Assembly: GCA_030666865.1 (NCBI GenBank)
Contig: DAOUWZ010000002.1
Span: 24,691-88,690, forward strand
From: a bacterium
Lineage (GTDB): Bacteria; Patescibacteriota; Patescibacteriia; S139-126
Length of the DNA stretch: 64,000 bases
Direction of reading: 5' to 3'
Shown: piece after piece, positions 1 to 64,000 of the stretch
How the letters are laid out: each line of letters starts with the position of its first letter
Position numbering within the stretch: the stretch's first letter is position 1
Translations under genes and position numbers: made by a program
The notes under the pieces: model-generated
Told to the model about the DNA's origin: nothing
The model's database searches: none
The model's input: the letters and a program-made list of their open reading frames with translations, nothing else

Positions 1-20
1 AAAAAAATGGAGAAAATATT

Positions 21-260
21 ATGAAAGCAATCGGCAACACACTTTTATACGGAGGTTTACTTATTGCGGGATTAATGCATTTAATAGACGCTAATGTAGT
101 ATTAGCAGTTCCAAAACCCACCTATATTGGCATGGTATTAATTATGGCTACAATTGGCGCCGCCATACAATACTGGGCAAAAAAAGAATCTGATTAATAT
201 CATTCCTTTCATTTGTTTTAAAATAACAGTCGTTCACTCGGCTGTTTTTATTAATATTTA
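21..260 (+). CDS. Small hydrophobic (2-TM) protein, hypothetical. The ORF is open to the window edge in this frame, so the start is uncertain.
   Basis: An ATG at 21 is preceded by GGAG with an 8-nt spacer, giving a 79-codon ORF with two hydrophobic stretches. It is absent from the ORF track, probably because it has no upstream in-frame stop inside the window. Confidence 0.35.
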
Positions 261-342
261 ATTGTCATTCTCCCACGTGGTTAACCACATGGTTTACCAC
301 GTGAGTGCATCGTTTAAAGAACACTATAATTCACTTAACTTT

Positions 343-409
343 GTCATTCCTGCGAAGGCAGGAATCCATGCCTCTTTTCTAGATTCCTGCCTTCGCAGGA
401 ATGACAGTA
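343..409. repeat. Near-perfect 25-bp inverted repeat (tgtcattcctgcgaaggcaggaatc / gattcctgccttcgcaggaatgaca) around a 15-nt loop. Each arm is itself a small hairpin (ttcctgc-gaag-gcaggaa).
   Basis: Read directly from the sequence. The ORF-track ORF 262..447 (...VIPAKAGIH...FLDSCLRRNDS) is its spurious translation. Confidence 0.8.
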
Positions 410-426
410 GAAACACAAAAATAATT

Positions 427-461
427 AAAAAACCATCTACCTTTTAGGTAGATGGTTTTTT
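427..461. terminator. Bidirectional rho-independent terminator between convergent genes.
   Basis: aaaaaccatctacc-tttt-ggtagatggttttttt is a perfect 12-bp stem flanked by an A-run and a T-run. It abuts the stop codon of the 461..793 gene. Confidence 0.75.
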
Positions 462-793
462 TAAATCAATCTCTTATTCCTAAAAGCTATCCCGGAAGCT
501 GTTTTAAGATATTTTTCAAAATCTAGAGCTTTCTTTTTATCATCAAATGCACAATAATATACCAATTTCCAAGGTCTGAATTTACTGGTATGTGGAGACT
601 TCCCATTATTATGTTCATCTATTCTCCCATTAATATTTTCCGAAAAACCGATGTAAAATTGTTTAGAAAATTTTATACTTTGAATTATATATACGAAATA
701 CATGTTATTTGGGCTGTGCCATTCGAAGCGCAGCCATGAATAGGTATAAATTGGAAATATGTAGCCCTTCTTCGCTAAAGCTACGAAGGGCAC
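461..793 (-). CDS. GIY-YIG nuclease family protein (UPF0213-like small GIY-YIG).
   Basis: The N-terminus YFVYIIQS...FYIGFSENINGRIDEHN matches the GIY-YIG motif, and the 110-aa size fits that family. Confidence 0.65.
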   Translation of the reverse strand: MPFVALAKKGYIFPIYTYSWLRFEWHSPNNMYFVYIIQSIKFSKQFYIGFSENINGRIDEHNNGKSPHTSKFRPWKLVYYCAFDDKKKALDFEKYLKTASGIAFRNKRLI

Positions 794-811
794 TCTTCAC
801 TGCGCGAAGAA

Positions 812-886
812 TGGTGACCCGTAGGGGAATCGAACCCCTGTTACCAGGATGAGAACCTGGCGTCCTAACCCCTAGACGAACGGGCC
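812..886 (-). tRNA. tRNA-Glu (anticodon CUC), 75 nt with an encoded CCA.
   Basis: The reverse complement GGCCCGTTCGTCTAGGGGTTAGGACGCCAGGTTCTCATCCTGGTAACAGGGGTTCGATTCCCCTACGGGTCACCA folds as a cloverleaf with a 7-bp acceptor stem (one GU), D stem GTCT/GGAC, anticodon stem CCAGG/CCTGG, loop TTCTCAT (U33, C34 U35 C36, A37) and T arm AGGGG-TTCGATT-CCCCT. Confidence 0.75.
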
Positions 887-1035
887 AGTAAAAAATAGTA
901 TAAAATATTTAGTATAAAGTATCAAGTATAAAAACGATTAATAATAACCGTTAAACAAAAAATTATATTATCCTGTCTGATTATACTTAGATTTAAAATT
1001 CCAAATACTATATACAAACTACTACATACTAGCTA

Positions 1036-2373
1036 CTAACCTACCCACGGACTATCCTGTCTAGCAAGTAGATGCTTAGCAGCCCTTGGATTTGACATTA
1101 AAGACTTAACAACCTTTTCCATTCGCGCGCTTTGAGAACCCTTAACTAAAATTAAATCTCCTTCCTTTAACATTTGCTTAAGAAAACTGCCAGCCCCGCT
1201 ATTATTTTCAAAATAATAAATTCTTTCCTCTCCCATGCCAGCTTCTTTAGCTCCTCTGCCTATATCCCTAGATTTTTCTCCAACGCAGACCAAATAATCA
1301 ATCCCCAATTCTACGGCCCGATGACCAACCTCTCTATGTCCTTGCTCAGTATAATTCCCCAATTCCAACATATCACCAAATATTGCTATTCTTCTATGCC
1401 CTGATTCTATAAAAATTTCTTTTAATACTTCAAGAGCTGCTCTGGCAGCAGCTGGCGATGAATTATAAGTATCATCAATAATCAATGTTTTCTTAATGCC
1501 ATGAACCAAATTCATCCTTCCTTTCGGCGGATTAAAAGTCTGCAACCCATCAACAATTTCTACTAAATTCATATCAAATGCAATACCAACTGCTGTTGCT
1601 GCCAGAGCTGCATAAACCTGATGCCTGCCAAGCACACCTGGTAAAAATACAGGCACGATATGCCCAGCATACAAAAGCTTAAATGACAAACCTTTAAGAA
1701 TATCTTCTTCGCCTTCCTTGCCAGTAGACATCTTCAATTCAGTTGCTTTTATAGTATTGGTATCATTTAAACCAACTGATATTAATTTCGCTTTTGTTTT
1801 GGTGAATGTCTGCTGTAATAATAAATCATCGCCATTGATAACGGCAAATCCGTCAATCGGTAATTTTTCGATAATAATTTGTTTCTCTCTGACAATATTT
1901 TCAACCTTTTTAAAATATTCCAAATGAACCGGAGCAATCGCTGTCAACACACCTACATACAAAGGGACAAAACTAGTAAGATAATCAATATCGCCCGGAT
2001 GATCTGCTCCCATTTCCAGCACCAATATTTCAGGATAACTTTTACTTCTCTTAGTAACAAGAAAAAAACATTGGAAAAGTAAAGATAACCAACCAAAAAT
2101 ATTTTTACCTGGACTATCAGCGCCAATTATGGTCAAAGGGACTCCTATTTCATTATTATAATTTTTGATATTCTGCCTAACCTGATATTTCTTTGACAAT
2201 ACAGAAAATATTGCCTCTTTGGTAGAAGTTTTTCCAACTGAACCAGTAATGCCCACTATTTTTGGCTTATACCTGCGTAAAATTAATTTGCTTTGATAGC
2301 GCAAAAATGCAATCGCTATATTTTTCAATATATTTTTCATATTATATTGTAATGACAGGTCGCGATCTGTCAT
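1036..2373 (-). CDS. murF: UDP-N-acetylmuramoyl-tripeptide--D-alanyl-D-alanine ligase (MurF). The true start is probably the internal MKNILKN near 2340.
   Basis: It carries the Mur ligase P-loop IVGITGSVGKTSTKE and has Mur ligase length and domain order. It is the last gene of the dcw cluster. Confidence 0.8.
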   Translation of the reverse strand: MTDRDLSLQYNMKNILKNIAIAFLRYQSKLILRRYKPKIVGITGSVGKTSTKEAIFSVLSKKYQVRQNIKNYNNEIGVPLTIIGADSPGKNIFGWLSLLFQCFFLVTKRSKSYPEILVLEMGADHPGDIDYLTSFVPLYVGVLTAIAPVHLEYFKKVENIVREKQIIIEKLPIDGFAVINGDDLLLQQTFTKTKAKLISVGLNDTNTIKATELKMSTGKEGEEDILKGLSFKLLYAGHIVPVFLPGVLGRHQVYAALAATAVGIAFDMNLVEIVDGLQTFNPPKGRMNLVHGIKKTLIIDDTYNSSPAAARAALEVLKEIFIESGHRRIAIFGDMLELGNYTEQGHREVGHRAVELGIDYLVCVGEKSRDIGRGAKEAGMGEERIYYFENNSGAGSFLKQMLKEGDLILVKGSQSARMEKVVKSLMSNPRAAKHLLARQDSPWVG

Positions 2374-2421
2374 TACTGATTATTTCTTAACATTTACAAC
2401 CAAATATTGTAAATGGAAGAC

Positions 2422-2455
2422 GGGAAGCCTTCCGCCTGCCTGCCGGCAGGCAGGC
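2422..2455. repeat. GC-rich palindromic repeat, family A copy 1: ggaagccttcc followed by gcctgcctgccggcaggcaggc.
   Basis: A perfect 22-nt palindrome in AT-rich intergenic DNA. It is nearly identical to the copy at 20850-20911. Confidence 0.8.
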
Positions 2456-2488
2456 TACATATTTTCTACTGTTCAACTAGTGTAGCGG

Positions 2489-2504
2489 TCCCGCGAACGC
2501 GGGA
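2489..2504. repeat. tcccgcg-aa-cgcggga hairpin, a member of a recurring tcccgcgNNcgcggga hairpin family.
   Basis: Related copies lie at 12328-12360, 22825-22848 and 59811-59828. Confidence 0.6.
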
Positions 2505-2631
2505 TAGGTTTTAATGATGATTTACTGTTTAATTGTTAGTAATATATTTCTAATCTGTTATACGGAAAAATCTATTTAATTATAAATATTCAACATATAT
2601 ATAATACAACGCCAAACACGAATAATCAAAA

Positions 2632-4386
2632 TTATAAATTCGTAGGTGAAATTTGATAATAATCCAATATAAACTTAGCAATATCACCAAATAACGGCGC
2701 AGCTGAGGAAGCTGAAAATCTTACTCCTGGATTATCAAGCTTGGCAATCATTACGAAAGCTGGATTTTCAATTGGCCCAAAACCAACAAATGAATGAATT
2801 GTTTCATCGGAATACCCGCCTTGCGGTGAAGGTACTTGCGCTGTACCGGTTTTACCAGCAATATAATACCCATCCACCCCAGCTCTTCCGGCGTGACCGT
2901 TTTCAATTACTGATACCAACATCCCAGATAGCAGGGTTGACACCTGAGGAGAAATTACTTGCCTAACAAATTGCGGCTCAAATTCTTCTACTCGTCCATC
3001 ACTATGCCAAATTTCTTCAACTAAATATGGTTTCATTAATTTTCCTCCATTAGCTATAGCGCCAAAAGCAGCCGCAATTTGCATAGGAGTAACGGTAATG
3101 CCTTGCCCAAATGATCCAGTAAAAGTATAAATAGGTCTTTTGCCCAAATTTGAAATATTACCATCAGCTTCACCAGGCAGGGTAATACCAGTTTGTCTGC
3201 CAAATCCAAACCCTTCTACATACTTTTTAAACAAATCATCGCCCACCAATGAAGCAACATGTATAGCGCCTGTATTTAGTGAATTATCCAAAATATCTGT
3301 CATAGTAGCCAGACCATGTCCATTGGGAAATTTTTCAATATCTGAATTACAAATCGGCTTATGCCAGCCCTCAACTATATCACAGCCATTATCATAATAA
3401 GTTGTCTTAGGAGTAACTTTTTCCAAATCAAGACCAGCTGCCATAGTAATAGGCTTGAATATAGAGCCTGGTTCATATTCATGAGCAATGCTTGGATTAT
3501 TAAAAATATTAATCTGCTCCTGTTCATAATATAAATTTGGATTAAAATCTGGATAAGCGCACATAGCGAGTATTGCTCCAGTATTTGGATTTAAAACAAC
3601 AACTTCCCCGCCCTTAGCTCCGAGCCTCATAGAATATTCTTTCAACTTGGTACAAACAGCATATTCAATTACAGGATCAACTGTTAAGATTAAATCTGAG
3701 CCATCAACTGCCTTTTCAACACTACGTGAAGCTACCGTAATCAACCTGCCCGCTGCATCTCGTTCAGAATTTATTACGCCATATGACCCAGATAATTCCG
3801 AATTGAAATAACCCTCTAAACCATACTGACCTTTGGCCTGATCTGATTTAAAACTGTAAAAACCTGTTAAATGAGATCCAATATTATAATTCGGGTAATA
3901 CCTAGAAGCTTCAGGTCTAAAATTTAAACCTTTAATATTAAAAGCTCCTATTTCATTTTTTTGTTCTAGAGTTAAACTTCTCTTAATAGGTTCATACGGA
4001 TCATCTGTCAAAGAAAATTTATTCAAGAAATATTGCGCTGTATCATCATCCCAAGCAAAATATTCCTGCAAAGGTTCAATAATATCAAGCGGATGTTTGT
4101 CGAAATCTTTTGGCACAGAGTATAAAAAATATAAATCCCTATTTTGTACCAGCGGATGCAGAGATTTATCTTTATCTTGCATAAATATTTCTCCACGCTG
4201 AGGTATTAATACTTTCTCGATTTCATGTTGACTAGAAGCCATAAGCTGATAATAATCCTTCTTTAAAACTTGCAAAACAAACAATTTCATTATAATTAAC
4301 AAAAATAATATTGCTACACAAAAAATAAAAAAAGTCAGCCTTGAAATAGCAAACTTCTTATTGTTTCTACCAGCCGCTCTGGACAT
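2632..4386 (-). CDS. ftsI: Penicillin-binding protein 2/3 family peptidoglycan D,D-transpeptidase (FtsI-like).
   Basis: It has an N-terminal TM segment, the SxxK motif (GSIFKP) and the KTG motif (AGKTGTAQ), and sits after ftsL in the dcw cluster. Confidence 0.8.
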   Translation of the reverse strand: MSRAAGRNNKKFAISRLTFFIFCVAILFLLIIMKLFVLQVLKKDYYQLMASSQHEIEKVLIPQRGEIFMQDKDKSLHPLVQNRDLYFLYSVPKDFDKHPLDIIEPLQEYFAWDDDTAQYFLNKFSLTDDPYEPIKRSLTLEQKNEIGAFNIKGLNFRPEASRYYPNYNIGSHLTGFYSFKSDQAKGQYGLEGYFNSELSGSYGVINSERDAAGRLITVASRSVEKAVDGSDLILTVDPVIEYAVCTKLKEYSMRLGAKGGEVVVLNPNTGAILAMCAYPDFNPNLYYEQEQINIFNNPSIAHEYEPGSIFKPITMAAGLDLEKVTPKTTYYDNGCDIVEGWHKPICNSDIEKFPNGHGLATMTDILDNSLNTGAIHVASLVGDDLFKKYVEGFGFGRQTGITLPGEADGNISNLGKRPIYTFTGSFGQGITVTPMQIAAAFGAIANGGKLMKPYLVEEIWHSDGRVEEFEPQFVRQVISPQVSTLLSGMLVSVIENGHAGRAGVDGYYIAGKTGTAQVPSPQGGYSDETIHSFVGFGPIENPAFVMIAKLDNPGVRFSASSAAPLFGDIAKFILDYYQISPTNL

Positions 4387-4397
4387 ATGTTAAATTC

Positions 4398-4715
4398 TTA
4401 TTGTTTAAAAGCAACAGCGTCCTGACCAGTTTGTAAATAATCAATTTTATCGTTTAATACCATCCCAAGCTCTGATACCACTGTTTCAATTCTTGAAAGT
4501 GATCTCAATTTAGCCGTTTCAAAACCTAATTGTTCATTATTTTTTTCCAATTTTTGTACTTGTCTTTCCAAATCTTTCAAATAATACCCTTGAGTAGATA
4601 CCATGCTTATTTGAGACACATAAATAAATACAACTACTCCTAATGATATTAAGAGGGCTATTCTTACGTATTTACTTTTTACAATTTTATTTTTATTTTG
4701 GGCACGACAATGCAT
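4398..4715 (-). CDS. ftsL: Cell division protein FtsL-like (septum formation initiator family).
   Basis: A 105-aa protein with one TM segment followed by a coiled coil, positioned between rsmH and ftsI. Confidence 0.55.
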   Translation of the reverse strand: MHCRAQNKNKIVKSKYVRIALLISLGVVVFIYVSQISMVSTQGYYLKDLERQVQKLEKNNEQLGFETAKLRSLSRIETVVSELGMVLNDKIDYLQTGQDAVAFKQ

Positions 4716-4739
4716 GGATTTATAAATATGTTTTAATTA

Positions 4740-5681
4740 TTATAACTTTTCAACAACTCTCAACTTAGCAGTTCGGCTCCTAGGATTTTCCTCCAATTCT
4801 TTTTTAGTCGCCGTAATCGGCTTTTTATTTATTATTTTAATACTAGCCCGATGTTCGCATACGCATTTTGGAATCTGAGGCGGACAAATACAATCTTTTG
4901 CCTCTTTTCTAAAATAATTTTTTATTACTCTATCTTCAATTGAATGAAAACTAATTATTCCTAACCTAGCTCCTGGTTCTAAAACTTCAATTCCTTGCGG
5001 TAAAAATTCTTCAATATTTCCTAATTCATCATTGACTTCTATTCTCAATGCTTGCCAAGTTCTAGTAGCTGGATGGATTCTTGAGGGCGTACGCCACCTG
5101 TGGGCATACACCCCCTCAATAATCTGTTTCAACCCCAATGCCGAAACTTTTTGTTTTTTTCTTTTTGCTATTATTTCACGAGCGATGGTTTTGGAAAGTG
5201 GTTCCTCCCCGTATTCGCTCAAAATAGTTGTTAATCTTTCTTCGCTGTAATTATTTACTACTTCTTCACCAGTTAATTCTGCATCTGGTGAATATCTCAA
5301 ATCCAAAGATTCTTTACTGTGAAAACTAAATCCTCTCGCATGTTCATCAACCTGAAATGAGGAATAACCCAAGTCGCATATAATACCGTTAATCTTATCA
5401 AATTTGAACTCATATATTTTTGTTTTTAATTTTTTGTAATTATCGTTGATAAAAATAATTCTGCCAGCAAAATCTTTTAAATTCTCTTTAGCCGCTACTA
5501 TTGCTTGTGGATCCAGGTCAAAAGCCAATAATTTACCTTTTGGTGCTGTTTTTTTAAGTATTTCTTGGCTATGTCCTCCACCACCCAATGTACAATCGAC
5601 AAAATTTTGATTTACTTGTGGATTAAGATACTCTATAACTTCATTTAGTAATACTGGGATATGCTGAGAAATAGATTTCAT
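4740..5681 (-). CDS. rsmH: 16S rRNA (cytosine1402-N4)-methyltransferase RsmH (MraW).
   Basis: It shows HIPVLLNEV...DCTLGGGGHS and the characteristic position after mraZ. Confidence 0.85.
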   Translation of the reverse strand: MKSISQHIPVLLNEVIEYLNPQVNQNFVDCTLGGGGHSQEILKKTAPKGKLLAFDLDPQAIVAAKENLKDFAGRIIFINDNYKKLKTKIYEFKFDKINGIICDLGYSSFQVDEHARGFSFHSKESLDLRYSPDAELTGEEVVNNYSEERLTTILSEYGEEPLSKTIAREIIAKRKKQKVSALGLKQIIEGVYAHRWRTPSRIHPATRTWQALRIEVNDELGNIEEFLPQGIEVLEPGARLGIISFHSIEDRVIKNYFRKEAKDCICPPQIPKCVCEHRASIKIINKKPITATKKELEENPRSRTAKLRVVEKL

Positions 5682-5716
5682 ATAATCATCAAATATTTAA
5701 TTCTAAACAATACTTC

Positions 5717-6148
5717 TTACACTCCAAGATCTCCCAATGCTTCAGCTATATCACTGCTATTTGCTTCAGCGTTTTGTTTGTATTTTTCCCATTCTTCTTC
5801 TGACCACACTTCAACTCTGTTATAAAGTCCAGTTAAAACAGTTTTCTTTCTAATATCAGCGTATTTCCTTAAATAATCAGGTAATATTATTCTTCCCTGC
5901 TTATCCAAGGAAACATCCATAGCACCAGCTAGCATCAATCTAGCAAAAGCTCTGGATTTACTTTGTGAAATAGGCAAAGCAGCTAATTTTTCTGCCAACT
6001 TTTTCCATTCAGGTTTAGTATAAACAAACAATGATTTATCCAATCCTTTGGTTACTACTACTCCTTGCTTAAAATCAACACGAAACTTAACAGGTACTGC
6101 TAACCTGCCCTTTTCATCAATACTGTGTTTAAATTCACCAATAAACAT
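5717..6148 (-). CDS. mraZ: Transcriptional regulator MraZ.
   Basis: A duplicated MraZ domain, FxGxxxHxxDxKGR (GEFKHSIDEKGRLAVP) and ...DKQGRIILP, in 143 aa. Confidence 0.85.
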   Translation of the reverse strand: MFIGEFKHSIDEKGRLAVPVKFRVDFKQGVVVTKGLDKSLFVYTKPEWKKLAEKLAALPISQSKSRAFARLMLAGAMDVSLDKQGRIILPDYLRKYADIRKKTVLTGLYNRVEVWSEEEWEKYKQNAEANSSDIAEALGDLGV

Positions 6149-6206
6149 TTTTTTGTTTGATTTTAGCCTAGTTTTACTTGGTTTTATTAAATGTTGAACA
6201 AATTAG

Positions 6207-6314
6207 TTATCCACAAAATATCGAGGTTATCCCCACATTTATCCACTTTTCACCCTTCAAATACATTATACCCCACATAACTAAAAAAATCAACCACTTT
6301 TACCTATGGATAAC
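6207..6314. promoter_or_regulatory. Cluster of four DnaA-box-like 9-mers upstream of mraZ.
   Basis: TTATCCACA (6207-6215), TTATCCCCA (6227-6235), TTATCCACT (6239-6247) and TTATCCATA in reverse complement (6306-6314). A fifth degenerate box, ttatAccccacat, lies near 6266. Confidence 0.5.
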
Positions 6315-6379
6315 TCCTAAATATACAAAAAAAGGCGTAATTTACGCCTTTTCTTTAAAATATTGATAATCCAATTAAT

Positions 6380-6964
6380 TCATAAATACTTTTCCAAAAG
6401 CAATTTACCTGCTTCTCTGATATCTTCAATACGATAAAAAATAAACTTACCTCTTGTAGTTATTCCCCATTCCAAAATTATATTCTTTTTATTCATTTTC
6501 CTGGCTAATAATATTTTTCTTCTTTCTCTAGATGTTAAAAACTTTTTTTCACCTATCACTTGAAATAATTTCTTATTTTTATAATAATAGCTTGCGTCAA
6601 TCTTTCCATGTCTCATTAAATTAACTATCTCGCCTTCTACTGCTTCTATTATTTCACTATTCTTCTCAATTAGAATTGTTCCGCCTTTCTTCCATTTCCA
6701 TGATGGGTAGACAACAAAAACTGTTTTTCCCTTTTGCTGATTCTGAAATTTATCAATTTGGGCTGGAACCTTGTCTTTAATCAGCCAATTTATATATAAA
6801 TTATTCCATTCAGCACCTTTAATATCAACCGTTCTAATTGTCCAACCAACATAATCTTTAATTTTATAAAATTTATCTAAATCCTTTGATGATTTTACAA
6901 ATTCCCATTCTGGATGAGGCAATCCTGCCTTATCAATTAATTTTAATCCTTGGCAAATTGTCAT
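6380..6964 (-). CDS. Hypothetical protein.
   Basis: A 194-aa ORF with coding-like composition. I recognised no family. Confidence 0.4.
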   Translation of the reverse strand: MTICQGLKLIDKAGLPHPEWEFVKSSKDLDKFYKIKDYVGWTIRTVDIKGAEWNNLYINWLIKDKVPAQIDKFQNQQKGKTVFVVYPSWKWKKGGTILIEKNSEIIEAVEGEIVNLMRHGKIDASYYYKNKKLFQVIGEKKFLTSRERRKILLARKMNKKNIILEWGITTRGKFIFYRIEDIREAGKLLLEKYL

Positions 6965-6989
6965 ATATTAACTTATTTATCTTTTTACT

Positions 6990-7125
6990 CTCCCTCATCC
7001 GCCCTCCTAACGGGCACCTGCCCGCCATCGCTACGCTCTCGCCCGCTAACCGCCTAAAGCGATAGTAATAGCGAGCGGGTAGACGTTAGCAGGCAGCCAT
7101 TCTCCCTAAAGGAAAAATAGCTAAT
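6990..7125. other. GC-rich (~60% GC) structured intergenic element of about 135 nt, a possible small RNA or regulatory structure.
   Basis: cctaacgggcacctgcccgccatcgctacgctctcgcccgctaaccgcctaaagcgatagtaatagcgagcgggtagacgttagcaggcagcc contains several imperfect inverted repeats (ctcgcccgcta/tagcgagcggg, cctaacg/cgttag, gcctgc/gcaggc). It sits between two same-strand genes. Confidence 0.25.
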
Positions 7126-7136
7126 AATGTGTTATT

Positions 7137-7538
7137 CTATTTCCCAATATTCGGCTCAGCGCCGTATTCTGGTAATACTATCTGAAATTCATCCATTTTA
7201 TCTAGCTCAACAATCCCCTGTTTCAATAAATCTTGATAATTAACAAAATCATTTTGTTTAAAACCGACTATTTTTTTATTCAAAACCCAAGCCAAAGTAT
7301 TTCCAACAGCCAAACCAATTCTCAGCGCGGAAAAACTGCCAGGTCCTTTTACTGCTATTATTCCTGATAAATCTGTTAACTCTAAATTATTATCTTTAAT
7401 AAATTTATCCAAACTTACCAATAATTTTTCTTCTTGTTCAAATTTTGCTGGAATTTTTCGTTCATGCTTAACCCGAGACTCACTCCCAAGCCCTAAATAA
7501 ATATATTCTATATTTGCAGTGTCTATTATCAAAATCAT
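7137..7538 (-). CDS. tsaB: tRNA threonylcarbamoyladenosine biosynthesis protein TsaB (YeaZ), short N-domain-only form.
   Basis: MILIIDTANIE...IAVKGPGSFSALRIGLAVGNTLA matches the TsaB/Kae1 N-terminal fold, but at 133 aa it is much shorter than typical TsaB. Confidence 0.6.
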   Translation of the reverse strand: MILIIDTANIEYIYLGLGSESRVKHERKIPAKFEQEEKLLVSLDKFIKDNNLELTDLSGIIAVKGPGSFSALRIGLAVGNTLAWVLNKKIVGFKQNDFVNYQDLLKQGIVELDKMDEFQIVLPEYGAEPNIGK

Positions 7539-7637
7539 TACAAAGTATTAAGTATAAAGTATTGAATAAGAAACAAGACGCAAGATACACGCTCTTGACA
7601 TTTCAAGCTAATAGACTTCCTTTTAAAAATCTAAAAA

Positions 7638-8321
7638 CTATTCCACCATCTTCTCAATATCACACTGGCTTATTTTCCGATATTTTCCTTCTGCCAAATC
7701 TAACAATTTTATTCCAGCGATACGAATTCTTTGCAAACTTTTTACTCTCACATCTAAACTTCCCAACATTTCCCTTATTTGTCTATTATAACCTTGATGT
7801 AATACTACTTTATAAACCTTATTATCAATTTTGCTGATTTTATCAAATTTACCTACCCCTTCTTCAAGTTTAATACCTGATAATAATATACCCTGCGTTT
7901 TATCATCTATTAATTTATCTAGAGTTACCAAATATTCTTTCTCCTTTTCAAATTTGGGATGAGTTAATTTAAAAGCGAGTTCTCCATCATTAGTCAAAAT
8001 CATTAAACCTTTGGAATCTTTATCAAGCCTGCCAACTGGAAAAACGGGCGGATTATCAGGCACTATTTCAATAACCAATTTTTCAGCATGCTTGTCTTCT
8101 ACTGAAGATACATAGCCAATTGGCTTATTAATAACATAATACACCTTATTGATAGGTGTTATTGTTTCTTCGTTTAATTGAATTTTATCATGCAAACCTA
8201 TTTGCCTAGCTAAATCATTGACTACTTCTCCATTTATTTTTATCTGCCCTCTTCTGACAAATGCTTCAGCTTGCCTTCTTGAATATTTTGTACAACTGGC
8301 AATATAACGATTTATTCTCAT
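7638..8321 (-). CDS. Pseudouridine synthase, RsuA/RluB family.
   Basis: An N-terminal S4 domain (MRINRYIASCTKYSRRQAEAFVRRGQIKINGEVV) and the catalytic motif PVGRLDKDSKGLMILTNDGE. Confidence 0.8.
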   Translation of the reverse strand: MRINRYIASCTKYSRRQAEAFVRRGQIKINGEVVNDLARQIGLHDKIQLNEETITPINKVYYVINKPIGYVSSVEDKHAEKLVIEIVPDNPPVFPVGRLDKDSKGLMILTNDGELAFKLTHPKFEKEKEYLVTLDKLIDDKTQGILLSGIKLEEGVGKFDKISKIDNKVYKVVLHQGYNRQIREMLGSLDVRVKSLQRIRIAGIKLLDLAEGKYRKISQCDIEKMVE

Positions 8322-8893
8322 TATTTTTTCACGCTAAATATCTTATCAACCACAACTATCTTTGGACTATTTAAAATATTATAAATAAATTTATCCGTCA
8401 TCTGGCTTCTGGAATTGAATTCCGCTGTTGATAAAATAGTATAATTAATTTCCTGATCAAAATTCTTCTCCAATAATTTTACTATTTGCTTGAATTTATC
8501 TGACTCTATTCTGTCTCCAACAATTAAAATATCCGTCAAAGTATCTAACTGTTTGACAAACCGTCCAGTAAAAATACAATATTTAATTCCTTTGATTTTC
8601 TTGATACGATCAATTATTTTATTTTCAATTAAGCTCTGCGATTTTATAATTAAAGCTTCAATTTCAGTAAACAATAAAAAATCTTTATTAACTTGATAAA
8701 ACTTTTTTTTATCTTGATTGAAAGTAATCAAAAAATCTATATTAATCAGATTATCTAGCTCCCGCCTGACCGAATTTATCCTTTCATCAATTTCACGAGT
8801 AAGCTCCCTGACATAATATTTACTATCAGGATTTAATAAAAATTTTTTGAGCAACTTTACTCTGGTTCTTGAACTAAATAGTTGTTCAAGCAT
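8321..8893 (-). CDS. Hypothetical protein with an N-terminal winged-helix-like DNA-binding region.
   Basis: SRTRVKLLKKFLLNPDSKYYVRELTREIDERINSVRRELDNL resembles an ArsR/MarR-type wHTH. The C-terminal half is unassigned. The ATGA stop/start overlaps the downstream pseudouridine synthase. Confidence 0.4.
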   Translation of the reverse strand: MLEQLFSSRTRVKLLKKFLLNPDSKYYVRELTREIDERINSVRRELDNLINIDFLITFNQDKKKFYQVNKDFLLFTEIEALIIKSQSLIENKIIDRIKKIKGIKYCIFTGRFVKQLDTLTDILIVGDRIESDKFKQIVKLLEKNFDQEINYTILSTAEFNSRSQMTDKFIYNILNSPKIVVVDKIFSVKK

Positions 8894-8956
8894 AAATGTT
8901 TATATTAACGGATAATTATCTAAATAGCTTTTAATACGTATATAGTTTAATTAATA

Positions 8957-11161
8957 TTGAAATCAATGTCAATATCAGATACAATACTAATACATATGAA
9001 CAAAAATGAATATAACAATGCAATATTTCAAATAAACACGCCTAGATCTATAAATCATAGCGATTTTCAAACATTTTCTTTGGAAACAAACATAGATTTG
9101 GGTATTATTTTATTTGGCTTTGAGTCATCCCTGCCAGCAGGTACCCACAATAAAATCAAACAGCTGGCAATCGAATCAATTGATTCTTATTTTATTTCGC
9201 AAAATTTAACTAATCCGCTAGACACATTTGAATCAATGTTATCTGATTTAAATAATAAATTTTTTGATATAGTGAAAGAACAAATAAGTTGGACACGCAA
9301 AATAAACATTAGTATTGTCTTGCTACTAGATAATAAACTGCATTTTGTTAATTATGGCAACAATCACCTATTACTTATTAAACATCGATACATGGTGGAT
9401 ATGATAAAAGAAATGTCAGTCAACTTGCAAGTACCTGGAAAAAAATTATTTGATCAAATGTATTCTGGCTCAATTGAAAACTTTTTCAGATTTACCCTGT
9501 GTAACCAAGCTACATTTGATTACACCTCTTTTGAAACAACAAAAGATATATTAAGCCTACTTCCTATCCAAAACATCCAAACTCAAATAGAACAACTGAC
9601 TACTAAAACACATCGCAATCAGAACATTAGCGGAGTAATAATCCAAAAAATTAATAACGAAGTTCAAGAAAATATTTCTGAGGTCTATAAATCAGATGAA
9701 CAGCCTCAAAATTCTATAGAAAAATTAATTCAAACATCACAAAGAACAAAAAAATTATTAAAACCACAGCTATTACCAGACATCTTGCAAATATTTAAAT
9801 TTTTGAAGAAAAAAGAAAAAGAGACTATTTTGAAAGAAATGCCAGAAAAAAATTTGCCAGAAAAACCTATTTACAAAAGATTTAAATTTTCTAAACCTTC
9901 ATTTAATAAAATACCATTCAATCTTTCCAATATCTTATTGAAAGTCAAACATAAAAAAAATAAAACAATTGACATCGTAAAAAATACTCCGCAAAATTTT
10001 CTTTATCTTTGGAAAAATTTGAAAAATAAATACACTAATCTCCCTAAATCTAGTAAATATCTCCTTAATTTTGCTTTAATTCTACTGCTAGCACTTGCTA
10101 TTAATCTGGTTACTTTGGGCCTAAAACAACAAGCCAAAGAAAAGGTAGAATTTTATGATTCTTTGATTGAACAAATTACCTCAAAACATGATGAAATCCA
10201 AGCAACCATCATTTATGGAGATACAAAAAAAGCCAGGGAACTCTTGATTAATAACATGAATTTGATTGCCAAATTACCGCAGAACAATGAAGATAGGAAA
10301 AATACCTATAATATGCTTTTTGAAACTAATCAAAAATTCATGGACGAGGCTAATAAGCTTTACACTATCCCCTCCCCTTTGTTGCTAATTGACCTTAATA
10401 AATTTAATAATTCGGTTGATCCTATAAATATATCTTTAAATAAAAACTCTATCATTGCCCTGACAAATGAATCAATCATAAATATAAATATTAACACCAA
10501 AGAAATATCTGAACTCTCTTTTACTGACTTTAATATTATCAACCCTAAATATTCAATTCCTATCGATACTATAAACCTAATATATTCTGAGGACGGTAAA
10601 ATATTCAGATATGATACTATTACAAACAGCTTTGCTCCCACAAAAACTACATTTACTTATAACAATAATAAAATTTCTGACATTGGCACTTATAATAATA
10701 ATTTGTATTTATTGGATACTACCGAAAATCAAATCTGGAAAATGAATAAAGTTGGAGATAATTTTTCATCACCAAATAAATGGACTAAGGAAAAATTAGA
10801 TATCTCAAACGCAACCAGTTTTACAATTGATGGTAATATATATATATTAGAAAACAATGGCAATGTCACCAAATTAACTAGAGGTAATAAAAAAGAATTT
10901 AATTTAGAAAAAATTGAACCACCGCTTACAAATACAATCAAAATTTATTCCGAAACTGACATCCCCTACTTGTATATTTTAGATAAAAATAATAATCGTA
11001 TAATTATTTTTGATAAGCAAGGTAAATTAGTTAAACAATACAAATCAGATAAATTCAATAACAGTAAAGATTTTGCTATAGATTATAAAGCTCAAGAAGA
11101 TAGTACTTTGGTATATATACTAGCTGAAAAAAATATTTACCAAATTGCCATTGAGGAATAG
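8957..11161 (+). CDS. Large hypothetical membrane protein of 734 aa, with a cytoplasmic N-terminal domain, a central TM helix and an extracytoplasmic C-terminal domain.
   Basis: There is a single strong hydrophobic segment (YLLNFALILLLALAINLVTLGL) near residue 370. The C-terminal half is beta-rich and low complexity (N/K/I rich). Confidence 0.45.
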   Translation: MKSMSISDTILIHMNKNEYNNAIFQINTPRSINHSDFQTFSLETNIDLGIILFGFESSLPAGTHNKIKQLAIESIDSYFISQNLTNPLDTFESMLSDLNNKFFDIVKEQISWTRKINISIVLLLDNKLHFVNYGNNHLLLIKHRYMVDMIKEMSVNLQVPGKKLFDQMYSGSIENFFRFTLCNQATFDYTSFETTKDILSLLPIQNIQTQIEQLTTKTHRNQNISGVIIQKINNEVQENISEVYKSDEQPQNSIEKLIQTSQRTKKLLKPQLLPDILQIFKFLKKKEKETILKEMPEKNLPEKPIYKRFKFSKPSFNKIPFNLSNILLKVKHKKNKTIDIVKNTPQNFLYLWKNLKNKYTNLPKSSKYLLNFALILLLALAINLVTLGLKQQAKEKVEFYDSLIEQITSKHDEIQATIIYGDTKKARELLINNMNLIAKLPQNNEDRKNTYNMLFETNQKFMDEANKLYTIPSPLLLIDLNKFNNSVDPINISLNKNSIIALTNESIINININTKEISELSFTDFNIINPKYSIPIDTINLIYSEDGKIFRYDTITNSFAPTKTTFTYNNNKISDIGTYNNNLYLLDTTENQIWKMNKVGDNFSSPNKWTKEKLDISNATSFTIDGNIYILENNGNVTKLTRGNKKEFNLEKIEPPLTNTIKIYSETDIPYLYILDKNNNRIIIFDKQGKLVKQYKSDKFNNSKDFAIDYKAQEDSTLVYILAEKNIYQIAIEE

Positions 11162-11215
11162 CATTAGTTTTTAGGTTTTAGTTGTTAGGCGATGATAATT
11201 AAATGTTTATATCAA

Positions 11216-11247
11216 AATTCCCCCCGATATTATATCCGAGGGGAATT
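11216..11247. terminator. Hairpin between convergent genes (aattcccc...ggggaatt).
   Basis: aattccccccgatattatatccgaggggaatt. The same aattcccc/ggggaatt arms recur in the terminator at 54287-54311. Confidence 0.5.
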
Positions 11248-11284
11248 TAATATTTAATACCTATTTAAATAGGTATTAAAATAC

Positions 11285-11713
11285 TTATTTCAAATTTACA
11301 CCAGCCCCAGCTTCTTCAAGTTTTTTCTTCATTTCTTCTGCTTCTTCCTTTTTAACAGCTTTTTTAATCACTGTTGGTGCTCCATCAACCATATCTTTAG
11401 CTTCTTTTAAGCCCAAAGCAGTAATTTCACGAACCGCTTTAATAGCGCCGATTTTATTATCACCAGCTGAAGTCAATTCAACATCAAATTCACTTTTTTC
11501 CTCAGCAGCTTCACCAATAGCAGCGCCTGGCACAGCCGCAATGGCTACTGGAGCTGCAGCCGAAACGCCGAACTTATCTTCTAAAATTTTAACCAGTTCA
11601 GACAAGTCAAGTACGGACATTTTCTCAATCTCTTCAATAATACTTTTAAATTTTGCTGGAACTTCTACTTTTTTTTCTTTAGCAGCTTCCTGCTCTTTTT
11701 TTTCTTCAGTCAT
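11285..11713 (-). CDS. rplL: 50S ribosomal protein L7/L12.
   Basis: It has an Ala-rich hinge and the C-terminal domain ...[49 protein letters not shown]. Confidence 0.9.
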
Positions 11714-11724
11714 ATTTATATTAA

Positions 11725-12249
11725 TTAATTCTTAGATTCTTTAATCGCGTTAAGAGTATAGACTAAATTTTTTATATTACCAGATAAAACATTAACGAAA
11801 CCAGCTATTGGCGCCTGGATAGTGCCAACAGTCTTTGCTAATAATTCTTGTCTAGATGGTAAGACAGCTAAATTTTTAATTTCCTCAGTGGTAATAAACA
11901 CTTTTCCCAGTAACCCGCCAAAAATCTGCATAGCTTCGTTATCTTTAGCAAATTTAGCCATTATCTTAGCTGGAGCAACTTCATCCTCATAACCAAAAGC
12001 AACCGTGAGGCTGCCAGAAAAATCATTAATTTTATTTTCATCTAAACCTTGTTCTTTTAAAACAAGTTTTAGCAATCGCTTCTTAGCCATTTTTAGTTCA
12101 GCACCTTCACTACGCAATCCTTTACGCAAGTCTTCGGTTTCGTTAACTGTCAAACCTTGATAAGAAGCAAAAACTGTCGCTTTAGCTTCAGTAAATTTAT
12201 CTGTTAACTCCTTAACTTCTTGTTTTTTTTGTTGTTTAGTTTTCGCCAT
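11725..12249 (-). CDS. rplJ: 50S ribosomal protein L10.
   Basis: N-terminus [55 protein letters not shown], located upstream of rplL. Confidence 0.9.
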
Positions 12250-12480
12250 AAATTATTTCTTGAATTTATTTTCCGCTATTCATTACTTATTGTTTTATGA
12301 ATCTCGGCTATCCACGCTTTGTTCCGCATCCGCGGAACTACGCGGGATTGTAACTGCTAATAAAATTTTCTGCGTTTACAACTTGAAAATTTCAAGCCAG
12401 TTACAAAAAAAAATCTGTTTACAACAGACTTCCAGTTTCTCGACCTTAACCTAAATAAAAATTTAGGATGGAAACCTCGA
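12250..12480 (-). promoter_or_regulatory. Putative rplJ leader (possible L10 autoregulatory leader) containing gttccgcatccgcggaac-type hairpins.
   Basis: A long 5' region with GC hairpins directly upstream of rplJ, where no rplK-rplA precede it. The assignment rests on position only. Confidence 0.25.
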
Positions 12481-12801
12481 TAGGCGCTCACGTGCATTAA
12501 ACCTTTTAATTCTGATGTCTTTATTTAGAAATTAGTAATTAGACATTAGAAATTCACTCAGGTGCCTATTGTCTGTGGTTCTTGTTATTTACAATAATAT
12601 ATATATTATACTATGTCAACCATTAAAATACACAGGTCAAACCTATATATAAAAATACTTGACAAAACTGACTAATTGTACTAATTTAATATAATTTACA
12701 TTAACAAAAATAACTAGACTCACTGTATAATAAATTACGTAACGACGAAATTTTCAGATTTTGAGATAAATTTTTAAAACAATTTTTGAAGTTTAGCTTA
12801 A

Positions 12802-12823
12802 GCCTTGCCTACCGGCAGGCAGG
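12802..12823. repeat. GC-rich palindromic repeat, family A copy 2 (gccttgcctaccggcaggcagg).
   Basis: It shares aagcctt...cctgcctRccggcaggcagg with the copies at 2422, 20850 and 29270. Confidence 0.7.
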
Positions 12824-12997
12824 TAAACTGAAAATATTTTTTAGAAATTTAGCCAAAATGTGTAATTGCAGTAGTAAAATTATTATGCAGTGAGTCTAAG
12901 TAATTAAATTTACCAGAAAGGGGTAAAAAAATTGTATTTTCCAAAATACTAAATGAAATTAAATTAATTATGTTTAACTAACTTTATAGGGGTTATT

Positions 12998-13996
12998 ATG
13001 AAGAAATTGGAAGAATCAAGAGTAGTGATCATTGTGGCCATTGTAGCTGTCGCTATTTTATTCGCTATGATGTTTAAAACAACAGAACAACCACAGTTAG
13101 ATCAAACAATAAGTAAAATTGACAGCCTGATCCACGAAATCCGGATTATACAACAAAACGCTATTGCCATGGAAAATGCCCGGGCAGAAACCACTATGCT
13201 TGATCGCGCCTTTACGCGCGATATGTTTAATCAAGCTGAACAGCTGAAAAATCAAACCAAGCAACCGGAAAAATTGTCGCTTTTGGATTCTAAACTAACA
13301 AACGCTATCAAAAAATGGACAGCGGATCGGAATATTGAGGTATCCGAATTTGTACCAAATGAACTGGAATTAGGGATTGAAACTAATCAATCTTACGATT
13401 CTACTGCGACTAAAACGGAAACAAAACCAAAAATGTCAAAAAAAGAAGCCACCCGGCTACTGCCCATTAAAATGACTGTATACGAAACCACAATCGATAG
13501 CATCCGCATGGTGGTTAAAGATGAAATTTCCGCAACAGCTACACAGTGGGATTTTTGCTATCAAAATAATATGTTTCAGGTGCCGGAAGTGGATAAAAAA
13601 ATGCTGAAATTTTTTCAGCGTATTCCCAGCTCACGCAATTTAGCAATTCATCTTTATTCGGATAATCTCCGATATTATTTTGAAAATAAGCACGACATAT
13701 ATTTTTTTAACAACTTCGCCGACACGACCGCTTATATCATGGATGCGCTATTTCGTTTTCATCAACAAAAAGAAAACGCGCACAAAAAGATACAGCGGGT
13801 AGCCGAACTGAGAAGGATACTATTTCAGCATCCGGAAATAGAAATGAAAATTAAAGGCTATATGGAATGGCAGGGGTCGGATGAACATTTGCAGATGCTT
13901 TTGGATAAAAATCCAGATTTCCTGACATATTTAAGTGGAATTAAACCGGATATTCCGCCATACACCATCGGCTGCACCAACACTATTTATAAATAA
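12998..13996 (+). CDS. Hypothetical membrane-anchored protein of 332 aa.
   Basis: An N-terminal TM segment (VVIIVAIVAVAILFAMMF). GC content is visibly higher than in flanking genes. Confidence 0.5.
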   Translation: MKKLEESRVVIIVAIVAVAILFAMMFKTTEQPQLDQTISKIDSLIHEIRIIQQNAIAMENARAETTMLDRAFTRDMFNQAEQLKNQTKQPEKLSLLDSKLTNAIKKWTADRNIEVSEFVPNELELGIETNQSYDSTATKTETKPKMSKKEATRLLPIKMTVYETTIDSIRMVVKDEISATATQWDFCYQNNMFQVPEVDKKMLKFFQRIPSSRNLAIHLYSDNLRYYFENKHDIYFFNNFADTTAYIMDALFRFHQQKENAHKKIQRVAELRRILFQHPEIEMKIKGYMEWQGSDEHLQMLLDKNPDFLTYLSGIKPDIPPYTIGCTNTIYK

Positions 13997-14019
13997 TAGC
14001 TCTTTCTGGAAATATATAA

Positions 14020-14041
14020 GGGGTTGCGCTTGCGCAACCCC
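14020..14041 (+). terminator. Rho-independent terminator (ggggttgcgc-tt-gcgcaacccc followed by T-rich sequence).
   Basis: A perfect 10-bp GC stem 24 nt after the stop of 12998..13996. Confidence 0.7.
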
Positions 14042-14269
14042 TTTTAAATTTATTTACACACAGGTCGACCCAGGGAACTCATGGCCGAGAGAAGAGTAGT
14101 GTGTATTATCCCCTCTATCAAGAGGGGTGCCCGAAGGGCGGGGTGTGTTATTTTCTTTAAAATAAATAAATTTTCTACCTACCACTACCTATTACACACC
14201 CCTTTAATTCCCCTCTCAAGAGGGGATTTTTGCTATTAATGTATTCTACAGTTAAAACATAATTGAGGC

Positions 14270-14350
14270 ATTCCCCTCTCCTCCTCGAGTCTGAGTCTCG
14301 GAGTCGATGACCAGAGAGGTGGCCATGAGCTTGGCGAAGCGACGGGGTGT
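14270..14350. repeat. Repeat family B copy 1, which contains ctcctcgagtctgag, the reverse complement of ctcagactcgaggag found at 54754-54768.
   Basis: An exact 15-mer is shared with the region just upstream of dnaE. The ggtcatcg/cgatgacc and aggtggcc motifs are also shared. Confidence 0.7.
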
Positions 14351-14421
14351 ATTATCCCTCTTGATGTATATTAACCTAATCACTATTTATAAATATAAAC
14401 CAATAATAATATTATCCTGCT

Positions 14422-14447
14422 TTGTTACGTAGCGTGCTACGTAACAA
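14422..14447. repeat. Perfect palindrome ttgttacgtagc-gt-gctacgtaacaa. The GTTACGTAGC motif also recurs at 47194-47229.
   Basis: Read directly from the sequence. Confidence 0.7.
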
Positions 14448-14490
14448 GGTAAGTAGCAAAATTTTTGTAAACTAAATTTCTATGTTCAAA

Positions 14491-14522
14491 TCGTAGGGTA
14501 CACATATATGTGTACCCTACGA
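14491..14522. terminator. Hairpin tcgtagggtaca-catatatg-tgtaccctacga, the terminator for the PEGA lipoprotein gene.
   Basis: A 12-bp perfect stem. A near-identical stem (gtagggtaca/tgtaccctac) occurs at 18348-18377. Confidence 0.65.
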
Positions 14523-14596
14523 TATTATTAAATGAAAAACCTGGAACAACGTTCTGTTCCAGGCTTTCCCTCCTTTATTTTAAAATAAACTAAAAG

Positions 14597-17392
14597 TTAA
14601 AAAACATAGTTACGGATTACTCCCTTTCGGATGTAAGTCGCGGCATAGGCACAACCACCGTCACCCCAAACTTTGGCAACAACGACAATGTTTCGCTCTT
14701 CCCACTGCAAATCATTCATATAGAACGACTGGACTTCAGATTCGTCCAAAGTGAGTGGGAAACGACTATCAACTGACAATGGAAAGACCGCTATACGACC
14801 TCCCGTCGCATATTCAGACTCAAGATTGATTTCGTACTTTTTGCACGAAACCTTCCTTAGTTGATTCGGCTGACCATCATCATAGTCAACCTGCCACCAC
14901 AATTTCGGCGCATACACCGGCGGTGAGATAATAACGGGCTGTAATTCAAAGTACAATTCGTTTACTACGCCCTCAATCGCTTTAAACGCCATTACCACAG
15001 TTTGGTAACCATCAGCTTGCAGAATCACCAAATGCCAACCCGGCTCTACAGCATAATTATAAATCGGCGTAGTGCCAATTTCCATAGAATCCAAGGTTAC
15101 CGTGGCGGTGACATTGCTAGTAATATTAACCAGTGTTTCTCCGGGGCTAGATGGATCCAAATCCTTATGAACAACCATGGAATCACCAGGCACAACTGTA
15201 AAAGCAGAATGCCAGGGTTGATAACCATCAAGTTCATACGAATAAGTATGAAACCCAGGCTGCAGTTTTATCCAACCAGTATTAGTTTGATAATTCTGCA
15301 AATACCCATCAAGATACACTTTGGCGCCTGCCGGAGCTGAACTAAACCGTACCCAGGCATCCAAGGTGGGATTTATATACCCGCCTTTGACATAAACCTT
15401 GATAGTTTTATGGGTAATTCCGCCAGGCCCAGATACTTCCAGCGTATAATAATACACTCCAGAAGCTTCCTTAACTTCAGTAACAGACCCGTTAGTCGGC
15501 ACAATACCGATTCCGGAAATAACCGCACTGGTAGCGCCAGAGGAAGTCCACTGCAAAGTAAAAGGTTCGCCAGCCATAGCGGTATCAGGTCCGGTAAATA
15601 AATTAATAACAACCGGATCCGGACTGTCAATAAAATTGAAAGTCAAAGTCTTAAGTTCACCCGAATTGAGCTTCACCCAATTTTTTTGATCAACATAGCC
15701 CGTACGAGTAACCTTAATTTCTAAAACTTGATTGGCGATAATAGTAAACACGTTATCCGTATCACCGACATAGGATCCGTTGATGTAAATCTTAGATCCG
15801 CCGCCCTTATTATCCTTAATCGCCAGCTGCGCTTCATTGTCTTGTAGTTTCTCTTTAACAAAAACTGTAAGACTTTTTGAAGCTTGACCGCCGGGTCCAG
15901 ATACTTCCAATGTGTAAGCGTATTCGCCTGATGCGTATTTAACATCTGAAACGCTACCGGAAGTCGTAACTGGTCCAATACCATTAATAATAGCATTATC
16001 AGCGCCAGAAGATGCCCAGCTTAAGGTAAATACTTCATCGGCTTCTACAGTATCCGGTCCAGTGAATGATCGAATAACAACCGGATCCGGACTGTCAATA
16101 AAATTGAAAGTCAAAGTCTTTAATTCCCCGGCAGACAGTTTTACCCAATCCTTTTGATCGGCGTAACCATCACGGGTAACTTTAATTTCGTGGATCTGAT
16201 CGGCTATAACGGTAAAATAACTATTCGTATTACCAACGTAATTACCGTCAATCTCAACCCGAGATCCGCCATCTTTATTATCCATAACCGCGACTTCTGC
16301 AGTATTATCCGGTAATTTCACCAGATAAACTGTGGACAGAATAGCGGTTTGTCCGGCAGTAACGCTAAACGGAATATTTTTAGATTTATAACCGGCTTTA
16401 TGTACTGCAAGAGAATAATCACCGGCTGATAAACCATTAAAATACACCACTTCGCCATCAAGCATAACATTCACAGAATCAGCTCCAGGGTAACTATACA
16501 AAACTACCTGGTCATATCCGCCATCTACTGCCATCATAACCGAACCGGTAGATGGTGATTCTTCTGGAAAATCAAAATGAAATTTAAGTACATTTCCAGA
16601 CTGAGCAGTTTTGGTGTCCTGTATCGTCAAACCATTTTTAGAAACAGTAGCTGTGACAGTAACACCAACCTCAACTGAATCATGTGCAGACAAATCAATC
16701 GGCGTTTTACCCTGATAAGAGTAATAACCGTTAGTGACAATATAATTAACTGGATCATTATTCGTAGTAACAACCAATGGCACTTTTTCTTTTCCTGAAT
16801 CAATTTCTTTAGGAACCATTCTGACATCAAGAGCGGTCCGTCGCCCATTTATCACCTGAACTTGCCCATAAAAAGGACGATAATCCTGATGAGATAGACG
16901 CACAAAATAATCACCACCTGGTAAATAGAATTTATCAGACGAATATCCGATCGCGACTGTATCCTTGGAATCAGCATTAATAACATAGATATCGGCACCC
17001 TGCATATTCATAGTGTTAACCACAAATATGCCTTGAGTCGGATTATCAGTCAGCTTGGTTAAGGAATTTACTACGAACAACTTCTGCTTATCCGGTTCAA
17101 TCATAAACTTTTCATCCTGAGTATCATACCCAGGGGCATAAGCTTCCATATAAAATTCCTTATTAGCGGGTAATTCCCAGACAGTTGATTCACCAGAATT
17201 TAATAATTTTTCCTGCCCAGTATGAAGACGAATGGTCACTGGAATGGAAAATTTGTTTACTGCTTCCAGCTTTCCGGTTTCTCCATCTGTTACCTGCGGT
17301 CCAGCAATGTTATTCTCCTCATGAAAGGTTGTGCAAGAGGAAAACATAATCACCGCCAGCAAAACCGTTAAAATCACACAAATATTTTTCAT
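14597..17392 (-). CDS. Large secreted PEGA-domain protein of 931 aa, a probable lipoprotein or cell-surface protein with an internal ~160-aa tandem duplication.
   Basis: A signal peptide ending in a cysteine (MKNICVILTVLLAVIMFSSC). PEGA-like motifs include SSAPAGAKVYLDGY, VTRDGYADQ and VTRTGYVDQ. Two near-identical blocks (VIRSFTGPDTVEADEVFTLSWASSGA... / VINLFTGPDTAMAGEPFTLQWTSSGA...) are also repeated at the nucleotide level (15600-16080 and 16075-16560). Confidence 0.6.
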   Translation of the reverse strand: MKNICVILTVLLAVIMFSSCTTFHEENNIAGPQVTDGETGKLEAVNKFSIPVTIRLHTGQEKLLNSGESTVWELPANKEFYMEAYAPGYDTQDEKFMIEPDKQKLFVVNSLTKLTDNPTQGIFVVNTMNMQGADIYVINADSKDTVAIGYSSDKFYLPGGDYFVRLSHQDYRPFYGQVQVINGRRTALDVRMVPKEIDSGKEKVPLVVTTNNDPVNYIVTNGYYSYQGKTPIDLSAHDSVEVGVTVTATVSKNGLTIQDTKTAQSGNVLKFHFDFPEESPSTGSVMMAVDGGYDQVVLYSYPGADSVNVMLDGEVVYFNGLSAGDYSLAVHKAGYKSKNIPFSVTAGQTAILSTVYLVKLPDNTAEVAVMDNKDGGSRVEIDGNYVGNTNSYFTVIADQIHEIKVTRDGYADQKDWVKLSAGELKTLTFNFIDSPDPVVIRSFTGPDTVEADEVFTLSWASSGADNAIINGIGPVTTSGSVSDVKYASGEYAYTLEVSGPGGQASKSLTVFVKEKLQDNEAQLAIKDNKGGGSKIYINGSYVGDTDNVFTIIANQVLEIKVTRTGYVDQKNWVKLNSGELKTLTFNFIDSPDPVVINLFTGPDTAMAGEPFTLQWTSSGATSAVISGIGIVPTNGSVTEVKEASGVYYYTLEVSGPGGITHKTIKVYVKGGYINPTLDAWVRFSSAPAGAKVYLDGYLQNYQTNTGWIKLQPGFHTYSYELDGYQPWHSAFTVVPGDSMVVHKDLDPSSPGETLVNITSNVTATVTLDSMEIGTTPIYNYAVEPGWHLVILQADGYQTVVMAFKAIEGVVNELYFELQPVIISPPVYAPKLWWQVDYDDGQPNQLRKVSCKKYEINLESEYATGGRIAVFPLSVDSRFPLTLDESEVQSFYMNDLQWEERNIVVVAKVWGDGGCAYAATYIRKGVIRNYVF

Positions 17393-17405
17393 TACATCAC
17401 TCCTT

Positions 17406-18173
17406 CTATAAATTGATATTCAGATTAAAATTAATTCCGTTTACAAATTTACTGCTTCCCTGCCATGATCGCGATTGAGCTGGCGCGTAATTGAAATTGG
17501 CATTCAAACGGCCATAGACCAAATTAACACCAATCAAACCGCCAGAAACCTGATAATAGGTTTCGTTAGAAGACACACCCTGTTCTGATCCATGAATACC
17601 GCCGAGATTAAGTCCCAGCCAATTATTCACAAAATAAGTCAACTGACCGGAAAATAAAAATTCCCGAACTTTTTCATGCGGATTTTCCATCTCTAAAGGA
17701 TTTACTCCGCCTTGTAAAAACAAAGCAAAACTTTTCCCAATCGGAAAGGAAATCTGCAACATACCAGCGGAAAGATCTTGATTTTTTCCACCGTACCAGG
17801 TAGCAAATCCGGCGCCCAAATGAATACCTTTCAGAAAAATATTTTCCCTACGGGTATTGCGGATATAAGAACCATAGCGCTCATGCACTACTTCTCCGGA
17901 TGCCAACTTTGCAAAAACTTCACGAAGTTTTGTAGCCGGGGCTTTGATATTAATATCATTACCCTTGCCAACAATAACAATGAAAAAATCCCCAGAACGT
18001 GGCAATAGCCGAAGTACTTGGAATTGGTGATTGGTTTTGATTTGTTCAATCAAAACTAAGGCCTGAGGAGTTAAACTCCCCCGCTCAACCTCCAGCTGAT
18101 ACACCTTTGGACGCTGGGCCCAAACAGATGTAACCAGCAAAAACATTAGTGCAACAAAAATCAATCGTCTCAT
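17406..18173 (-). CDS. Secreted hypothetical protein of 255 aa, beta-strand-rich.
   Basis: A signal peptide (MRRLIFVALMFLLVTSVWAQ) and a Gly/Asn-rich C-terminal half with alternating hydrophobic residues. It lies 14 nt downstream of the PEGA gene. Confidence 0.5.
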   Translation of the reverse strand: MRRLIFVALMFLLVTSVWAQRPKVYQLEVERGSLTPQALVLIEQIKTNHQFQVLRLLPRSGDFFIVIVGKGNDINIKAPATKLREVFAKLASGEVVHERYGSYIRNTRRENIFLKGIHLGAGFATWYGGKNQDLSAGMLQISFPIGKSFALFLQGGVNPLEMENPHEKVREFLFSGQLTYFVNNWLGLNLGGIHGSEQGVSSNETYYQVSGGLIGVNLVYGRLNANFNYAPAQSRSWQGSSKFVNGINFNLNINL

Positions 18174-18347
18174 GACGACTCCTTTCTTGGTTAATTTAAC
18201 TATTAGTTAATTATTTTCTTCAATTTTTAAAGCAACAAATAAGGGATTGTTTCCCTTGAGATTTCATAAAAGAATAACATAAATGGTCTAGTTTGTCAAT
18301 AACAAAATGATCGCTAAAATTAGCGATATTTATAACAGAAAAACAAC

Positions 18348-18377
18348 TGTAGGGTACAGGCATGCCTGTACCCTACA
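18348..18377. terminator. Hairpin tgtagggtaca-ggcatgcc-tgtaccctaca, the terminator for mltG.
   Basis: An 11-bp stem that shares its arms with the hairpin at 14491-14522. Confidence 0.65.
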
Positions 18378-18407
18378 AAAATAAAATCGTAATACCTATT
18401 TAAATAC

Positions 18408-19409
18408 TTATTTCAAATATTTTCGATTAGCTTTATGTTCATCAAGCGTTTTACCAAAATAAGCTTTGCCCTCTAGTGAAGTCAGAAAAAAATAATAATC
18501 ATTTGCTACCGGATAAATAGCAGCTCTAATAGCATTCATACCAGGATTGGATATCGGTGTGGGCGGATAACCTAAATATTTATATAAATTATATTTTGAA
18601 TCAATTTGCAGTTCATCATAAGTTAAACTTGAATTTTTTCCTCCAGTAGCATAATTCAAAGTGCTATCAGCCTGCAGAGCCATGCCAATTGCTAATCTTT
18701 TCAAAAAAATATCAGCGACAATTTTCATATCCTCAGCTGCTTTTACTTCTTTTTCAACTATTGATGCTAACATAATAACTTCATGAAAACTGCGGTTGCT
18801 ATTTTCTATATCATCTAACAACTGACTGTTCATTCTGATTGAAAATGTTTCCAACATTTTTCTGACAATAGTTTCCACATCTGCGTCAATATAAAAATTA
18901 TAAGTATCAGGAAATAAATATCCCTCCAAGGTTTCATTATTATTAAGATCACTTAAAAAATCAAATTCATCTTTCCATAAACCAACTTTATTCCATTTAT
19001 CAAATTCTGCTTTACTTAAAATTAATTTTTGTTCAAACAAGTAATTGGAAATATCATCAACAGTCCAACCTTCAATAAATTGCAAAATTATTTCCTCAGC
19101 ATTTATTTTTGAAGTAAATAAAACCACTAAGTCCTTAGTACTTACTTTTTCTGGTAAAATATATTTTCCCGCCACAAATTTACTTTCTTTCCCTTTTAAC
19201 CATGAATAAGACTCAAAAATAAACTTGTTGTTTATAATATCTTGTTCAAAAAGATTTTGACTAATCTGATTTACCCCATCGCCTCTTACTACTTCAAACT
19301 CTATCTCTGAACCTATATTTCTAACTTCATTCAAAGATGATAAAAAGAAAAATAGAAAACCAATCCCTCCTACTATAATTATTAAAATTAAAAATATAAT
19401 TTTTTTCAT
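18408..19409 (-). CDS. mltG: Endolytic murein transglycosylase MltG (YceG family).
   Basis: An N-terminal TM segment and the YceG C-terminal motifs LQADSTLNYATGG...LGYPPTPISNPGMNAIRAAIYP. Confidence 0.7.
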   Translation of the reverse strand: MKKIIFLILIIIVGGIGFLFFFLSSLNEVRNIGSEIEFEVVRGDGVNQISQNLFEQDIINNKFIFESYSWLKGKESKFVAGKYILPEKVSTKDLVVLFTSKINAEEIILQFIEGWTVDDISNYLFEQKLILSKAEFDKWNKVGLWKDEFDFLSDLNNNETLEGYLFPDTYNFYIDADVETIVRKMLETFSIRMNSQLLDDIENSNRSFHEVIMLASIVEKEVKAAEDMKIVADIFLKRLAIGMALQADSTLNYATGGKNSSLTYDELQIDSKYNLYKYLGYPPTPISNPGMNAIRAAIYPVANDYYFFLTSLEGKAYFGKTLDEHKANRKYLK

Positions 19410-19535
19410 ATTGTATATTGAGATAGTTGTAAAATTATTCTAATTGTAATTTATTCCTTTTAACTGCAACTTCATCGGATTAGAACAAAAATATTTTTAT
19501 CATAGTTATTATCAGGCAAGTAAATATAGACTGAG

Positions 19536-19598
19536 CGAGGCTAAATGCCTCGCCTACGCGATATATAATTATTCGCGTAGCTGAGGCATTTAGCCTCG
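19536..19598. repeat. Compound inverted repeat of 25-bp arms (cgaggctaaatgcctcgcctacgcg / cgcgtagctgaggcatttagcctcg) around a 13-nt AT loop.
   Basis: There are 2 mismatches between the arms, and each arm holds its own gaggc-taaat-gcctc hairpin. It lies in the intergenic region between the manC-like gene and mltG. Confidence 0.75.
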
Positions 19599-19707
19599 GT
19601 ATAAAGCGCTCAATTCAAGTATCTTTACTGTCTTACCGACGAGTTTATCTCGTATAAACAAGCTAAATTTTACTACAAAATAATCTTGCAACTACCTTAT
19701 TTAATTA

Positions 19708-20796
19708 TTAAAGATATTTTTCCAATCCCATTTTCTTCAATTTTTCTACAATTTGCTTTACCTCTTGCACCCGATCTTTCTTGGCTACCAACAGGGCATC
19801 ATCTGTATTTATTATTATACTATTATCAATTCCAATTGTACTAATTAGTTTATCTGTTGTTGAATATATCAAATTACCTCTGGAATCTATATTAATATGA
19901 TTACCAGGCGCTACATTGGCCTCTCCTTTGTCTAAAATATCATAAATCGCCCGCCAACTACCAATATCACTCCACCCAAATGAAGCTGGTATAACTAACA
20001 ATTTTGTATCCTTTTCCAAAATGCCATAATCAAAAGAAATAGCTTCAAATTTTGAAAATAATTTTGCGACTTTTTTTTCATCTGATATCACCTCTTTAAT
20101 TTGCATCAAAATATCATAATGCTTAGGTAAATATTTCAAAAATAAACTAATCAAATAAGATGCCTTAAAAATAAATATTCCGGGATTCCAATAATAATCC
20201 AAATCTTTATGATACCGCTTAGCTGTTTTTAAATCCGGCTTCTCTTTAAAACTCTCCACTGCCAGCACTTTATCTTCTCCAATTATTTCTTTCTCGTGAG
20301 TAGCGTTTATATAGCCATACCCTGTTTCTGGATATTCTGTCTTCATTCCTAGTAATAAAATTTTATCAGGATTATCTTTTATTACTCTGTCAGCTAAATT
20401 CAAAATTCGCAAATATTCTTTGGCATCTTTGATATAGTGATCAGAATTTACAGTAACAATAACGCTATCCTGATCTGTATTTAAAATACGAAGAGTAGCT
20501 AAGCCAATTGCTGGAGCAGTATTTTTCATAACTGGCTCAAAAGAATAATTTTTTATACTTGGTAAATGCTCTCTAACTGTTTCCTCTTGATTGCTTGCCG
20601 TAGCTACCCAGATATCGTCATCTTTAAAATGATTACTGATGCGTTTATAAGTAGTCTGTAATAATGACAAATCATCATCCAACGTCATTATTTGCTTTGG
20701 TTTATTTTTTCTTGATACTGGCCACAATCTAGTCCCTCCTCCGCCAGCTAATATTAAAGCTTTCATTTTTTTACCCCGTAGAAGAATTTTGAACAT
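19708..20796 (-). CDS. Mannose-1-phosphate guanylyltransferase-like sugar nucleotidyltransferase. The true start is likely the internal MKALILAGG near 20766.
   Basis: MKALILAGGGGTRLWPVSRKNKPKQ is the nucleotidyltransferase G-loop, and the size matches GDP-mannose pyrophosphorylase. Confidence 0.7.
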   Translation of the reverse strand: MFKILLRGKKMKALILAGGGGTRLWPVSRKNKPKQIMTLDDDLSLLQTTYKRISNHFKDDDIWVATASNQEETVREHLPSIKNYSFEPVMKNTAPAIGLATLRILNTDQDSVIVTVNSDHYIKDAKEYLRILNLADRVIKDNPDKILLLGMKTEYPETGYGYINATHEKEIIGEDKVLAVESFKEKPDLKTAKRYHKDLDYYWNPGIFIFKASYLISLFLKYLPKHYDILMQIKEVISDEKKVAKLFSKFEAISFDYGILEKDTKLLVIPASFGWSDIGSWRAIYDILDKGEANVAPGNHINIDSRGNLIYSTTDKLISTIGIDNSIIINTDDALLVAKKDRVQEVKQIVEKLKKMGLEKYL

Positions 20797-20849
20797 AAAC
20801 CTATAACTCTCATATATTCAAAATTATTAATTAATAATTAAACTACTAT

Positions 20850-20911
20850 GGAAGGCTAAAGCCTTCCGCCTGCCTGCCGGCAGGCAGACAGGCGGAAACC
20901 TTTAGGTTTCC
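20850..20911. repeat. Family A copy 3, three consecutive GC hairpins: ggaaggc-taaa-gccttcc, then ccgcctgcctgccggcaggcagacaggcgg, then ggaaacc-ttta-ggtttcc.
   Basis: Its core gccttccgcctgcctgccggcaggcag matches the copy at 2422-2455 almost exactly. Confidence 0.8.
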
Positions 20912-20994
20912 ATTTCTTATTGGAATATGTTTTAACTTTTAAATAATTTTATTATTATTCTTTTCAAAATTTCTCTACGGGGTTATTTTTCATA

Positions 20995-21624
20995 TTAATC
21001 ATTTATCAAAGAAACAAATCTAAATCCAGGAAATTCCTGATATGAAAAATCTTTTTCACTTTTCCTTATTACCAAAATTATAGATTGAGCTTCTCTACCC
21101 ACTGGTATTACCAATCGTCCGCCAACTTTCAATTGATAAAGTATATTTTCAGGAATATCCTCAGCGGCAGCGCTAACAATTATTTTATCATAAGGTTCGT
21201 ACGTAGTTAATCCTTTTGACCCATCGCCTGAAACAAATTCAACATTATCAAAATTATACTTGGACACATTTTTTTTAGTAAAATCCAACAATTCAGGAAT
21301 ACGCTCAACCGCAATCACCTGCCCTCTTAAACCAACAACTTTGGCAAGCAGAGCAGTTACCCAACCAGAACCACTGCCGATATCTAAAACCTTATCTCCA
21401 AGCCTAGGTTTTAATAATTCAAGCATAAAAGCGACAGTAGCAGGCTGCGATATTGTCTGTCCATAACCAATTAATAATGGTGCATTATAATGAGCTTCCT
21501 GCTCCATGCCAGCCATGACAAAATCACGTCTTTTGATAAATTTAAAGGCTCCAATCAATTCTGGGGACTGCAAATAATCATTAGAAACTAAATCTTCTAC
21601 TAAATTTTGATATTTTGGGGACAT
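20995..21624 (-). CDS. pcm: Protein-L-isoaspartate O-methyltransferase.
   Basis: LLIGYGQTISQPATVAFMLELL and the SAM-binding motif VLDIGSGSGWVTALLAKVVG. Confidence 0.85.
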   Translation of the reverse strand: MSPKYQNLVEDLVSNDYLQSPELIGAFKFIKRRDFVMAGMEQEAHYNAPLLIGYGQTISQPATVAFMLELLKPRLGDKVLDIGSGSGWVTALLAKVVGLRGQVIAVERIPELLDFTKKNVSKYNFDNVEFVSGDGSKGLTTYEPYDKIIVSAAAEDIPENILYQLKVGGRLVIPVGREAQSIILVIRKSEKDFSYQEFPGFRFVSLIND

Positions 21625-21726
21625 AATTATTTTTTTAAATAATATTATATTTGATTACTTGATTTTTCACTTAAAACATGCTATACTTATATTATAAAAT
21701 AAAAACAAAAATAAAACAAAAATAAA

Positions 21727-22338
21727 ATGTATAAAAAAATAATTTCAGTGTTAACTGAAATTAAAATTAATTCACTTGCAATTTCTAAATATCTAAATAA
21801 ATACCTATTTATTAACATCGCATTAGTGATAGCGCTAGAAGCATGTCTATTGGGAATGCTTTTTTTTGTTACCCCAAGCAACTTTTTACAAGCAATTGAC
21901 CAAAAAAGGGATAATTCAATAGTTAATACCTATTCCCTGCTTAATTTAGTAAATCAGGAAAGACAATCAGTCGATATAAATAATTTGGAAATTAACCCCA
22001 AGTTGCAAGCTGCTGCCGAGCAAAAAGCCATGGATATTATTACCAATCAATATTTCTCCCACACTTCTAAAACCGGAAAAATTTTCTCTGCTTGGATCAA
22101 GGAGTCTGATTATGAATACCTAAGAGTTGGTGAGAACCTAGCCATCTTTTTTAATGATAATAAAAATATAGTTGATGCTTGGATGGAATCAGAAAAGCAT
22201 AGACAAAATATCCTCAACCCTTATTATAAAGAAACGGGCATCGCAGTTATATATGATAATTTCGAAAATAAAAATACCCACATTATAGTACAAATTTTTG
22301 GGGAACCAACTGGTGAATTCATCACCGATATAAGATAA
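21727..22338 (+). CDS. CAP/SCP domain protein (YkwD-like) with an N-terminal TM anchor.
   Basis: YFSHTSKTGK...GENLA...VDAWMESEKHRQNILNPYYKETGIA are CAP-domain motifs. Confidence 0.6.
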   Translation: MYKKIISVLTEIKINSLAISKYLNKYLFINIALVIALEACLLGMLFFVTPSNFLQAIDQKRDNSIVNTYSLLNLVNQERQSVDINNLEINPKLQAAAEQKAMDIITNQYFSHTSKTGKIFSAWIKESDYEYLRVGENLAIFFNDNKNIVDAWMESEKHRQNILNPYYKETGIAVIYDNFENKNTHIIVQIFGEPTGEFITDIR

Positions 22339-22350
22339 TTAATAAATATT

Positions 22351-22785
22351 ATGATTTTAGAATATAAGCTAATGCTAATTCCCTTAATAGTCTTGGCAGT
22401 TGTCCAAATAATCAAAATAATAATTGATCTGAGTAAAAGAGAATTTTCTTGGGATGTACTTCTTAACTACGGGGGCATGCCATCTGGACATACAGCTCTG
22501 GTAATCTCTGCTACTACAATTATTGGCATCTATACAAATTGGAATTCACCTATATTTTTATTATCAGGCATTCTAGCCTTACTTGTCGTTAGGGACGCTA
22601 TAGGATTTCGTATGCAATTATCTGAACATGCAAAAATTCTAAATAAGCTAATAAAAGAATTGCCAGATGAGAAAGAATATAAATACCCATATTCTCCAGA
22701 AAGAATAGGCCATACTTTTTCTCAAGTTATAACTGGCGGTCTACTAGGACTTGTCTTAACTTTTATTTTAAACTGGTGGATGTAG
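22351..22785 (+). CDS. Divergent PAP2 family membrane protein (DUF212/YuiD-like).
   Basis: The GGMPSGHTAL motif and four hydrophobic segments in 144 aa. Confidence 0.6.
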   Translation: MILEYKLMLIPLIVLAVVQIIKIIIDLSKREFSWDVLLNYGGMPSGHTALVISATTIIGIYTNWNSPIFLLSGILALLVVRDAIGFRMQLSEHAKILNKLIKELPDEKEYKYPYSPERIGHTFSQVITGGLLGLVLTFILNWWM

Positions 22786-22817
22786 CTAGGTTTTAAGTGA
22801 TAGTTTGTAATAAATTT

Positions 22818-22850
22818 TAAAATCAATCCCGCGGATGCGGGATTGATTTT
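22818..22850. terminator. Bidirectional terminator aaaatcaatcccgc-ggat-gcgggattgatttt.
   Basis: A 14-bp perfect stem with a flanking A-run and T-run, between convergent genes. Confidence 0.8.
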
Positions 22851-22906
22851 AAAATTTATTAAACCTATTACCTATATGCTATATACTAATCACTACAACC
22901 CAACAC

Positions 22907-24505
22907 CTATACTAACGATTTGCCAGTAATTTCATCAGGCGGATTGATTCCTAATAATTTTAATACTGTCGGCGCTATATCGGCTAAAACACCAACTGGA
23001 GTTATTGTGCTTAAATCAAAATCCTCTCCAGCCCGACCTTGTCCAAGCCATTGCTGACCAATCATAACAAATGGTACTGGTGAAGTTGAATGTTCTTTAT
23101 CCACTTCACCACTTTTTAATTTAATAATCTCTTCTGCATTACCATGGTCGGCTGTTACCAGCATAACGCCATTCTTAGCTAATACGCTTTCCGATATTCT
23201 CCCCAAGCACTCATCCACTGCTTCAATACCCTTAATAGTGGCTTGCAAATCCCCAGTATGAGCAATCATGTCAGGTGTGGCATAATTAACTAAAATAAAT
23301 TCATATTTTCCGCTCTCTACAGATTCAGTAACTTTTTTAGTAATTTCATATGAAGACATCTCAGGTTTGGTAACATAATTCGCTATTTTTGGTGATGGCA
23401 CCATAATATGTTCTTCACCCGGAAATGGTTTTTCAATACCTCCATTAAAGAAAAAAGTGACATGTGCATATTTTTCAGTTTCAGCAATATGAACCTGCTT
23501 CATTCCATTGTCAGACAAAACTTTAGCCAATGGCATTGAAACAGTTTCTGGAGGAAAGGCAATATTGTCAGTCAGATTTTTTTCATATTCTGTCATAGTA
23601 ACAAAAAAAATATTTTTACATACTTTTTTTCTATCAAAACCTGAAAAATCATCAAATAAAAATGCCTTTGACATTTCTCTAGCTCGATCTGATCTGAAAT
23701 TAAAATAGATGATAGCATCATTATCATCTACAGTTGTTATTGGCTTTTCATTTCTAGTAACAACTGTGGGAATAAATTCTTCATCAAAAACCCCTTGATC
23801 ATAAGATTCTTGAATAATTTCTAAAGGATTATCTCCTGACTTTTCTGATTGACCTTGAATTATCGCACTATATACTAATTCAATCCGATCCCACCTGTTA
23901 TCCCTGTCCATTGCATAATATCTTCCTGAAATCGTAGCTAATTCCCCCAACCCGATAATTTTCAAAACTTTCAACAAACTAGTAATAAATGACAAACCGC
24001 TATTTTTGGATGTATCTCTGCCATCCAAAAAAGCGTGTATATACAATTTTTTTACTTTGTGCATTTTAGCCGTTTCAATCAAGGCAAATAAATGCTCAAT
24101 GTAGCTATGAACCCCGCCATCAGATACCAAACCCATAATATGCAAACTTGAATCATTCTTCTTTACATGTTCAAATGCATCTATAAAAGCCTTATTCTTA
24201 ACAAATGTTCCATCAGAAATAGCTCGAGTTATTCTTGGTAAATTATGATATAATATTTTTCCTGATCCAATAGAAAGATGCCCAACTTCACTATTACCCA
24301 TTTCACCCCATGGTAATCCTACTGATTCACCAGAGGCTTGCAGAGTAAAAGCCGGATAATTTGCAATAAAATTATCATAGTTTGGAGTTTTAGCCAGGAT
24401 TATAGCATTACCAATTGACGGCGGTGCTATTCCCCATCCATCTAAAATTACTAATACTACCGGTTTTGTTATATTTGCTACCATTTTATTATATTTACTG
24501 CACAA
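22907..24505 (-). CDS. gpmI: 2,3-bisphosphoglycerate-independent phosphoglycerate mutase, paralog 2.
   Basis: VVLVILDGWGIAP and the catalytic Ser motif GNSEVGH, full length at 532 aa. Confidence 0.85.
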   Translation of the reverse strand: MCSKYNKMVANITKPVVLVILDGWGIAPPSIGNAIILAKTPNYDNFIANYPAFTLQASGESVGLPWGEMGNSEVGHLSIGSGKILYHNLPRITRAISDGTFVKNKAFIDAFEHVKKNDSSLHIMGLVSDGGVHSYIEHLFALIETAKMHKVKKLYIHAFLDGRDTSKNSGLSFITSLLKVLKIIGLGELATISGRYYAMDRDNRWDRIELVYSAIIQGQSEKSGDNPLEIIQESYDQGVFDEEFIPTVVTRNEKPITTVDDNDAIIYFNFRSDRAREMSKAFLFDDFSGFDRKKVCKNIFFVTMTEYEKNLTDNIAFPPETVSMPLAKVLSDNGMKQVHIAETEKYAHVTFFFNGGIEKPFPGEEHIMVPSPKIANYVTKPEMSSYEITKKVTESVESGKYEFILVNYATPDMIAHTGDLQATIKGIEAVDECLGRISESVLAKNGVMLVTADHGNAEEIIKLKSGEVDKEHSTSPVPFVMIGQQWLGQGRAGEDFDLSTITPVGVLADIAPTVLKLLGINPPDEITGKSLV

Positions 24506-24514
24506 TTAGTTTCG

Positions 24515-26089
24515 TTACAAATCCAATTTTAATAAATTTCTTCCTGTCATTTCCCGAGAAGGTTTTACTCCCATTACTCCTAAAATTGTCGGCGCAATAT
24601 CAGCTAGAGCGCCTTTTGGCAAAACCTGTTTATTAGACAATTTTTCATTACTCACTATAAAAAACGGAACCGGATTGGTTGAATGTTCAGTGTCTATTTC
24701 ACCAGTTTCAATATTGATAATTTCTTCAATATTTCCATGATCAGCGGTAATAAACAAAACTCCATCCCGGCTTAACACTTCATCTATTATTTCCTTCAAT
24801 ATTTTATCAATAGACTCAACTGCTTTAATAGCAGCTCCCAAATTTCCAGTATGACCCATCATGTCAGGACTAGCTAAATTTATTCCATAAAAATCATATT
24901 TCTCTAATTTAATATTATCAATCAAATATTTAGCAACCAGCTGAGTAGACATTTCCGGAGTCTGCTCATAAGAATCTACTTTTGGCGATGGTACAAAAAT
25001 TCTATCCTCTCCAGCAATTGGAATGTCATAACCGCCGTTAAAAAAATAAGTCATATGAGCATATTTTTCACTTTCAGCTATATACAATTGCTCATAATTT
25101 CGCAAAACCATGGGCAAGGTACCTTCAATATCAGCTGAAGGATAAGCCGTCAAAACATTTTCTAAATCCGGCCCAAAATCTGTCATAGCAACAAACATTA
25201 TATTCTTTAACTTTTTGGTTCTTTTGAATGAATTTTTATTTAAGTTTTCAAAATCTGCTTGAACAAAGGGTTTGGTTAATTGCCTGGCTCGATCAGAACG
25301 TAAATTAAAAAAAATTATGGAATCTTTGTCATTCATCCGAGCAAATTTTTTATTCTTATCTATAGATATTATATATGGACTAATAAACTCATCTGTCTCG
25401 CCATTGGCATAAGCTTCTTTTATAGCTTGTTCGGGTTTTAAAACTACATTACCTTTCCCCAATATCAAAGCGTCATATACTTTCTTTGTTTTTTTCCAAT
25501 CTTTCTTTCTGTCAAGATAAACCCTTCCCATAATAGTAGCGATTCTTTCATTCGGTTGCAAAAATTCTTCTAACTCCCTTAAAAATTTAATACTCGCATA
25601 TTTAGGCGTATCTCTGCCATCTGTAAATAAATGCAAAAAAATATTTTGGATCCCATAACTCCTGATCATCTTAATTAAAAATCTTAAATGATCAGGATTT
25701 GAATGAGCAGAATCTTTATCAGATAAAAGCCCCATTAGATGTAAGTCACCTCCAGTGTTTAAAACATGATCAATAGCAGCTACAAATGCTGCGTTTTTAA
25801 AAAATGTACCATTAGCAATACTTTTATTAATCACTGCTACATCTTGTTTGATTATTCTACCAGCGCCAATAGTCATATGTCCAGCTTCACTATTCCCATC
25901 TTGCCCTGGCAACAAACCAACATCAACTCCTGAAGCAGATAATGTAGTATGAATATGCTCTCTCCATAACATACTGTAAGTAGGAGTTTTAGCCATTTCA
26001 ATTGGATTGTCAGGCTGGTTTTCAGTAATCCCCCAACCGTCAATTATTACCAAAACATAAGGCTTTATTTTTTTTACTTTATTATTCAT
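24515..26089 (-). CDS. gpmI: 2,3-bisphosphoglycerate-independent phosphoglycerate mutase, paralog 1.
   Basis: YVLVIIDGWGI and GNSEAGH. It aligns to the adjacent copy across its whole length (sampled N-terminal segments show few identities) and is separated from it by only 9 nt. Confidence 0.85.
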   Translation of the reverse strand: MNNKVKKIKPYVLVIIDGWGITENQPDNPIEMAKTPTYSMLWREHIHTTLSASGVDVGLLPGQDGNSEAGHMTIGAGRIIKQDVAVINKSIANGTFFKNAAFVAAIDHVLNTGGDLHLMGLLSDKDSAHSNPDHLRFLIKMIRSYGIQNIFLHLFTDGRDTPKYASIKFLRELEEFLQPNERIATIMGRVYLDRKKDWKKTKKVYDALILGKGNVVLKPEQAIKEAYANGETDEFISPYIISIDKNKKFARMNDKDSIIFFNLRSDRARQLTKPFVQADFENLNKNSFKRTKKLKNIMFVAMTDFGPDLENVLTAYPSADIEGTLPMVLRNYEQLYIAESEKYAHMTYFFNGGYDIPIAGEDRIFVPSPKVDSYEQTPEMSTQLVAKYLIDNIKLEKYDFYGINLASPDMMGHTGNLGAAIKAVESIDKILKEIIDEVLSRDGVLFITADHGNIEEIINIETGEIDTEHSTNPVPFFIVSNEKLSNKQVLPKGALADIAPTILGVMGVKPSREMTGRNLLKLDL

Positions 26090-26197
26090 TATATAAAATT
26101 GTAAAAAAGAGAGGTTTTAAAAACCCTCCTTATTATATCATATCGATTATTAAAAACAAAAAAAGACTCCTTTATTCATTTTTTTCCAAATATTCAA

Positions 26198-27436
26198 CTA
26201 TATAAATTCTCTTTCCAATTTAACCAATCGATTATATTTAGCCACTCTTTCTGCCCGAGCAGGCGCTCCTGATTTGATATATTCGGCTCCAACAGCTAAC
26301 GCTAAATCAGCAATAAAATCATCTGGGGTTTCACCACTACGATGTGATATTACAACTTTATAATTATTCTTTTGAGCAAGCTTTATAGCAGATATAGTTT
26401 CTGAAACAGTTCCGATCTGATTTAATTTTATCAAAACTGAATTTGCTACCCCGAGTTCTATTCCTTTTTGCAAACGTTTATAATCTGTAACAAATAAATC
26501 ATCACCTACTTGCATAATCTTATCAGATATTTTCTTAGACTGTAATATCCAACTATCCCAATCATCTTCACCAAACCCATCTTCAATTGATATTATTGGA
26601 TATTTTTTTATCCACTTTTTATACAAAGATATCAAATCTTTAGCTGTAAATTTTTTATTTTCAAATTTATACTTTCCCCCATCATAAAATTCTGAAGCCG
26701 CCACATCCATTGCTAAAAAAACATTTTTTCCAGGTAAATATCCAGCTTGTTTAATAGCTTTAAGTAACAATTTTAGAGCATGCTCATTATTTTTCAATTT
26801 TGGTGCAAATCCACCTTCATCGCCTAATCCAGTACTTAAACCATTTTTATTTAAAATATTTTTTAGCTCATGATATATTTCTGATCCTGCCCTCAATCTC
26901 TCTGCAAATGATACCAATTTCGGAACAATCATAAATTCTTGAATAGACAAATTATTATCTGCGTGTCTACCACCATTAAGGACATTCATCATTGGATAAG
27001 GAAAACCTATTTTTTTTGGAAATGAATAAACATTTTGCAAATACTTATACAAAGACATTTTATTTTCATATGCCACTGCTCTGGCAAATGCCATAGAAAC
27101 CCCAAGAATTGCATTTGCTCCAAGATTTTTTTTATTCTTTGATCCGTCAATTGCGCACAATTCATAATCAATATCAATAATATCTTTAAAATCTTTACCT
27201 CTTAACTTCCTATTCAATACCACATTAATATTCTTAACCGCCTTGGTTACTCCCATGCCTTTATATCTCTTTCCCCCGTCTCTTAACTCTAATGTCTCAT
27301 GACGACCGGTTGATGCCCCTGACGGAACACCAGCTGTAGCTTTAATGCCAGTTGCAAGTGTTACCGTAGCAGCAATTGTCGGGTTGCCACGTGAATCCAA
27401 AATTTCCAAAGCAGTAATTTTTTTTATTTTCGGCAT
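26198..27436 (-). CDS. eno: Enolase.
   Basis: ITALEILDSRGNPTIAATV together with the enolase signature regions. Confidence 0.9.
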   Translation of the reverse strand: MPKIKKITALEILDSRGNPTIAATVTLATGIKATAGVPSGASTGRHETLELRDGGKRYKGMGVTKAVKNINVVLNRKLRGKDFKDIIDIDYELCAIDGSKNKKNLGANAILGVSMAFARAVAYENKMSLYKYLQNVYSFPKKIGFPYPMMNVLNGGRHADNNLSIQEFMIVPKLVSFAERLRAGSEIYHELKNILNKNGLSTGLGDEGGFAPKLKNNEHALKLLLKAIKQAGYLPGKNVFLAMDVAASEFYDGGKYKFENKKFTAKDLISLYKKWIKKYPIISIEDGFGEDDWDSWILQSKKISDKIMQVGDDLFVTDYKRLQKGIELGVANSVLIKLNQIGTVSETISAIKLAQKNNYKVVISHRSGETPDDFIADLALAVGAEYIKSGAPARAERVAKYNRLVKLEREFI

Positions 27437-27452
27437 AATATTTTTATTTCAA

Positions 27453-27968
27453 TTATTTATTAACTACTTTTATAACATCATCACTATCATACTGATTTTG
27501 TCCTACTCCATTTGCGCCAAACGATCCTACTACCACAGAATCAAAACAACCACCTCCGCCATCGCAAGGTTCATTATCTAAATTGATTTCGTAATCGGTA
27601 TCAAAAAAATAATTATTTCCCCATGGATCAGAAGGAATACTAAGCATATATGCTCCAGCCCAATTTGAAAACAATCCATCAGTTTGGGTTATACCTGATG
27701 ATTGAGTAGTCAAGTCCCACACTTCATTATTAGCGCCAGTATTGACTTGATCAGGAATTTGATGCCCTGGCCATTCGCCAGTGTCTATCATTAATTGCCC
27801 AATAGCAGAATAAATAACATCTATATCTTGTTGAGCTTTAGCAATTTTCGCTTTACTTCTAGCATTATTAACTGCAATCATAGTTATACTTGACAACAAA
27901 CCTATAATCCCGATAACAACCAATATTTCTATTAAAGTAAATCCTGATTTATTAAACTTATTTTTCAT
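27453..27968 (-). CDS. Type IV pilin / pseudopilin (prepilin-type N-terminal cleavage/methylation domain).
   Basis: The class III signal KSG|FTLIEILVVIGIIGLLSSI. The gene is embedded between eno and pgk. Confidence 0.75.
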   Translation of the reverse strand: MKNKFNKSGFTLIEILVVIGIIGLLSSITMIAVNNARSKAKIAKAQQDIDVIYSAIGQLMIDTGEWPGHQIPDQVNTGANNEVWDLTTQSSGITQTDGLFSNWAGAYMLSIPSDPWGNNYFFDTDYEINLDNEPCDGGGGCFDSVVVGSFGANGVGQNQYDSDDVIKVVNK

Positions 27969-27980
27969 AATTAAAACTGT

Positions 27981-29171
27981 TTATTTTAATAAAGGCTTTA
28001 AGCCTGGTAAATTCTTTTTTTCCAAAAAATCCAACATGGCACCGCCTCCAGTTGAAATATAATCAAAACTGGCAAACAAATTCATATCTTGAATAAGCCA
28101 AACAGTTTCTCCACCACCTAAAACTGTAAAACATTTACGTTTTGACCTAGCCGCTATTAATTCGGTCAAAGCTCTAGAAGCATGGCTAGATTTTTTATCC
28201 TCAACAATTCCCAGTGGACCATTCCAAAAAATAGTTTTAGCTTGTTTTATTACATCTGACCACTCAAGTACTGTTTTAGTACCAATATCAATAATCCTAT
28301 CATATTGCTTAATATCAATAAGATCTTTTTGACAAGCTTCCAATTTTTTTGTTTTCACATCATCAACCGTGACATCTGTAGGAATAATTATTTTTTTTGA
28401 ATATTTCTTATACAGTTGCTTTACTTCAGTCATCATATCCTTTTCTACCAATGATTTACCAACCTGATTGCCAGCAGCGGCAATAAAATTATTAGCCAGC
28501 CCCCCGCCAATCAATAAATAGTCAACTTTTTTAGCAATGCTATCGATCAACTTCACTTTTGTTTCTATTTTTGCGCCACCCAACACGACTACTAAAGGTT
28601 TTTTTGGTTTAGAAAAAAATTTAGTTAATTGTTCGACCTCTGACAAAATTAGCAAACCGGCATAACTCGGCAAATATTTTGTTATAGCGACCAAAGATGC
28701 CGCCCTTCGATGAGAAACAGCAAAAGCATCATTAATAAAAATATCACCCAAAATTGCAAGGTCTTTAGCAAATTTATCAGAATTTTTTTCTTCACCAATA
28801 TGAAATCGCAAATTTTCCAATAAAACAATATTCCCATTATGCATCTTATCAAGATGCTGCTCTACTTTTTTTCCTATACAATCATCCAACTTCACAATCT
28901 TTCTTTTAAGTAGAGTTGTCAGTCTTCTAGCAATCGGAGTAAGTCTTAAAGATTTATTTTTTTTACCATGAGGTCTGCCTAAATGAGATAATAGAATTAC
29001 TTTTGCACCTGCTTTTGTTAAATAGTCTATAGTTGGTAACACTCGTCGCAGACGAAAATCTTCACAACCATCTACTTCTAAATTATCACCTAAACTAACA
29101 TTAAAATCTACCCTGAGTAACACTCTTTGCCCTGCCAAATTTTTTATCTGTTTTATTGATTTTAATTTCAT
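27981..29171 (-). CDS. pgk: Phosphoglycerate kinase.
   Basis: N-terminus VLLRVDFNV, full length at 396 aa. Confidence 0.9.
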   Translation of the reverse strand: MKLKSIKQIKNLAGQRVLLRVDFNVSLGDNLEVDGCEDFRLRRVLPTIDYLTKAGAKVILLSHLGRPHGKKNKSLRLTPIARRLTTLLKRKIVKLDDCIGKKVEQHLDKMHNGNIVLLENLRFHIGEEKNSDKFAKDLAILGDIFINDAFAVSHRRAASLVAITKYLPSYAGLLILSEVEQLTKFFSKPKKPLVVVLGGAKIETKVKLIDSIAKKVDYLLIGGGLANNFIAAAGNQVGKSLVEKDMMTEVKQLYKKYSKKIIIPTDVTVDDVKTKKLEACQKDLIDIKQYDRIIDIGTKTVLEWSDVIKQAKTIFWNGPLGIVEDKKSSHASRALTELIAARSKRKCFTVLGGGETVWLIQDMNLFASFDYISTGGGAMLDFLEKKNLPGLKPLLK

Positions 29172-29269
29172 TCTTTTTGTTTAATATCCCTTCGTCCCGC
29201 TCAGCGAGACTTCGCTTTTCTATTTCTGTCTATTAATTAGTGTATTTATCAATTAGCTATGGGGTATTA

Positions 29270-29293
29270 CCTGCCTGCCTGCAGGCAGGCAGG
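29270..29293. repeat. Family A copy 4, the perfect 24-nt palindrome cctgcctgcctgcaggcaggcagg.
   Basis: Read directly from the sequence. Confidence 0.8.
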
Positions 29294-29424
29294 TACAAAT
29301 TTATTAAGTAATTGAATTTAAAATTTTTTCTACCTGCTCTTTATCAACTTTTTTTATTATAATTATATATTACCATAACTCAATTTTTTTTAATACTCTC
29401 AATTTTATAGAAAAATACATATTT

Positions 29425-29943
29425 TTAAATTGCATACAAATTAATAGGGACTCCGTTGTTACCTGATTTTTCTTTTTTTATTAAATTCAAATCGGCAATA
29501 GAAAAGGTATAAGATATAATTTTAGTACCGCTGTCACATTCTTTTTTTATTTTTTGACTTAATCTGCTGAACGCTTTCCTAGTCAAACCATAAACAAAAA
29601 ATTTATTATAGTCACTAAAGTCGCATTTAAAAAAATCTCTATTTTTTAATTCTATATTCTGACAGCCAAAAAAAATTTTTTTACTATAAGTTATCAAAAA
29701 CAACGGCCAAGCAATTTCAATACCAACAAAATTTGTTTGCGGATATTTTTTCGCCAAATAAACAAGTAAACTGCCTGTACCACAACCAACATCAACAAAA
29801 TTATCGCCTTCTTTCAATTTTGCTAATTTATCAATTCTGCTAAAATCTTTTCTTCTAGTAGGCACCCATGGAGCCATAGATATTGCCCCTCTAGACATCC
29901 CAAATAAAACTAAGATTATAATAATCAAAACTATCCAAGTCAT
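29425..29943 (-). CDS. Small membrane-anchored class I SAM-dependent methyltransferase.
   Basis: An N-terminal TM segment and SAM motif I (VDVGCGTGSLLVYLAKKY). Confidence 0.55.
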   Translation of the reverse strand: MTWIVLIIIILVLFGMSRGAISMAPWVPTRRKDFSRIDKLAKLKEGDNFVDVGCGTGSLLVYLAKKYPQTNFVGIEIAWPLFLITYSKKIFFGCQNIELKNRDFFKCDFSDYNKFFVYGLTRKAFSRLSQKIKKECDSGTKIISYTFSIADLNLIKKEKSGNNGVPINLYAI

Positions 29944-30005
29944 GCGTTAAAAATTTTTTTATTATCAACTACCATTAACTAATTTTTTCAATTTATTAAT
30001 AAAAT

Positions 30006-31715
30006 TTACCAGCTTCCTCCTCCGCCACCACCAAAACCACCGCCAGAAAATCCTGAGCCGCCAGAACCAGTGCCACCCCGAGCTGCTGCAGAAAAACCAC
30101 TATTTACATTAGTAGTAAAACCAGATAAATCATCAATCAAGCTCAAAGCTATCAAATTACCTGTCATACCTCCTTCATACCATGTAGGCGGCTCAATATA
30201 CATATCAGCAAACTGCTTGGCCCATTTTTTTTCAACTCCCATCGCTATTGCAAACGGTAAAAATTTCATAAACTGTTTAGGATCCTTTTCCGGAGCATTA
30301 TGAAATTCTAACCGATCTTTGTCAGTCACAGCCAAAAATTCTTTAAAACCTAGAATACTTTCTTTTGTTTCAGCTCCATGTTTAGTCTTTTTGCTCATTA
30401 TCCAGCCAAAACCCATAATGATAACTCCTGATACAATCAAAGCTACAATGCCCGCGCCAAACCAATCTCCTAAATATATTGCCAAGAAAATTATACCGAT
30501 TCCGAGTCCCATGTACAAACCTCTGACTTTCTCAGGATTTTTCTTATAATACCCTTTTAGAACCATTTCTTCATTTATATCTCTTTTGAATAACTTTATT
30601 TTCTTGCTCATACTAACATCTTTTTTTATTTTTGACATCTTTTTTTTACTTCCAGAAATTGCATTATTACCAAAAATAATTTCACCAATATCTTTTTCAA
30701 TTTTACTATTTATTTCACCAATATCTTTTAATAATATCAACTCATAATCTTTGCCAGAAAACACGCTTTGCTTCTCTATTTTTTTAATTTTTAGAAAACC
30801 TTGCTGAGCCAAATAAATAATGCCAGCAGTAATATCTCGATTATCAACTTTTTCATCAATCAAAGATCCGAGGAGTGTCGGTTTTAAATCTTGCGGTGGA
30901 TGATATTCAGGAATGATAGTTCCTTTCCCTTTAGGATCTCGTCCTTTATAAAACCATAATAAAAACATAAATACAAAAACCAATACCGGCAATGCAATTA
31001 TAAAATTATTTTTCAGCCATCTCATAAAAAAACTAAACTCACCTGGCTGATCTAAATAGCCCTTAGGCATACCAAAAGCAATTGTCATTCCTTCCTTAGG
31101 ATATAATTCTGATTTATTCTGAAAAATAGTAGTAAATCCATTTTCAATAAGACATTCTTCGTCAGAGCCATATTCCCCTTGATAGCATGACACTTGAATA
31201 TTTTCTTTGGAACCAGAATAAAAAATCTCTGCCCTAACATTTTTGATTGGTACTGGCCATTGATTTCCTGTCAAATTCCAATAAAATTCATCAAATTCAT
31301 CAAAATAATTAATCGCTCCTGTAACCTTATAAATAATTTCATATTTATTAAGACCGTCAACAAAAACTTCCGCTTGACCAATTTTTATTTCTTTATTTTT
31401 CCCTTTATTACTAACTTCATACATTTCTGGTTGTTCATTTCTCATAACATCTGAAACACTAATATCAATTTTCCTTTCCCCGAATTTGCCTTGATAGCTA
31501 ATCGGAATGTTCCGATAAATGCCATGCTTTTGCAAATTACCGAAATCATAAAAAATTGTTTCTTGAATAGTAATTGTGGCATCAGCATCAATCTTAATAT
31601 TTACTTGAAAATGAGTAATTTCTTCTGCACTTACCCAAAAACCAAAAAGTAGACTTATTAATCCAATTAAAAGACCTATTGCGACATGCCAAATTTTTAT
31701 ACTACCGCTTTTCAC
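30006..31715 (-). CDS. DUF2207-family membrane protein with a C-terminal Gly-rich tail.
   Basis: A signal/TM segment, then a large extracytoplasmic domain, then TM helices, then GGTGSGGSGFSGGGFGGGGGGSW. This architecture is typical of DUF2207. Confidence 0.5.
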   Translation of the reverse strand: MKSGSIKIWHVAIGLLIGLISLLFGFWVSAEEITHFQVNIKIDADATITIQETIFYDFGNLQKHGIYRNIPISYQGKFGERKIDISVSDVMRNEQPEMYEVSNKGKNKEIKIGQAEVFVDGLNKYEIIYKVTGAINYFDEFDEFYWNLTGNQWPVPIKNVRAEIFYSGSKENIQVSCYQGEYGSDEECLIENGFTTIFQNKSELYPKEGMTIAFGMPKGYLDQPGEFSFFMRWLKNNFIIALPVLVFVFMFLLWFYKGRDPKGKGTIIPEYHPPQDLKPTLLGSLIDEKVDNRDITAGIIYLAQQGFLKIKKIEKQSVFSGKDYELILLKDIGEINSKIEKDIGEIIFGNNAISGSKKKMSKIKKDVSMSKKIKLFKRDINEEMVLKGYYKKNPEKVRGLYMGLGIGIIFLAIYLGDWFGAGIVALIVSGVIIMGFGWIMSKKTKHGAETKESILGFKEFLAVTDKDRLEFHNAPEKDPKQFMKFLPFAIAMGVEKKWAKQFADMYIEPPTWYEGGMTGNLIALSLIDDLSGFTTNVNSGFSAAARGGTGSGGSGFSGGGFGGGGGGSW

Positions 31716-31731
31716 TTATTAAAATTAATAT

Positions 31732-32064
31732 TTAAATTTCTATTTCTTCAGAATTATGGTCTTCGGAATTTTCTTCATCTAAGCCATTATCTAATTCTAT
31801 TTCGTCATTAGCATGATTATTGATTTTTTTTTCTAGTTCTGGCTGAACTTTATTTGATTCTGACCTGATAACTTCACATTTTTCTTTTTTAACTGTACTT
31901 ATGCCCAGTATTTGATATAAACCACAAAAATTTATAAAACTAGTTATAGCTAAAATTATTGCCAAAATCCACCAATATGGCGAATGAAAAAATGCTAAAA
32001 CAACGAATAATAAAGCAAAAAATAATCTAATAAATCTATCAATTTTACCTATATTTTTTCTCAT
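31732..32064 (-). CDS. DUF2892 (YgaP-like) small membrane protein with an acidic C-terminal tail.
   Basis: IDRFIRL...AITSF.NFCGLYQILGIS resembles the DUF2892 consensus. Confidence 0.45.
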   Translation of the reverse strand: MRKNIGKIDRFIRLFFALLFVVLAFFHSPYWWILAIILAITSFINFCGLYQILGISTVKKEKCEVIRSESNKVQPELEKKINNHANDEIELDNGLDEENSEDHNSEEIEI

Positions 32065-32290
32065 AAAATTTTATTAATTTATTAAATATATATAAATTTT
32101 CCTATAAATATATTATACAGAATTAAAGGCCATTTTAAAAGAATTTTATATATCCTCATTAAAATAGATAATATTAATTTATCATCTTGAACATTTAACA
32201 TTTGAATTTTGGGCTTTTTGGTATTTGGATTTTCCTGCCTGTCTAGACGAATCGGCAAGACTCACAATAGTAACTAATTATACGACAAGT

Positions 32291-33883
32291 CTAATACGGT
32301 AATGTAAATTTAAATGTGGAGCCCTTGCCATAACCATCGCTTTCCGCCCAAATATTACCGCTATGTCCTTCAATAATTTTCTTAGCAATATAAAGCCCGA
32401 GCCCTACTCCGCTAGTATCTACTTTATTAATATCTTTGCCACGACGGAACTTATTAAATAATTCATCTAATTCTTCATAAGAAATTCCCCTACCAGTATC
32501 AGTAACACTAACTAAAACATATTTTTCCATCTTTTTAACCTCAATAACAATTTTCCCGCCATTAGGAGTATATTTTATTGCATTATCTATCAAATTCAAA
32601 ATAACATCAGTTACTTTATCACTATCACACGATGTGCTTATATCAGACTTTGTTTTAAATTCAATCTTAATATTTTTTTCCGTTGCTTCAATTTCTAAAG
32701 ATTTAATAATATCAGAAATTATATTATTAATATTCTGCTTGGTCTTAAGTATTTTTAAACGACCAGACTCAATTCTAGAAATATTCAAAAAGATATTTAT
32801 CAAACGAATTAATCTCTCCGAATTTCTCAACAAAACTCCGACAATATCATTTTGCTCTTTAGTCATCTTGCCATAATCACCATCTGACAACATAGACAAA
32901 TATCCTTTAATAGCCGATAATGGCGTTCTTAATTGGTGAGAAGTGATGGATAAAAATTCAGTTTTAGCTTCATCAAGTTTAGTCAATCTGGCATTAGCTT
33001 CTTGCAAAGCCGAAGTAATCTTTTTTAATTTTTTAACCTGTTTAATCTCTCTTAAAATACTTTTTACTAATAAAATACTAATAATAACTACAGCAACAAA
33101 CACTATTACATTAATTACTAACTCGGTATAAGTACTTGAAGTTAATACTTTTACTAACAAAAAAAATGATAAGAGCACGCTTAATAATTCAGATGCAATA
33201 ACTTTTATATTCATTAAATTATAACGTATAAGAGCGTAAACAAAGCTTAATATCAATGGAATATGAAACAAATGACCAAAACGAACAAAATTAGTTCTCT
33301 TAAAAAAAACAACTGATAAATAATTAAAAAATACCATTAAACTAAATGTCAATATCAAACCCGCTGCAATATATTTCCATTGTTTTTTCTCAAGACCTTC
33401 CGCTCTATAAAACCTCTTAAATAAATAAAAGAAAGAAAAAATTGTAAAAAAAATAATATATAGACCAAATACTGGCATTAATAAACCTTTTACCGGCTCT
33501 ATATTTTGATTGTTATAAACAACCGATTCAAATATTAGAGGTGTTAGAGATAACCCCATTAAAACAATGGTAATAAATATAGAGGAATAAAAAACCCATT
33601 TATTCCAAGTAATTTTTTTATCTGGGAATGTGTAAATAAATAAAAATAGTAAATATGTTTGCGGAATAGCAAATAACATAACTATTCTAATCCAAAATAA
33701 AGTAAATTCTGGATCACTATGCACAGAAAAAAAGTTATTTACGCCCCAAAATGTCAACGATAATACTAATAAAACAAAAAATATTTGATTAACATTCTTT
33801 TTCCCATAATAATACACAAAAATTACTAACGTTATATTAGATAATGCTGTGATTACTAAAGTTAAAAAATCAAAATTAAACAT
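32291..33883 (-). CDS. Sensor histidine kinase with a multi-TM (7TM-like) N-terminal domain. It is an orphan, with no response regulator adjacent.
   Basis: H-box SHQLRTPLSAIKGYLSML and a HATPase_c domain (DTGRGISYEELDELFNKFRRG...GVGLGLYIAKKIIEGHSGNIWAES). Confidence 0.8.
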   Translation of the reverse strand: MFNFDFLTLVITALSNITLVIFVYYYGKKNVNQIFFVLLVLSLTFWGVNNFFSVHSDPEFTLFWIRIVMLFAIPQTYLLFLFIYTFPDKKITWNKWVFYSSIFITIVLMGLSLTPLIFESVVYNNQNIEPVKGLLMPVFGLYIIFFTIFSFFYLFKRFYRAEGLEKKQWKYIAAGLILTFSLMVFFNYLSVVFFKRTNFVRFGHLFHIPLILSFVYALIRYNLMNIKVIASELLSVLLSFFLLVKVLTSSTYTELVINVIVFVAVVIISILLVKSILREIKQVKKLKKITSALQEANARLTKLDEAKTEFLSITSHQLRTPLSAIKGYLSMLSDGDYGKMTKEQNDIVGVLLRNSERLIRLINIFLNISRIESGRLKILKTKQNINNIISDIIKSLEIEATEKNIKIEFKTKSDISTSCDSDKVTDVILNLIDNAIKYTPNGGKIVIEVKKMEKYVLVSVTDTGRGISYEELDELFNKFRRGKDINKVDTSGVGLGLYIAKKIIEGHSGNIWAESDGYGKGSTFKFTLPY

Positions 33884-33910
33884 ATTGTTATAAAATAACT
33901 ATAACTTTTT

Positions 33911-35470
33911 TTAGTCAATAATCCAAGATTGCTTACCAGAACGAGAGAAATAATCAGAACTGTTATAATCCCAAAACTCAATTTTTGGAATTACTTTCTC
34001 GCCCATAGATTCAAACAGCTTATTAAATTCAAAATTTGTCTCTCTTAAATTTTTAATAATTATTTCTTGAATAGTATTTTTGATTTCATTATCAATTTTA
34101 ATATTTTCCATCAATTCAATATCTATTTTTAAATAAGAATTGTTGTTATTATCATACAATTTTTTCATAACAAATCTTCCAGAAATATATTTCTTAATAT
34201 AATCATCTTCTAAACCTTTTTTAATATTATCAGGATAGATTAATAATCCATATAAAATAACAGCTGACTTTTTCCCCTTCAATTCTAAAAATGGTAAGTT
34301 CCAAATAGACATTCTATTTTTAGAATTTTTATTTAGTATATTAACACCATTTTTATCTAATTTTTTTTTCATCCGCTCAAAAGAGACTACTCTGCCCTCA
34401 TCTTTAATATTATATCTTAATAAAGGAATACTGCCATCAGAAGAAAAAACTAATTCATTTTTAACTTGTTCAAAATATTTTGAAAGTGGATTATATTGGA
34501 ATAAACCAGGAATATTTACCGCCTGAAAAAATAATCTATTCTTTATTTCCTCATTAATTGTAGCTAATTGTCTTAAATAAATTGTTACTGGCGTTTCGTG
34601 TGCTAATATATTTGCATCAGCAGATCCATACAAACTAAAAGAATCATATATTTTATTACTACAACATGCTTTCTCCATTATTTCTAATCTCCAATTTTCA
34701 CTAAAACCCTCACCAGCAAATAAAAATTTAATATTAAACTTACTCCATTCAATATTATTTTTTAAACCCACATCAATAATATCTTTTAAAAAGGGGGGGT
34801 AACCAGCTAAAACTACTTGATCATATTTACCACCTAATTTACTTATCAAACTACTTGTTTCTTCAATACTGATTCCTGGGCTAATAACTGTTAAAGGATA
34901 ATTTTTTTGTGATAAACGCATACCACAATTTTGAGTAAGTACGCCAGCAACATACATGCCCATTGAAAAACATACTATCAATAAAGTACTTTTATTATTA
35001 ATCTGAAAAAATTCTTTAAATAATATTTCATGTTGCAAAGAAGCTTCAAATTCTTGCCAACTGGACCTAAACCAAAAAAATGGATCCCCGCTAGATCCTG
35101 AGCTAACAGAAATTATAGTCTGTTTATTAAAAGATCCTTGCCAACAGAGATCCTGTAATTGATATTTATTCAAGTAATTATTCTTATCAATCAAAGGCAC
35201 TTTTTGAAAATCATTCCAAGTAGCAATATCTTTATGATTGATATTATTTTTCTTCAAAAACTTTTTATAGGCTGGCACTTCTTCGGCAGCCCGATGAAAC
35301 AATTTAAGAAATTTTGTTTTTGCTTTGGCGACTAACTCTTCACTAGAAATATTCTCCAAATCTTTTTTAAAACTATCTGCATTATAACTATCAAAATCAA
35401 TAGTATAGTTTTGTGAATAATTCTTATCACTTAAAAAAAATTCTATGCCTTTAAAATTGTTCTTTTTCAT
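33911..35470 (-). CDS. Adenylate-forming enzyme, phenylacetate-CoA ligase / coenzyme F390 synthetase (PaaK)-like, ANL superfamily.
   Basis: SSGSSGDPFFW resembles the ANL/PaaK A3 motif (SSGTTGKP), and the length of ~520 aa fits. A 4-nt overlap with the upstream gene points to translational coupling. Confidence 0.5.
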   Translation of the reverse strand: MKKNNFKGIEFFLSDKNYSQNYTIDFDSYNADSFKKDLENISSEELVAKAKTKFLKLFHRAAEEVPAYKKFLKKNNINHKDIATWNDFQKVPLIDKNNYLNKYQLQDLCWQGSFNKQTIISVSSGSSGDPFFWFRSSWQEFEASLQHEILFKEFFQINNKSTLLIVCFSMGMYVAGVLTQNCGMRLSQKNYPLTVISPGISIEETSSLISKLGGKYDQVVLAGYPPFLKDIIDVGLKNNIEWSKFNIKFLFAGEGFSENWRLEIMEKACCSNKIYDSFSLYGSADANILAHETPVTIYLRQLATINEEIKNRLFFQAVNIPGLFQYNPLSKYFEQVKNELVFSSDGSIPLLRYNIKDEGRVVSFERMKKKLDKNGVNILNKNSKNRMSIWNLPFLELKGKKSAVILYGLLIYPDNIKKGLEDDYIKKYISGRFVMKKLYDNNNNSYLKIDIELMENIKIDNEIKNTIQEIIIKNLRETNFEFNKLFESMGEKVIPKIEFWDYNSSDYFSRSGKQSWIID

Positions 35471-36525
35471 TTATTTATAATAATATCTTCTGCTATTTTT
35501 TTTGCAATAAAATTAGGAGATAATTTTTCTAACTTTGAACGCTCTGCCACTTTTTTTAATATTACCTTAATATTTTCTATTCTTGCCAAAACTCTTTCTT
35601 TTTGATAACCACCTCCTTCAAATTGATCAACTATATTTATCAACCCTCCAGCATTAACAATAAAATCAGGCGCAAAAAATATTCCTTTGTTATATAACTC
35701 TTCTCCAATCATTTCTGATGACAATTGATTATTCGCCCCACCAACTATTATTCTTGTTTTCAACTCTTTAATACTGGTGTGATTAAATTCATCTCCTAAA
35801 GCACAAGGAGAATAGATATCAACTGGATATGTATGAATTTTTTTGTAATCAACAAATTCTATATTCGGATATATTCCTTTTATTCTATTTTCTACATCTT
35901 TATTAATATCCGCAACAATAACATTAGCATTATTCTCAATCAACAATCTTAACAACTCTCCGCCTAATTTGCCAACTCCCTTGATAGCCACTTTAATTCC
36001 ATCTAATTTTTCTACGCCCTTTAATTCTTTAACAACACCCTGTATTCCATAAAAAACTCCTAATGCAGCCATGTCGGATGTAGAAAATCTTTTTCCTCCA
36101 TCAGTAGAATGCCCTAAGATATATTTTGATTGTTGTGACATTATTTTAGTATCAGATTCATTGATACCAATATCTGGCCCGGTAGTAAATTCTCCCTGTA
36201 ATTTATCTACTTCTTGAACGTAAGCTTTTAATAACTCGCTATTCTTATTTTTTTGTTCTGAAATAATTACAGCTTTTCCTCCACCAAATTTAACTCCGGC
36301 TAAAGCGCACTTATATGTCATTGCTTTTGATAAATTCAACACATCTTTTACAGCTTCTTCATCCGTTTTATAATGCCATATTCTAGTACCACCAGTTGCT
36401 GGACCTAAATTTGTATTATGTATAGCAATATATCCTCTTAATCCTACTGTTTTATCTACAAAAAAAACCACTTTCTCATGATTATCATATTCTGAAAATT
36501 GTTTTATTTCTTCTATATTTAACAT
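35467..36525 (-). CDS. Glu/Leu/Phe/Val dehydrogenase family, NAD(P)-dependent amino-acid dehydrogenase (Leu/Phe-DH size class).
   Basis: AMTYKCALAGVKFGGGKAVI carries the catalytic-Lys glycine-rich motif, and GVGKLGGEL is the Rossmann motif. Confidence 0.7.
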   Translation of the reverse strand: MLNIEEIKQFSEYDNHEKVVFFVDKTVGLRGYIAIHNTNLGPATGGTRIWHYKTDEEAVKDVLNLSKAMTYKCALAGVKFGGGKAVIISEQKNKNSELLKAYVQEVDKLQGEFTTGPDIGINESDTKIMSQQSKYILGHSTDGGKRFSTSDMAALGVFYGIQGVVKELKGVEKLDGIKVAIKGVGKLGGELLRLLIENNANVIVADINKDVENRIKGIYPNIEFVDYKKIHTYPVDIYSPCALGDEFNHTSIKELKTRIIVGGANNQLSSEMIGEELYNKGIFFAPDFIVNAGGLINIVDQFEGGGYQKERVLARIENIKVILKKVAERSKLEKLSPNFIAKKIAEDIIINK

Positions 36526-37631
36526 TTCTTATTTATTATTTTATCCATACGAAATTCATACCTTCCCGAAGGCACTTCATAATTATTTGCAATTTGTCTG
36601 GCAAAATAACATAAAACCGCCCCCCTTAAAAATGAACACTCTGCCAATTGAGGTATGCCAGCAATTTTATTACCAATTAACGAGAATGATTCCTGTAGTC
36701 TTGTTACTAAATATTTAGCTCCAATAAAATCTTTTGCCAACTCTATCTTTTCTTTAATATCCCTAGGCTTATTATTTATTTTAGCAATAATATTGTTCTG
36801 CAAATATCCATTCATTATTTTTAAATCTTCATCAATGTCATACCTTTCTATATCAATGATTAAATTTTCACCATTGCCAGTAACCATTAAAACTGGAATC
36901 TTATATTTTTTTGCCTTTTCTCTTATATCAATTTTTAATTTTAAGTTATCAGTCTCTTCAATTAAAAGATCCAGCTTCGGATCTAATAAAAATTTTTCTT
37001 CATCACCGCTTATCACTCCTTGATCAAAAATATCAATTTTCATATATGGATCAATCTCAAATACTTGCCTGGCAGTCAATATTGCTTTATTTAAACCCAA
37101 TTCTGAAAGACTTGAACGAAAACGATTTAAATTTGATGCTGATAAAATATCAAAATCGGCAAACTTCATACATTTTGACCCGCCTTCTAAAGCAATACAG
37201 ACTGCAGCCGGATTTCCTACATTCAAACCTGCGATTCCGATTTTAAAATCTTTAAATTTTTTTTGCTCTGCTTTGGTAATTAATTTATTATTTCTAGAAA
37301 TCCTTAAATCATAAAAATCATCCTCGTCAATAATATGTACTATACAATTTTTCCACGGATAATAAATCCATTTGCCATCATAAAATTTTGTGGCAACACT
37401 CTCTTCTTTTAATTTATTGTTTTTAAATAGCAAAGATGGGTCTTTTATTAATTGTAATTCATTTTCAATTTCTGAATACTCGTCAACTATTTCATTAACA
37501 GTCCCCTCTTTTATTAATTTTATAAAAAAATTTTTATCTTTATTGTCAGACAAATCAAATATTACAGGCTGAAAAATATTTCTACCATTTTTATCTATCT
37601 TGCAATTATTGACTAATTTTTCTATTTCCAT
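36519..37631 (-). CDS. E1-like ThiF/MoeB/HesA family adenylyltransferase with a ~125-aa N-terminal extension.
   Basis: IGIAGLNVGNPAAVCIALEGG...DFDILSASNLNRF matches the MoeB/ThiF motifs GLGGLGSPAA...DDDVVSLSNLQRQ. A 7-nt overlap with the downstream dehydrogenase gene. Confidence 0.65.
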   Translation of the reverse strand: MEIEKLVNNCKIDKNGRNIFQPVIFDLSDNKDKNFFIKLIKEGTVNEIVDEYSEIENELQLIKDPSLLFKNNKLKEESVATKFYDGKWIYYPWKNCIVHIIDEDDFYDLRISRNNKLITKAEQKKFKDFKIGIAGLNVGNPAAVCIALEGGSKCMKFADFDILSASNLNRFRSSLSELGLNKAILTARQVFEIDPYMKIDIFDQGVISGDEEKFLLDPKLDLLIEETDNLKLKIDIREKAKKYKIPVLMVTGNGENLIIDIERYDIDEDLKIMNGYLQNNIIAKINNKPRDIKEKIELAKDFIGAKYLVTRLQESFSLIGNKIAGIPQLAECSFLRGAVLCYFARQIANNYEVPSGRYEFRMDKIINKKC

Positions 37632-37641
37632 ATTTCCTTTA

Positions 37642-38664
37642 TCAATTTTCTAACAAATTATCATTCAACAAAATTCGTGGTGTATGTTTCATTTTCCCGC
37701 GAATATTTCCTATACATAACAAAAATTGAGGCAACTCACTTGTATTCAATATTTCTTGTAAATTTTTTCGAAAATCTCCAATTTCAATACTGGCAACATA
37801 AATTGAAAAATCTAAATTATCTTTAATTATATTCAGCATTAAACGTTCTGACGAACGACCAGCTTCTAACCAGCTATATTTATCATCATTATTTGTAGTT
37901 AAAACATATATGCCAGGAGCAGATCTGATACTAAAATAATTTAGTTTAGATAAAATTCGACCAAAATTAAAATATGAAATTAAAACAGGGACAATAAAAG
38001 ATAACAAACCTGGCATTTTTAAAGAATAACCGGGCAAACCATCTTTTTTATTGGAAAAATTATTGTGCATCCAATTAGACATTTCTAGACGAAACTCCTT
38101 ATCACTATGAGCCATTTTCATCCCCTGAGAAGTTAAATCTGCAATTTTTTGAATATTATTTTTATTATTTACACATTTTAAATTTACGATTTCAGATGAT
38201 AATAATTTTTCATATTTTATTATAGTTTCTAAATTATCAACATAATTGGAAAAAATACCACGAGTATTTACTCTATTCGATATAGCTTCTAATAAATCTT
38301 TATATTTTTCATTTACTTCATCAGATTCGCTAAAAAAAACTTCTGCAACAAGATTTTCTTCACTATCAATTTTATACTTAATATCGCTATAAATTCCAAA
38401 ATATTTAGCAGCAATTATTAGATTTTCCAAAAAACATCCAATGCTAATATATAAATCTCTGCCTGTTGGATCAGCCTGTGGTAAAATTTTTGCAGGATTA
38501 ATATATACTTTGCAAGTATTATTTTTAATTTTATACAACCATGGCTGACTATTATGTGTTGACGGAGCTAAAATCGCATAATTTAAGATAAATCTTATTT
38601 TATCTTTTAAATCGCCTTCAGCTGGAAAATCATTTTTATTTAATTCCCAATTATTTAAGTTCAT
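37642..38664 (-). CDS. Nitroreductase-family flavoprotein, two-domain ~340-aa type.
   Basis: AILAPSTHNSQPW is the nitroreductase FMN-site motif. The length implies a tandem nitroreductase fold, as in SagB/Acg-type proteins. Confidence 0.65.
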   Translation of the reverse strand: MNLNNWELNKNDFPAEGDLKDKIRFILNYAILAPSTHNSQPWLYKIKNNTCKVYINPAKILPQADPTGRDLYISIGCFLENLIIAAKYFGIYSDIKYKIDSEENLVAEVFFSESDEVNEKYKDLLEAISNRVNTRGIFSNYVDNLETIIKYEKLLSSEIVNLKCVNNKNNIQKIADLTSQGMKMAHSDKEFRLEMSNWMHNNFSNKKDGLPGYSLKMPGLLSFIVPVLISYFNFGRILSKLNYFSIRSAPGIYVLTTNNDDKYSWLEAGRSSERLMLNIIKDNLDFSIYVASIEIGDFRKNLQEILNTSELPQFLLCIGNIRGKMKHTPRILLNDNLLEN

Positions 38665-38754
38665 TGTTTAGATTTATAACTTTATTATAACAAAAAAATA
38701 CTTTTTTCATAAATTAATCATTATTAATATATCTGCAAGTAAATTCCAATAAAC

Positions 38755-39291
38755 CTAAACCTTCCCTACAATTCTCAAATAAGTAATGCCAACACCATTA
38801 GCTAACAGCTCCTCTGCCGATATCCTTGGCAGAGATTTTTTATACCTCCACAAAATTTCTTGCTGTAATGCATTAATATCTTTGATGTGTGAAAATGAAT
38901 ATTGCCAAACATCAGCGTCAAGTTTTTCATAAGCAACACCCTCTTCAACATCTATACATTCGGCCATATAACAATTTTTAAAATCCAATAATGGTAATTG
39001 TTCATTTTTTTGATCAATAAAAAAACCAGGCTTAATTATTCTTGGCAAAGCATATAATTTACCTAGGCAATGTCCACTATATTCTAAATTAAAATGAGTA
39101 AATAAACCAATTGGCTCGGGAAAATTTTGATAATCTTTCTGATGTATTCTGATAATTCCATCTATTTTGTATGTCAGGCACGCATCAAAATTTGTAAGCA
39201 TTTTCTCCTGACCATCATTGTCTATGAACAAACACTTATCATTCAAACTTCTTTTTGTAAAAAATGGAATCATTATAGTTACCAAGATCAA
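38755..39291 (-). CDS. Hypothetical protein of 178 aa, the first gene of the accessory operon.
   Basis: An ORF only 3 nt downstream of gap. No family was recognised. Confidence 0.4.
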   Translation of the reverse strand: MILVTIMIPFFTKRSLNDKCLFIDNDGQEKMLTNFDACLTYKIDGIIRIHQKDYQNFPEPIGLFTHFNLEYSGHCLGKLYALPRIIKPGFFIDQKNEQLPLLDFKNCYMAECIDVEEGVAYEKLDADVWQYSFSHIKDINALQQEILWRYKKSLPRISAEELLANGVGITYLRIVGKV

Positions 39292-39293
39292 AA

Positions 39294-40292
39294 CTATTTG
39301 ACAAGTTCAATCATTTCTACCAAACGATTTGCATATCCCCACTCATTATCATACCAAGCAACAATTTTTACCATATCGCCATCGGTAACTTTAGTCAATG
39401 ATAAATCAACAATAGACGAAGCTGGATTGCCGATAATATCTGATGAGACCAAAGCCTCGTCAGAAACTTCTAAAATATTTTTATATCTATCAGTATTAGC
39501 AGCATCAATCAAAGCTTGGTTAACTTTTTCAACAGTCACTTTCTTTTTCAACAAAAATGTAAAATCAGCCAAAGAACCGCAAATAGTCGGCACCCTGACT
39601 GCTAAACCATCAAATATCCCTTTAAGTTCTGGTATAACTTGAGCAGTAGCGCTAGCTGCACCTGTAGTAGTTGGCACTATATTTGTTGCCGCCGCTCTGG
39701 CTCTACGCAAATCTCGATTCGGACCATCAACTAAATTCTGGTCAGCAGTATAAGAATGAATTGTGGTCATCGTGGCTTTTTTCACTCCAAAAATACTCTG
39801 CATAACCTGTGCCACTGGAGCTACACAGTTTGTGGTACAAGAAGCATTGCTAACTACATTATTCTTATTTTTCTTGTCAGAATTAACTCCTAGCACAAAA
39901 ATTGGAGTTTCTCCATCTTTCGGCGGAGCAGAAATAATTACACCGCGAGCCCCCGCTTTAATATGTAAATTTGCCATTTCAGTAGTTCGAAAAATTCCAG
40001 TACATTCAAGCACAAAATCAACATCCAGAGAACGCCATGATAAAGAAGCTGGATCTTTTTCTGAAAAAATTGCATACTGCTTACCATCAACCATAATATT
40101 CTTTTCATCATAAGATATTTCTTTATCATATTTTCCATAAACTGAATCATACTTCAATAAGTACACCAAAGCCTCAATATTACCCAAATCATTTATAGCC
40201 ACCACTTCCATATCATCCCTAGTTTGAATTATTTTGAAAGCAGCTCGGCCAATTCTGCCAAAACCATTTATAGCGATTTTAATTTTATCCAT
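39294..40292 (-). CDS. gap: Glyceraldehyde-3-phosphate dehydrogenase.
   Basis: INGFGRIGR and the active site SCTTNC. Confidence 0.9.
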   Translation of the reverse strand: MDKIKIAINGFGRIGRAAFKIIQTRDDMEVVAINDLGNIEALVYLLKYDSVYGKYDKEISYDEKNIMVDGKQYAIFSEKDPASLSWRSLDVDFVLECTGIFRTTEMANLHIKAGARGVIISAPPKDGETPIFVLGVNSDKKNKNNVVSNASCTTNCVAPVAQVMQSIFGVKKATMTTIHSYTADQNLVDGPNRDLRRARAAATNIVPTTTGAASATAQVIPELKGIFDGLAVRVPTICGSLADFTFLLKKKVTVEKVNQALIDAANTDRYKNILEVSDEALVSSDIIGNPASSIVDLSLTKVTDGDMVKIVAWYDNEWGYANRLVEMIELVK

Positions 40293-40311
40293 AATTATAA
40301 ATTAATTTTTA

Positions 40312-41094
40312 TTATTTTAATATATGTCTAATTATTTTATTGCCCTCGCTATCCAATTTTACATCAACAGCATTCTGTAAAAAATAACGAGATATTACCT
40401 TGCCACTACCTTCTGGTATTTTAATCTTTGTGCCAATTCTTGGTATTTTCTTATTTAATTCATCATACTGCTCATTTTCATAAGCCAAGCAACACTTCAA
40501 ACGACCGCAAATACCTGACAATCTATCCACTCCTCGATGAGCAATATTCTGTGTTTGAGCCATATCAGCCGAAACCTTGCCTAAAAATTTCAAATGCCCC
40601 TGACAGCACAATGCACAGCCACAATCACCAATATCACCATTTATTTTAGCTTCATCCCGAACACCAATTTGTTCAAGTCTTATATTGCCATGGTACCTTT
40701 TAGTAAGATCTTTTAAAAGATTGCGAAAATCTACTCTACCTTGAGCTATAAACGAAAAAATTAATTTTTCCTTGTCAAAAGAAAAATGAGCGTCAATTAA
40801 TTTCATAGACAAAGCATATTTTTTTACCAGCTCATGACAATATTCCAACGCTCCTTTTTCCGCAATATATATCTCTTTCAATCTATTGTTATCATCTTCG
40901 GTTGGCTTACCAATATATTCAACATATTCTCCGGAAAAATCTTTGGCAAAATCTTCTATAGAATCTACCTTGCCAATTTCTCTTCCCCATTCTGCTTTTA
41001 CTAATATTTTATCACCTACTTTAAAATCAGGATTATCAATTTTTATATAATACTTAGAATCCCAACAAACAAATTGTACACCCACTAATTTCAT
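40312..41094 (-). CDS. ricT: PSP1 C-terminal domain protein (RicT/YaaT-like).
   Basis: The Cys cluster CGCALCCQ...GICGRLKCCL is typical of the PSP1 domain. Confidence 0.7.
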   Translation of the reverse strand: MKLVGVQFVCWDSKYYIKIDNPDFKVGDKILVKAEWGREIGKVDSIEDFAKDFSGEYVEYIGKPTEDDNNRLKEIYIAEKGALEYCHELVKKYALSMKLIDAHFSFDKEKLIFSFIAQGRVDFRNLLKDLTKRYHGNIRLEQIGVRDEAKINGDIGDCGCALCCQGHLKFLGKVSADMAQTQNIAHRGVDRLSGICGRLKCCLAYENEQYDELNKKIPRIGTKIKIPEGSGKVISRYFLQNAVDVKLDSEGNKIIRHILK

Positions 41095-41108
41095 TTTTTA
41101 TACAATAA

Positions 41109-41795
41109 CTAGTTAATAACAGTTCCTAAACTCTTATTTTTTAACAATTTTTCCATACAACCTCTATTCCACTTAAATATACGCATGTTTAAATCATTGT
41201 CTCTGGCCAAAGCAAAAGCTGTCTGATCCATAACATTTAAACGATCCTTGAGTATTTGATCGTAAGTTAATTTATCATATTTTTTAGCGTTTCGAAACCT
41301 TTCTGGATCTTTATCATAAACACCATTTACTTTTGTCGCTTTCAATAAAACATCCACGCCAAGCTCCAAAGAAAAAACTACTGAAGCTGTGTCAGTAGAA
41401 AAATATGGCAATCCAGTTCCGCCAAATATTAAGACCATACCTGATTCATAATCCTGTTTAGCTCTTTCTGGTTGATGATGTGTTCCGACTTGAGAAATAT
41501 TTAAAGTAGAATCCAAAACCGCCTGAATTCCCAAACTTTCCAAAGTTGCTTTCAAAACCAAACCATTGGTCACCGCGCCGCACATACCCGCATAGTCAAG
41601 AATAGTCCGATTCAAATCTGCTTTAATTCTGCCGCCGCGCATAATATTGCCAGCCCCAACAACGACTGCGACTTTTTTTTTCTTAGCTGTCAAAACTTTT
41701 ATCTCTTTTGCTACTTGTAAAACCTTTGAGATATTGATGGCATCACCGCCTTTTTGAAAAAATTCTCCGGAAATTTTCAATAATATTCTATTCAT
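41109..41795 (-). CDS. pyrH: UMP kinase.
   Basis: ILLKISGE...AVVVGAGNIMRG, in the conserved pyrH position downstream of tsf. Confidence 0.85.
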   Translation of the reverse strand: MNRILLKISGEFFQKGGDAINISKVLQVAKEIKVLTAKKKKVAVVVGAGNIMRGGRIKADLNRTILDYAGMCGAVTNGLVLKATLESLGIQAVLDSTLNISQVGTHHQPERAKQDYESGMVLIFGGTGLPYFSTDTASVVFSLELGVDVLLKATKVNGVYDKDPERFRNAKKYDKLTYDQILKDRLNVMDQTAFALARDNDLNMRIFKWNRGCMEKLLKNKSLGTVIN

Positions 41796-41887
41796 ATAAA
41801 AAATATAAAAAATTAATCTAAATATTATTAATAATAAAACAAAATTGAAAAAAATTCAAAAAACCCTGACTAAAGTCAGGGTTTTTA

Positions 41888-42475
41888 TCATAAGCTATAT
41901 CTGACAAATTTATTAATTTTTATATTCTCACCGATTTTTGCTATGCTGGCAGTCAACAATTTTTCTATGGTTAATGAATCTTCCTTAATATAACTTTGCC
42001 TCAAAAGACATGTGCCGGCGTAATACTTTTCCAATTTACCTTCAATTATCTTTTCGATAATATTAGCTGGTTTATCAGAATCTTTCATTTCTTCCCGATA
42101 GATGTCTTTCTCTTTATTTTTTTCTTCTTCTGGAACATTATCAGGGGATAAATATTTTGGATTCATAGCTGCTACCTGCATAGCTAAATTGTTTGCTAAC
42201 TCTTTAAACTGATCAGTCCTAGCTACGAAATCTGTTTCGCAATTCAAAGAAACCATAGCCGCCACCCTGCCATTAGCATGCAAATACATTCCGATCAAAC
42301 CTTCAGATGCATCACGATCAGATTTCTTAGCAGCAATCTTTTGTCCTTTTTTTCGAAGTAACTCTATTGCTCTGTCAACACTGCCATTGGCTTCAACCAA
42401 AGCTTGTTTGGCATCCATCATGCCAGCTCCAGTTTTATCTCTTAATTCTTTTACATCACCTGCTTTAATATCCAT
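41888..42475 (-). CDS. tsf: Elongation factor Ts. The track ORF runs to 42535, but the start is placed at MDIKAG.
   Basis: MDIKAGDVKELRDKTGAGMMDAKQAL is the canonical EF-Ts N-terminus. The longer ORF would overlap rpsB. Confidence 0.8.
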   Translation of the reverse strand: MDIKAGDVKELRDKTGAGMMDAKQALVEANGSVDRAIELLRKKGQKIAAKKSDRDASEGLIGMYLHANGRVAAMVSLNCETDFVARTDQFKELANNLAMQVAAMNPKYLSPDNVPEEEKNKEKDIYREEMKDSDKPANIIEKIIEGKLEKYYAGTCLLRQSYIKEDSLTIEKLLTASIAKIGENIKINKFVRYSL

Positions 42476-42485
42476 ATTTTTATAA

Positions 42486-43247
42486 TTATTTTTTATTATT
42501 TTCCTCTTTTGGTTTGGAAACTGTTTTCTTCTCAACTACAGGAACTTTTTTGGCAAACTCTGCCTTGCCCAATCTTACTGCCTGAACAATCAAATCAGTA
42601 ATTAATTGCACTGACCGAATGGCATCATCATTAGCAGGAATTGGATAATTAACTTTATTAGGATTTACATTGGTGTCACACATTGCCACAATTGGAATAT
42701 TCATATTCCTTGATTCGTTGATAGCTGTTTTCTCTTCCTTAATATCAACTACGAAAATCAAACTTGGCAATTTACTCATTTTCCTAATGCCACCGACCTT
42801 ATACAAAAGACTATCATATTCTTTTTGCAAATTTAGTTGCTCTTTTTTAGTATACCGATCCCATTCACCTTTTTCTTTTTGCTTTTCAAGTTTTTCCAAT
42901 TTTTTAATCAACTTAAAAACAGTTTTAAAATTGGTAAATATTCCACCAACCCATTTCCCAGCTACATAGGGACTCTGAGAATCTATAGCGCCTTTTTTAA
43001 TAATATCTTTTATTTGCTTTTTAGAACCTACAAAAAGCACTTCCCCGCCTTTACTAGTTTCACTGATAATAAAATCAATGGCTTTATTAAGCTGTGTCTG
43101 AGTTTGCTCTAAATCAATAACATGAACTCCATCTCTAGAAGTAAAAATAAAAGGCTTCATTTTTGGATGCCACCGTGAAGTCTGGTGACCAAAATGAACC
43201 CCATTTTTCAACATCTCCATTAGAGATGGTAATGTAATTTTTGACAT
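42486..43247 (-). CDS. rpsB: 30S ribosomal protein S2. The track ORF runs to 43298, but the start is placed at MSKITL.
   Basis: LKNGVHFGHQTSRWHPKM is the canonical S2 N-terminus. Confidence 0.85.
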   Translation of the reverse strand: MSKITLPSLMEMLKNGVHFGHQTSRWHPKMKPFIFTSRDGVHVIDLEQTQTQLNKAIDFIISETSKGGEVLFVGSKKQIKDIIKKGAIDSQSPYVAGKWVGGIFTNFKTVFKLIKKLEKLEKQKEKGEWDRYTKKEQLNLQKEYDSLLYKVGGIRKMSKLPSLIFVVDIKEEKTAINESRNMNIPIVAMCDTNVNPNKVNYPIPANDDAIRSVQLITDLIVQAVRLGKAEFAKKVPVVEKKTVSKPKEENNKK

Positions 43248-43541
43248 ATTTTTATCCTTTCTATTATCCCCTATATAGGGATTCTCTATTTTCGTCATTT
43301 CAGCTTGTAGCCCAAAACATTGGGAGGAAACAAGTGATCAGAAAATATAAGTGGTAATTAATTAGTTAATTATTAAACTTGTTATGTAATAAAAAACCTT
43401 TTTTAGGTCAAAACCAGTTTACAACAAAATACAAATAATTGCAAGTCTTTTTATAATAGCAGACTCTTGCCAAACTTATTTGTATATGTTATCTTTATTC
43501 TACTTGTAAATAATTGATTTAATTATATTTGAAGAAAAGAT

Positions 43542-43820
43542 ATGAAAAAAGATATTCATCCAAAATATTATCTAAATGCCAAGGTTAACTGCGCTTGCGG
43601 TAATTCTTTTAAAACTGGTTCAACTGTAGAAAATATTCATGTTGAAATTTGTTCAAAATGCCACCCTTTTTATACTGGCAAATCAAATATTATTGATACT
43701 GCCGGCAGAGTCGATAGATTCAAAAAACGACAAGAAAAGTCAGTTAGTAAAACCAAAAAAACATTAACTGCTACACAAAAAAAAGCCAAAATTGCAAAAA
43801 GAAAAAAAAGTGACAAATAA
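43542..43820 (+). CDS. rpmE: 50S ribosomal protein L31 with a basic C-terminal extension.
   Basis: MKKDIHPKY...CxCG...[10 protein letters not shown]. Confidence 0.85.
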
Positions 43821-43891
43821 CTATATTGATAAAAAACTCTGCTTTCTCTTAGGCAGGGTTTTTGTTATGATAAAATATATAAATTAATATT

Positions 43892-44941
43892 ATGGAAAAT
43901 AAAATAAAAAAATTAAATGATCAAAAAAACGATTTAGAAAATAAATTAGCCAATTTTTCCAATGATCCGCAAAAATTGAAAACTTTAGCCAAGAAATACA
44001 ATGAAACCAAAGAACTACTAGGACTTTACGAAAAACTCGGGCAAACAAATACCGCCATCAATGACGCTAATCAGACTTTAGCCGAAGGAGATGACGCTGA
44101 ACTGACAATTTTGGCCGAAGAACAAATCAGCAATCTGACTCCGAAAAAAAACGAACTGGAATTGCAAATTCAAGAAATTGAACACCCGATTTCTCCTTTG
44201 GATAAAAAAAATATCATTATGGAAATCAGAGCTGGTACTGGCGGCGAAGAAGCCGCCCTCTTTGCTGGCGACTTATTCAGAATGTACTCGCGTTATGCTG
44301 AAAAACAAAAATTTAAAATCTCCGTAATCTCTACAAATAGAACTGGTATTGGCGGATTCAAAGAAATTATTTTTTCAATTGAAGGAAAAAATGTCTACGG
44401 CAATCTAAAATTTGAATCTGGTGTTCATCGAGTGCAAAGAATTCCAGAAACAGAAAAATCCGGCCGAGTGCATACTTCCGCCGCGACAATAGCGGTTATG
44501 CCAGAGGCAGAAGAAATTGATTTAAAAATGGATCCAGCCGACTTAAAAATTGAGGCCAACACCTCCACCGGTGCCGGCGGACAATCAGTTAATACTACTT
44601 ATTCATCAATTCGCATCACTCACCTGCCAACTGGCTTAATAGTTAATTGCCAAGACGAGCGTTCGCAAACTCAAAATAAACTGAAAGCCCTGCAAGTAAT
44701 ACGTTCCCGCTTATTTGCGATAGAAGAAGAAAAAAGAATGGCTGAAGAATCAGCTATGAGAAAAGATCAAATCGGCTCTGGCGACCGATCAGAAAAAATC
44801 AGAACGTATAATTGGCCGCAAAATAGAGTAACTGATCATAGAATAAATTTAACCCTGCATAATCTTGAACAAATTTTAGATGGTGAACTTGATGAAATAA
44901 TTCAAGCATTAAAAAAAGTAGACAGAGCTAGCCAATCATAA
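43892..44941 (+). CDS. prfA: Peptide chain release factor 1.
   Basis: GGQ motif ([10 protein letters not shown]), a PxT-type tripeptide (PET) in [26 protein letters not shown], followed by prmC. Confidence 0.85.
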
Positions 44942-44994
44942 ACCGACCCACGTAGGTCATTACAATTATCATAAATAATAATCTTTAATTTGAA

Positions 44995-45018
44995 AAAGAG
45001 GCCTTTTGGGCCTCTCTT
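44995..45018. terminator. Bidirectional terminator aaaaagaggcc-tttt-gggcctctctt.
   Basis: A perfect GC stem between convergent genes. Confidence 0.7.
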
Positions 45019-45022
45019 AAAT

Positions 45023-45666
45023 TTAAAAAATACAATACGATTTAGTTAACAAAAATGCTATGGCAACATAAACGCCAGCAATAACATCATCTATCATTAC
45101 TTGATATCCGATCTTTAAAAGTATTGTATCAGATACCTGATGAAGCGCATTGCGAGGCGGTTCTTTCCCATTTCCGAATTGATTTTCAAAAATATCCTTG
45201 ATTTCCTCTTTTAATTTTTCTTCATATTTACCTATCAACGGCCATTTAAATATATCAAATAGACGAAAGAAGAAAAAAGCAATAATAAAATCTAAATAGG
45301 GTTAATGTATATACCATAAGCTTTTAAAATAAATATAGGCAATACGCCAATAAAAATTCCCGCAAATTCGTCAATTACTGTTTTGTCCATATCAAAGTAA
45401 ACTTGCTCGTCAGTATGCCTGTTCCCAAATCCTGATTTTTTGTAATCATACAATTCAGCCGTTCCTGTTATTATAATACCAATAAACGTAACGGCAATTA
45501 TCATAATTACAATAATCAGCCAAGATAGTCCAGCCTGATACATATAATAAGCTATCACGCTAGCCACTAAACTACCGGCTGTTCCCGGCGCAACAGGACA
45601 AAATCCTGAATAAAAACCGGTAGAAATAAACTTACACATTTCACATTGCCAATCTGAAATACGCAT
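45023..45666 (-). pseudogene. pgpA: Phosphatidylglycerophosphatase A (pgpA) split across two reading frames, either a frameshifted pseudogene or a sequencing frameshift.
   Basis: ORF 45292..45666 encodes the PgpA N-terminal and middle portions (GFYSGFCPVAPGTAGSLVA...VIDEFAGIFIG). ORF 45023..45238, in a different frame, encodes the C-terminal motif (GYQVMIDDVIAGVYVAIAFLL, matching E. coli GMGIMIDDIVAGVISAGILYF). Confidence 0.5.
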
Positions 45667-45977
45667 AATTAATTCCCCTTTTAAAAAATATATATTTATT
45701 AATTAACGATTAAATTAATTTACTTGTTTATTAATAAAATGTCAAGAAAATTAGCGTGTCTTAAGTGTCAAACACTGGGGCTTATCTATTCTTACAAACG
45801 ATTAAAATCCTCGTTCTGCTCTCCGTAGCTATCATAATTCTGATTCACGCTAATTTTCATTCGCTATCCTCCCCTAATGCCAAGTATCGGGGGTCTAAAG
45901 CGAAGGAGGGTCAAACATTTTGACTACGGATTTTTTTCGCTTGGTTTTTTACATAAAAAAAGATATTATTAAATTAT

Positions 45978-47135
45978 ATGAAAAAAATAGATTGTAAAAA
46001 ACTAGCGAATTTTTTTGGCTTAGTGCTAGTCTGGCGACTAGCTGTTCAGCTATTATTTTGGATAAGTAAAACTAGTTTCTCGCTCAATCCTGATATCTCT
46101 TACGAATTTGACAATCCCAATCTTTGGATTAATGATCTGCCAAACTGGCTCAAAAGTTTTGCCAATTGGGATTCAGGCTGGTATCTGAAAATCGCCTCTG
46201 ATGGTTATGAATATATTCCTGAGACTGCTGCTAATATAGTTTTCTTTCCATTATATCCCCTATTAATGCGCTGGCTAGCTTGGCTGATGAATAATCAATA
46301 TCTTTTGGCTGGAATAATTTTATCCCATACTTTTTTAATATTGGCAATCTATTTTTTTTATAAATTAATCAAAATAGATTTTTCTGAAAAAGTAGCTTGG
46401 CGGAGCGTACTTTATCTTCTAGTTTTTCCTGTTTCTTTTTTCTTAATTTCAGTCTACACGGAATCACTTTTTTTATTTCTGGTTATATTATCATTTTATT
46501 TAGCCAGAAAAAGAAAGTGGCTGCTGACTGGAATTGTGGGAATATTTTTAAGTCTAACAAAACCTTGGGGCATAACTATCTGTTTGCCGCTATTAATAGA
46601 ATACTTGGATCAAAATAATTTCAAATTTAAAGAAATAAAAGCCGATATCTTGTGGCTCGGACTGCCCTTACTGGGATTACTTTCTTATATGCGATTTTTA
46701 AAAGTAAAATTCGGTTCTTATTTCCTGTTTGTCAGCAGTCAAACTGCATGGCACGATGAATACGCTTTTAACTTTTTCAAAATAATAACCGACTATTTCA
46801 ATAATATATTTATAAACATTTCCGATAACTTATCATACCAAACTTCTATTACTTTTGATTTTAGCTTTTTTATTTTGGCATTAATTCTATCAATTCTAGT
46901 TTTTTTCTATGTCAGAAAATCATATGGGGTTTATGCCTTGCTAGCTACATTGATTCCGGCCTTCTCTGGAATAATGGTTTCTATGTCTAGATATATACTT
47001 ATTATCTTTCCTATTTTTATTTTATTAGCAAAATTTGGCAGAAAAAAAATAGTTAATTCTGGCGTTATGATTATATTTACTTCCCTCTTAGCCTATTTTA
47101 TTATTTTATTTGTCAATAATTACTGGGTAGCGTGA
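45978..47135 (+). CDS. Polytopic membrane protein, GT-C-type glycosyltransferase-like (PMT/PIG-V/DUF2029-like).
   Basis: About 10 TM helices, with an N-terminal loop NWDSGWYLKIASDGYEY typical of GT-C mannosyltransferase-like families. Confidence 0.4.
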   Translation: MKKIDCKKLANFFGLVLVWRLAVQLLFWISKTSFSLNPDISYEFDNPNLWINDLPNWLKSFANWDSGWYLKIASDGYEYIPETAANIVFFPLYPLLMRWLAWLMNNQYLLAGIILSHTFLILAIYFFYKLIKIDFSEKVAWRSVLYLLVFPVSFFLISVYTESLFLFLVILSFYLARKRKWLLTGIVGIFLSLTKPWGITICLPLLIEYLDQNNFKFKEIKADILWLGLPLLGLLSYMRFLKVKFGSYFLFVSSQTAWHDEYAFNFFKIITDYFNNIFINISDNLSYQTSITFDFSFFILALILSILVFFYVRKSYGVYALLATLIPAFSGIMVSMSRYILIIFPIFILLAKFGRKKIVNSGVMIIFTSLLAYFIILFVNNYWVA

Positions 47136-47193
47136 AACATGTAACATACAGCATATAACACGAAACAATTTAGATTAAATAATAAATAAACCT

Positions 47194-47229
47194 TGTTACG
47201 TAGCATGTTACGTAGCATGTTACGTAACA
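47194..47229. repeat. Tandem repeat (TGTTACGTAGCA)x2 followed by TGTTACGTAACAG, ending 1 nt before the prmC start codon.
   Basis: Read directly from the sequence. The motif is shared with the palindrome at 14422-14447. Confidence 0.75.
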
Positions 47230-47230
47230 G

Positions 47231-48058
47231 ATGACTATTAAACAAGCTCTTCTCTGGGCAACCAAAAAATTAAACCAAACTTCAAACTCCCCTCAGCTTG
47301 ATGCTGAGATTCTTTTAGCTTATTTATTCAACCAGCCCAAATCATTTCTATACACCTATCCAGCCAAAAAATTAACAACCAATCAAGAACAAAAATACAG
47401 AACATATATTGCCAAAAGAAAAAACCTTTATCCCATAGCTTATATTACTAATAACAGGGAATTTTATTACAATAATTTTTTTGTTGATGAAAATGTACTA
47501 ATCCCTAGACCAGAAACTGAACTTCTGATAGATGAAGCTATCAAGTTGATCAAAAAAAATAACATCAACCATATAGCCGATATTGGAACTGGCAGTGGCG
47601 CAATCGCTATCACTTTAAAAAAACTATTTCCCAAATCAAATATTTATGCAACTGACATTTCCAAACCAGCTCTTAAAATTGCCAAAAAAAACGCTACATT
47701 GCACCATGCTAAAATAAATTTTTTATATGGAAATCTACTAGAACCACTAAAAAATAAAAGTATAGATCTGCTGCTAGCAAACCTGCCTTATGTATCATAT
47801 GATATTTATCACTCAGTCAAATCAATTAAACATGAACCTCAAAATGCGCTGCTGGCAAAAAATAATGGCATCTTCTATTATCAAAATTTGATAGCTATGA
47901 TTCTTAAATCAAAACAAAAAATCAAATATTTGATACTGGAAATAAATCCAAGGCAGGAAAAACTTCTACAAAAAGACTTACAAAAACTCAAACCAAAAAA
48001 AATCTTAATAAAAAAAGATTTAAATAAAAAAAATCGTTTCATAATTATTTATTTATAA
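47231..48058 (+). CDS. prmC: Release factor glutamine methyltransferase PrmC (HemK).
   Basis: IADIGTGSGAIAITL and the NPPY-type motif NLPYV, located downstream of prfA. Confidence 0.8.
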   Translation: MTIKQALLWATKKLNQTSNSPQLDAEILLAYLFNQPKSFLYTYPAKKLTTNQEQKYRTYIAKRKNLYPIAYITNNREFYYNNFFVDENVLIPRPETELLIDEAIKLIKKNNINHIADIGTGSGAIAITLKKLFPKSNIYATDISKPALKIAKKNATLHHAKINFLYGNLLEPLKNKSIDLLLANLPYVSYDIYHSVKSIKHEPQNALLAKNNGIFYYQNLIAMILKSKQKIKYLILEINPRQEKLLQKDLQKLKPKKILIKKDLNKKNRFIIIYL

Positions 48059-48152
48059 AAAGGATAAATTACCCGGCAAATATATTTAAATCGTAGTGAC
48101 AGAGCACTGCTCTGTCACTACATTCTAACAACTATCACCCATAAACTATAAC

Positions 48153-49220
48153 CTAGAAAACTTCTCTATCTCCAGGCACTACTACAATCCAAGTTAAGCC
48201 TTGATTAAGTTCAATTTGCTTGCTTCCTTCACCAAAAAACTTAGTTTTCTGTCCTGGCGATTCTTTCTTCCAAAAAATATCTTTCTTCATACCATCTTGC
48301 CAAAGAATTGCCTCTCCATTTCCAAAAATATCTAACTTAATTCTCAATTTTTCATCAAGTATTTTTTCTGCGGGCACAAATTGAACTATTATATTATTAA
48401 CGATAACTAATTGTCCATTATCTAAAACATTCTTATTACCCTGTTTCCTGATATAAGCATTTCTTTTCCTATTATAGATAAATTTAGAATCATATATTTC
48501 TCCAGCGGTAAAATCAATATAAACTTCATCATTATAATCATTTCTTTCTTCAAAAATCAAATCGGCTTTATAAAGCCAATCTTCTTTATATTCTGTCAAT
48601 CCCCAAGACTCTAAAGCTTTATTCAATTTTTTTGAACTGGTAAATAAATTATGTGGCGCATTTCTATTAAAATCTCGATAAAAATAGTATTGCCCAGCGC
48701 CTGAAATTTCATTCAAATCATTTATTTCCAATTTTTTTATATCATCCAATGCTTCGGGACTACCGCCGGCATGAACATACAGGGCATCATACTCATTAGC
48801 CCATTCAACAAAATAAGGGCGAGCTGAACGCACTGGACCAATCTTTTCTATATTCTTATTTACATCAAAAATACCTAAAAATCTTGTTGCTCCACCCTCA
48901 ACCAATGTTTCATAAACAAAACGAGCCTCTGATATCCCTACCTGCGGTCTAGCTAAAAAATAATTATCAAGCATAACTGCTATCGGATATGATGGTTGAA
49001 CTACTTCTTTTTGATCCAATATTTCCTTATTTCTATTTTCAATTACACTAATTGGATTTACTTTTTGAACTCTATGAGAAATATTTTTTACATTGTAATA
49101 ATTTTCATTCTCAGCCAAAAGAACAAATATTCCAAAAATTAATATGGTAAATAATAAAAGTACTATTATAGCAACAATTTCATTTTTTTTAATAAAATAT
49201 TTTTTCTCATTAATCGGCAT
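48153..49220 (-). CDS. Membrane-anchored extracytoplasmic protein, possibly DUF3048 (YerB-like).
   Basis: An N-terminal TM segment. ARPQVGISEARFVYETLVEGGATRFLGIF resembles the DUF3048 N-terminal motif, recalled from memory and not verified. Confidence 0.35.
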   Translation of the reverse strand: MPINEKKYFIKKNEIVAIIVLLLFTILIFGIFVLLAENENYYNVKNISHRVQKVNPISVIENRNKEILDQKEVVQPSYPIAVMLDNYFLARPQVGISEARFVYETLVEGGATRFLGIFDVNKNIEKIGPVRSARPYFVEWANEYDALYVHAGGSPEALDDIKKLEINDLNEISGAGQYYFYRDFNRNAPHNLFTSSKKLNKALESWGLTEYKEDWLYKADLIFEERNDYNDEVYIDFTAGEIYDSKFIYNRKRNAYIRKQGNKNVLDNGQLVIVNNIIVQFVPAEKILDEKLRIKLDIFGNGEAILWQDGMKKDIFWKKESPGQKTKFFGEGSKQIELNQGLTWIVVVPGDREVF

Positions 49221-49289
49221 GATTTTTTATTGAAATATTTAGATTTGTTTATATGAAATAATTTTGCAACCATCTCTATAATTAATTTA

Positions 49290-49793
49290 TTACTGTGCTC
49301 CCATTATTGTATAACCATTTGGAAGTTCCGTAACAAAATCAAAATCCGGACAATTGCCCTTACCATGATCTTCTTGCAAGGTTTCAAAATTTACTATTTG
49401 TAAAATATAATACTCATTTAAACATTTGTGTGATCCGTATGAAAATTTTTTATACCGATAAAAATAATTTTCATCATTATAAGGATCTCTAGGAATATCA
49501 ATAAGAATTTCTTCTTCAATCAACTGGGGAATAAATTCATACAAGCCACCTTTTGGTTCATAAGTCGCATCCCAACCATTCCAATCATCATCTATTGTAT
49601 CTGGATATTCATTATAACGATCATAATAAATATCCAAAGCTTTTGCTATCTCTTTTAAATCTGCTTTTCTTTTAACATCTCTAACTTTTGCTCGAATATT
49701 ATCAAATCCTACAAAAAAAATCACTGCTATACATCCCGTAATTATGATAGCGAAGCTCTTTCGTAATTTATTTTTTGAATTCATAGATGACAT
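49290..49793 (-). CDS. Hypothetical membrane-anchored protein of 167 aa.
   Basis: An N-terminal TM segment (FAIIITGCIAVIFFVGF). No family was recognised. Confidence 0.4.
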   Translation of the reverse strand: MSSMNSKNKLRKSFAIIITGCIAVIFFVGFDNIRAKVRDVKRKADLKEIAKALDIYYDRYNEYPDTIDDDWNGWDATYEPKGGLYEFIPQLIEEEILIDIPRDPYNDENYFYRYKKFSYGSHKCLNEYYILQIVNFETLQEDHGKGNCPDFDFVTELPNGYTIMGAQ

Positions 49794-49926
49794 AACTCTT
49801 CTATAATTATAACATATCTAGTTACTGTGTAAAAATGATTGTAAAAAGAAAAACAGCCACGCAAACGCGGGGCTGTCTAATAAATATTTGAGATGGTTGC
49901 AAAACTATTTTATGACTATCTTATTA

Positions 49927-50622
49927 TTATTTCTTATTTTCTGACTTTTCTTTCTTATCTCCTTCCTTCTTATCCTCCTCTTTCTTATCGCCTTCATCAG
50001 CATTTTCATCCTCTTCTTTCTTATCGCCTTCATCAGCATTTTCATCCTCTTCTTTGACTGGTTCTTTTTCGACCCTTGGCGGCTGAACCAAACAAACTGG
50101 GATTGAATCATTTAAATTTAATGTTATACCCTCAGGAATTTTCAAATCTCCTATAGTAATAACTTGATCAAATTCTTCTAAAGCAGAAATATCAACATCT
50201 ATCTTCGGAACTAAATCTTTTGGCAAACAGCTAACTTGAATGTCACTTATAGATTTTACAAATACACCGCCCAATTCTTTAACCGCCTTAGATATGCCAA
50301 TAAATTCCAAAGGAATTTCTGTACTAAGTTTTTCATTCATATTTACGATATAAAAATCAATATGAATAACTTCATCAGTAACAGGATCTTGCTGAATATT
50401 CTTAACCAAAACATTAATAGGCTTATTTTCGTCAATGGTCAATTCAATCAAATTACTTTCTCCGACTTTATTATAAAGCTTTTCAAAATCATTTTTAACA
50501 ACCGTAACATGCTGATTTTTCTTTTTATGGCCATAAATCTCACCTGGTATCAATTCATCCTGCCTTAATTTACCAGCAGATGCTGATTCTAAATCTCTGG
50601 TTTTAACCTTAAATTCAAACAT
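49927..50622 (-). CDS. rplY: 50S ribosomal protein L25 / general stress protein Ctc, with a C-terminal acidic/basic tandem-repeat tail.
   Basis: Ribosomal L25 family N-terminus (MFEFKVKTRDLESASAGKLRQDELIPGEIYG), and a tail KEEDENADEGDKK x2 encoded by a 39-bp tandem repeat at 49975-50051. Confidence 0.75.
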   Translation of the reverse strand: MFEFKVKTRDLESASAGKLRQDELIPGEIYGHKKKNQHVTVVKNDFEKLYNKVGESNLIELTIDENKPINVLVKNIQQDPVTDEVIHIDFYIVNMNEKLSTEIPLEFIGISKAVKELGGVFVKSISDIQVSCLPKDLVPKIDVDISALEEFDQVITIGDLKIPEGITLNLNDSIPVCLVQPPRVEKEPVKEEDENADEGDKKEEDENADEGDKKEEDKKEGDKKEKSENKK

Positions 50623-50732
50623 AATTTTATTAATTATTTATGTAATATTTATATTAACTAAAAAATATCAATCAGTCAAGAGCTAGTCTTCAAACCTATT
50701 ATTTATGCAGAACATTAAAAATAGGAGTTAAC

Positions 50733-51518
50733 ATGTCAAATAAAGGCAGTTTTATAGATATTCGAGTAGCCCAAAAAGATTTTTATTATTTCAAAAAAAA
50801 TGAATGTTATCTTGATAACTTAAAACAAATCTTATATAGAGAATATTTAGGATTGGTAAAATATGTCGTCAGAAAAATGATCAAAAATTTTCCCAATTGT
50901 CTGGAAGAAGAAGATCTTTATCAAATCGGAATAACTGGCTTACATGAAACCATTGAAAGATTTAACCCAAATTATGGCATTAAATTTGAAACATATGCCA
51001 TCCCACGGATTAAAGGTTCTATTATTGATGAACTGCGTAAACTAAATTGGATTCCCAGATCTATTAGAGCAAAATTAAATACAATGAACAATCAAACAAT
51101 AAAAATGGAACAAATATTTCCACATGGTTATACTGACGAACAAACAGCCAATAGACTAGGTGTTGATATCAAAAATCTCCATAACTGGAAAAAATATGCA
51201 CCTTCAGTGACATTGCTTTCTCTGAACAGACCTTTAGATCAAACAAATAAAGAAAATCTATACGATGTTATTCCAGATGAAAATTACATATGTCCTCATC
51301 AAATGATTGAGGATGCAGAAATAAAAACAGCCTTGATTAAAACTTTAAAAAAACTTCCCGCAAAAACAAGAATAGCTATTAGTCTATATTACTATGAAAA
51401 ACTAACTTTCAAAAAAATCGGGAAAATTCTAAATGTATCTGAATCCCGTATTTCTCAAATTCACTCGGAAACGATGCTAAAACTAAAAAAAGAAATTAAT
51501 AAAATGTTTTACGCATGA
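50733..51518 (+). CDS. Sigma-70 family sigma factor, group 3 (FliA/WhiG/SigD-like).
   Basis: Region 2 (YAIPRIKGSIIDELRK) and region 4 HTH (LTFKKIGKILNVSESRISQIHSETMLKL), in 261 aa. Confidence 0.7.
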   Translation: MSNKGSFIDIRVAQKDFYYFKKNECYLDNLKQILYREYLGLVKYVVRKMIKNFPNCLEEEDLYQIGITGLHETIERFNPNYGIKFETYAIPRIKGSIIDELRKLNWIPRSIRAKLNTMNNQTIKMEQIFPHGYTDEQTANRLGVDIKNLHNWKKYAPSVTLLSLNRPLDQTNKENLYDVIPDENYICPHQMIEDAEIKTALIKTLKKLPAKTRIAISLYYYEKLTFKKIGKILNVSESRISQIHSETMLKLKKEINKMFYA

Positions 51519-51730
51519 ACCCCTGCTACTTGTAGGAGTTTTATTTTTGAATCTTTATTTTTAAAGTATCAGGTATTAAGTTGTTCATGAGGAATAATCA
51601 ACTAGGCTAATTAAATCAATTCGAAACTTCAGAATTATATAGTCCAATTTTTTATTTAAAATTCAAACATTTAATATTGATTTAAAATTTATAATTTAAA
51701 TTTTTTAATTCTAGCTTCTATATACTAAAT

Positions 51731-52834
51731 TTATTTATCATGCAAATAAACGCTTTGTGCCAATCCCAAAGCAATAAAAACAGCCAACAGAGCTGAACCG
51801 CCAGCAGACACAAATGGCAGCGGTATGCCAGCAATTGGAAACAAACCAATATTCATACCAATATTAACAGCCATTTGCGCAAATAAATAAATAACAACTC
51901 CTAAAACAATAAACATACCAAAATCAGTTCGAGCAATCTTGATAGTTTTAACCAGACGATAAAAAATCAAAGCAAAAAGGAACAAAAGCACCATGCTCCC
52001 CAGCCACCCCAGCTCTTCTGCAATTACAGCAAAAATAAAATCAGTTTGCGCTTCTGGTAAAAATCGCAACTGTGATTGAGTCCCAAGACCAAGCCCCCTG
52101 CCATTAAATCCACCTGATCCGACCGCTACTTTTGCCTGAGTAATATTATACCCTTCTCCCAATGGATCGGCAGCTGGATGCAAAAAAGTCACAATTCTTG
52201 ATTTTTGATAATCCTGAAGAACCCATTGCCAACTAATGCCTAGGCTAAATATTAAAAATAATATTACAATCAAATAATGCACCTTTCTGAATGGTATGAA
52301 AAAAATAAATATAAACCATATCAAAAACAAAATAAAAGCCGAACCCCAATCTGGCTGCAACATTGTCAAACCGACTAAAATAAAAGTCAAAACACCTGAA
52401 AAAATTAATTGCCCAAAAGAATAAATCGGGCGATTGCTTTGCGAAAAAAATTTAGCCAAAAAAATTATATATAAAACTTTGACAAACTCAATCGGTTGAA
52501 TACTTATCGGTCCAATAATAAACCAAGCCTTAATATTTCTTATTTCTTGGCCAAAAATCAATACTGCAACCAAAAGCCCCAAAGCTATAAAATACGCCAA
52601 CCAGCCATAATGTTTCAAACCCCTATAATTATTTACACCAAACCAAAATAAAAAAATCACCCCGATAAAACCGGCGGTGAACTGCTTATAAAAAAATACA
52701 AAAGAATCCTCAATCACATTCAAATTCAAGCTGAATAGCATTATCAAGCCAAAAATAACCAATATAATACTTGCTATCAAAATCTGCCAATCAAAACTTG
52801 ATAATAAGGATAACACTCTTTTCATACATAACAA
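51731..52834 (-). CDS. rodA: SEDS family peptidoglycan glycosyltransferase (RodA/FtsW).
   Basis: 10 TM helices and a C-terminal PFVSAGGSALLAVFIALGLAQSV. Confidence 0.8.
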   Translation of the reverse strand: MLCMKRVLSLLSSFDWQILIASIILVIFGLIMLFSLNLNVIEDSFVFFYKQFTAGFIGVIFLFWFGVNNYRGLKHYGWLAYFIALGLLVAVLIFGQEIRNIKAWFIIGPISIQPIEFVKVLYIIFLAKFFSQSNRPIYSFGQLIFSGVLTFILVGLTMLQPDWGSAFILFLIWFIFIFFIPFRKVHYLIVILFLIFSLGISWQWVLQDYQKSRIVTFLHPAADPLGEGYNITQAKVAVGSGGFNGRGLGLGTQSQLRFLPEAQTDFIFAVIAEELGWLGSMVLLFLFALIFYRLVKTIKIARTDFGMFIVLGVVIYLFAQMAVNIGMNIGLFPIAGIPLPFVSAGGSALLAVFIALGLAQSVYLHDK

Positions 52835-52836
52835 AA

Positions 52837-53724
52837 TTATCTAATAAAACTTGGATCTATATCCTGATATGTACGAATATTGCTTTTTTCCAAATGATTG
52901 ACGTCAATTATAACCTCTGGTCTTAGCCCAAGCGCCAATAATCTGTCCCAATATACAAATATCTCTCTTTGTTCATTTGGCATCACGTCATCAAGCCCTA
53001 TTATATTGAAACCGGCTATCTTGTTGCCTTGCCACAAAATTACCTGCGCGTTCATTTCCCAAAAATTATATGATGACAAATTATACAAATCAAATATCAC
53101 ATAACTTTTCTTAACTTCATCATTTTTAGTTCCACCTTGATTATAAATAATATTTTCAACGCTAACATCTGGACTAATAAACTGTTTTCTAGCATCAAAA
53201 TGACTACTACCTTTAACTTTATTCCATACCTCCCTGCCTAAAACCAATCTAGCAGAAGAATTTTTATCGCCAAAATCAAAATTGAAATAATACAAATATT
53301 TTTTTTGCCCAGGTAATAAATAAGTAGTCTGTGATGGCGTTAACATTCCGCCAACTTCAAATTGATAATTAATTTCCCGCAGGTACCATTTATTATTCAT
53401 ATTTTCAACCTCAGCTACTATATCAATAGTATTTGAACTATTTGGTAAAACTTTAGCTGAAACCACACGTATTTTCCTTGGCCCAGTAACTGCTTTGATC
53501 GCCTGATAATCAATACTATCCGTGGAAAGCTCATAAATCATCTGCTGGTGCGCTGCCGTGCCTTGTAAATATTTATAAAATTTTATACCAACATTTGCAT
53601 ATGTAGCGACTAATAATAAAATTACAAAAGAAATCATCCCGGCTTTTACCTTGAGACGATGCTCTACCCACCAATAACCAAACTGCAATTCTTTATCAGT
53701 TAAATTACCGCGCTCATCTGACAT
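52837..53724 (-). CDS. Hypothetical membrane-anchored protein, co-transcribed with rodA across a 2-nt gap.
   Basis: One TM segment near the N-terminus (MISFVILLLVATYANVGI) followed by a ~250-aa extracytoplasmic domain. Confidence 0.4.
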   Translation of the reverse strand: MSDERGNLTDKELQFGYWWVEHRLKVKAGMISFVILLLVATYANVGIKFYKYLQGTAAHQQMIYELSTDSIDYQAIKAVTGPRKIRVVSAKVLPNSSNTIDIVAEVENMNNKWYLREINYQFEVGGMLTPSQTTYLLPGQKKYLYYFNFDFGDKNSSARLVLGREVWNKVKGSSHFDARKQFISPDVSVENIIYNQGGTKNDEVKKSYVIFDLYNLSSYNFWEMNAQVILWQGNKIAGFNIIGLDDVMPNEQREIFVYWDRLLALGLRPEVIIDVNHLEKSNIRTYQDIDPSFIR

Positions 53725-53901
53725 TTATCTTTATTAATGATTATTCATATAACAAATTTATTATACAATATTTTCAATTTTATTAAAATAACAAGACTAT
53801 ATATCGAATTGCTTTTAAATTAATCTATTTATATGATATCATTATATTAGAATTAATAATATTTTATTTAATTCTTATTTCTTAATTCTTAATTTATTTT
53901 T

Positions 53902-54204
53902 ATGGACATTCAAACTACTAATGATCTTTTCTGGTTACTACTGGGGATATCAATACTGCTTTTTACCTTATTTGTCTGCTGGGGGATGTTTTATTTTATA
54001 ATGACTTTGAAAGACATTAGATTAATCACCAAAAATTTGAAAGAGAAAATGAAATTACTGGAAGATTTCATCAAAGTAGCCAAAGAGAAACTCAATGATA
54101 CTTCTCTGTATTTGAAAACCATAGTAGATACTGTGGTTAAAGTAACCGGCTGGGTTGCCAGTAAAAAAATACCTGCAGACAAATCAGATGATGAAAAAAA
54201 ATAA
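53902..54204 (+). CDS. Small membrane protein, hypothetical.
   Basis: A 100-aa ORF with an N-terminal TM segment and a coiled-coil-like remainder. Confidence 0.4.
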   Translation: MDIQTTNDLFWLLLGISILLFTLFVCWGMFYFIMTLKDIRLITKNLKEKMKLLEDFIKVAKEKLNDTSLYLKTIVDTVVKVTGWVASKKIPADKSDDEKK

Positions 54205-54286
54205 TATTTTACGATAAAAACTAAGGCTAAATGAATATACTGTGATATGTTAATAAGTATGTTCAATAAAATTTATTAAGCCCCTA

Positions 54287-54311
54287 AATTCCCCTTATCG
54301 GGGGAATTTTT
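54287..54311 (+). terminator. Rho-independent terminator aaattcccc-ttatc-ggggaatttttt.
   Basis: A perfect stem plus a T-run about 80 nt after the 53902..54204 stop. Confidence 0.7.
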
Positions 54312-54717
54312 TATTTTATACCCTTATAAAAATATAATCTAGTCAGCCATTCATGTAGTAAAGTTTAAAAATTTAATTTATGAGCGTATAAAAGTTTTGA
54401 CTCTTCTGCAAAGCAGAATTCAAAGCTTTAGCGAATAAATTAAATTTTTACTGAGCGAAATGATAGGCTGCAGTTTTTGGTTACTTTTTTGCTGCCAAAA
54501 AAGTAAAAATAAAAAAACCATAAAACATAATAATAAAATCGTTTATAAAACTCGATTATTATATCTCCATTCTTTATTCTCAACGCCCGTTTGCCCCGTC
54601 AAACAATATGTTCTATAATATATACACCCCGTGCCGTTCACCAAAAATTATACAGAGTTTAAAAAGTATTAAAATACTCTGTTTTTTATACGTTTAAAAA
54701 ACAAAAAAACTATAACC

Positions 54718-54772
54718 CCTGCCTACCGGTCATCGCTCTAAGGTGGCCTCGGGCTCAGACTCGAGGAGCAAG
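54718..54772. repeat. Repeat family B copy 2 (cctgcctaccgg-tcatcgctctaaggtggcctcgggctcagactcgaggag), directly upstream of dnaE.
   Basis: It shares an exact 15-mer with 14281-14295 in reverse complement. The 5' half carries a family A half-site. Confidence 0.7.
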
Positions 54773-54806
54773 CAGATAACATCTAAAAAAACTATAAACT
54801 AATTAA

Positions 54807-57800
54807 ATGAGTTTCGTTCACCTCCATGTTCATAGCCACTACTCCCTGCTTGACGGTTTGACCAAAATTGATGATTTGGTAAATAAAGCAGTGAAATATA
54901 AAATGCCAGCAGTTGCCCTGACTGATCATGGTGTGATGTACGGAGTAATAGAATTTTACCAAAAATGCCAGAAAGCCGGCATCAAACCAATTATTGGCGT
55001 GGAAGCATATCTGGCGCCTGGCGGACGGCTTAATAAAAAATCAGGCATTGATAATAAATATTATCACATCATTCTACTGGCCAAAAATAATACTGGCTAT
55101 CAAAACCTGACTAAATTGACAACTTTGGCAAATTTAGAAGGATTTTATTATAAACCAAGAATTGATTGGGAAATTTTGGAAAAATATTCAGATGGATTAA
55201 TAGCCCTGTCAGCTTGCCTGCAAGGACAAATACCAAAAACCCTGCTTAGCAATGAACCAGATAAAGCCGATGAAGTGGTCGCAAAATTTATTTCGGTTTT
55301 TGGCAAAGATAATTTTTATTTAGAAGTTCAACATCATCCAAATATTCCTGAACAGATAAAAGTAAATAAACAAATTTTCGGCCTAGCTGATAAACATAAT
55401 TTGAAAGTAGTTGCTACCAATGACGTCCACTATCTCAATTCCGAAGATGCTGATGCTCATGATACTCTAATATGTTTACAAACAAAAAGTAAAAAATCTG
55501 ACACTGATCGAATGTCTTATTTGGTCAGTGATTTTTCTTTTCGCGCGCCTGACAAAATGCGACAAGATTTTTCTGATCACCCGGAAGTATTATCAAATAC
55601 CTTGGAGATTGCCGATAAGTGTAATGTGGAAATCACCACCGGCGAATATTTATTGCCGCACTATCAACTGGATAATGACATAACAGCTGAACAAGAATTG
55701 AAAAATTTATGCCAAACTGGTCTAGCTAAGCGCTATCCAGCCAAAAAAGATGATCAGAAAATCAAAGACCGGCTTGAATATGAACTATCAATTATCAATA
55801 AAACAGGTTATGCTTCTTATTTTTTGATTGTTCAAGATTTTGTCAATTGGGCGCGTGGCCAAGGTATTGTGGTTGGTCCGGGCCGTGGCAGCGCAGCCGG
55901 TTCTATTGTGGCTTATTTGACTGGTATTACAAATATTGATCCTATCAGCTATAATCTTATTTTTGAACGATTTTTAAATCCCGAGCGCATATCCATGCCT
56001 GATATTGATTTGGATTTTGCTGATACTCGTCGCGATGAAGTTATCCGCTATGTTGAAAATAAATACGGTAAAGATAATGTTGCTCAAATTATCACTTTTG
56101 GAACTTTGGCCGCTCGAGTGGCAATCCGTGATGTTGGTCGGGTTTTAGATGTCCCCTATACTTATTGCGATCAATTAGCCAAACTAGTACCTATGTTTAC
56201 TACCCTTGACGAAGCTATTAATATCGTTTCTGAACTAAAAGAAAAATATAACCAGGAAGAATATACCAAAAAAATTATTGATACTGCTAGAAAGCTTGAA
56301 GGTATTTCCCGGCATTCTTCCACTCATGCTTGCGGAGTAGTAATCACCCCTGAACCACTGGTAAAATATCTGCCTTTGCAATATGCGGCGGCTGGCGACG
56401 ATACAATTGTCACTCAATATTCTCTTCATCCGGTTGAAGATTTAGGACTTTTAAAAATGGATTTCTTGGGCTTGAAAAATTTGACCTTAATTCAAACTGC
56501 CATTGAAATTATTGCCAAGATTCACGAACACAAAATCGATATTGAAAATATTCCTCTTAATGACGCTAAAACTTTTTCAATCCTGCAAAATGGCAACACT
56601 ACTGGTGTTTTCCAACTTGAATCTAGTGGTATGAAAAGATACTTAAAACAGCTTAAACCCAACGAGCTAGAAGATATTATTGCGATGGTATCCTTGTATC
56701 GACCAGGTCCAATGGAATTTATCAAAGATTTCATCAACGGCAAACATGGCAAGAAAAAAATTACCTACATTGATCCAAAACTTGAACCAATCCTAGCTAA
56801 AACTTATGGCATAGCTGTTTATCAAGAACAAATCATGGAAATTGCTAGAAAACTAGCTGGCTTTTCCTATGCTGAAGCAGATGTACTTAGAAAAGCTGTT
56901 GGTAAAAAAATTAAAAAACTTCTTGACGAACAAGAAGAAAAAATGATTACTGGAATGATTAAAAATGGAATAAATTCAAAAACAGCCAAAAAAATATGGA
57001 AATTTATTTTACCATTTGCCAGATACGGATTCAATCGAGCTCACGCAGCCTGTTATGCAATGATCGCCTATCAGACAGCATACTTGAAAGCCAATTATCC
57101 GACTGAATTCATGGCAGCCTTACTTACAACTGATCAAGACAACCTTGATAGAGTGGCTATTGAAATTGAGGAATGCAAAAAAATTGGCATTGAAGTTTTG
57201 CCACCAGAGATTAATGAAAGTTTTTCAACATTTACAGTAGTGGCTAAAACTATTGATACTGACAAGCCGAGAATTAGATTTGGATTAAACGCTATAAAAA
57301 ATGTAGGTAATAATATTGTCAAAGCACTAATCAAAACCAGAAAAGAAAATGGACCATATAAATCGCTTAGTGATCTTCTATACAGAATTCATGATAAGGA
57401 TTTAAATAAAAAATCTTTAGAAGCTTTAATAAAATCAGGCACCCTTGATGCCTTGGGTGAACGAGGCCAAATGCTCAGTAATATTGACCTGATACTAAAT
57501 TATAATAAATCAGCCAAGAAAGATGCAACCAACATGCAAACCAATCTTTTTGGCATAACAAATTCTGGTCCCCCACCACTCAACCTTAGCCCTTCTGAAA
57601 ATATCGATGACAATCTCAAACTAGGATGGGAAAAAGAATTGTTAGGTTTATATATTAGTTCGCATCCTTTAAAAAAAATTGAATCCTATTTACAAAATAG
57701 TCAAATAATAGCTTGCCGTGATGCTAGTAAACATATTAATGATATAATTCCAGTAGTCGGAGTAATTACCAAAATAAAAAAAATTATAACTAGAAGAGCT

Positions 57801-58286
57801 GAAACTATGCTTTTTGTAACTATTGAAGATTATACTGCCAGTATTGAAGCTTTAATATTTCCAAAATTATTCAAAATCACCAATCAATTATGGCAGGAGG
57901 GTAGTATTGTATTGATCAGAGGAAAAATCTCTGACAAAGATGGAGAAATAAAAATATTAGCTGAAGAAGCTAGAAAACTTAATATTGATAATATTAAAAA
58001 TAATTTTAATAACAGTCAAAACAATTCAGCTAATGTAAATATTCAAACTTCACTGATTATTCGGCAACATCAAGGACAAATATATCTTGAATTACCACCT
58101 CAAACCAAGCCAAAACTTATTGAAGAATTAAAAAAAATATTTTCTCTTCACCCTGGACCAGAAAAAGTATTACTAATCATCAAACAAGAACAACAAATCA
58201 AAAAAATTGCCACTAATTTCTCTATAAGCTATAATGAAATTGTGAAAAATAAAATTCAAATAGCATACAAAGAACACTATGGCTAA
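54807..58286 (+). CDS. dnaE: DNA polymerase III alpha subunit.
   Basis: N-terminal PHP domain (FVHLHVHSHYSLLDG), polymerase core motifs (PDIDLDF) and a length of 1159 aa. Confidence 0.9.
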   Translation: MSFVHLHVHSHYSLLDGLTKIDDLVNKAVKYKMPAVALTDHGVMYGVIEFYQKCQKAGIKPIIGVEAYLAPGGRLNKKSGIDNKYYHIILLAKNNTGYQNLTKLTTLANLEGFYYKPRIDWEILEKYSDGLIALSACLQGQIPKTLLSNEPDKADEVVAKFISVFGKDNFYLEVQHHPNIPEQIKVNKQIFGLADKHNLKVVATNDVHYLNSEDADAHDTLICLQTKSKKSDTDRMSYLVSDFSFRAPDKMRQDFSDHPEVLSNTLEIADKCNVEITTGEYLLPHYQLDNDITAEQELKNLCQTGLAKRYPAKKDDQKIKDRLEYELSIINKTGYASYFLIVQDFVNWARGQGIVVGPGRGSAAGSIVAYLTGITNIDPISYNLIFERFLNPERISMPDIDLDFADTRRDEVIRYVENKYGKDNVAQIITFGTLAARVAIRDVGRVLDVPYTYCDQLAKLVPMFTTLDEAINIVSELKEKYNQEEYTKKIIDTARKLEGISRHSSTHACGVVITPEPLVKYLPLQYAAAGDDTIVTQYSLHPVEDLGLLKMDFLGLKNLTLIQTAIEIIAKIHEHKIDIENIPLNDAKTFSILQNGNTTGVFQLESSGMKRYLKQLKPNELEDIIAMVSLYRPGPMEFIKDFINGKHGKKKITYIDPKLEPILAKTYGIAVYQEQIMEIARKLAGFSYAEADVLRKAVGKKIKKLLDEQEEKMITGMIKNGINSKTAKKIWKFILPFARYGFNRAHAACYAMIAYQTAYLKANYPTEFMAALLTTDQDNLDRVAIEIEECKKIGIEVLPPEINESFSTFTVVAKTIDTDKPRIRFGLNAIKNVGNNIVKALIKTRKENGPYKSLSDLLYRIHDKDLNKKSLEALIKSGTLDALGERGQMLSNIDLILNYNKSAKKDATNMQTNLFGITNSGPPPLNLSPSENIDDNLKLGWEKELLGLYISSHPLKKIESYLQNSQIIACRDASKHINDIIPVVGVITKIKKIITRRAETMLFVTIEDYTASIEALIFPKLFKITNQLWQEGSIVLIRGKISDKDGEIKILAEEARKLNIDNIKNNFNNSQNNSANVNIQTSLIIRQHQGQIYLELPPQTKPKLIEELKKIFSLHPGPEKVLLIIKQEQQIKKIATNFSISYNEIVKNKIQIAYKEHYG

Positions 58287-59433
58287 AATAAAAAAAACTA
58301 GCAAGATTAGTAAAACAACAGCAAAAGCATCAATATCAAAAGTTAATAGACAAATAACTGTTGGTTTTGTAGTAGTAACAATTTTACTAATTTTGATGAT
58401 TGGTTATTTTTCTCTATCCAAGGCTAATATTTATCTAACTCCTGACAAAAATACAATTCATACTAATATGGAAATTGAAGTTATGCCTGAAGTAACCTCT
58501 ACTCTGACAAGTTCAAATATTTTACCTGGAGAAATTAAAAAATTCGAAACTGAAAAAACCGGAAAATATAAACCAAGCCAGGAAACTATACAAACAAAAA
58601 AATCTAATGGGACTGTCAAATTGATAAACAATTATTCAAAAGATCAGACTTTGGTAGCAACTACCAGATTATTGACTCCTGACAATCTACTTTTCCGCAC
58701 TATCGAAAGTGTGGTAGTTCCAGCTGGAGGTGAAATTCTAGTTAATATTGAAGCTGATGAAATAGGGACAAAATATGAAATCGGTCCAACCAAATTTACT
58801 ATTCCAGGGCTTTGGGAGGGACTGCGTGATAAAATATATGGAATATCAGAATCTCCAATGTCAGAATCAACAACCAAAGTAAAAATAGTTTCATCAGAAG
58901 ATCTTGAACTTGCTAAACAAGATTTGACCAATAAAATAACAATTGAAGCTAAAAATGAATATTCCAGTCCTGATCATATTGTTTTAGTAAAAATACAAAC
59001 ATCTTCTATCAATTCAACAGCTAAAATAAATGAAGAAATAGAAAATTTTGACTTTTCATTAAATGCTGAGGTTTCAATAGTAAAATTTCTTAAACAAGAT
59101 ATGGAAACTATTGCGATTAATAATTTAAAAATAATAACTTTAAATAATCAAGAATATTTAAGCTATAATCCTAGCTCTATTAAATATGATTTGCTAAAAA
59201 TAAATCATAATGCCAAAGCTGCTACTATTTCAGTTGACATATCAGGACTAGCAACTTCCAAAATTGATAATCTATATAAAAAAAGTGACATTCTGGGATT
59301 GGCAGAACCTGATGTAGAAAAATACTTTAAAAAAATTAACGGCATTGATGTAGTCAAAGTTAAATTTTCGCCTTCTTGGGTAAAATCTGTTCCCCCGCTT
59401 GAAGATCACGTAAATATTGAAATTGTAAAATAA
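58279..59433 (+). CDS. Hypothetical membrane-anchored protein of 384 aa, overlapping the dnaE stop by 8 nt.
   Basis: An N-terminal TM segment (VGFVVVTILLILMIGYF) and a Ser/Thr/Lys-rich extracytoplasmic domain. Confidence 0.45.
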   Translation: MAKIKKTSKISKTTAKASISKVNRQITVGFVVVTILLILMIGYFSLSKANIYLTPDKNTIHTNMEIEVMPEVTSTLTSSNILPGEIKKFETEKTGKYKPSQETIQTKKSNGTVKLINNYSKDQTLVATTRLLTPDNLLFRTIESVVVPAGGEILVNIEADEIGTKYEIGPTKFTIPGLWEGLRDKIYGISESPMSESTTKVKIVSSEDLELAKQDLTNKITIEAKNEYSSPDHIVLVKIQTSSINSTAKINEEIENFDFSLNAEVSIVKFLKQDMETIAINNLKIITLNNQEYLSYNPSSIKYDLLKINHNAKAATISVDISGLATSKIDNLYKKSDILGLAEPDVEKYFKKINGIDVVKVKFSPSWVKSVPPLEDHVNIEIVK

Positions 59434-59460
59434 TAATAAAAAAAAATTATAAAGTAAAAA

Positions 59461-59490
59461 GTCACCAGCCCTTAGACTGGTGACTTTTAT
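59461..59490 (+). terminator. Rho-independent terminator gtcaccagccc-tt-agactggtgac + ttttat.
   Basis: A perfect stem 28 nt after the stop. Confidence 0.7.
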
Positions 59491-59603
59491 CTATATGCGA
59501 TGCAAACAGGTTGTTTTGGCGTGGTTGATAACGAATATAGTGTTTAACACCTATCTATAGACAATTTTTATTGTTATACAAATCTAACCATTTTGTCAAA
59601 AAC

Positions 59604-59631
59604 TTGACTATGCCATAAAATAGCGTATAAT
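59604..59631 (+). promoter_or_regulatory. Sigma-70-like promoter for the thrS leader: TTGACT, 16-nt spacer, TATAAT.
   Basis: Consensus -35 and -10 hexamers read directly from the sequence. Confidence 0.45.
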
Positions 59632-59639
59632 ACAAATAC

Positions 59640-59862
59640 TAGAATATATTTTTTGGAAAACTTCTTTAAGAGAGAAAAAGTCCTGGGCTGTAAGCTTTTT
59701 CAAGAATAAGTCCAAAAAATACCAACTAGACCAGTTCTGCTAAAACTGGAAAATACAATATTGACTTAAATGAGTGGTCTGATGTTTAATCAGACAATTT
59801 GGGTGGAACCGTCCCGCGACCGCGGGACCCCGAAAACTAGATGTTTTTCGGGTTTTTTTATT
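59640..59862 (+). ncRNA. T-box riboswitch leader upstream of thrS.
   Basis: The T-box sequence aatttGGGTGGaACCGtCCCGCG (59795-59818) is followed by a terminator helix (gggaccccgaaaa/ttttcggg + T7). An AGAGA-containing stem I region and an ACC-A candidate specifier (ataccaacta) lie upstream. Confidence 0.55.
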
Positions 59863-60172
59863 AAAAAAGGGATTAATTTCAAAATTAACCCCAAATCAAC
59901 AAAACATTATTTATCACTCTTTTACACCAGAGTATTAATGAATTTTCCAATTCATCACTTGGAACTATAAATGAACGTTTTGTCTTAGAAATTCTAATAG
60001 ATTCTATTTCGGTAATTCTCAATACTTCACCATAGAATCTTGAATTTTCTGGCAACTTCTTATTGAGAACGAAATAGATATTTCCACCACGCTGATAAAT
60101 TCTGCTAATGTGCATTGTCCCCTCTCCCTATTTATTTTATATTCATAAAATTAATAACTAATAATCAATCAT

Positions 60173-61978
60173 ATGTCAAACAAAAAAAAATTAGAAATCA
60201 TCCGCCACTCCCTAGCCCATGTGATGGCGGCTAGCGTCTTGAAACTTTGGCCTCAGACTCGTTTTGGTGTTGGCCCAATCATTGACAATGGATTTTATTA
60301 TGATATAGAAATTCCTGGCACTTCTCTAAAAGAACAGGATTTGAAAAAAATTGCTAAAACCATGAAAAAAATGATTCAAAGCAAAGAATCTTTTACCCAT
60401 AGTGAAATCGCTATTGATGAAGCAATTGCTAAATTTTCTAAACTAAATCAGCCATACAAAATTGAACTCTTAAATAATTTGAAAACAAAAGGCTCAACCC
60501 GTCTAGATGATGCTGAACAAAAAGTAATGCCTCAAGGCGAATCAAAAATTTCCTTATACCAAACAGGTGAATTTTTAGACTTATGCAAAGGTCCTCATGT
60601 TGAAGACTCCGGCGAATTAAAAAATATTGCTTTCTGTCTGCATAAGCTAGCTGGCGCTTATTGGCGTGGCAATGAAGAGAATCAAATGCTTACCAGAATT
60701 TATGGACTGGCTTTTGCTTCTCAAACAGAACTAGATGAACATTTAGAATTATTAGCCGAAGCGGAAAAACGTGATCATCGTAAGCTTGGCCGAGAACTTG
60801 AACTATTTGTTTTTTCAGATCTGATTGGACCGGGCTTGCCGATTTACACGCCAAAAGGGACAATTATTAGAAATGAAATTATAAATTTTTCTCGTGAACT
60901 CCAATCAGCTATTGGCTATGAAGAAGTACACTCACCGCAAATGAATAAAGCTGAACTTTTCAAAACTTCTGGCCATTATGAAAAATTCAAAGATGATATG
61001 ATTTTAGCAAAATCTCACTATACTGATGAAGAATATTTTCTAAAACCAATGAACTGTCCGCAGCATACTCAAATTTACGCTTCCCAAAAACGCAGCTATC
61101 GGAATCTACCATTGCGTTATGCTGATTTTGCCAATCTATTTCGCGATGAAAAACCTGGCGAACTGGCGGGACTAACTCGCCTTCGGTGTTTTTCTCAAGA
61201 CGATGGTCATAGCTTTTGCCGCGAAGATCAAATTGAACAAGAATTCAAATATGTCCTTAATATCGTAAAACAAGCGCTTGACACTTATGGACTGGATTAT
61301 CAAATAAGACTTTCTCTTTGGGATGAAGACAACCAAGACAAATATCTAGGTGACAAAAAAATATGGAACAAATCTCAAAAACTTTTGGAAAAATTACTTA
61401 TTGACAATAAAGTCAAATATTTTGTGGCTGAAGGTGAAGCTGCTTTCTATGGACCAAAAATGGACATTATTGCTACTGACGCACTGAAACGCGAGTTTCA
61501 AATATCCACCATCCAACTTGATTTTAATATGCCAAAAAGATTTGAATTGAAATATACTGATGACAAAGGTAAAGAACAAACTCCGGTAATGATTCATAGA
61601 GCTATTGTTGGTTCACCAGAAAGATTTATGGGAATTTTAATAGAACATTATGGCGGTGTTTTCCCAGTTTGGCTATCCCCTGTTCAAGTCAGTATAATTT
61701 CAGTTGGTGAAGATCACCAAGAATACTGCGAAAAATTAAGCCAAAAATTAAAAGATGCCGATATTCGAGTAGAAGTAGATAGTGCTGATGCCACAGTAGG
61801 AAATAAAATTAGAAAAGCTGTTAAACAAAAAATTCCTTATATACTGGTTATCGGTGATAAGGAGATAAATTCAGATGATTTAATGGTTAGGGTCAGAGGA
61901 CGGAAAAATCTACTTAAAATATCCGAATCTAAATTTATCACCAAAATTCAAACAGAAATAACAAACCGAACTAAGTGA
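60173..61978 (+). CDS. thrS: Threonyl-tRNA synthetase.
   Basis: Class II aaRS motifs, the editing/second additional domain (HSLAHVMAA) and a C-terminal anticodon-binding domain, in 601 aa. Confidence 0.9.
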   Translation: MSNKKKLEIIRHSLAHVMAASVLKLWPQTRFGVGPIIDNGFYYDIEIPGTSLKEQDLKKIAKTMKKMIQSKESFTHSEIAIDEAIAKFSKLNQPYKIELLNNLKTKGSTRLDDAEQKVMPQGESKISLYQTGEFLDLCKGPHVEDSGELKNIAFCLHKLAGAYWRGNEENQMLTRIYGLAFASQTELDEHLELLAEAEKRDHRKLGRELELFVFSDLIGPGLPIYTPKGTIIRNEIINFSRELQSAIGYEEVHSPQMNKAELFKTSGHYEKFKDDMILAKSHYTDEEYFLKPMNCPQHTQIYASQKRSYRNLPLRYADFANLFRDEKPGELAGLTRLRCFSQDDGHSFCREDQIEQEFKYVLNIVKQALDTYGLDYQIRLSLWDEDNQDKYLGDKKIWNKSQKLLEKLLIDNKVKYFVAEGEAAFYGPKMDIIATDALKREFQISTIQLDFNMPKRFELKYTDDKGKEQTPVMIHRAIVGSPERFMGILIEHYGGVFPVWLSPVQVSIISVGEDHQEYCEKLSQKLKDADIRVEVDSADATVGNKIRKAVKQKIPYILVIGDKEINSDDLMVRVRGRKNLLKISESKFITKIQTEITNRTK

Positions 61979-62185
61979 TGTGCCACCAGCGCTGCTGGTG
62001 GCTTCTATCCTATCCGCTACGCGGGCAGATATCATTCTCGTTGTTAAAGTCTGATGTACTGTATAAAACATGTTACCCTTCGACAAGCTCAGGGAATAAC
62101 ATGTTTTTAATACTGTTTGTTCTGCACATCCTTACCCACAGTGATACCGGGGGTTTTCTTTTTATTAATAATTTTATAACACAAA

Positions 62186-62225
62186 CATAAACCCAGCTTA
62201 GGGAGCTCCCTAAGCTGGGTTTATG
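62186..62225. terminator. Perfect 40-nt palindrome cataaacccagcttagggagctccctaagctgggtttatg, a bidirectional terminator.
   Basis: It lies between convergent thrS and the 62365..63495 gene. Two further hairpins sit at 61981-62002 and 62068-62110. Confidence 0.65.
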
Positions 62226-62364
62226 TTATTAAAATGGAAGAGTGGTTACCTGTCCGTCTCTGGAAAAGGGATGCCTACTTGTCGGCAGATAGAAATTTCA
62301 TTTTTCAAAACACCTTATGATAATAGGTATTCTCTGCTATTACTCTGGATCTAATTACAATTCA

Positions 62365-63495
62365 TTAATCTAATTCTTTAGTTATTACGAATGGCTTATG
62401 TCCAAACCTTTCAGAAGTAATATACCAAGGACTGTCTACCAATTTTGCACTTCCATCAGCCGGATCAATCACATATTTGCTTTCAACTTTCCATGGAATA
62501 ATCCATAAAAATTTAGCAGGTTGTTTAACGCTTAAGTCATAAATTGCTTTTTCGTTCTCAATCCTAAGTGAAAGATCTTTAATGAGAACTTTCGGTTTTT
62601 CAACTCTCAAATCATAAATCGCGGAGTAAATTTCAGACGGGTTAACTCTCAAATCATGCACTTCCTCATTATGAAGCAAATACAATTTTTTATCTTGAAC
62701 TTTAAAATCAGAATAAACTGGCATCATCACTTCTTTTTCTTTATATAAGAATTTAAACTCTGCTGATTTTAGGCCAGGAATTACTTTTAAGTCATATACT
62801 TTCCCATCTGTGATTGCAGAATGAATCTCTAATTCAATAGGAGGCATAACTTCTTTTTCTCTAACAATTTCTTTATAATCAATTATTTGCTCGTCATTTA
62901 CAATAATTCTATTATTAACTAGCTTAAACTCAACTGGCTGATCAACTCTTAAATCAAAAATCGGCTGAATAACTTCATCTCCTTTGAATATTGGTTTATT
63001 TACTTCTTTTGTTTCCAACTTGTAGACAACTTTTTCATCTTCAAGTACAGGTTCTACTACCAAATTTTCAATTGCGGAAAATACTGGAGAAAATATTTCA
63101 GCAGGATTAACTCTTAAATCAAAAATCGCGGATTGAATCTCAGGAGTTACTTTTTTATCTGTTTTAATATAAATTTTAGTTGGATCTAATACTTCCTTTT
63201 CTCTAAAAATCGCTTCTGTATTAAATTCAACTGCTGAGTATACTTCTGACTCAGTCTCTTCTCCTATATAAACATCATATTCAGTTACAACTGCCCCTCT
63301 ATCTTGCTCCTTATCAGAAATCGGCTTATTCACAACAGGATTAGTTATTCCAGAATTCACTTCTTGGTTGCTTATTGGCATATTAACTGTCTGTGTATTA
63401 ACCTCCTGCGCTAAAACAGGAAATACAACAAACGATACAAACAAAAATACCGTTATTACAGTTGCTGTAAAATTTTTCATTTTTTTGTACCTCAT
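62365..63495 (-). CDS. Secreted protein with short internal repeats (IYDLRVxxP-like), hypothetical.
   Basis: A signal peptide (MKNFTATVITVFLFVSFVVFPVLAQ) and repeated motifs DLRVNPAEIFS, DLRVDQPVEF, YDLRVEKP, YDLSVKQP and YDLKVIPG. Confidence 0.45.
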   Translation of the reverse strand: MRYKKMKNFTATVITVFLFVSFVVFPVLAQEVNTQTVNMPISNQEVNSGITNPVVNKPISDKEQDRGAVVTEYDVYIGEETESEVYSAVEFNTEAIFREKEVLDPTKIYIKTDKKVTPEIQSAIFDLRVNPAEIFSPVFSAIENLVVEPVLEDEKVVYKLETKEVNKPIFKGDEVIQPIFDLRVDQPVEFKLVNNRIIVNDEQIIDYKEIVREKEVMPPIELEIHSAITDGKVYDLKVIPGLKSAEFKFLYKEKEVMMPVYSDFKVQDKKLYLLHNEEVHDLRVNPSEIYSAIYDLRVEKPKVLIKDLSLRIENEKAIYDLSVKQPAKFLWIIPWKVESKYVIDPADGSAKLVDSPWYITSERFGHKPFVITKELD

Positions 63496-63567
63496 AATTT
63501 TTTAAATTAATTATTAAAGCCACTACTATACTATAGTATATATTATTATTCAAATCATATAAAACCC

Positions 63568-63789
63568 TTACTGTGACAATAATGAGGTGGTTTCACAATT
63601 ATATGTCATTCCATAACACAAATCATTATAAGAACCTTTAAGTAATCGTTGGCGCTCAAAACCAATACAATCACAGTAAGCAACACCCGAGCCATCAACC
63701 CAAATTCCTTTACTACTTGACTTTGGGAAGAAAAAAATTATCAAACCTACTACAATTATTATAACAATAATTGGAGTTAATTTTTTCAT
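63568..63789 (-). CDS. Small secreted cysteine-containing protein of 73 aa, hypothetical.
   Basis: A signal peptide/TM segment and 4 Cys in the mature 45 aa (CDC...C...C). Confidence 0.3.
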   Translation of the reverse strand: MKKLTPIIVIIIVVGLIIFFFPKSSSKGIWVDGSGVAYCDCIGFERQRLLKGSYNDLCYGMTYNCETTSLLSQ

Positions 63790-63826
63790 TTTTTTCTCTA
63801 TGACGATTATGTTAAAAATAAAAACT

Positions 63827-64000
63827 TATTCTGAAATAGGTCGTGCAATACCTGTTTTATAAAGAGAGTTTAATTCTGTGTCAGACAGCGCGTAATCATA
63901 GATTTTTACTTCGTCAATAATGCCGTTGAAAAATTCGCTAAGTCTACCAGAGGCTTCTCTCGCGCCAATAGTAATGAAATCATTACTGTTCCCAACAGAT
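63827..64000 (-). CDS. C-terminal fragment of a LamG/concanavalin-like domain protein; the gene continues past the window end.
   Basis: The reverse-strand translation ...GRLSEFFNGIIDEVKIYDYALSDTELNSLYKTG resembles the C-terminus of a LamG-like domain. Confidence 0.35.

Follow-up and report, generated by a model that had tools for sequence, protein, structure and literature searches.

What are the GC-rich palindromes that lie scattered through the AT-rich intergenic DNA of this locus, and how did they come to be there? In the window, i.e., the whole stretch of 64,000 nucleotides analysed here (32.4% GC), an earlier sequence-only reading had described four copies and a half-site of one palindrome family, all between genes and rich in GC against their background. 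We recovered all of them in the spacers of this Patescibacteria genome (32% GC), the gene layout agrees with their intergenic position, and all match a single 20-bp perfect palindrome, CCTGCCTGCCGGCAGGCAGG (here named X), with the arms CCTGCCTGCC and GGCAGGCAGG. The copies form one sequence family and do not belong to longer repeats. In 100 shuffles, no match to the 20-mer was obtained at up to three mismatches.

Copy 1 (2434-2455) is a perfect 22-nt palindrome, GCCTGCCTGCCGGCAGGCAGGC, that contains exact X at 2435-2454, folds as DNA at -12.7 kcal/mol (z = -3) and lies as a solo copy in the spacer between a PBP-transpeptidase gene (ftsI-like) and a Mur ligase gene. The last 10 nt of its left flank (2422-2433, GGGAAGCCTTCC) plus the next G form GAAGCCTTCCG (2424-2434), which is also present in copy 3. 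Altogether, 29 nt are identical between the two copies, close to the approximately 30 nt noted before, and the unit copied within this genome was therefore slightly larger than X. Copy 2 (12804-12823, CTTGCCTACCGGCAGGCAGG), which precedes a weak match to the L10 leader in a spacer between divergent genes, carries two mismatches to X, both transitions in the left arm, and is a decayed X. Copy 3 is a compound element (20848-20913) in the spacer between the genes for PCMT and a ManC-like protein, consisting of the hairpin GGAAGGCTAAAGCCTTCC, an X core (20868-20893) and the hairpin GGAAACCTTTAGGTTTCC. Both flanking hairpins comprise 18 nt, the core shows one mismatch and a 4-nt slip in its right arm, which is one CAGA unit longer, and the whole unit folds at -26.4 kcal/mol (z = -8). 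Copy 4, between a methyltransferase gene and pgk, is an X variant longer by one unit; its (CCTG)3(CAGG)3 core (29270-29293), previously recognised as a perfect 24-mer, extends to a perfect 28-nt palindrome, TA(CCTG)3(CAGG)3TA (29268-29295), with a fold of -14.3 kcal/mol (z = -5). The genes flanking copies 1, 3 and 4 are in each case both on the minus strand, in line with the same-strand gene pairs reported earlier. The half-site upstream of dnaE (54718-54729, CCTGCCTACCGG) covers the left arm and centre and differs from the 12-mer CCTGCCTGCCGG at one position; since only 0.02 such matches are expected by chance, it is probably a truncated X.

A comparison of related genomes, as the sequence-only reading had proposed, revealed that syntenic relatives (PGK 55 to 66% identical) contain no X at up to four mismatches and almost no GC-rich palindromes. 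Their spacers measure 2 to 52 bp, versus 198 to 298 bp in the window: the PCMT/ManC-like spacer that holds copy 3 is only 2 to 3 bp long in the relatives, and the methyltransferase/pgk spacer with copy 4 comprises 36 to 52 bp there versus 253 bp here. X was gained in the lineage of the window and not in its syntenic relatives.

Copies in other genomes show that X is insertional in nature. In a phage tRNA-Met gene, X lies in the variable loop (AGG[X]TC), and ARAGORN predicts a tRNA of 92 nt, which returns to the canonical 72 nt after removal of exactly 20 nt. D-loop insertions read GGTA[X]GAGC, and in tRNA genes generally X occupies loop positions with exactly 20 nt and no target duplication. 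X also occurs in frame within GatB, FtsK, RfbB and three membrane proteins, where it is always read as LPAGRQ. For gatB, a 90%-identical relative retains the empty site (DDGQTV versus DDLPAGRQVV with X), so that presence/absence polymorphism at orthologous sites is found here as well as in the syntenic relatives of the window, which lack every copy. X is even nested within X, at C|CGG. The footprints vary, from exactly 20 nt in tRNAs to the replacement of about 8 to 9 nt in gatB and local duplications elsewhere. In a set of 160 non-redundant copies, the base at -1 is A in 41% and T is preferred at +1, GTAG is absent from the flanks, and 94 copies have no flanking direct repeat. X was modestly enriched in hairpin loops (10.7% versus 4.6%, p = 0.0035), an enrichment that was not seen in a minimum-free-energy test.

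Furthermore, X crosses phylum borders and enters phage contigs, and it recurs without a changed letter in hundreds of unrelated bacteria and phages. When reference genomes were scanned, at least 120 loci with exact X were identified; judged by record titles, the loci listed include about 37 from Patescibacteria and about 38 from Bacteroidota, and also Omnitrophota, Planctomycetota and others (about ten other groups). Seven cultured isolates are among the X-bearing loci listed, as are long-read assemblies. Viral contigs contained X in 35 stretches, while two control palindromes of the same composition gave no matches in these contigs. Loci that had been picked regardless of X, about 0.9 Mb in total, contained none: metagenome loci around PGK (0.84 Mb) were searched at up to three mismatches and the syntenic relatives at up to four. 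INPHARED phages and PLSDB plasmids lacked X as well. About 94% of the copies are solo, most of them distant from any nuclease gene. Other palindromes of the same genomes carry a REP-like GTAG head.

The sequence-only reading missed two points: the family extends beyond this genome, and at tRNA genes it is physically linked to the gene of a small GIY-YIG nuclease. In these elements, a duplicate of the 5' part of a tRNA gene, interrupted by X, is followed by an open reading frame (ORF) of about 80 amino acids of the GIY-YIG type and then by the intact tRNA gene. The duplicated piece derives from the same tRNA gene that follows the ORF, and X sits at a loop position in it, 8 to 15 nt from the boundary of the ORF insertion. 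In all 14 elements measured, 15 to 38 nt separate the end of X from the start codon of the nuclease gene. Loci selected for X (1.18 Mb) contained 10 ORFs of the GIY-YIG family, of which six or seven lie no more than 150 nt from X. None was found in 0.92 Mb of unbiased loci, but since tRNA genes are scarce in these control loci, the difference in ORF density is overstated. In the reverse test, X (exact or with one mismatch) was found in the upstream pseudo-tRNA of five of six GIY-YIG homologues picked blind to X, and a degenerate X at one of two further viral relatives. Although the blind-picked homologues share 49 to 58% identity with the query, X has remained exact among them, a sign that X is under constraint. 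Also, translated X appeared in the extensions of 21 of 270 gene calls of the family versus none of 240 control proteins. The X-nuclease-tRNA architecture was reached both from X and from the nuclease as starting points. The searchable literature contains no description of such a pairing.

The X-adjacent GIY-YIG proteins share 24 to 46% pairwise identity, and Y5, Y15, G17, R25, H29 and E61 are invariant in 24 sequences of the family. The partner ORF has the GIY-YIG core motifs with their Arg and Glu and represents a minimal domain with no auxiliary domain. Its best sequence matches in the PDB are the UPF0213 proteins EF2693 and BH0048, followed by SLX1, a structure-specific nuclease; the Slx1/UPF0213 lineage has been described and treated as vertically inherited repair proteins (PMC1564403). 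Prokaryotic Slx1-like/UPF0213 proteins form 6,442 clusters at 50% identity (E <= 1e-10). Copies of the nuclease element use several tRNA species as hosts, and others lie in hsdS and within an insertion of a 23S rRNA; some copies are tandem, decayed or phage-borne. Together with the duplicated tRNA 5' fragment, these features are indirect signs that the nuclease gene may be a homing gene.

We consider it likely that the palindromes of the window are solo copies of X, a selfish 20-bp palindrome partnered with a GIY-YIG nuclease at tRNA genes. The system is best read as REP/RAYT-like in logic with a different enzyme, and we infer that the nuclease mobilises X. It might act on the symmetric X site, or on a hairpin or cruciform extruded from it, and make breaks; in the course of repair, an existing X would then be copied into these breaks, and small parts of the target would be lost or duplicated. 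Such copying would reach sites without homology to the donor, and X would persist only where it is tolerated, i.e., in AT-rich spacers, in loops of tRNAs and other hairpins and in surface loops of proteins. Strand transfer is not a known activity of GIY-YIG enzymes. The copies in the window probably have no function and are carried along in operon spacers, adding at most stable hairpins to transcripts.

X could instead be a REP-type sequence moved by a RAYT (Y1/HUH, IS200/IS605-like) acting on single-stranded hairpins, with the nearness of the GIY-YIG gene secondary because both favour tRNA genes. Indeed, X is a short palindrome of high GC content that lies mostly outside genes, its insertion leaves no target duplication and modestly prefers the loops of other hairpins, and REP-like GTAG heads exist on other palindromes in the same genomes. 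However, X itself has no GTAG or GTGG head, its flanks show the A..T preference only, and clustering of all ORFs at 155 X loci yielded no recurrent transposase family. REP sequences are normally species- or genus-specific and not identical across phyla. Since coincidental co-targeting would leave both the 15- to 38-nt gap (14 of 14) and the five of six blind loci unexplained, we regard this explanation as quite improbable. A marker of homing-endonuclease immunity or landing is conceivable too: X would disrupt the cleavage site in the element-bearing allele and spread only by co-conversion among tRNA genes, leaving solo copies elsewhere as unrelated chance occurrences or relics. The place of X in the pseudo-tRNA, 8 to 15 nt from the insertion boundary, recalls the layout of GIY-YIG homing enzymes such as I-TevI, whose cleavage and insertion sites are separated, and other tRNA genes carry a solo X at the corresponding D-loop position. 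This account is nevertheless unlikely: most solo copies lie outside tRNA genes, in spacers and protein genes without tRNA homology, chance cannot yield hundreds of exact 20-mers while control palindromes give none, and the undisrupted site is still present in the intact downstream tRNA copy.

We think it very unlikely that the palindromes are RNA or DNA signals kept by the host, be they terminators, mRNA-stabilising hairpins or operators of a dimeric regulator or nucleoid protein, the last of which the sequence-only reading had named among its options. They form stable hairpins between same-strand genes inside operons, and the fixed position of X in the 5' leader of the nuclease gene makes a role in the expression of this gene plausible. 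But the orthologous spacers in relatives, 2 to 52 bp long, carry no copies, copy 2 and the half-site show decay, and unrelated phyla and phage contigs share the 20-mer, which also lies within tRNA genes and, in frame, within protein genes. The central loop bases are self-complementary as well, which speaks for a symmetry of the DNA and not for an RNA hairpin, and the sense strand has no T-run. A lenient terminator scan flagged copies on the plus strand only, antisense to the flanking minus-strand genes, with tails that mirror the AT-rich background; the earlier view that these are not ordinary terminators holds. Nothing points to restriction-modification targets, which had also been suggested. 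An artefact of sequencing, library preparation or assembly, such as a linker or chimeric junction, could produce a perfect palindrome recurring in many metagenome assemblies, but its probability is negligible. Positions 17981 to 39171 of the window, covering copies 3 and 4, are 100% identical in contigs from three independent SRA runs, and these two copies are therefore not assembly artefacts. In addition, X occurs in cultured isolates and long-read assemblies and is absent from INPHARED and PLSDB, the sequence on either side of it is continuous, as tRNA anatomy, reading frames and synteny show, and mutated and expanded variants exist.

REP- or MITE-like elements were the nearest of the options offered earlier, though the defining features of both are missing. 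X is a perfect palindrome and not an imperfect one of 20 to 40 nt with a 5' GTAG or GTGG, and the flanks of the 160 non-redundant copies show no GTAG. The recurrent neighbour is the GIY-YIG ORF, and no Y1/HUH transposase gene recurs at the 155 loci. A MITE would have an internal region bounded by terminal inverted repeats and a target-site duplication of constant length; X consists of the 20-nt palindrome alone, 94 of the 160 copies lack a direct repeat at their flanks, and the phage tRNA-Met becomes canonical again when exactly 20 nt are taken out. Like the REPtrons of Proteobacteria, X is a short GC-rich palindrome dispersed mainly extragenically and mostly solo, without target-site duplication and with few copies beside a small nuclease gene, the presumed mobilising enzyme. 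Unlike them, it is loop-less, perfect and headless, its partner is a minimal GIY-YIG (Slx1/UPF0213) nuclease instead of a Y1/HUH transposase, the 20-mer is identical across many phyla and phage contigs where REPs are species-specific, a duplicated tRNA 5' fragment forms the base of the full element, and copies also occur in tRNAs and in frame in proteins.

Rickettsia palindromic elements resemble X as selfish palindromic DNA of AT-rich, reduced genomes that can enter protein genes in frame and also RNA genes. They measure approximately 100 to 150 bp, are confined to Rickettsia and lack a known partner enzyme, whereas X comprises 20 to 24 bp, crosses phyla and is linked to a nuclease. Free-standing GIY-YIG homing genes (phage T4 seg/mob, with SegB in the T4 tRNA cluster) are likewise small selfish genes at conserved RNA genes, with sporadic distribution and phage-borne and decayed copies. 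In the known homing enzymes, DNA binding resides in a domain of its own, and no dispersed 20-bp repeat is left behind; the partner of X, in contrast, is a bare catalytic domain of about 80 amino acids from the Slx1 lineage, combined with a conserved palindrome and a tRNA 5' duplication. GC clusters of yeast mitochondria, PstI palindromes of Neurospora, which flank tRNA genes, and double-hairpin elements of Allomyces have been cited as mobile (PMC7218506). They share with X the invasion of AT-rich genomes by GC-rich palindromes, optional presence between relatives, association with tRNA genes, nesting and multi-hairpin units, but they are organellar, of lineage-specific sequence and without an identified enzyme, whereas X resides in bacteria and phages and is paired with a defined gene.

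Possibly, and we put this forward tentatively, X and its minimal GIY-YIG gene represent a previously unrecognised class of prokaryotic mobile element, a hairpin spread by a bare structure-specific nuclease. If so, this 20-bp hairpin may be the smallest mobile DNA unit described, propagated by a nuclease rather than a transposase or recombinase, and the full element would persist because it duplicates the 5' portion of the tRNA gene into which it inserts. Its range would span at least eight phyla plus phages, with LPAGRQ written into proteins and extra arms into tRNAs. Several odd features would find an explanation in this way: the GC-rich hairpins scattered through Patescibacteria and Bacteroidota with AT-rich genomes, the unexpected insertions in proteins and tRNA genes, and the gene calls extended too far, which start with a translated tRNA fragment plus LPAGRQ. 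Should the link hold, part of the Slx1-like/UPF0213 family would be selfish nucleases with a cognate DNA hairpin and not the presumed repair proteins. The identity of 20 bp from Patescibacteria to Flavobacteriia to phage contigs reflects unusually strong conservation or horizontal spread. Direct testing is feasible, with several hosts in culture and a protein of 80 amino acids and a 20-mer as the proposed partners.

The window also harbours a GIY-YIG nuclease ORF of its own, of the Slx1/UPF0213 type and about 80 amino acids (464-703, minus strand), directly downstream of the adjoining tRNA-Glu(CTC) gene (812-886, minus strand). No X lies beside this ORF and no partial tRNA-Glu duplicate nearby, and its aligned identity to other ORFs of the family is only 21 to 35%. 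It matches Pfam PF01541 (E = 1e-17) and, over its full length, the family HMM (E = 1e-26), and is a candidate trans-acting partner of the X copies in the window.

The GC-rich palindromes described in the sequence-only reading were all found in the window at the places it had given, and its claim that they are intergenic held for every copy. The window has a GC content of 32.4%, and its placement in the Patescibacteria is supported by gene content and the nearest protein homologues. Copy 1 contains the exact 20-bp perfect palindrome CCTGCCTGCCGGCAGGCAGG (here named X) at positions 2435-2454. Copy 2 (12804-12823) is X with two mismatches, copy 3 (20868-20893) is X with one mismatch and a tetranucleotide slip, flanked by two further hairpins, and copy 4 (29270-29293) is a (CCTG)3(CAGG)3 variant. 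A half-site is located at 54718-54729, where 0.02 matches are expected by chance, and shuffled window sequences gave no match to X at up to three mismatches. Copies 3 and 4 were reproduced at 100% identity in three independent SRA assemblies. Upstream of the L10 gene, 12399-12593 on the minus strand weakly matches the leader of ribosomal protein L10 (30.6 bits, E = 0.016); copy 2 is found some 210 nt upstream of this match.

Several simpler readings of the window copies were considered. If the copies were pieces of a longer repeat, similarity between the spacers should extend outward, and it ends at the palindrome, apart from a further 9 to 10 nt common to copies 1 and 3. A lenient terminator scan did flag copies, solely on the strand opposite the flanking genes, so that they are not sense-strand terminators. 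No palindrome copy in the window matched Rfam. The central four bases of X are self-complementary, which indicates a symmetry that would be maintained at the DNA level rather than in a selected RNA loop. A GC-rich hairpin at 59801-59835 was rejected as a family member, since it is part of a T-box leader. The leader match itself (59632-59835; 54 bits, E = 2e-10, under the Rfam gathering score) precedes an open reading frame (ORF) at 60173-61978.

For comparison with related genomes, four syntenic relatives were retrieved via the protein database (PGK 55 to 66% identical, GC content 32 to 35%). Their gene order is the same as in the window, and their spacers measure 2 to 52 bp versus 198 to 298 bp in the window. 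X-like sequences are absent from them and GC-rich palindromes nearly so, showing that X was gained in the lineage of the window. A search of JGI metagenomes through PGK yielded a best relative of 49% identity, which is too distant for an empty-site comparison.

Judged from the window alone, X would seem far less widespread and structured than it is. Scanning one genome per species with CCTGCCTGCNNGCAGGCAGG revealed at least 120 loci, each in a different genome, and among the matches listed only two had a central NN other than CG. Judged by record titles, the matches listed include about 37 Patescibacteria and about 38 Bacteroidota, besides Omnitrophota, Planctomycetota, Verrucomicrobia, Nitrospirota, Bdellovibrionales, Elusimicrobia, Ignavibacteria, and others; seven are cultured isolates. 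Such title-based labels are partly unreliable, as some TPA metagenome-assembled genomes (MAGs) are titled "uncultured Gammaproteobacteria," and one of these (locus L109) is Shapirobacteria-like by its GatB homologues. In IMG/VR, X occurred in 35 stretches, and two palindromes of identical composition gave no match. X was absent from about 0.9 Mb of loci picked independently of it, and no exact X was found in cultured-phage and plasmid collections. X is therefore sequence-specific and frequent in certain environmental lineages, not universal. The full-text literature searched, with subscription journals outside its coverage, contained no bacterial description of X or its sub-strings, of its translation LPAGRQ, or of the combination of GIY-YIG gene, tRNA, and palindrome.

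The sequences around X show that it behaves as an insertion. In the phage tRNA-Met gene of L148, X lies within the variable loop, and once precisely 20 nt are taken out the tRNA is a canonical one of 72 nt, its variable loop reading AGGTC; other tRNA genes carry X where the D-loop ends on its 3' side (GGTA[X]GAGC). A tRNA gene is found within 150 nt of X in 8 of about 120 copies. In low-GC genomes, X also resides inside real genes, namely those for GatB, FtsK, dTDP-glucose dehydratase, and three membrane proteins, in segments that are extra relative to solved homologues. All six genic copies are read in the LPAGRQ frame (p ≈ 0.004 if frames are equally likely), which is the single cysteine-free reading frame of X. 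For gatB, a 90%-identical relative provides the empty site, ...GATGA CGGTCAAAC TGTC... (DDGQTV), to be compared with ...GATGA [X] TGGTT... (DDLPAGRQVV) in the X-bearing genome. About 8 to 9 nt were thus replaced by X with a net gain of 12 nt, which contradicts a uniform 21-nt unit (X plus 1 nt) for in-frame genic copies. A second X in L109 (reverse strand, around position 5157) lies in a short stretch that duplicates the final ~45 nt of gatB. The C terminus of gatB is here supplied by the new upstream copy, a pattern of duplicating the target and interrupting one copy that is the same as at tRNA genes.

X was furthermore found nested within X, split at C|CGG. Apart from A..T at positions -1/+1 (24%), the flanks carry no signal and no regular target duplication. 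Flanking repeats of 7, 8, or 14 nt occur at seven copies; a fixed target-site duplication would account for them, and they fit equally well with X lying inside short tandem arrays, so this candidate was rejected. X is often seen in or beside short imperfect 7- to 9-nt tandem repeats (such as AATTACG and TCTAAAA), e.g., at L006, L009, L055, L074, L106, and L129. Between the arms of other perfect hairpins, X was modestly enriched in a strict stem test (2.5-fold, p = 0.0035), and a minimum-free-energy test of hairpin-loop targeting found X copies no different from controls.

A candidate partner gene encodes a small GIY-YIG nuclease. Clustering of ORFs of at least 90 amino acids around X by BLAST did not detect this link, because the ORFs are short and divergent; it was recovered with jackhmmer using the GIY-YIG ORF of the window (464-703, minus strand, directly downstream of tRNA-Glu) as seed. 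Next to the seed ORF itself there is no X and no tRNA duplication. The 1.18 Mb of X-selected loci contain ten family ORFs versus none in 0.92 Mb of unbiased loci, and six or seven of the ten have X within 150 nt. In the element, a tRNA 5' part interrupted by X is followed by the GIY-YIG ORF, and this in turn by an intact copy of that tRNA. The 5' part comprises 27 to 46 nt, reaching about position 60 in one case, and X breaks it either at the D-loop or where the anticodon loop begins. From the end of X to the start codon, all 14 elements measured span 15 to 38 nt.

In the reverse test, protein-database homologues of one X-linked ORF were taken and their loci inspected regardless of X. X (exact or with one mismatch) was present in the same arrangement for five of six proteins and seven of eight loci, including a Dokdonia MAG, a Shapirobacteria MAG, and two isolates, Namhaeicola litoreus and Croceiramulus getboli (CP123444), the latter with two units in tandem. 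The full element is also present in WWE3 RIFOXYC1_FULL_40_10 (MEWB01000001). The sixth homologue has the mirrored arrangement: its tRNA fragment is a 3' one and carries a degenerate palindrome resembling X. Of two further viral relatives, one has a degenerate X and the other a different palindrome in the same role; the palindrome types distinguished for the GIY-YIG clade are X, the TCCGCCTCAGGCGGA type, and the L044 type. Over-extended gene calls provide independent evidence for the link: a translated X occurs in 21 of 270 family proteins versus 0 of 240 control proteins, mostly in an N-terminal extension and often after a translated tRNA D-arm. X-adjacent proteins are 24 to 46% identical to each other, and exact X stands beside blindly chosen homologues 49 to 58% identical to the query, which argues for constraint on X.

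By sequence, the ORF is assigned to the minimal Slx1/UPF0213 branch of GIY-YIG nucleases, which a 2006 survey treated as vertically inherited repair proteins (PMC1564403). The family comprises 6,442 clusters at 50% identity (E ≤ 1e-10). Signs of selfishness include copies within hsdS and within an insertion in 23S rRNA, as well as tandem, decayed, and phage-borne copies. The rRNA case is a family ORF at 4758-5042 of L098, a Saccharibacteria MAG.

X and the nuclease are a putative selfish palindrome with a partner nuclease. The sequence-only guess of a REP/MITE-like element pointed in the right direction, and the logic resembles that of REP/RAYT systems, but X lacks their defining GTAG head, and clustering of the ORFs in 155 X loci gave no recurrent Y1 transposase. 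In-frame insertion is common to X and Rickettsia palindromic elements. Fungal mitochondrial GC clusters, PstI palindromes, and double-hairpin elements are, like X, GC-rich mobile palindromes near tRNA genes (PMC7218506). Free-standing GIY-YIG homing endonuclease genes have a similar lifestyle, although the family ORF lacks a DNA-binding domain.

Architecture, insertional behaviour, distribution, and lineage-specific gain of the element can be read directly from the loci. Mechanistically, we propose that the nuclease makes breaks, perhaps by binding the palindrome as a symmetric dimer or by attacking an extruded cruciform, for which SLX1 acting on branched DNA may serve as a model, and that an existing X would then be the source from which X is copied into these breaks. 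Templated repair fits better than cut-and-paste of a fixed oligonucleotide in three respects: target bases are variably lost or duplicated, copies 1 and 3 of the window share 10 additional bases that were copied along with X, and copy 4 has expanded symmetrically by repeat units. Copies may persist solely where tolerated, which would account for both the loop positions in tRNAs and the one cysteine-free frame used in proteins.

Other palindromes were observed in the window and at X loci elsewhere. Downstream of the GIY-YIG ORF, directly past its terminator, 342-406 holds perfect 25-nt inverted arms (TGTCATTCCTGCGAAGGCAGGAATC ...) 15 nt apart, each itself a hairpin (DNA fold -30.4 kcal/mol, z = -11); its GGAATGACA/TGTCATTCC motif recurs beside X in several other phyla (L005, L069, L096). 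A 63-nt triple-hairpin palindrome (19536-19598; -28.1 kcal/mol, z = -9) with the layout of compound copy 3 occupies the ManC-like/YceG spacer, which measures 298 bp, whereas in the syntenic relatives the two genes overlap or stand 3 bp apart. The palindromes at 14490-14523 and 18347-18378 have common arms (GTAGGGTACA/TGTACCCTAC) and different centres, and their REP-like GTAG head points to a separate repeat family in this genome. At 2349-2376, overlapping the annotated start of a Mur-ligase gene, GTAATGACAGGTCGCGATCTGTCATTAC is one mismatch from a palindrome that neighbours a 44-nt tandem array in a Bacteroidetes MAG (L117), and its core is present in seven viral contigs, either as GTAGGGACAGGTCGCGACCTGTCCCTAC or in a closely similar form. 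Nine loci (L015, L020, L021, L037, L045, L113, and L115 among them) have a second palindrome shared across phyla, TCCGCCAGCTGGCGGA, no more than 8 kb from X, sometimes within other hairpins; its 18-mer form has six viral-contig matches, and no GIY-YIG gene was seen beside it at its loci. Between two minus-strand ORFs, a GC-rich stretch of about 110 nt (6999-7110; spacer GC content 48%) without Rfam match could be an unrecognised structured RNA. Finally, a 15-nt exact inverted match (CTCAGACTCGAGGAG) between 14285-14299 and 54754-54768 links the 600-bp spacer 13997-14596 with the half-site spacer, both of which are rich in GC blocks.

Follow-up and report, generated by a model that had tools for sequence, protein, structure and literature searches.

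Conserved DnaA-box-like elements flank a predicted MraZ operator in the division-operon promoter of Patescibacteria

Genes and box cluster upstream of mraZ

The window, by which we mean the whole 64-kb stretch of DNA that was analysed, contains an operon led by mraZ, with the genes after mraZ spanning positions 1036-5681 on the minus strand. The gene upstream of mraZ is encoded on the same strand and has a strong intrinsic terminator of its own at its end, which indicates that the mraZ promoter is the start of a separate transcription unit. The genes of the operon were assigned with Pfam.

6380-6964, minus strand: upstream co-directional ORF of 194 aa
6327-6355, minus strand: intrinsic terminator of the 6380-6964 gene (13-pair stem and T run; inverted repeat I1)
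5717-6148, minus strand: mraZ (Pfam MraZ, 8e-39)
4740-5681, minus strand: rsmH
4398-4715, minus strand: ftsL/DivIC-like gene
2632-4386, minus strand: transpeptidase PBP
1036-2373, minus strand: Mur ligase

The initial annotation had reported four DnaA boxes and a degenerate fifth within 110 bp upstream of mraZ, and all of them are present. They lie inside the 231-bp gap between the two minus-strand genes, where 107 bp 5' of mraZ contain four copies of TTATCCACA that deviate from it at one position or none.

6207-6215, plus strand: perfect box TTATCCACA, no mismatches
6227-6235, plus strand: box TTATCCCCA, one mismatch
6239-6247, plus strand: box TTATCCACT, one mismatch
6305-6313, minus strand: box TTATCCATA, one mismatch
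about 6266-6278: degenerate fifth box, read on the minus strand as TGTGGGGTATAAT

The total number of one-mismatch matches to TTATCCACA in the 64 kb is ordinary (28 vs 22 expected), and the copy at 6207-6215 is the sole perfect one. Four boxes within 110 bp are found in the window only at this site, and none of 300 dinucleotide-preserving shuffles reproduced such a density (the densest arrangement, three boxes per 110 bp, appeared in two shuffles). Thus, the cluster is not a product of chance and has no counterpart elsewhere in the window.

A predicted sigma-70-type promoter and MraZ operator

Read on the strand of mraZ, the same interval holds a predicted promoter, a predicted operator and two outer elements, some of them fused to one another.

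6305-6313, minus strand: upstream DnaA-box-like element TTATCCATA, one mismatch, inverted relative to the downstream boxes
6293-6288, minus strand: predicted -35 element TTGATT, with a GTGG box (6297-6294) before and overlapping it; block 6288-6297 reads GTGGTTGATT
6270-6265, minus strand: predicted -10 element TATAAT, fused to a GTGG box (6276-6273); block 6265-6276 reads GTGGGGTATAAT
6233-6256, minus strand: predicted MraZ operator AGGGTGAAAA GTGGATAAAT GTGGGG, about +2 to +25 from the predicted start
6205-6216, minus strand: distal DnaA-box-like element TTGTGGATAACT, with the perfect 9-mer at 6215-6207
6149-6204, minus strand: rest of the 5' UTR, AT-rich

In order, the terminator is followed by GAG-TTATCCATA-GG, aaaa-GTGG-TTGATT, a 17-nt spacer ending in GTGGGG, TATAAT, gtatttga-AGGGTGAAAA-GTGGATAAAT-GTGGGGATAA, a 12-nt spacer, TGTGGATAACT and 56 nt of AT-rich leader up to the ATG. 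The arrangement TTGATT-17-TATAAT agrees with the sigma-70 consensus at 10 of 12 positions and is the sole good candidate on the minus strand; it places the transcription start at about 6258. Reading the minus strand as a promoter identifies the supposed fifth box as the -10 hexamer fused to GTGG.

The two inner boxes, at 6239-6247 and 6227-6235, correspond to a pair of direct repeats, GTGG-N6-GTGG, that begins about 12 nt past the predicted start, 19 nt downstream of the predicted promoter. Together with a degenerate box (AGGGTG, 6256-6251), the canonical GTGG boxes at 6246-6243 and 6236-6233 have a period of 10 bp, and further in-phase GTGG boxes cover the -10 and -35 elements. This is the known form of MraZ operators, which are defined by GTG(G/T) boxes with 6-nt separation (PMC12957436) and which in B. 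subtilis consist of GTGG[A/T]G repeats needed for repression (bioRxiv 10.1101/2022.02.09.479790). The two inner boxes and the fifth resemble DnaA boxes only because of their A/T-rich spacers.

Conservation agrees with this assignment. The upstream sequence was long enough in 78 Patescibacteria mraZ loci, and 74 of these have GTGG-N6-GTGG within 600 bp 5' of the gene, the background being 0.044 copies per 600 nt on either strand. In an unbiased search for enriched 8-mers across the loci the top motif was AAAAGTGGGGA(T/A), and 8-mers over the -10 block (GTGGGGTA, GGGGTATA and GTATAATG) were enriched as well. In the alignment with the three closest genomes (A1), the conserved blocks are the -35 element with its GTGG, the -10 element with its GTGG, the operator and GTGGATAAC of the distal element: GTGGTTGATTTTTTT at -35, GTGGGGTATAATGT at -10 and the operator block 6233-6256 are invariant, while the remaining leader has diverged and the 5' UTR at 6149-6204 displays no conservation. 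The MraZ encoded in the window, aligned to the solved structures 1n0e and 9qlr, retains D11, K13, R15, D82 and R86. Residues K13, R15 and R86 of each subunit touch the operator boxes (PMC12957436). The locus thus has phased GTG(G/T) boxes in the promoter of a mraZ-led operon, and its MraZ has both DXXXR motifs as well as K13, R15 and R86.

Taken together, the interval is, with high confidence, a predicted sigma-70-type promoter with a MraZ operator (Pmra), serving the mraZ-rsmH-ftsL-pbp division and cell-wall operon. The inner boxes of the initial annotation are MraZ GTGG repeats, to which binding of MraZ is predicted by homology with systems where it was tested.

The possibility that the 5' UTR acts as a structured RNA leader or riboswitch was rejected: folding of the leader gave no significant structure (z-score 0.09), and the 5' UTR had no Rfam match above threshold. 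These two results point to a signal acting at the level of DNA. A 'terminator-like' hairpin at 6235-6222 is a weak 5-pair stem within the MraZ operator and was treated as a false positive.

Leaders of some related loci differ in length. In five of them (L019, L025, L027, L029 and L032) the operator lies 220-300 nt 5' of the mraZ ATG, and the long leader in between is conserved in the clade, with motifs such as ccaattcc[ga]c and ccacttttgtttctttc; a leader RNA and a small ORF are both conceivable. In two loci of Falkowbacteria type (L030, 5825-6001, and L016, about 2220-2397) the first eight codons of mraZ occur twice, as a pseudo-start (ATGTTTATAGGAGAATACAATCAC) and again at the real ATG, with about 175 nt inserted between the two copies; the ends of the insert are inverted (CCCCATACGAAGT ... 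ACTTCGTACGGGG). A related piece is present upstream of the mraZ promoter in L009. The insert had no match in Rfam and resembles a small MITE-like element, the insertion of which would have regenerated the 5' end of mraZ.

Relation to replication origins

Dense DnaA-like boxes adjoining AT-rich DNA are what one would look for in a chromosomal origin, and the initial annotation had considered the box density typical of oriC, of datA/DARS-like sites or of a DnaA-regulated promoter, and a regulatory or titration role as likely as an origin. It had not recognized the site as the mraZ promoter, nor two boxes and the fifth as MraZ repeats and the -10 element. The regulatory part of its reading is plausible, and the origin part fails on all counts considered. 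GC skew stays negative past the site (left -0.199, right -0.254), and cumulative skew is monotonic over the 64 kb, with no turning point; of 43 related loci that reach at least 5.5 kb to either side of the mraZ promoter, 42 have a skew of the same sign left and right of it. Searches by tblastn, with E. coli DnaA as the query, found no dnaA in the 64-kb window and none within about 6 kb of mraZ in 79 related Patescibacteria loci. Pfam scanning of 50 of the 62 window ORFs of at least 100 aa likewise detected neither dnaA nor dnaN, in agreement with the initial annotation, which had placed both genes outside the window; the scanned ORFs are ordinary housekeeping genes, dnaE among them.

No run of three or more DnaA-trios lies beside the boxes. 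The AT-rich stretch that had been noted next to them is real and corresponds to the 5' UTR, but it is not exceptional: the maximum near the site is 82.5% AT per 40 nt, and 12.8% of 40-nt windows across the 64 kb reach at least 80%. As noted before, gene orientation does not switch here; the flanking genes are co-directional, and terminator, promoter and 5' UTR occupy the whole intergenic space. The position of mraZ on long contigs of relatives varies. Hence, none of the features that define oriC (a skew sign change, an unwinding element or DnaA-trios, linkage to dnaA/dnaN with an orientation switch) was found, and we rejected the origin, which we regard as extremely improbable.

Several observations concern the window more generally. 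Beyond the window, its MraZ was found only on short contigs (11.7 and 5 kb). Cofactor-independent phosphoglycerate mutase (iPGM_N and Metalloenzyme domains) is encoded by a tandem pair of paralogues (22907-24505 and 24515-26089) beside enolase and PGK. A 133-aa ORF at 7137-7538 matches only the N-terminal TsaD/TsaB fold (positions 30-88 of 264 in Pfam TsaD) and, judging from this match, may encode a short TsaB-like protein or be a truncated gene.

Conserved DnaA-box-like elements flanking the operator

In contrast to the inner boxes, the two outer boxes are not accounted for by the GTGG repeats of the operator. The distal box, at about +43 to +51 from the predicted start, follows the second MraZ box at a distance of 22 bp, and its GTGGATAAC is invariant in A1, where the 12-nt spacer separating it from the operator has diverged in sequence and kept its length. 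Across Patescibacteria, TGTGNATAA with at most one mismatch is found downstream of the MraZ pair in 45 of 75 loci. Its orientation is constant and its offset takes one of two values in 38 loci, 22 bp (28 loci) or 12 bp (10 loci). Among the distal boxes of the non-redundant set, 25% match perfectly and 56% within one mismatch, compared to 0.2% and 4.6% in shuffles.

The upstream box at 6305-6313 lies at about -47 to -55 from the predicted start. In the window it has a mismatch at a conserved C and it is absent from the three closest genomes (A1), so that, of the two outer boxes, the perfect distal one is well supported and the upstream TTATCCATA is weaker. In the phylum, perfect TTATNCACA is present in the zone upstream of -35 in 35 of 73 loci vs 0.8% of shuffles; for the non-redundant set the respective values are 44% and 0.7%. 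Of these upstream boxes, 25 have the same orientation as the downstream ones and 22 are inverted. Boxes of the same orientation are located at -62 and -52, with a phasing of about 10.5 bp, and inverted ones at variable distances from -58 to -149. The two outer boxes of the window make up a perfect inverted repeat of 9 nt, AGTTATCCA / TGGATAACT (I6; 6205-6213 and 6307-6315), whose arms are 93 nt apart and bracket the whole promoter and operator.

The consensus of the outer boxes is yTGTGnATAA(C/A)T, with G more frequent than C, T and A at the fifth position. Conservation extends beyond the search pattern to position 10 (C or A) and position 11 (T), the latter being held in the inverted upstream subset too and shared with the distal box. 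True MraZ boxes read AAAA-GTGG-GG and are thus unlike this consensus. It equals the DnaA-box consensus with a free fifth position, as judged by comparison with E. coli boxes, which may differ from those of the host. By the 9-mer TTATNCACA, one of the four boxes of the window is a perfect DnaA box and three have one mismatch, although the middle two are better explained as MraZ boxes. The outer boxes display above-chance conservation, a free fifth position and occurrence in either orientation, as would be expected at a DnaA-regulated promoter. The earlier suggestion of such a promoter may accordingly hold for the two outer boxes, which belong to the TGTGNATAA motif class, and does not hold for the inner ones.

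The motif is concentrated at mraZ. Upstream of mraZ the density of exact TTATCCACA is 1.5 per kb, vs 0.024 per kb elsewhere (873 kb of loci). In the 450 bp 5' of mraZ it is about 60-fold denser than in the remaining ~837 kb. Outside this zone, the search for motif clusters in ~870 kb of related loci returned scattered single matches and one pair only. The pair (L072, 4562-4570 and 4641-4649) consists of two perfect TTATCCACA boxes 79 bp apart in intergenic DNA with no GTGG repeats nearby, just 5' of a promoter-like TTGACT...TATATT and an ORF for a small membrane protein, 1.4 kb upstream of mraZ. Judging from its arrangement, it is a candidate for a second target of the same factor. In one clade (L030, 5490-5516, together with L012, L016, L019, L025, L027, L029 and L032) the upstream TTAT[G/A]CACA box lies in the loop of the terminator of the upstream gene, the hairpin of which reads AATCCAC - loop - GTGGATT, with GTGGAT contained in its arms.

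As a control we used 80 Bacillaceae-type mraZ loci from metagenomes, 73 of which have enough upstream sequence; one locus encodes a protein 100% identical to the B. subtilis MraZ sequence used as the query. All 73 have GTGG-N6-GTGG, whereas perfect TTATNCACA is at chance level (3% vs 1.5% in shuffles). No consensus box was found at the B. subtilis-type mraZ promoter and no second motif at E. coli Pmra. The motif is therefore not intrinsic to MraZ operators, but is a feature of Patescibacteria.

The Bacillaceae loci have a conserved element of their own. In L085-L098, AGAAAGTGGGG is found 14-15 nt 5' of the annotated mraZ ATG; in a non-redundant set of 44 operators, 23 have its GTGG, with MraZ-type flanks, 21 nt past the last (third) repeat. 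The locus of B. subtilis type has AAGGAG 5 nt before an in-frame GTG. The element may be a fourth MraZ box, a ribosome-binding site or an alternative start.

Candidate factors for the outer boxes

Based on motif identity and one functional precedent, we consider binding of the outer boxes by DnaA, with co-regulation of Pmra, to be an evenly balanced proposition. In its favour, the match extends to the free fifth position, to independence of orientation and to the flanks of E. coli R boxes.

Some of the evidence fits an extended MraZ array equally well, namely the 22/12-bp spacing, the ~10.5-bp phasing and the Bacillaceae GTGG at 21 nt. Every box, including the outer two, would then be a MraZ site of a lineage-specific extended consensus, and DnaA would play no part; the MraZ ring (octamer or dodecamer) would wrap ~90-110 bp of promoter DNA via in-phase boxes. 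The strict placement of the distal box relative to the last repeat, across a spacer that keeps its length and not its sequence, would fit such a ring. Likewise, GTGG boxes at 0, 10, -10, about -31 and about -52, together with the upstream boxes of the same orientation at -62, fall on multiples of about 10.4 bp. Moreover, the extra GTGG of Bacillaceae (23/44 operators) points the same way, GGATAA is found inside the Patescibacteria operator itself in 16 of 39 cases, and the fifth position of the outer boxes is G or T, as MraZ is expected to prefer, in ~70-76%. However, a ring reading direct repeats leaves unexplained why roughly every second upstream box is inverted and variably spaced, and the position contacted by MraZ (contact from PMC12957436) is A or C in 24-30% of the outer boxes. 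ATAA(C/A)T is kept even where GTGG has been lost, e.g. in TGTTAATAACT and TGGGTATAACT, and the 5' flank is y-T rather than the AAAA of true MraZ boxes. Finally, the motif is missing from Bacillaceae and E. coli MraZ operators, and the pair of perfect boxes in L072 has no GTGG repeats. On balance, we judge the all-MraZ explanation unlikely, albeit the main rival.

Binding of the outer boxes by another transcription factor of Patescibacteria, with a site that happens to coincide with TGTGNATAA, is improbable. The assignment to DnaA does rest on motif identity, and the consensus used for comparison is that of E. coli, which may not be that of the host. Nevertheless, the extent of the DnaA match described above speaks against it, the motif, in contrast to the sites of Rex or CRP-type regulators, lacks a palindromic partner, and no candidate regulator is consistently encoded beside mraZ.

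A different role for DnaA binding, in which the cluster serves as a titration or reactivation site (comparable to datA, DARS or the DnaA-box clusters of B. subtilis) and acts on initiation instead of mraZ transcription, appears very improbable. Four boxes with at most one mismatch in 107 bp would suit it, and such clusters are known outside oriC in other bacteria (PMC2533591). But only one of the boxes is perfect and two are better explained as MraZ boxes, while most related loci have just one to three. Furthermore, the positions of the boxes are fixed relative to promoter elements across the phylum, which indicates control of transcription.

A possible link between replication and division

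How chromosome replication and division are coupled is a matter of debate, and direct control of division genes by DnaA is supported by a few observations made in model organisms. Patescibacteria are ultra-small, mostly uncultured and have very few regulators.

As the joint best explanation, which we favour slightly, we propose a MraZ-autoregulated Pmra with flanking boxes that would be bound by DnaA and modulate the division operon, and not an origin. In this scenario, transcription would start near 6258 on the minus strand from the sigma-70-type promoter. An oligomer of MraZ, the product of the first gene, would bind the 10-bp-phased GTGG repeats past the start and over the -10 and -35 elements, block RNA polymerase and thereby autoregulate the operon, as suggested by homology to E. 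coli, B. subtilis and Mycoplasma, in which this has been demonstrated. DnaA bound at +43 to +51 and near -50 would bracket the promoter, where it might strengthen or replace repression by MraZ and modulate, probably repress, the operon according to replication status. Expression of ftsL and the PBP gene would then track the state of the replication initiator.

A broader proposal, to which we lend somewhat less than even confidence, is that consensus DnaA boxes are built into the MraZ-controlled promoter throughout the phylum, forming a DnaA-MraZ composite operator that would couple division genes to initiation status. The putative composite arrangement consists of one box with a set distance to the MraZ repeats (22 or 12 bp) and at least one upstream of -35, and was not seen in E. 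coli or Bacillaceae. If true, it would represent a simple and testable link between replication and division in a huge and little-understood lineage. The locus also has a practical side for annotation, as AT-rich genomes have MraZ operators (GTGGATAA, GGGGATAA) that imitate clusters of DnaA boxes and can mislead oriC predictors.

Comparison with known systems

The likeness of the cluster to known DnaA-binding sites is partial. As in datA, DARS and the DnaA-box clusters of B. subtilis, several DnaA-like boxes are gathered within ~100 bp outside oriC; unlike in those sites, half of the boxes in the window are explained by MraZ and all are placed relative to -35, -10 and the operator. The outer boxes also match the R boxes of E. 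coli oriC. R1 is CTGTGGATAACA, the reverse complement of R2 is TTGTGTATAACC and R3 is TTTGGATAACTA, and their 9-mers and flanks agree with both the Patescibacteria consensus and the window copy TTGTGGATAACT. The context differs, in that the boxes of the window lie in a promoter, with no unwinding element, skew switch or adjoining dnaA.

The operator itself is close to those described before. E. coli Pmra has the same layout as the window, with TTGACA-18-TAAACT followed after 7 nt by GTGGGaaattGTGGGgcaaaGTGGGaataa, so that three GTGGG boxes begin 7 nt past -10. With E. coli Pmra, the MBRs of B. subtilis and the four-box operator of Mycoplasma, the window shares direct GTG(G/T) repeats with 6-nt spacers, A-rich 5' flanks, the position just past -10, the mraZ-led operon and K13, R15 and R86 in the cognate MraZ. 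It differs in having just two canonical contiguous boxes with a degenerate third (AGGGTG), in the fusion of GTGG boxes to -10 and -35 and in the ATAA-type spacers that mimic DnaA boxes. Furthermore, the window operator is flanked by a second motif, unlike those of E. coli and Bacillaceae.

The one precedent for DnaA acting at this operon comes from B. subtilis, in which DnaA binds the yllB(mraZ)-ftsL promoter and exerts negative control on it when replication is perturbed (Goranov 2005, as cited in PMC2533591; PMC10532879). The operon concerned, yllB(mraZ)-ylxA-ftsL-pbpB, is the same, and the logic proposed here, with the initiator as a transcription factor, is alike. In our search of the literature we found no description of DnaA boxes in Patescibacteria or at mraZ promoters. 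B. subtilis offers a functional precedent only; as a structural one for consensus boxes at Pmra it was rejected, because Bacillaceae promoters have no boxes above chance. No consensus boxes lie near the B. subtilis promoter, whereas those of Patescibacteria, as known from their sequences, are consensus-grade, fixed in position and conserved. As a MraZ-operated Pmra, the element is of a known class, and what the Patescibacteria loci appear to add to it is a phylum-wide set of DnaA-box-like elements in the promoter of the division operon.

Follow-up and report, generated by a model that had tools for sequence, protein, structure and literature searches.

Composition and content of a GC-rich block of putative envelope-protein genes in a variable slot between mltG and rplJ in a Patescibacteria-like bacterium

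How did a block of GC-rich genes for predicted surface or secreted proteins come to lie between rplJ and mltG, and do the two near-identical hairpins found there mark its ends? A preliminary description of the stretch of DNA analysed here (64 kb, hereafter the window) had proposed that three genes of a Patescibacteria-like bacterium form a compositional island bounded by a pair of hairpins, and that their products, like other often horizontally acquired and fast-evolving surface proteins, are candidates for host attachment or an S-layer-like role. Members of the Patescibacteria live attached to other cells, and it is probably the proteins of their envelope that determine host range and how sensitive they are to phages. 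To our knowledge, almost no envelope proteins of these bacteria have been characterised.

We measured composition with the 64-kb window as the sole reference. Sliding GC was 0.38-0.43 over positions 13001-18000 and about 0.28-0.36 in both flanks, and the maximal-scoring GC segment spans 13121-18138/18190, with a GC of 0.408 against 0.316 for the remainder of the window. By gene, GC was 0.381 (12998-13996), 0.417 (14597-17392) and 0.408 (17406-18173) compared with a mean of 0.322, and the intergenic flanks at 12250-12997 and 18174-18407 were at 0.285 and 0.286. The shift reaches the third codon position: GC3 of the 332-, 931- and 255-aa genes was 0.387, 0.356 and 0.363, respectively, versus 0.240 ± 0.036, which puts all three at the top of the 51 ORFs (Mann-Whitney p=0.002), and GC1 and GC2 were likewise elevated in the 931-aa gene. 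Arginine codons of the CGN and AGR types stand at 39 : 7 in the island and at 195 : 349 elsewhere (Fisher p=1e-10), that is, a CGN share of 85% versus 36%; the AGA fraction is 0.09 versus 0.49. The codons CTG, CCG, CAG and TGC are overused in the island and ATA and AGA are underused. With a Karlin-type codon-bias z-score, dnaE and several plus-strand genes came out as extreme as the island, and after this control the score was dropped as a discriminator. The higher GC proposed for the three genes is thus borne out (0.41 versus 0.32), with deviations in GC, GC3 and arginine codons if not in the generic codon score, and the three genes form a single, compositionally foreign, GC-rich block.

The block lies between two conserved minus-strand genes. 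On its left, rplJ, encoding ribosomal protein L10 (11725-12249; Pfam Ribosomal_L10, E=2.5e-24), is preceded by an L10 leader (12397-12596, minus strand; Rfam L10_leader, E=1e-3, 36.8 bits against a gathering score of 44) and a sigma-70-like promoter of this leader (12591-12619, minus strand; TTGACA-17-TATTGT). Leader and promoter (12397-12619) are the last native element ahead of the insert. Between this promoter and the 332-aa gene is a MITE-like inverted repeat (12708-12905), whose 29-nt arms are 83% complementary, lie 140 nt apart and have no other copy in the window; it encloses an imperfect (CCTGCC)n palindrome. The 332-aa gene (12998-13996, plus strand) is followed by a bidirectional terminator-like hairpin (14018-14043; 11 pairs, both strands) and then, in the spacer between the convergent genes, by a strongly structured non-coding segment with a GC of 0.46 (14055-14365; fold z-scores: plus strand -4.2, minus strand -5.8), which matched nothing in Rfam at E<=10 and has no homologue among the loci compared. 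Further right is the palindrome TTGTTACGTAGC-GT-GCTACGTAACAA (14422-14447; related copy at 47206-47229), and then the intrinsic terminator assigned to the 255/931 operon (14540-14566, minus strand), with a stem at 14540-14563, CCTGGAACA...TGTTCCAGG, followed on the minus strand by TTTTTC. The genes for the 931-aa (14597-17392) and 255-aa proteins (17406-18173), both on the minus strand, would be transcribed as one operon from a promoter-like site at 18299-18271 (18271-18299, minus strand; TTGACA-17-TATTCT, extended TG) to the terminator at 14566-14540, the 255-aa gene being the first; an AAGGAG ribosome-binding site precedes the ATG. On the right, the conserved flank is formed by mltG of the YceG family (18408-19409, minus strand; Pfam YceG, E=1.6e-74). 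None of the 51 window ORFs has an integrase, transposase or recombinase domain in Pfam, and no tRNA-linked att site was found by the island, the window's sole tRNA lying at 812-886.

All three products are predicted, from signal motifs read by eye in the translations, to be exported or membrane-bound and to reside on or in the envelope. The 332-aa protein begins with a transmembrane anchor and has a long predicted helix, the signal peptide of the 255-aa protein ends at VWA with Q following, and that of the 931-aa protein ends in a lipobox (MFSSC; MKNICVILTVLLAVIMFSS-C) which, as we understand it, fits the PROSITE lipoprotein pattern PS51257. The 931-aa lipoprotein matches Pfam PEGA (PF08308; E=8e-35, 119 bits against a cut-off of 20.8) in four stretches as well as CarboxypepD_reg (1.4e-10), and the PEGA match is the sole functional hint towards a candidate attachment or S-layer role. 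BLASTP and global alignment revealed in it a tandem duplication of a module of ~155 aa (15386-16300, minus strand; residues 365-519 and 520-669), consisting of a PEGA domain and the beta-rich region that follows. The two module copies share 66% amino acid identity (E=7e-73) and 65% DNA identity, including a 48-nt exact common word, and TRF did not report the duplication (465/450 nt) because the copies are too diverged.

Homologues of the three products were sought in protein sets of 5.8 billion and 1.84 billion. The 931-aa protein has no full-length homologue, its best non-self matches being ~25% identical and confined to PEGA domains, and no PDB sequence relative. The 255-aa protein matched only itself in the protein searches and had no Pfam, NCBIfam, PHROG or PDB match; the 332-aa protein matched only itself among the 1.84 billion representatives, with a weak, sub-threshold Pfam match to DUF2972 (21 bits). 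Matches to TIGR04527 and to a phage 'virion structural protein' (24 bits, in the repeat module) were set aside as sub-threshold noise in the family scans, and single-sequence AF2 models of the 255-aa and 332-aa proteins were unusable (pLDDT 39.6 and 37.0). An outer-membrane-type beta-barrel was considered for the 255-aa protein; no family match pointed to one, and in a monoderm such a closed barrel would not be expected. All three are therefore ORFans over their full length, and no donor lineage emerged from these billions of proteins. ORFan status and the module duplication agree with the fast evolution that had been proposed for the products, and their predicted features fit a membrane-anchored protein, a PEGA lipoprotein and a signal-peptide protein, in keeping with the surface or secreted character first ascribed to them.

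We then compared the locus with its counterparts in other genomes. The relatives identified through MltG that carry names are Komeilibacteria, Kuenenbacteria, Buchananbacteria and 'Patescibacteria group', which supports the proposed Patescibacteria-like host. Wherever contigs reach, PCMT - NTP-transferase - MltG - [slot] - L10 - L7/L12 is the invariant core order, and longer relative loci extend the conserved order outward on both sides; rplJ itself is syntenic in L010-L015, L037 and L040. The three island genes were found in none of the seven related lineages with mltG...rplJ synteny, and the contents of the slot vary. It is empty in three relatives: in L010, with an MltG 60% identical to that of the window, the slot measures 879 bp and holds a 34-aa ORF only, and in L011 (MltG 55%) and L040 (MltG 49%) it contains small ORFs only. 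In the other four of the seven lineages it holds a non-homologous gene pair that encodes a signal-peptide protein together with a lipoprotein; the products measure about 380 aa and 355-376 aa in L012-L015 and L037, and 443 aa and at least 210 aa in L039. Signal peptide and lipobox are present in these pairs, their GC3 is native (0.18-0.26), and their gene 1 is 23-26% identical between L039 and the other relatives. The window's pair has no homology to them by BLASTP or by hhalign (probability <1%), and the convergent 332-aa gene has a counterpart in none of the relatives. A search of genome contigs with MltG returned relatives of <=43% identity only, and L001 was too distant for a slot comparison.

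The slot has also turned over between close strains. Over stretches of 11.6 kb and 5.7 kb, L012 and L013 have 99.7% identity, and between these stretches lies 1.8 kb of unalignable DNA, from position 11603 to the stop codon of gene 2; the slot pair has been cleanly exchanged, with breakpoints in the conserved flanks. The sample consists of related lineages rather than a population of the window's own species. The segment is thus missing from all seven lineages while its flanks are syntenic, although these relatives are distant; with 49-60% MltG identity in the nearest of them, a phylogeny would be needed to tell gain from loss.

Both hairpins are real and are perfect palindromes with the same arms, GTAGGGTACA and TGTACCCTAC, which occur only in these two copies in the window. 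Copy 1 (14490-14523, 34 nt) reads GTAGGGTACA-CATATATG-TGTACCCTAC, extended by ATC/GAT, and copy 2 (18348-18377, 30 nt, minus strand) reads GTAGGGTACA-GGCATGCC-TGTACCCTAC, so that the two have different central 8-nt stretches. Copy 2 is located 3' of mltG and copy 1 3' of the 255/931 operon, the two transcription units being consecutive on the minus strand. Copy 2 fits an intrinsic terminator of mltG, with a 14-pair stem (18378-18347) followed by TTGTTTTTCT, 30 nt past the stop codon. Copy 1 is not terminator-like, as it has no T-run and lies 3' of the operon's own complete terminator. The claim that the hairpins bound the island did not hold: they bracket only the two-gene minus-strand operon, and the GC-rich block contains copy 1 and reaches ~1.5 kb further left.

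Nor are the hairpins private to the island, as had been implied, since the same palindrome family occurs in many unrelated metagenome contigs. The exact 28-mer of copy 2 was found at 14 JGI metagenome loci (about 12 distinct places), and seven more loci share its arms. Altogether, the 28-nt GTAGGG...CCCTAC family appears in at least 17 unrelated metagenome contexts with GC of 0.32-0.70 and unrelated flanks, an identical 28-mer being common to contigs of GC 0.32 to 0.61, and its sub-families differ by symmetric stem changes. A sister-family copy at 48093-48121 brings the window to 2-3 copies per 64 kb. One metagenome contig, L019, carries an ORF that matches the NCBIfam model REP_Tyr_transpos (NF047646; E=1.5e-10, 41 bits against a cut-off of 80) and has the HUH and Y motifs, with one palindrome upstream of the ORF and one inside it; the 64-kb window has no RAYT-like gene. 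In another, L028, two family palindromes flank a single 487-aa gene that is also flanked by ~150-nt direct repeats, and in one repeat copy the hairpin apex is replaced by the 28-mer. The 28-nt palindrome was not found in IMG/VR, PLSDB or INPHARED, and literature matches to the 10-mers were unrelated primers. Other identities were considered and rejected: a sequencing-adapter or junction artefact, because the hairpin recurs, at an unchanged genomic position, in independent runs; a CRISPR repeat, as there is no array; and a LexA-type operator, as no match to its consensus was apparent. A pair of att or dif sites was rejected because the hairpins do not agree in their central 8 nt, foreign composition continues past 14490 and the window has no recombinase. 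The two hairpins are copies of a REP-like 28-nt palindrome family rather than att sites of the island, and their position 3' of genes would be the usual one for REP-type terminator or stabiliser hairpins.

Taken together, the ~5.8-kb block from 18378 (mltG terminator) to 12620 (rplJ promoter) is probably an envelope cassette specific to its lineage, which occupies a replacement hotspot within a Patescibacteria clade, and it was most likely acquired horizontally from an unsampled donor. Composition and absence in relatives are the only grounds on which we infer the transfer, because no donor or homologue was found; likewise, among the features that define genomic islands, deviant composition and absence from relatives are present here, and mobility genes, an att junction and a donor were not found. 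Either replacement through homologous recombination or illegitimate insertion may have brought the cassette in, from a donor of higher GC (about 40-45%) that may be another Patescibacterium sharing the flanks. Contact with the host, phage or predation would exert diversifying pressure on the cassette's products, on or in the envelope.

Could the block instead be a product of assembly or binning, with a fragment of a higher-GC organism joined in at the palindromes? Assemblies do break at palindromes and repeats here: the Logan contig ends at 2432, 14138, 14223, 16091 and 48121 all coincide with one or the other, with those at 14138 (two samples) and 14223 falling inside the spacer segment 14055-14365, and 14224-16090 was not independently recovered by the contigs covering the island. 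The full 931-aa product is on the NCBI contig only, because Logan contigs break in its internal repeat. However, the 16091 break is accounted for by that repeat's 48-nt exact word, and the island DNA is 100% identical in the Logan assemblies of three SRA runs. Contigs from separate runs span both junctions with native genes and enter both halves, L005 and L006 running from mltG through the hairpin and 255-aa gene into the PEGA gene and L007-L009 from rplJ through the 332-aa gene into the spacer, all at 100% identity. The native genes to which the two halves are thus anchored lie next to each other in all relatives. We therefore regard an artefact as highly improbable. Vertical inheritance, in which an ancestral slot pair diverged beyond recognition and acquired its GC excess from amino acid composition or from local mutation and selection, would account for a position, strand, own promoter and signal-peptide-then-lipoprotein layout shared with L012-L015, L037 and L039; the low identity of gene 1 among the relatives themselves and the raised GC1 and GC2 of the PEGA gene also speak for it. 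This reading is quite unlikely given that GC3 and synonymous usage are shifted in all three genes (most clearly in arginine AGA), that GC is raised in the non-coding spacer too, and that the relatives' pairs have native or lower GC3. The profile comparison, the slot that is empty in the two relatives closest by MltG identity (L010 and L011) and the extra convergent gene argue against it as well.

A further alternative takes the hairpins as functional ends, with the two-gene unit at 14490-18378 as a mobile cassette inserted beside the mltG hairpin, leaving one site per end, and with the palindromes (11-6-11 geometry) as substrates of a RAYT-like Y1 HUH enzyme or a Xer-type tyrosine recombinase acting in trans. 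The identical 10-nt arms, present in 64 kb only at the two operon ends, would then be explained, as would copy 1, for which termination offers no explanation; random placement in two adjacent regions of ~32 intergenic ones has a chance of ~6%. The palindromes and direct repeats around a single gene in L028 and the RAYT-like gene that accompanies the palindrome in L019 also point this way. Nonetheless, we consider such a cassette unlikely. The foreign GC continues for 1.5 kb past copy 1, through the spacer and the 332-aa gene, so the hairpins do not delimit the acquired DNA. Their central 8 nt (CATATATG versus GGCATGCC) are unlike those of attL and attR from one exchange, the window is without a recombinase or transposase, other palindrome families in the window behave alike with no adjoining foreign DNA, and the breakpoints of slot turnover in the relatives lie in homologous flanks, not at family hairpins.

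A broader proposal is that the palindromes are a cross-phylum REP-like mobile element that is spread by a RAYT-like Y1 transposase carrying the palindrome within its own coding sequence (as in L019), inserts into hairpin apices at the 3' ends of genes (as in L028) and aids the capture or exchange of envelope cassettes at hotspots. This we hold to be doubtful. If true, the element would have colonised even the reduced genomes of Patescibacteria, and episymbionts would have in the mltG-rplJ slot a programmable locus for surface variation, with beta-rich proteins directed at the host envelope among its possible products. An identical 28-nt palindrome across very different GC, once with a REP-transposase-like gene, is notable in itself, as REP families are usually lineage-restricted. 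On the reading that we prefer, in which a replacement hotspot holds a lineage-specific cassette, there is nothing out of the ordinary about the island itself as a flexible genomic islet. The mltG-rplJ hotspot is defined and comparably positioned, with lineages keeping different pairs of secreted protein and lipoprotein and near-identical strains swapping them, and it offers a practical handle on surface diversification in uncultured episymbionts through metagenomic population genetics, metaproteomics and expression in cultivable relatives.

Several known systems resemble parts of this locus. Modules flanked by Xer/dif sites include IMEX elements and the pdif modules of Acinetobacter plasmids. 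They likewise have 28-bp sites with an 11-6-11 dyad at both ends of a small, recombinase-free gene module. Unlike them, the window has perfectly symmetric arms (dif arms are not), unrelated central regions, foreign DNA that passes one site and no Xer gene, and its palindromes bear no evident likeness to known dif consensus sequences. The Pfam description of PEGA notes a similarity to S-layer proteins. The window's protein resembles PEGA envelope proteins in its four above-threshold PEGA stretches, its CarboxypepD_reg-like beta-sandwich and its N-terminal export signal, and it differs in its predicted lipid anchor, its 931-aa length, its duplicated PEGA-containing module and a C-terminal ~120 aa without a family match; no full-length relative is known, and a lattice-forming S-layer role would be a candidate function.

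Closer parallels exist for the hairpins and for the block as a whole. REPs and RAYT transposases served as the comparison system for the former (PMC3733652, PMC2817692), and GTAG-tagged REPs 3' of genes, with the GTAG tag unpaired, have been described (PMC3733652). As in these, the palindromes here are intergenic, of 20-40 nt, start with GTAG, lie mostly 3' of genes, form sub-families by complementary stem changes, tend to break assemblies and, in L019, flank a RAYT-like gene with one copy. In contrast to classical REPs, the GTAG pairs with CTAC to give a palindrome that is perfect over 28 nt and tagged at either end, one copy sits inside the RAYT-like ORF, and the window has 2-3 copies and no RAYT rather than a high copy number; classical families are species- or genus-restricted, whereas the same 28-mer is found here across contigs of GC 0.32 to 0.61. 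With regard to the block, genomic islands are common in Patescibacteria (PMC12455944). The window differs from replacement-type flexible islands in its small cargo of 2-3 ORFans without glycan or other biosynthesis genes, in its host of the ultra-small episymbiont type and in a slot that is also found empty. Variable surface-antigen loci for O-antigen, S-layer or pilin are swapped by recombination in conserved flanks. Similar to such replacement-type islands, the mltG-rplJ slot is a fixed site between housekeeping genes, carries non-homologous exported-protein cargo in different lineages and no mobility genes, shows a clean swap of cargo between the near-identical strains L012 and L013 and holds, in the window, a compositionally deviant cargo.

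Between mltG (18408-19409, minus strand) and rplJ (11725-12249, minus strand), the clade of this host has a hotspot at which envelope-protein cargo is replaced, and the cargo found there in the window is lineage-specific and compositionally foreign. The block comprises genes for a 332-aa protein (12998-13996, plus strand), a 931-aa PEGA protein (14597-17392, minus strand) and a 255-aa protein (17406-18173, minus strand). The preliminary description held these genes to be richer in GC than their flanks, and sliding GC, gene GC, GC3 and arginine codon choice all bear this out. Sliding GC forms a single plateau of 0.38-0.43 at about 13000-18000 against a background of 0.28-0.36, and the maximal-scoring GC segment, 13121-18138/18190, has a GC content of 0.408 compared with 0.316 in the remainder of the window. 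The three genes, in the order above, have GC contents of 0.381, 0.417 and 0.408 (mean of the other 48 ORFs, 0.322) and GC3 values of 0.387, 0.356 and 0.363 against 0.240 +/- 0.036, the top three in the window (Mann-Whitney p=0.002). The spacer at 13997-14596 is likewise GC-rich (0.39, with 0.46 in the subsegment 14055-14365), and the intergenic regions bordering the island have GC contents of 0.285 and 0.286. CGN codons make up 85% of arginine codons in the island (39:7) versus 36% elsewhere in the window (195:349; Fisher p=1e-10); CTG, CCG, CAG and TGC are also commoner in the island, and ATA and AGA rarer.

As a control, an amino-acid-matched codon-bias z-score was computed for each gene in the window. 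The PEGA gene ranked top (10.5), but dnaE (10.2) and several plus-strand genes scored similarly, so this score alone does not discriminate. Strand skew is strong in the window, with GC skew strongly negative over most of its extent (cumulative -25). The plus-strand genes dnaE, thrS and prfA lie as far from the pooled reference in codon usage as the island genes do, which confounds simple codon-bias tests. Separately, a 125-nt GC-rich intergenic patch (about 0.48) was seen at 6985-7110, between a 194-aa ORF and a TsaD-family (tsaB-like) gene.

The encoded proteins match the membrane-anchored protein, PEGA lipoprotein and secreted protein that had been proposed, as far as sequence features can indicate. 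The 931-aa protein has four PEGA stretches (E=8e-35), a CarboxypepD_reg-like domain and a leader terminating in a lipobox (...MFSS-C). It also contains a tandem duplication of a ~155-aa module (residues 365-519 and 520-669, 66% aa identity) made up of a PEGA domain and the putative beta-rich region after it. The 255-aa protein has a predicted signal peptide (...VWA|Q). In the 332-aa protein, a long predicted helix comes after a predicted membrane anchor at the N-terminus. No full-length homologue of the 931-aa protein was found in 5.8 billion proteins, matches being limited to PEGA domains at about 25% identity. The 255-aa protein, and the 332-aa protein in a phmmer search of 1.84 billion representatives, had no full-length homologue and matched only themselves. 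Scans of PDB, NCBIfam and PHROG gave nothing above threshold, and single-sequence AlphaFold models of the 255-aa and 332-aa proteins were unusable (pLDDT 39.6 and 37.0), so a beta-rich, S-layer-like or adhesin character of the proteins is putative.

The island proteins are encoded not only on the 93.6-kb NCBI contig but also in Logan assemblies from three SRA runs, on contigs that match the window at 100% identity. One set of these contigs leads from PGK by way of mltG, the hairpin and the 255-aa gene as far as the PEGA gene; another leads from rplJ across the 332-aa gene into the spacer. Both junctions are thus crossed, and both island halves are therefore anchored to native genes. Contigs of the three runs end inside the GC-rich spacer, at 14138 (two samples) and 14223; another end, at 16091, is the site where two PEGA modules share a 48-nt exact word, and contigs also start or end at palindromes at 2432 and 48121. 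Independent Logan cover extends over all of the island except 14224-16090.

The surrounding DNA is housekeeping in nature, with the mraZ-rsmH-ftsL-ftsI region, rplJ-rplL, glycolysis genes, dnaE, thrS and rpsB-tsf, among others, and no integrase or transposase was found in the window. MltG relatives that bear names belong to Komeili-, Kuenen- and Buchananbacteria and the "Patescibacteria group", which supports the Patescibacteria-like host suggested previously. For the comparison, contigs of relatives were fetched via MltG homologues (49-60% identity to that of the window). To the extent of each contig, every locus keeps the core order PCMT, NTP-transferase, MltG, slot, L10, L7/L12. In longer loci the conserved order takes in PGK, pilin, enolase, two iPGM genes, DUF212 and CAP at one end and, at the other, an opposite-strand ORF of ~710 aa, then a 190-aa ORF, RluA and TsaB. 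The tandem cofactor-independent phosphoglycerate mutase paralogues (22907-24505 and 24515-26089, minus strand) are kept in every relative whose contig extends that far. So is the ~710-730-aa ORF directly after rplL on the opposite strand (8957-11161, plus strand), which has no Pfam domain and has homologues in L010-L014, L037 and L040. In three relatives (L012, L014 and L040) an acetyltransferase gene, absent at this place in the window, separates the TsaD-family gene from the next ORF of 247-262 aa. An L10 leader at 12397-12596 (minus strand) scores 36.8 against a gathering threshold of 44 bits in Rfam (E=1e-3), with a 55-nt insertion in its first stem.

Slot content varies within these syntenic flanks. 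In L010 (MltG 60% identical) the 879-bp slot encodes a membrane peptide of 34 aa, along with short reading frames that are unannotated; L011 (55%) has the same peptide, read from the sequence, plus called ORFs of 68 and 65 aa; and L040 (49%) has small ORFs only. L012-L015 and L037 (50-52%) carry a ~380-aa signal-peptide protein (gene 1), a 355-376-aa lipoprotein (gene 2), then the small peptide and a small-ORF pair, and L039 (51%) carries two proteins, one of 443 aa and one of 210 aa or more. Gene 1 of L039 shares a homologous C-terminal domain with gene 1 of the others (23-26% identity, E=1e-17 to 1e-23). L012 and L013 have identical MltG and 99.7% identity over 11.6 kb and 5.7 kb (17 kb of flanks), with 1.8 kb between them unalignable, from codon ~155 of gene 1 to the gene 2 stop codon (L012 11604-13377, L013 11604-13463). 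The L013 allele resembles those of L014 (76% DNA identity) and L037, both more distant than L012. This is a clean allelic replacement of the cassette with breakpoints in conserved sequence, and the hotspot, with its strain-level replacement, is a side result for follow-up.

The window pair is laid out like those of the relatives: it lies directly after mltG on the same strand, is preceded by a TTGACA promoter of its own, and has a signal-peptide gene ahead of a lipoprotein gene. No homology to the relatives' pairs was detectable by BLASTP or hhalign (probability <1%). The relatives also conserve, after mltG or the slot pair, a gene that encodes a hydrophobic peptide of ~30 aa (...FLIIILVLMYSSKL) and has a terminator of its own (L010 2179-2283, L011 ~5065-5170, L012 ~13472-13560), followed by two small acidic ORFs. 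All three are missing from the window, where the structured GC-rich spacer and the convergent 332-aa gene take the place of the peptide gene. A check for the segment in these relatives found the island genes in none of them, with the slot either empty or holding a non-homologous pair.

The simplest account is transfer from an unsampled higher-GC donor, which may be a related lineage sharing these flanks, with a GC like that of L039 (0.42). GC3 of the relatives' pairs is native, at 0.18-0.26, and 0.36-0.50 in the GC-richer L039. Extreme divergence of an ancestral slot pair would agree with the shared layout, but is less likely because the GC shift reaches synonymous sites, the spacer and one additional gene, and because the slots of the two closest relatives by MltG identity are empty. 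Composition and the slot comparison together support transfer, and with it the reading of the block as a horizontally acquired, lineage-specific surface-protein islet. Such an islet is of a known kind, since Patescibacteria have been reported to carry genomic islands frequently (PMC12455944).

The two hairpins described as sharing arms do so, and both are perfect palindromes, ATC-GTAGGGTACA-CATATATG-TGTACCCTAC-GAT at 14490-14523 and T-GTAGGGTACA-GGCATGCC-TGTACCCTAC-A at 18348-18377. They are not the island ends they were taken for, because the foreign block extends 1.5 kb past the 14490 copy. On the minus strand the 18348 copy has the shape of a terminator, a 14-pair stem then TTGTTTTTCT, 30 nt past the mltG stop codon. 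The 14490 copy has no T-run and lies directly behind the operon's own terminator (14540-14566). Intergenic DNA of the window also has several further families of loop-less perfect palindromes. A second GTAG/CTAC-tagged family (GTA[A/G]TGACAG..., 2349-2376 and 48093-48121) has common 10-nt arms and differing centres. Other loop-less palindromes are of (CCTGCC)n type (2434-2455, 20870-20887, 29268-29295 and about 12805) or of the GTTACGTAGC family (14422-14447 and 47206-47229), and a 44-nt perfect palindrome is at 62184-62227. The non-coding spacer segment 14055-14365 (310 nt) is much more stably folded than its shuffled versions (z = -4.2 and -5.8); long-range pairing occurs in it, as do repeated hairpins of CCCCTCT(A)TCAAGAGGGG, and it had no Rfam match and no homologue among the fetched loci. 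A MITE-like structure at 12708-12905 separates the rplJ promoter from the 332-aa gene. Its inverted arms, 29 nt each, 83% complementary and 140 nt apart, enclose a (CCTGCC)-type palindrome, and the window has no second copy of it.

Both arms around any centre of 8 nt were sought in JGI metagenomes, which gave 21 loci in about 17 distinct contexts. The exact 28-mer of the mltG copy (GTAGGGTACAGGCATGCCTGTACCCTAC, 18349-18376) occurs in 14 of them, or about 12 distinct places, and the other seven have different, mostly palindromic, centres. By our rough estimate, a collection of this size would hold the 20-base pattern about once by chance and the 28-mer essentially never. Locus GC is 0.32-0.70 with the arms and 0.32-0.61 with the exact 28-mer; flanks and neighbour genes are unrelated, many matches lie at contig ends, and some samples are from municipal landfill. 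Variants stay perfectly symmetric (for example GTAGGGAACAGGCATGCCTGTTCCCTAC and GTAGGGGCAATTCATGAATTGCCCCTAC). The palindrome had no match in IMG/VR, PLSDB or INPHARED, and the relatives' loci have no GTAG...CTAC palindrome at all. The wide sharing of the GTAGGG...CCCTAC palindrome is a second side result for follow-up.

One metagenome locus, L028, has ~150-nt direct repeats either side of a 487-aa gene (4560-4760 and 6470-6620), with a palindrome variant bearing symmetric T>A/A>T changes at 4724-4753. At its apex the repeats' long hairpin has TAAAATGCCGTTACTACGGCATTTTA in one repeat copy but the 28-mer in the second, which suggests that the palindrome inserts into hairpin apices. A role for the window hairpins in cassette capture would find a parallel in this locus, and the two window sites sit on adjacent intergenic regions, an arrangement with a chance of ~6% under random placement among ~32; we nevertheless give such a role a low probability. 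We conclude that both hairpins are palindromes of a REP-like kind, and that one lies 3' of each of two successive minus-strand units. In another locus, L019, an ORF with HUH and Tyr motifs (346-840) matches the NCBIfam "REP-associated tyrosine transposase" (NF047646) at E=1.5e-10, under the curated cut-off. A 26/28 palindrome copy lies just upstream of it, and an exact copy lies in frame directly after the HUH motif, encoding VGYRHACTL. GTAG-tagged REPs are found mostly 3' of genes and fall into sub-families distinguished by complementary changes in the stem (PMC3733652); their tag is unpaired, unlike that of the 28-nt palindromes.

Follow-up and report, generated by a model that had tools for sequence, protein, structure and literature searches.

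The region at positions 14000-14596 of the window (the whole stretch of 64,000 nucleotides analysed here, from a patescibacterial genome) raises the question of what kind of DNA fills a spacer of 600 bp with so many hairpins and repeats. A sequence-only reading had considered it a single structured non-coding unit, had noticed that 15 nucleotides of it recur immediately upstream of dnaE and had proposed either a mobile or miniature repeat family or a family of structured RNAs.

The convergent setting described by that reading was confirmed: the region separates an ORF of the plus strand (12998-13996) from one of the minus strand (14597-17392). The former encodes an orphan product of 332 aa, for which a search for relatives found none, and the latter a 931-aa PEGA-domain protein, for which a look-up returned no record. 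A GC-rich hairpin directly followed by a T-run downstream of a gene, i.e. an intrinsic terminator, was found at 14018-14043 and at 14209-14226. The first, which had already been noted, lies downstream of ORF 12998-13996 and has an 11-bp stem with a T-run on either strand, as expected for a bidirectional terminator. The second is a hairpin (plus strand, TCCCCTCTCAAGAGGGGA) that is followed by TTTTT and looks like a terminator on the plus strand. It is one of two CCCTCT..AGAGGG hairpins reported previously: the other stands as reported (CCCTCTATCAAGAGGG, 14111-14126, plus strand), but this one, CCCCTCTCAAGAGGGG, is located at 14210-14225 and not at 14223-14245. At the opposite end, an inverted repeat at 14536-14567 (AAAACCTGGAACA / TGTTCCAGGCTTT), next to a T-run on the minus strand, is read by eye as the terminator of the PEGA-domain gene; an automated terminator scan of the region did not list it.

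Between these hairpins, the spacer carries several other repeats. The direct repeats are present, with a right copy, GGGGTGTATTATCCC, at 14344-14358 and a left copy, (A/G)GTGTGTATTATCCC, at 14098-14112 that differs by two mismatches (both plus strand). The palindrome TTGTTACGTAGC-GT-GCTACGTAACAA also exists at 14422-14447 and has related copies at 47193-47229, and the hairpin noted at 14491-14522 is in fact a perfect 34-nt palindrome, ATCGTAGGGTACACATATATGTGTACCCTACGAT, extending over 14490-14523. Altogether, 14000-14596 includes three nested pairs of direct repeats (15, 12 and 11 nt) and several hairpins with common arms, which suggests repeated local insertion and duplication at this spacer. 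In each of three independent Logan assemblies of the strain, the contig ends at 14138 or 14224, which fits a repetitive or polymorphic spacer. Promoter-like sites in the region are not more frequent than in shuffled sequences. The local hairpins and direct repeats do not occur elsewhere in the window, and the parts of the region outside the 15-mer element have no match above chance in about 0.4 Mb of loci carrying that element. Hence, the hairpins and repeats previously merged with the 15-mer into one "family B" are confined to this locus and are distinct from the 15-mer element. The best reading of 14000-14596 is that of a dumping ground rather than one RNA gene: two gene terminators, local palindromes and short direct repeats heaped round one copy of a repeat.

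This copy contains the exact 15-mer CTCCTCGAGTCTGAG, which indeed lies at 14281-14295 on the plus strand and at 54754-54768 on the minus strand; two matches were found in none of 100 shuffles. The estimate of about 1e-4 given for a chance match is about right for a single GC-rich word, but it takes no account of multiple testing: these 600 bp contain a further pair of identical 15-mers (13981-13995 and 14381-14395, AT-rich). The shared 15-mer makes up the 5' half of a hairpin with imperfect pairing, CTCCTCGAGTCTGAG-[0-20 nt]-CCTCGGAGTCGATGA. Its accompanying motifs had been described as rearranged between the two loci; after reverse-complementing the 54-kb copy, the 15-mer is followed by CGATGACC in both. 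For another supposedly common motif, AGGTGGCC, the match is a coincidence: one copy has it as the 3' arm of the surrounding hairpin, whereas in the other it is complementary to loop bases.

The core of the first copy (plus strand, 14281-14310) has 30 nt and reads CTCCTCGAGTCTGAG-T-CTCGGAGTCGATGA. It is lodged in another hairpin, which we call its host, with the 5' arm CCCCTCTC at 14273-14280 and the remainder of the loop, CCA, plus the 3' arm GAGAGGTGG at 14311-14322 (both plus strand). Deletion of the core lets the flanks pair into CCCCTCTC-CCA-GAGAGGTGG. The junction then marks the 5' edge of the loop, and the fold energy ranks among the lowest 2% for random 50-mers drawn from the window. 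This host, CCCCTCTC^CCA-GAGAGGTGG, is a member of the local CCCCTCT..AGAGGGG family, whose arms are also those of the hairpin at 14111-14126.

The second copy (minus strand, core at 54730-54768) is more diverged: it has a longer loop (CCCGAGGCCAC), reads CUUAGA on the 3' strand and has lost one base, and its inner helix is preserved by U-A and G.U changes. Its host, CTGCTTG^CCGGTAGGCAGG, is a CCTGCC..GGCAGG-type palindrome with a conserved terminator on one side and the start codon of dnaE on the other. The 5' arm, CTGCTTG on the minus strand, occupies 54769-54775; the loop remainder CC and the 3' arm occupy 54716-54729 (minus strand) and read CCGGTAGGCAGGGG, a variant of CCGGCAGGCAGG. Core and host palindrome together are bracketed by a 13-nt direct repeat, AAAAAAACTATAA, at 54703-54715 and 54785-54797 (plus strand), the right copy being 9 nt upstream of the dnaE ATG. 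Flanking repeats of at least 13 nt are found at 0.08% of control positions, and this one may be a target-site duplication. It is an exception among the copies and not a property of the family. The window also contains four empty, i.e. coreless, CCTGCC..GGCAGG palindromes, one at 2435-2454 (CCTGCCTGCCGGCAGGCAGG) and the others starting at 12804, 20869 and 29270.

Comparison of all copies defines a core unit of 30-33 nt, 5'-C-UC-C-UCGA-G-UCUGAG-[loop]-CUCGGA-G-UCGA-U-GA-3', with a loop whose length ranges from 1 to about 40 nt. Measured as CTCC...GATGA, the core has 33 nt in 21 of 50 copies and 30 nt in 17, both of which are multiples of three. RNAalifold proposes an imperfect rod with the pairings UC/GA, UCGA/UCGA and UCUGAG/CUCGGA, invariant C.U and G.G mismatches and a loop of 1 to about 20 nt. 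The covariance model R1, derived from this fold, recovers only the two known copies in the window (14281-14312, 56.5 bits, E 4.8e-15; 54728-54768, 44.4 bits, E 3e-11) and a few additional, diverged copies in related loci. The inner helix tolerates changes from U.G to U-A and from G-C to G.U, and among the 12 pairs there is none with compensatory changes of both partners. What supports the structure is therefore the inverted repeat, not covariation. Three inner-helix positions carry G.U wobbles, which pair on one strand only and would also be compatible with an RNA. Of the hammerhead, twister, HDV-like and C/D-box (k-turn) cores tried on the sequence by eye, none suited all the length variants. 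GAGTC occurs twice in the core, and counting five nucleotides on from each occurrence leads to the loop insertion point in one case and to the core's 3' end in the other. A link with a GAGTC-specific type IIS or nicking enzyme was considered and rejected, since the window contains GAGTC as often as expected (observed/expected 1.00).

The element is widespread. A search pattern derived from both window copies, CTCCTCGAGTCTGAG-N(5-25)-CGATGACC, for which less than one chance match is expected, matched 41 public metagenome loci, and a version with a slightly wider gap matched 24 loci in species-representative genomes. In all, over 60 independent loci from other organisms bear the element. Named hosts include Saccharibacteria, Berkelbacteria, Microgenomates/Daviesbacteria and other Patescibacteria ("Patescibacteria group"), and homologues of the DnaE encoded in the window carry the names Patescibacteria, Falkowbacteria, Buchananbacteria and Parcubacteria, by which the organism of the window is judged to be a CPR bacterium. 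Of two host MAGs with a Gammaproteobacteria label, one resembles Daviesbacteria, since its UvrA is 78-80% identical to that of Daviesbacteria. A match in Gaiellaceae is probably due to chance. Several copies can accumulate in the same genome: for instance, the Saccharibacteria MAG CAZAOA01 has at least nine, and a single contig of 6.9 kb has three. The search of viral contigs with the pattern gave no match, so carriage by phages is unsupported.

The loci were found by an exact pattern, to which their apparent uniformity is partly due. However, nine bases that the pattern leaves unconstrained (CCTCGGAGT) are identical in most copies, so that the conservation is not merely a product of the search. 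REP-type repeats normally co-evolve with a single host, and near-identity across phyla is unusual for them. The near-identity of 30 nt across CPR phyla would fit a functionally constrained sequence equally well. We also considered a sequencing artefact; known adapter sequences, the varied flanks, the in-frame genic copies and the independent assemblies would speak against it. No paper in the searched literature contains the core sequence, and none connects RPE-like or REP-like elements with CPR.

The position of the core relative to its flanks follows a simple rule. For 50 distinct copies, we excised the core and fused the 25 nt on either side of it. In 49 of them, the fused flanks form a hairpin across the junction; at least one copy (L014) has no outer helix. 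For 37 of the 50, the fold energy is among the lowest 5% obtained with random 50-mers of that locus. In most copies, the last paired base of the 5' arm is directly 5' of the core or at most 2 nt away. CC directly follows the core in 50/50 copies and G directly precedes it in 39/50, and the four bases on the 5' side vary (CCTG, CCCG, CTTG, GCGG and others). Thus, the core almost always occupies the 5' loop edge of another GC-rich palindrome, most commonly CCTGCCTG^CCGGCAGGCAGG but also others such as ATTCCCG^CCTGCGCGGGAAT, and both window copies obey this rule. Since the core lies inside the host loop, the combined structure is a longer hairpin.

Several comparisons indicate that the core was inserted into these palindromes. 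Empty host palindromes are present in other loci as well as in the window. In a Daviesbacteria uvrA gene (L042) carrying two copies, the product has 1087 aa vs about 965 aa in relatives. One of its sites reads GATTCCCG-[33 nt core]-CCTGCG-CGGGAATGAC, and two coreless orthologues read GATTCCCG-CATGCG-CGGGAATGAC (L075) and GATTCCCG-CCCTAG-CGGGAATGAC (L076); in closer orthologues, even the host palindrome is missing. Upstream of dnaE, relatives whose DnaE is 72-75% identical keep the terminator hairpin acagagt..actctgtttttt and lack the element, with 22-50 AT-rich bases from this hairpin to the ATG. The window has 82 extra bases there, which correspond to the core-bearing host palindrome and the second copy of AAAAAAACTATAA. 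In one Saccharibacteria genome, an asymmetric palindrome, ACACA-CCTGCCTG..CAGGCAGG-GATCC, bears the core in one orientation at one locus (L065) and in the other at a second (L069).

Furthermore, copies are nested in one another: beside the Daviesbacteria uvrA (4040-4170 of its locus), a run of three 5' halves leads into three 3' halves, and another locus (L058) has a perfect core within a decayed one. No target-site duplication was found as a property of the family, the copies having no constant repeat length; flanking direct repeats of at least 9 nt accompany 14% of the copies vs 3.9% of controls, mostly in tandem-repeat contexts. All this evidence of insertion is comparative, and we infer movement from it.

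Some copies are located in genes, where they are in frame and devoid of stop codons: uvrA (one sense, one antisense), priA (antisense), a paaX-like gene and a GT2 glycosyltransferase gene. Sense copies use the sole open forward frame, which encodes SSSLS(D)LGVDD, and the predicted peptides of the inserts in UvrA and PriA are SSSLSDLGVDD and GLRLRGRSDSRR. Use of this single open frame is the outcome that would be expected from selection on translated inserts, like those of Rickettsia palindromic elements (RPEs). Where both neighbouring genes are co-directed, about nine copies are in sense and seven in antisense orientation. With this mixed orientation and its in-frame genic copies, the element is not cis-regulatory.

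These data identify a family with a defined anatomy, host range and loop-edge rule, with nested copies, empty orthologous sites and in-frame genic copies. On this comparative basis, it is likely that the 15-mer belongs to a REP/RPE-like, non-autonomous selfish hairpin repeat of CPR bacteria that targets hairpin loops. For the 15-mer stretch, the earlier suggestion of a mobile or miniature repeat family is thus borne out by the multiple copies, their presence across phyla and the empty sites. An enzyme acting in trans would copy the unit into the hairpin loops that single-stranded DNA forms. Enzymes of the Y1/HUH type are the most natural candidates because they nick hairpin loops, and our leading guess, a tentative one, is a hairpin-nicking HUH/Y1-type enzyme such as those of REP/RAYT or IS200/IS605. 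At one locus (L011), the distance between a copy and an IS200-type tnpA gene (Y1_Tnp, Pfam E 3.5e-33) is 111 nt, and the gene has the repeat on one side only; a scan for Y1 transposase motifs in the window and about 60 other loci found none beyond this one. A bolder and rather doubtful possibility is that the core is a minimal mobile DNA: a single imperfect hairpin homing to the 5' loop edge (G^CC) of extruded hairpins, its own loop included, spread horizontally between CPR phyla and served by a dedicated, unrecognised enzyme. In its radical version, the hairpin itself would join the strand-transfer chemistry.

The same features could be viewed as those of a functional structured RNA, i.e. a self-cleaving ribozyme, a protein-binding hairpin or a processing site formed by the core stacked on the outer helix and selected at the RNA level. 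The extreme conservation, which includes the bases left free by the pattern, the conserved C.U and G.G mismatches, and the wobbles and one-sided changes that preserve the inner helix on one strand only are all in line with this, as is an outer helix that differs in sequence among copies and is nearly always there; the multi-copy intergenic pattern also resembles that of hammerhead and twister ribozymes. However, the Rfam check proposed for both segments matched no family: with gathering and with permissive thresholds, the window, both loci and 15 related loci returned only a tRNA-Glu, a sub-threshold T-box and hairpin noise, and ARAGORN found no tmRNA. Moreover, hammerhead, twister and HDV-like cores could not be mapped by eye, no pair is changed on both sides, the orientation relative to neighbouring genes is mixed, antisense copies lie in frame within uvrA and priA, and the outer helices match palindromes that exist independently of the core and are absent from at least one copy (L014). 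We therefore consider an RNA function of the core unlikely, and the structured-RNA family put forward by the sequence-only reading is not upheld. An immobile DNA site for recombination, nicking or binding (cf. attC, dif or an origin hairpin), made of core plus host palindrome and used by a conserved CPR protein, would explain the constant geometry of 5' arm, core and CC, the high sequence conservation and an imperfect hairpin with fixed unpaired bases like those of attC sites and HUH nick sites. Yet spread and decay better explain the copies in essential genes, the nested and decayed copies and the empty orthologous sites, and no conserved neighbour gene of the element was seen, which makes such a site quite improbable.

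Two other explanations concern the spacer rather than the core. The segment 14064-14343 could be a structured non-coding RNA of about 280 nt, with the repeat copy as one of its arms. RNAfold predicts a long-range helix closing this domain, between 14064-14088 (including CTCATGGCC) and 14320-14343 (including GGCCATGAG), which encompasses the inverted repeat 14078-14086 / 14321-14329. The segment stands out as GC-rich from a genome of 32% G+C, contains the terminator-like hairpin with its T-run at 14209-14226 and folds with z-scores of -4.1 (plus strand) and -5.8 (minus strand). However, good folding on both strands is what is expected of palindromic DNA, nothing outside the core recurs in the 0.4 Mb of element loci or in the rest of the window, Rfam has no match and promoter-like sites stay at shuffle level. 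A single RNA of this size is thus very unlikely, and the view of the whole 600 bp as one structured unit, which relies on single-sequence folding scores equally good on both strands, is not favoured. It could finally be argued that the region is merely two ordinary terminators and that the 15-mer match arose by chance, since two genuine terminator hairpins exist and the AT-rich window abounds in short exact repeats (36 direct repeats of at least 12 nt have their copies within 600 nt). This has negligible probability and is already refuted by the shuffles and by the more than 60 independent loci bearing the element. The repeat core has no T-run.

CPR/Patescibacteria genomes are among the most reduced of free-living-like ones. 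If our preferred reading of a loop-targeting selfish repeat is true, they hold layered palindromic selfish DNA whose smallest layer is a 30-nt hairpin, conserved near base-for-base across phyla, targeting loops and tolerated in essential repair and replication genes. Such elements would account for unexplained length variation and low-complexity inserts in CPR proteins. They may also account for assembly breaks at spacers of this type and for GC-rich "structured" islands of AT-rich CPR spacers that are mistaken for RNA genes. Furthermore, the strict geometry of 5' arm, core and CC offers a handle for finding the enzyme and would allow testing whether the targeting of hairpin loops on single-stranded DNA is a general insertion route.

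Since Y1 genes were found at one of about 60 loci and not in the window, and REP tags are absent, we do not claim membership of the element in REP/RAYT, RPE, MITE or PATE families. Its comparison with known systems nevertheless helps to situate it. MITEs combine terminal inverted repeats with a target-site duplication of fixed length, and the core shows no such constant length; it also differs from the structured RNA and ribozyme families of Rfam 15 in matching no model, having no compensatory pairs and occurring in mixed orientation. The ends of IS200/IS605 elements and their miniature derivatives (PATEs) share with it imperfect subterminal hairpins that are read on single-stranded DNA and the lack of target duplication, and the tnpA gene of L011 is close to a copy. 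However, a PATE needs two distinct end hairpins and a fixed target of 4-5 nt located 5' of the insertion, whereas here there is a single hairpin with a variable 5' flank and a constant CC on the 3' side. Insertion aimed at palindromic hairpins (REP) is also known for IS1397/ISKpn1 and for IS110/IS1111 elements such as ISPpu9, but these have at least 1 kb and their own transposase, in contrast to a non-coding element of 30-33 nt. The GC clusters and palindromic hairpin elements of mitochondria (yeast GC clusters, Volvox palindromic repeats, coding palindromes of Nematomorpha; PMC2670323, PMC6649704) may be comparable, as GC-rich hairpins of AT-rich genomes that insert into their own copies and into other hairpins and are tolerated in coding sequence; they are organellar, have other sequences and are not known to share such sequence identity across lineages.

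The likeness with REP/REPIN sequences is closer in size and number: both are GC-rich imperfect palindromes of 20-40 nt with many copies per genome, both are non-autonomous, and both would involve hairpins of single-stranded DNA and a strand-specific action. REP sequences have a GTAG or CGTC tetranucleotide conserved at one end, according to PMC3733652. In contrast, the core consensus CTCCTCGAGTCTGAG..CCTCGGAGTCGATGA has neither at its ends, and no RAYT gene flanked by the repeat was found in the window and about 60 loci. Moreover, core copies are not arranged as inverted doublets, are not exclusively extragenic, are common to several CPR phyla instead of one host and sit in the loops of other palindromes. 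RPEs differ from the core by their size (about 100-150 bp vs 30-33 nt, or 50-70 nt with the host hairpin) and their restriction to Rickettsia rather than Patescibacteria, and the core is unrelated to them in sequence and follows the loop-edge rule. Nevertheless, both can be viewed as selfish palindromic repeats of reduced AT-rich genomes, and both are found not only in intergenic regions but also, in frame and without stop codons, in essential protein genes, where they occupy linkers or surface loops.

The palindrome CCTGCCTGCCGGCAGGCAGG, which occurs in the window at 2435-2454, 12804-12823, 20869-20888 and 29270-29289, is itself a palindromic repeat that is widespread in CPR bacteria. There are 14 copies in about 0.5 Mb, with loci L016, L020, L051, L057, L070 and others carrying it besides the window, and in the UvrA of some Daviesbacteria (P0005) it is translated in-frame as LPAGRQ. 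Furthermore, Daviesbacteria UvrA orthologues differ in length by up to about 120 aa owing to low-complexity inserts, which have five hot spots (columns about 170-210, 257-279, 305-350, 594-615 and 776-822 of alignment A5). The peptides of these inserts (VIASEAKQS, PRNDV, LRGND, DSR...) look like translated GC-rich palindromic repeats of several different kinds. The window also carries a REPIN-like doublet (342-406), made of TGTCATTCCTGCGAAGGCAGGAATC and its exact reverse complement with a spacing of 15 nt. In the uvrA gene of the Daviesbacteria locus L042, a palindrome of this same ATCCCTGCGAAGGCAGGGAT type holds a copy of the core, the 30-33-nt imperfect hairpin repeat. A weak match to the Rfam 'trpB motif' at 351-467 is probably just the hairpin of this doublet.

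Two MAGs with repeats of the CPR type and 36-41% GC, CAYHYM01 (L062, L074) and CAZQEI01 (L051, L057, L070), are labelled 'uncultured Gammaproteobacteria'. This label is probably wrong, since UvrA from CAYHYM01 shares 78-80% identity with proteins of Daviesbacteria.

Upstream of dnaE, the palindrome and its core copy are flanked by a 13-nt direct repeat, AAAAAAACTATAA (54703-54715 and 54785-54797), which puts a TATAAA-like box back beside the dnaE ATG. This pair may be a target duplication; no similar duplication was found at the other copies of the core family. One variant of the element, with a 48-nt loop, lies 111 nt from an IS200-type Y1 transposase gene at locus L011 (245-706, minus strand; Pfam Y1_Tnp, E 3.5e-33), which is bounded by the inverted repeats GCCGCCCT(G/A)CCGG.

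The GC-rich part of the spacer at 14000-14596 is enclosed by three nested pairs of exact direct repeats: an outermost pair of 15 nt (13981-13995 and 14381-14395), which includes the last codons of the ORF at 12998-13996, and pairs of 12 nt (14101-14112 and 14347-14358) and 11 nt (14207-14217 and 14270-14280). The spacer also contains a single copy of the TTGTTACGTAGC palindrome family (14422-14447), which is found as a tandem triple at 47193-47229, upstream of the gene at 47231. In the adjacent PEGA-domain gene, an exact 48-nt repeat (15605-15652 and 16073-16120, spacing 468 nt) indicates that an internal domain was duplicated recently. The spacer is also where three independent Logan assemblies of this strain end (L001 and L002 at 14138, L003 at 14224). 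Another, L006, ends within the repetitive PEGA gene. These ends suggest repeats or population variants at those places.

In addition, the gene for threonyl-tRNA synthetase (60173-61978) is preceded by an element resembling a T-box leader, at 59632-59835 on the plus strand. This element matches Rfam RF00230 with 54 bits (E 5e-9), below the gathering score of 93, and may be a diverged CPR T-box.
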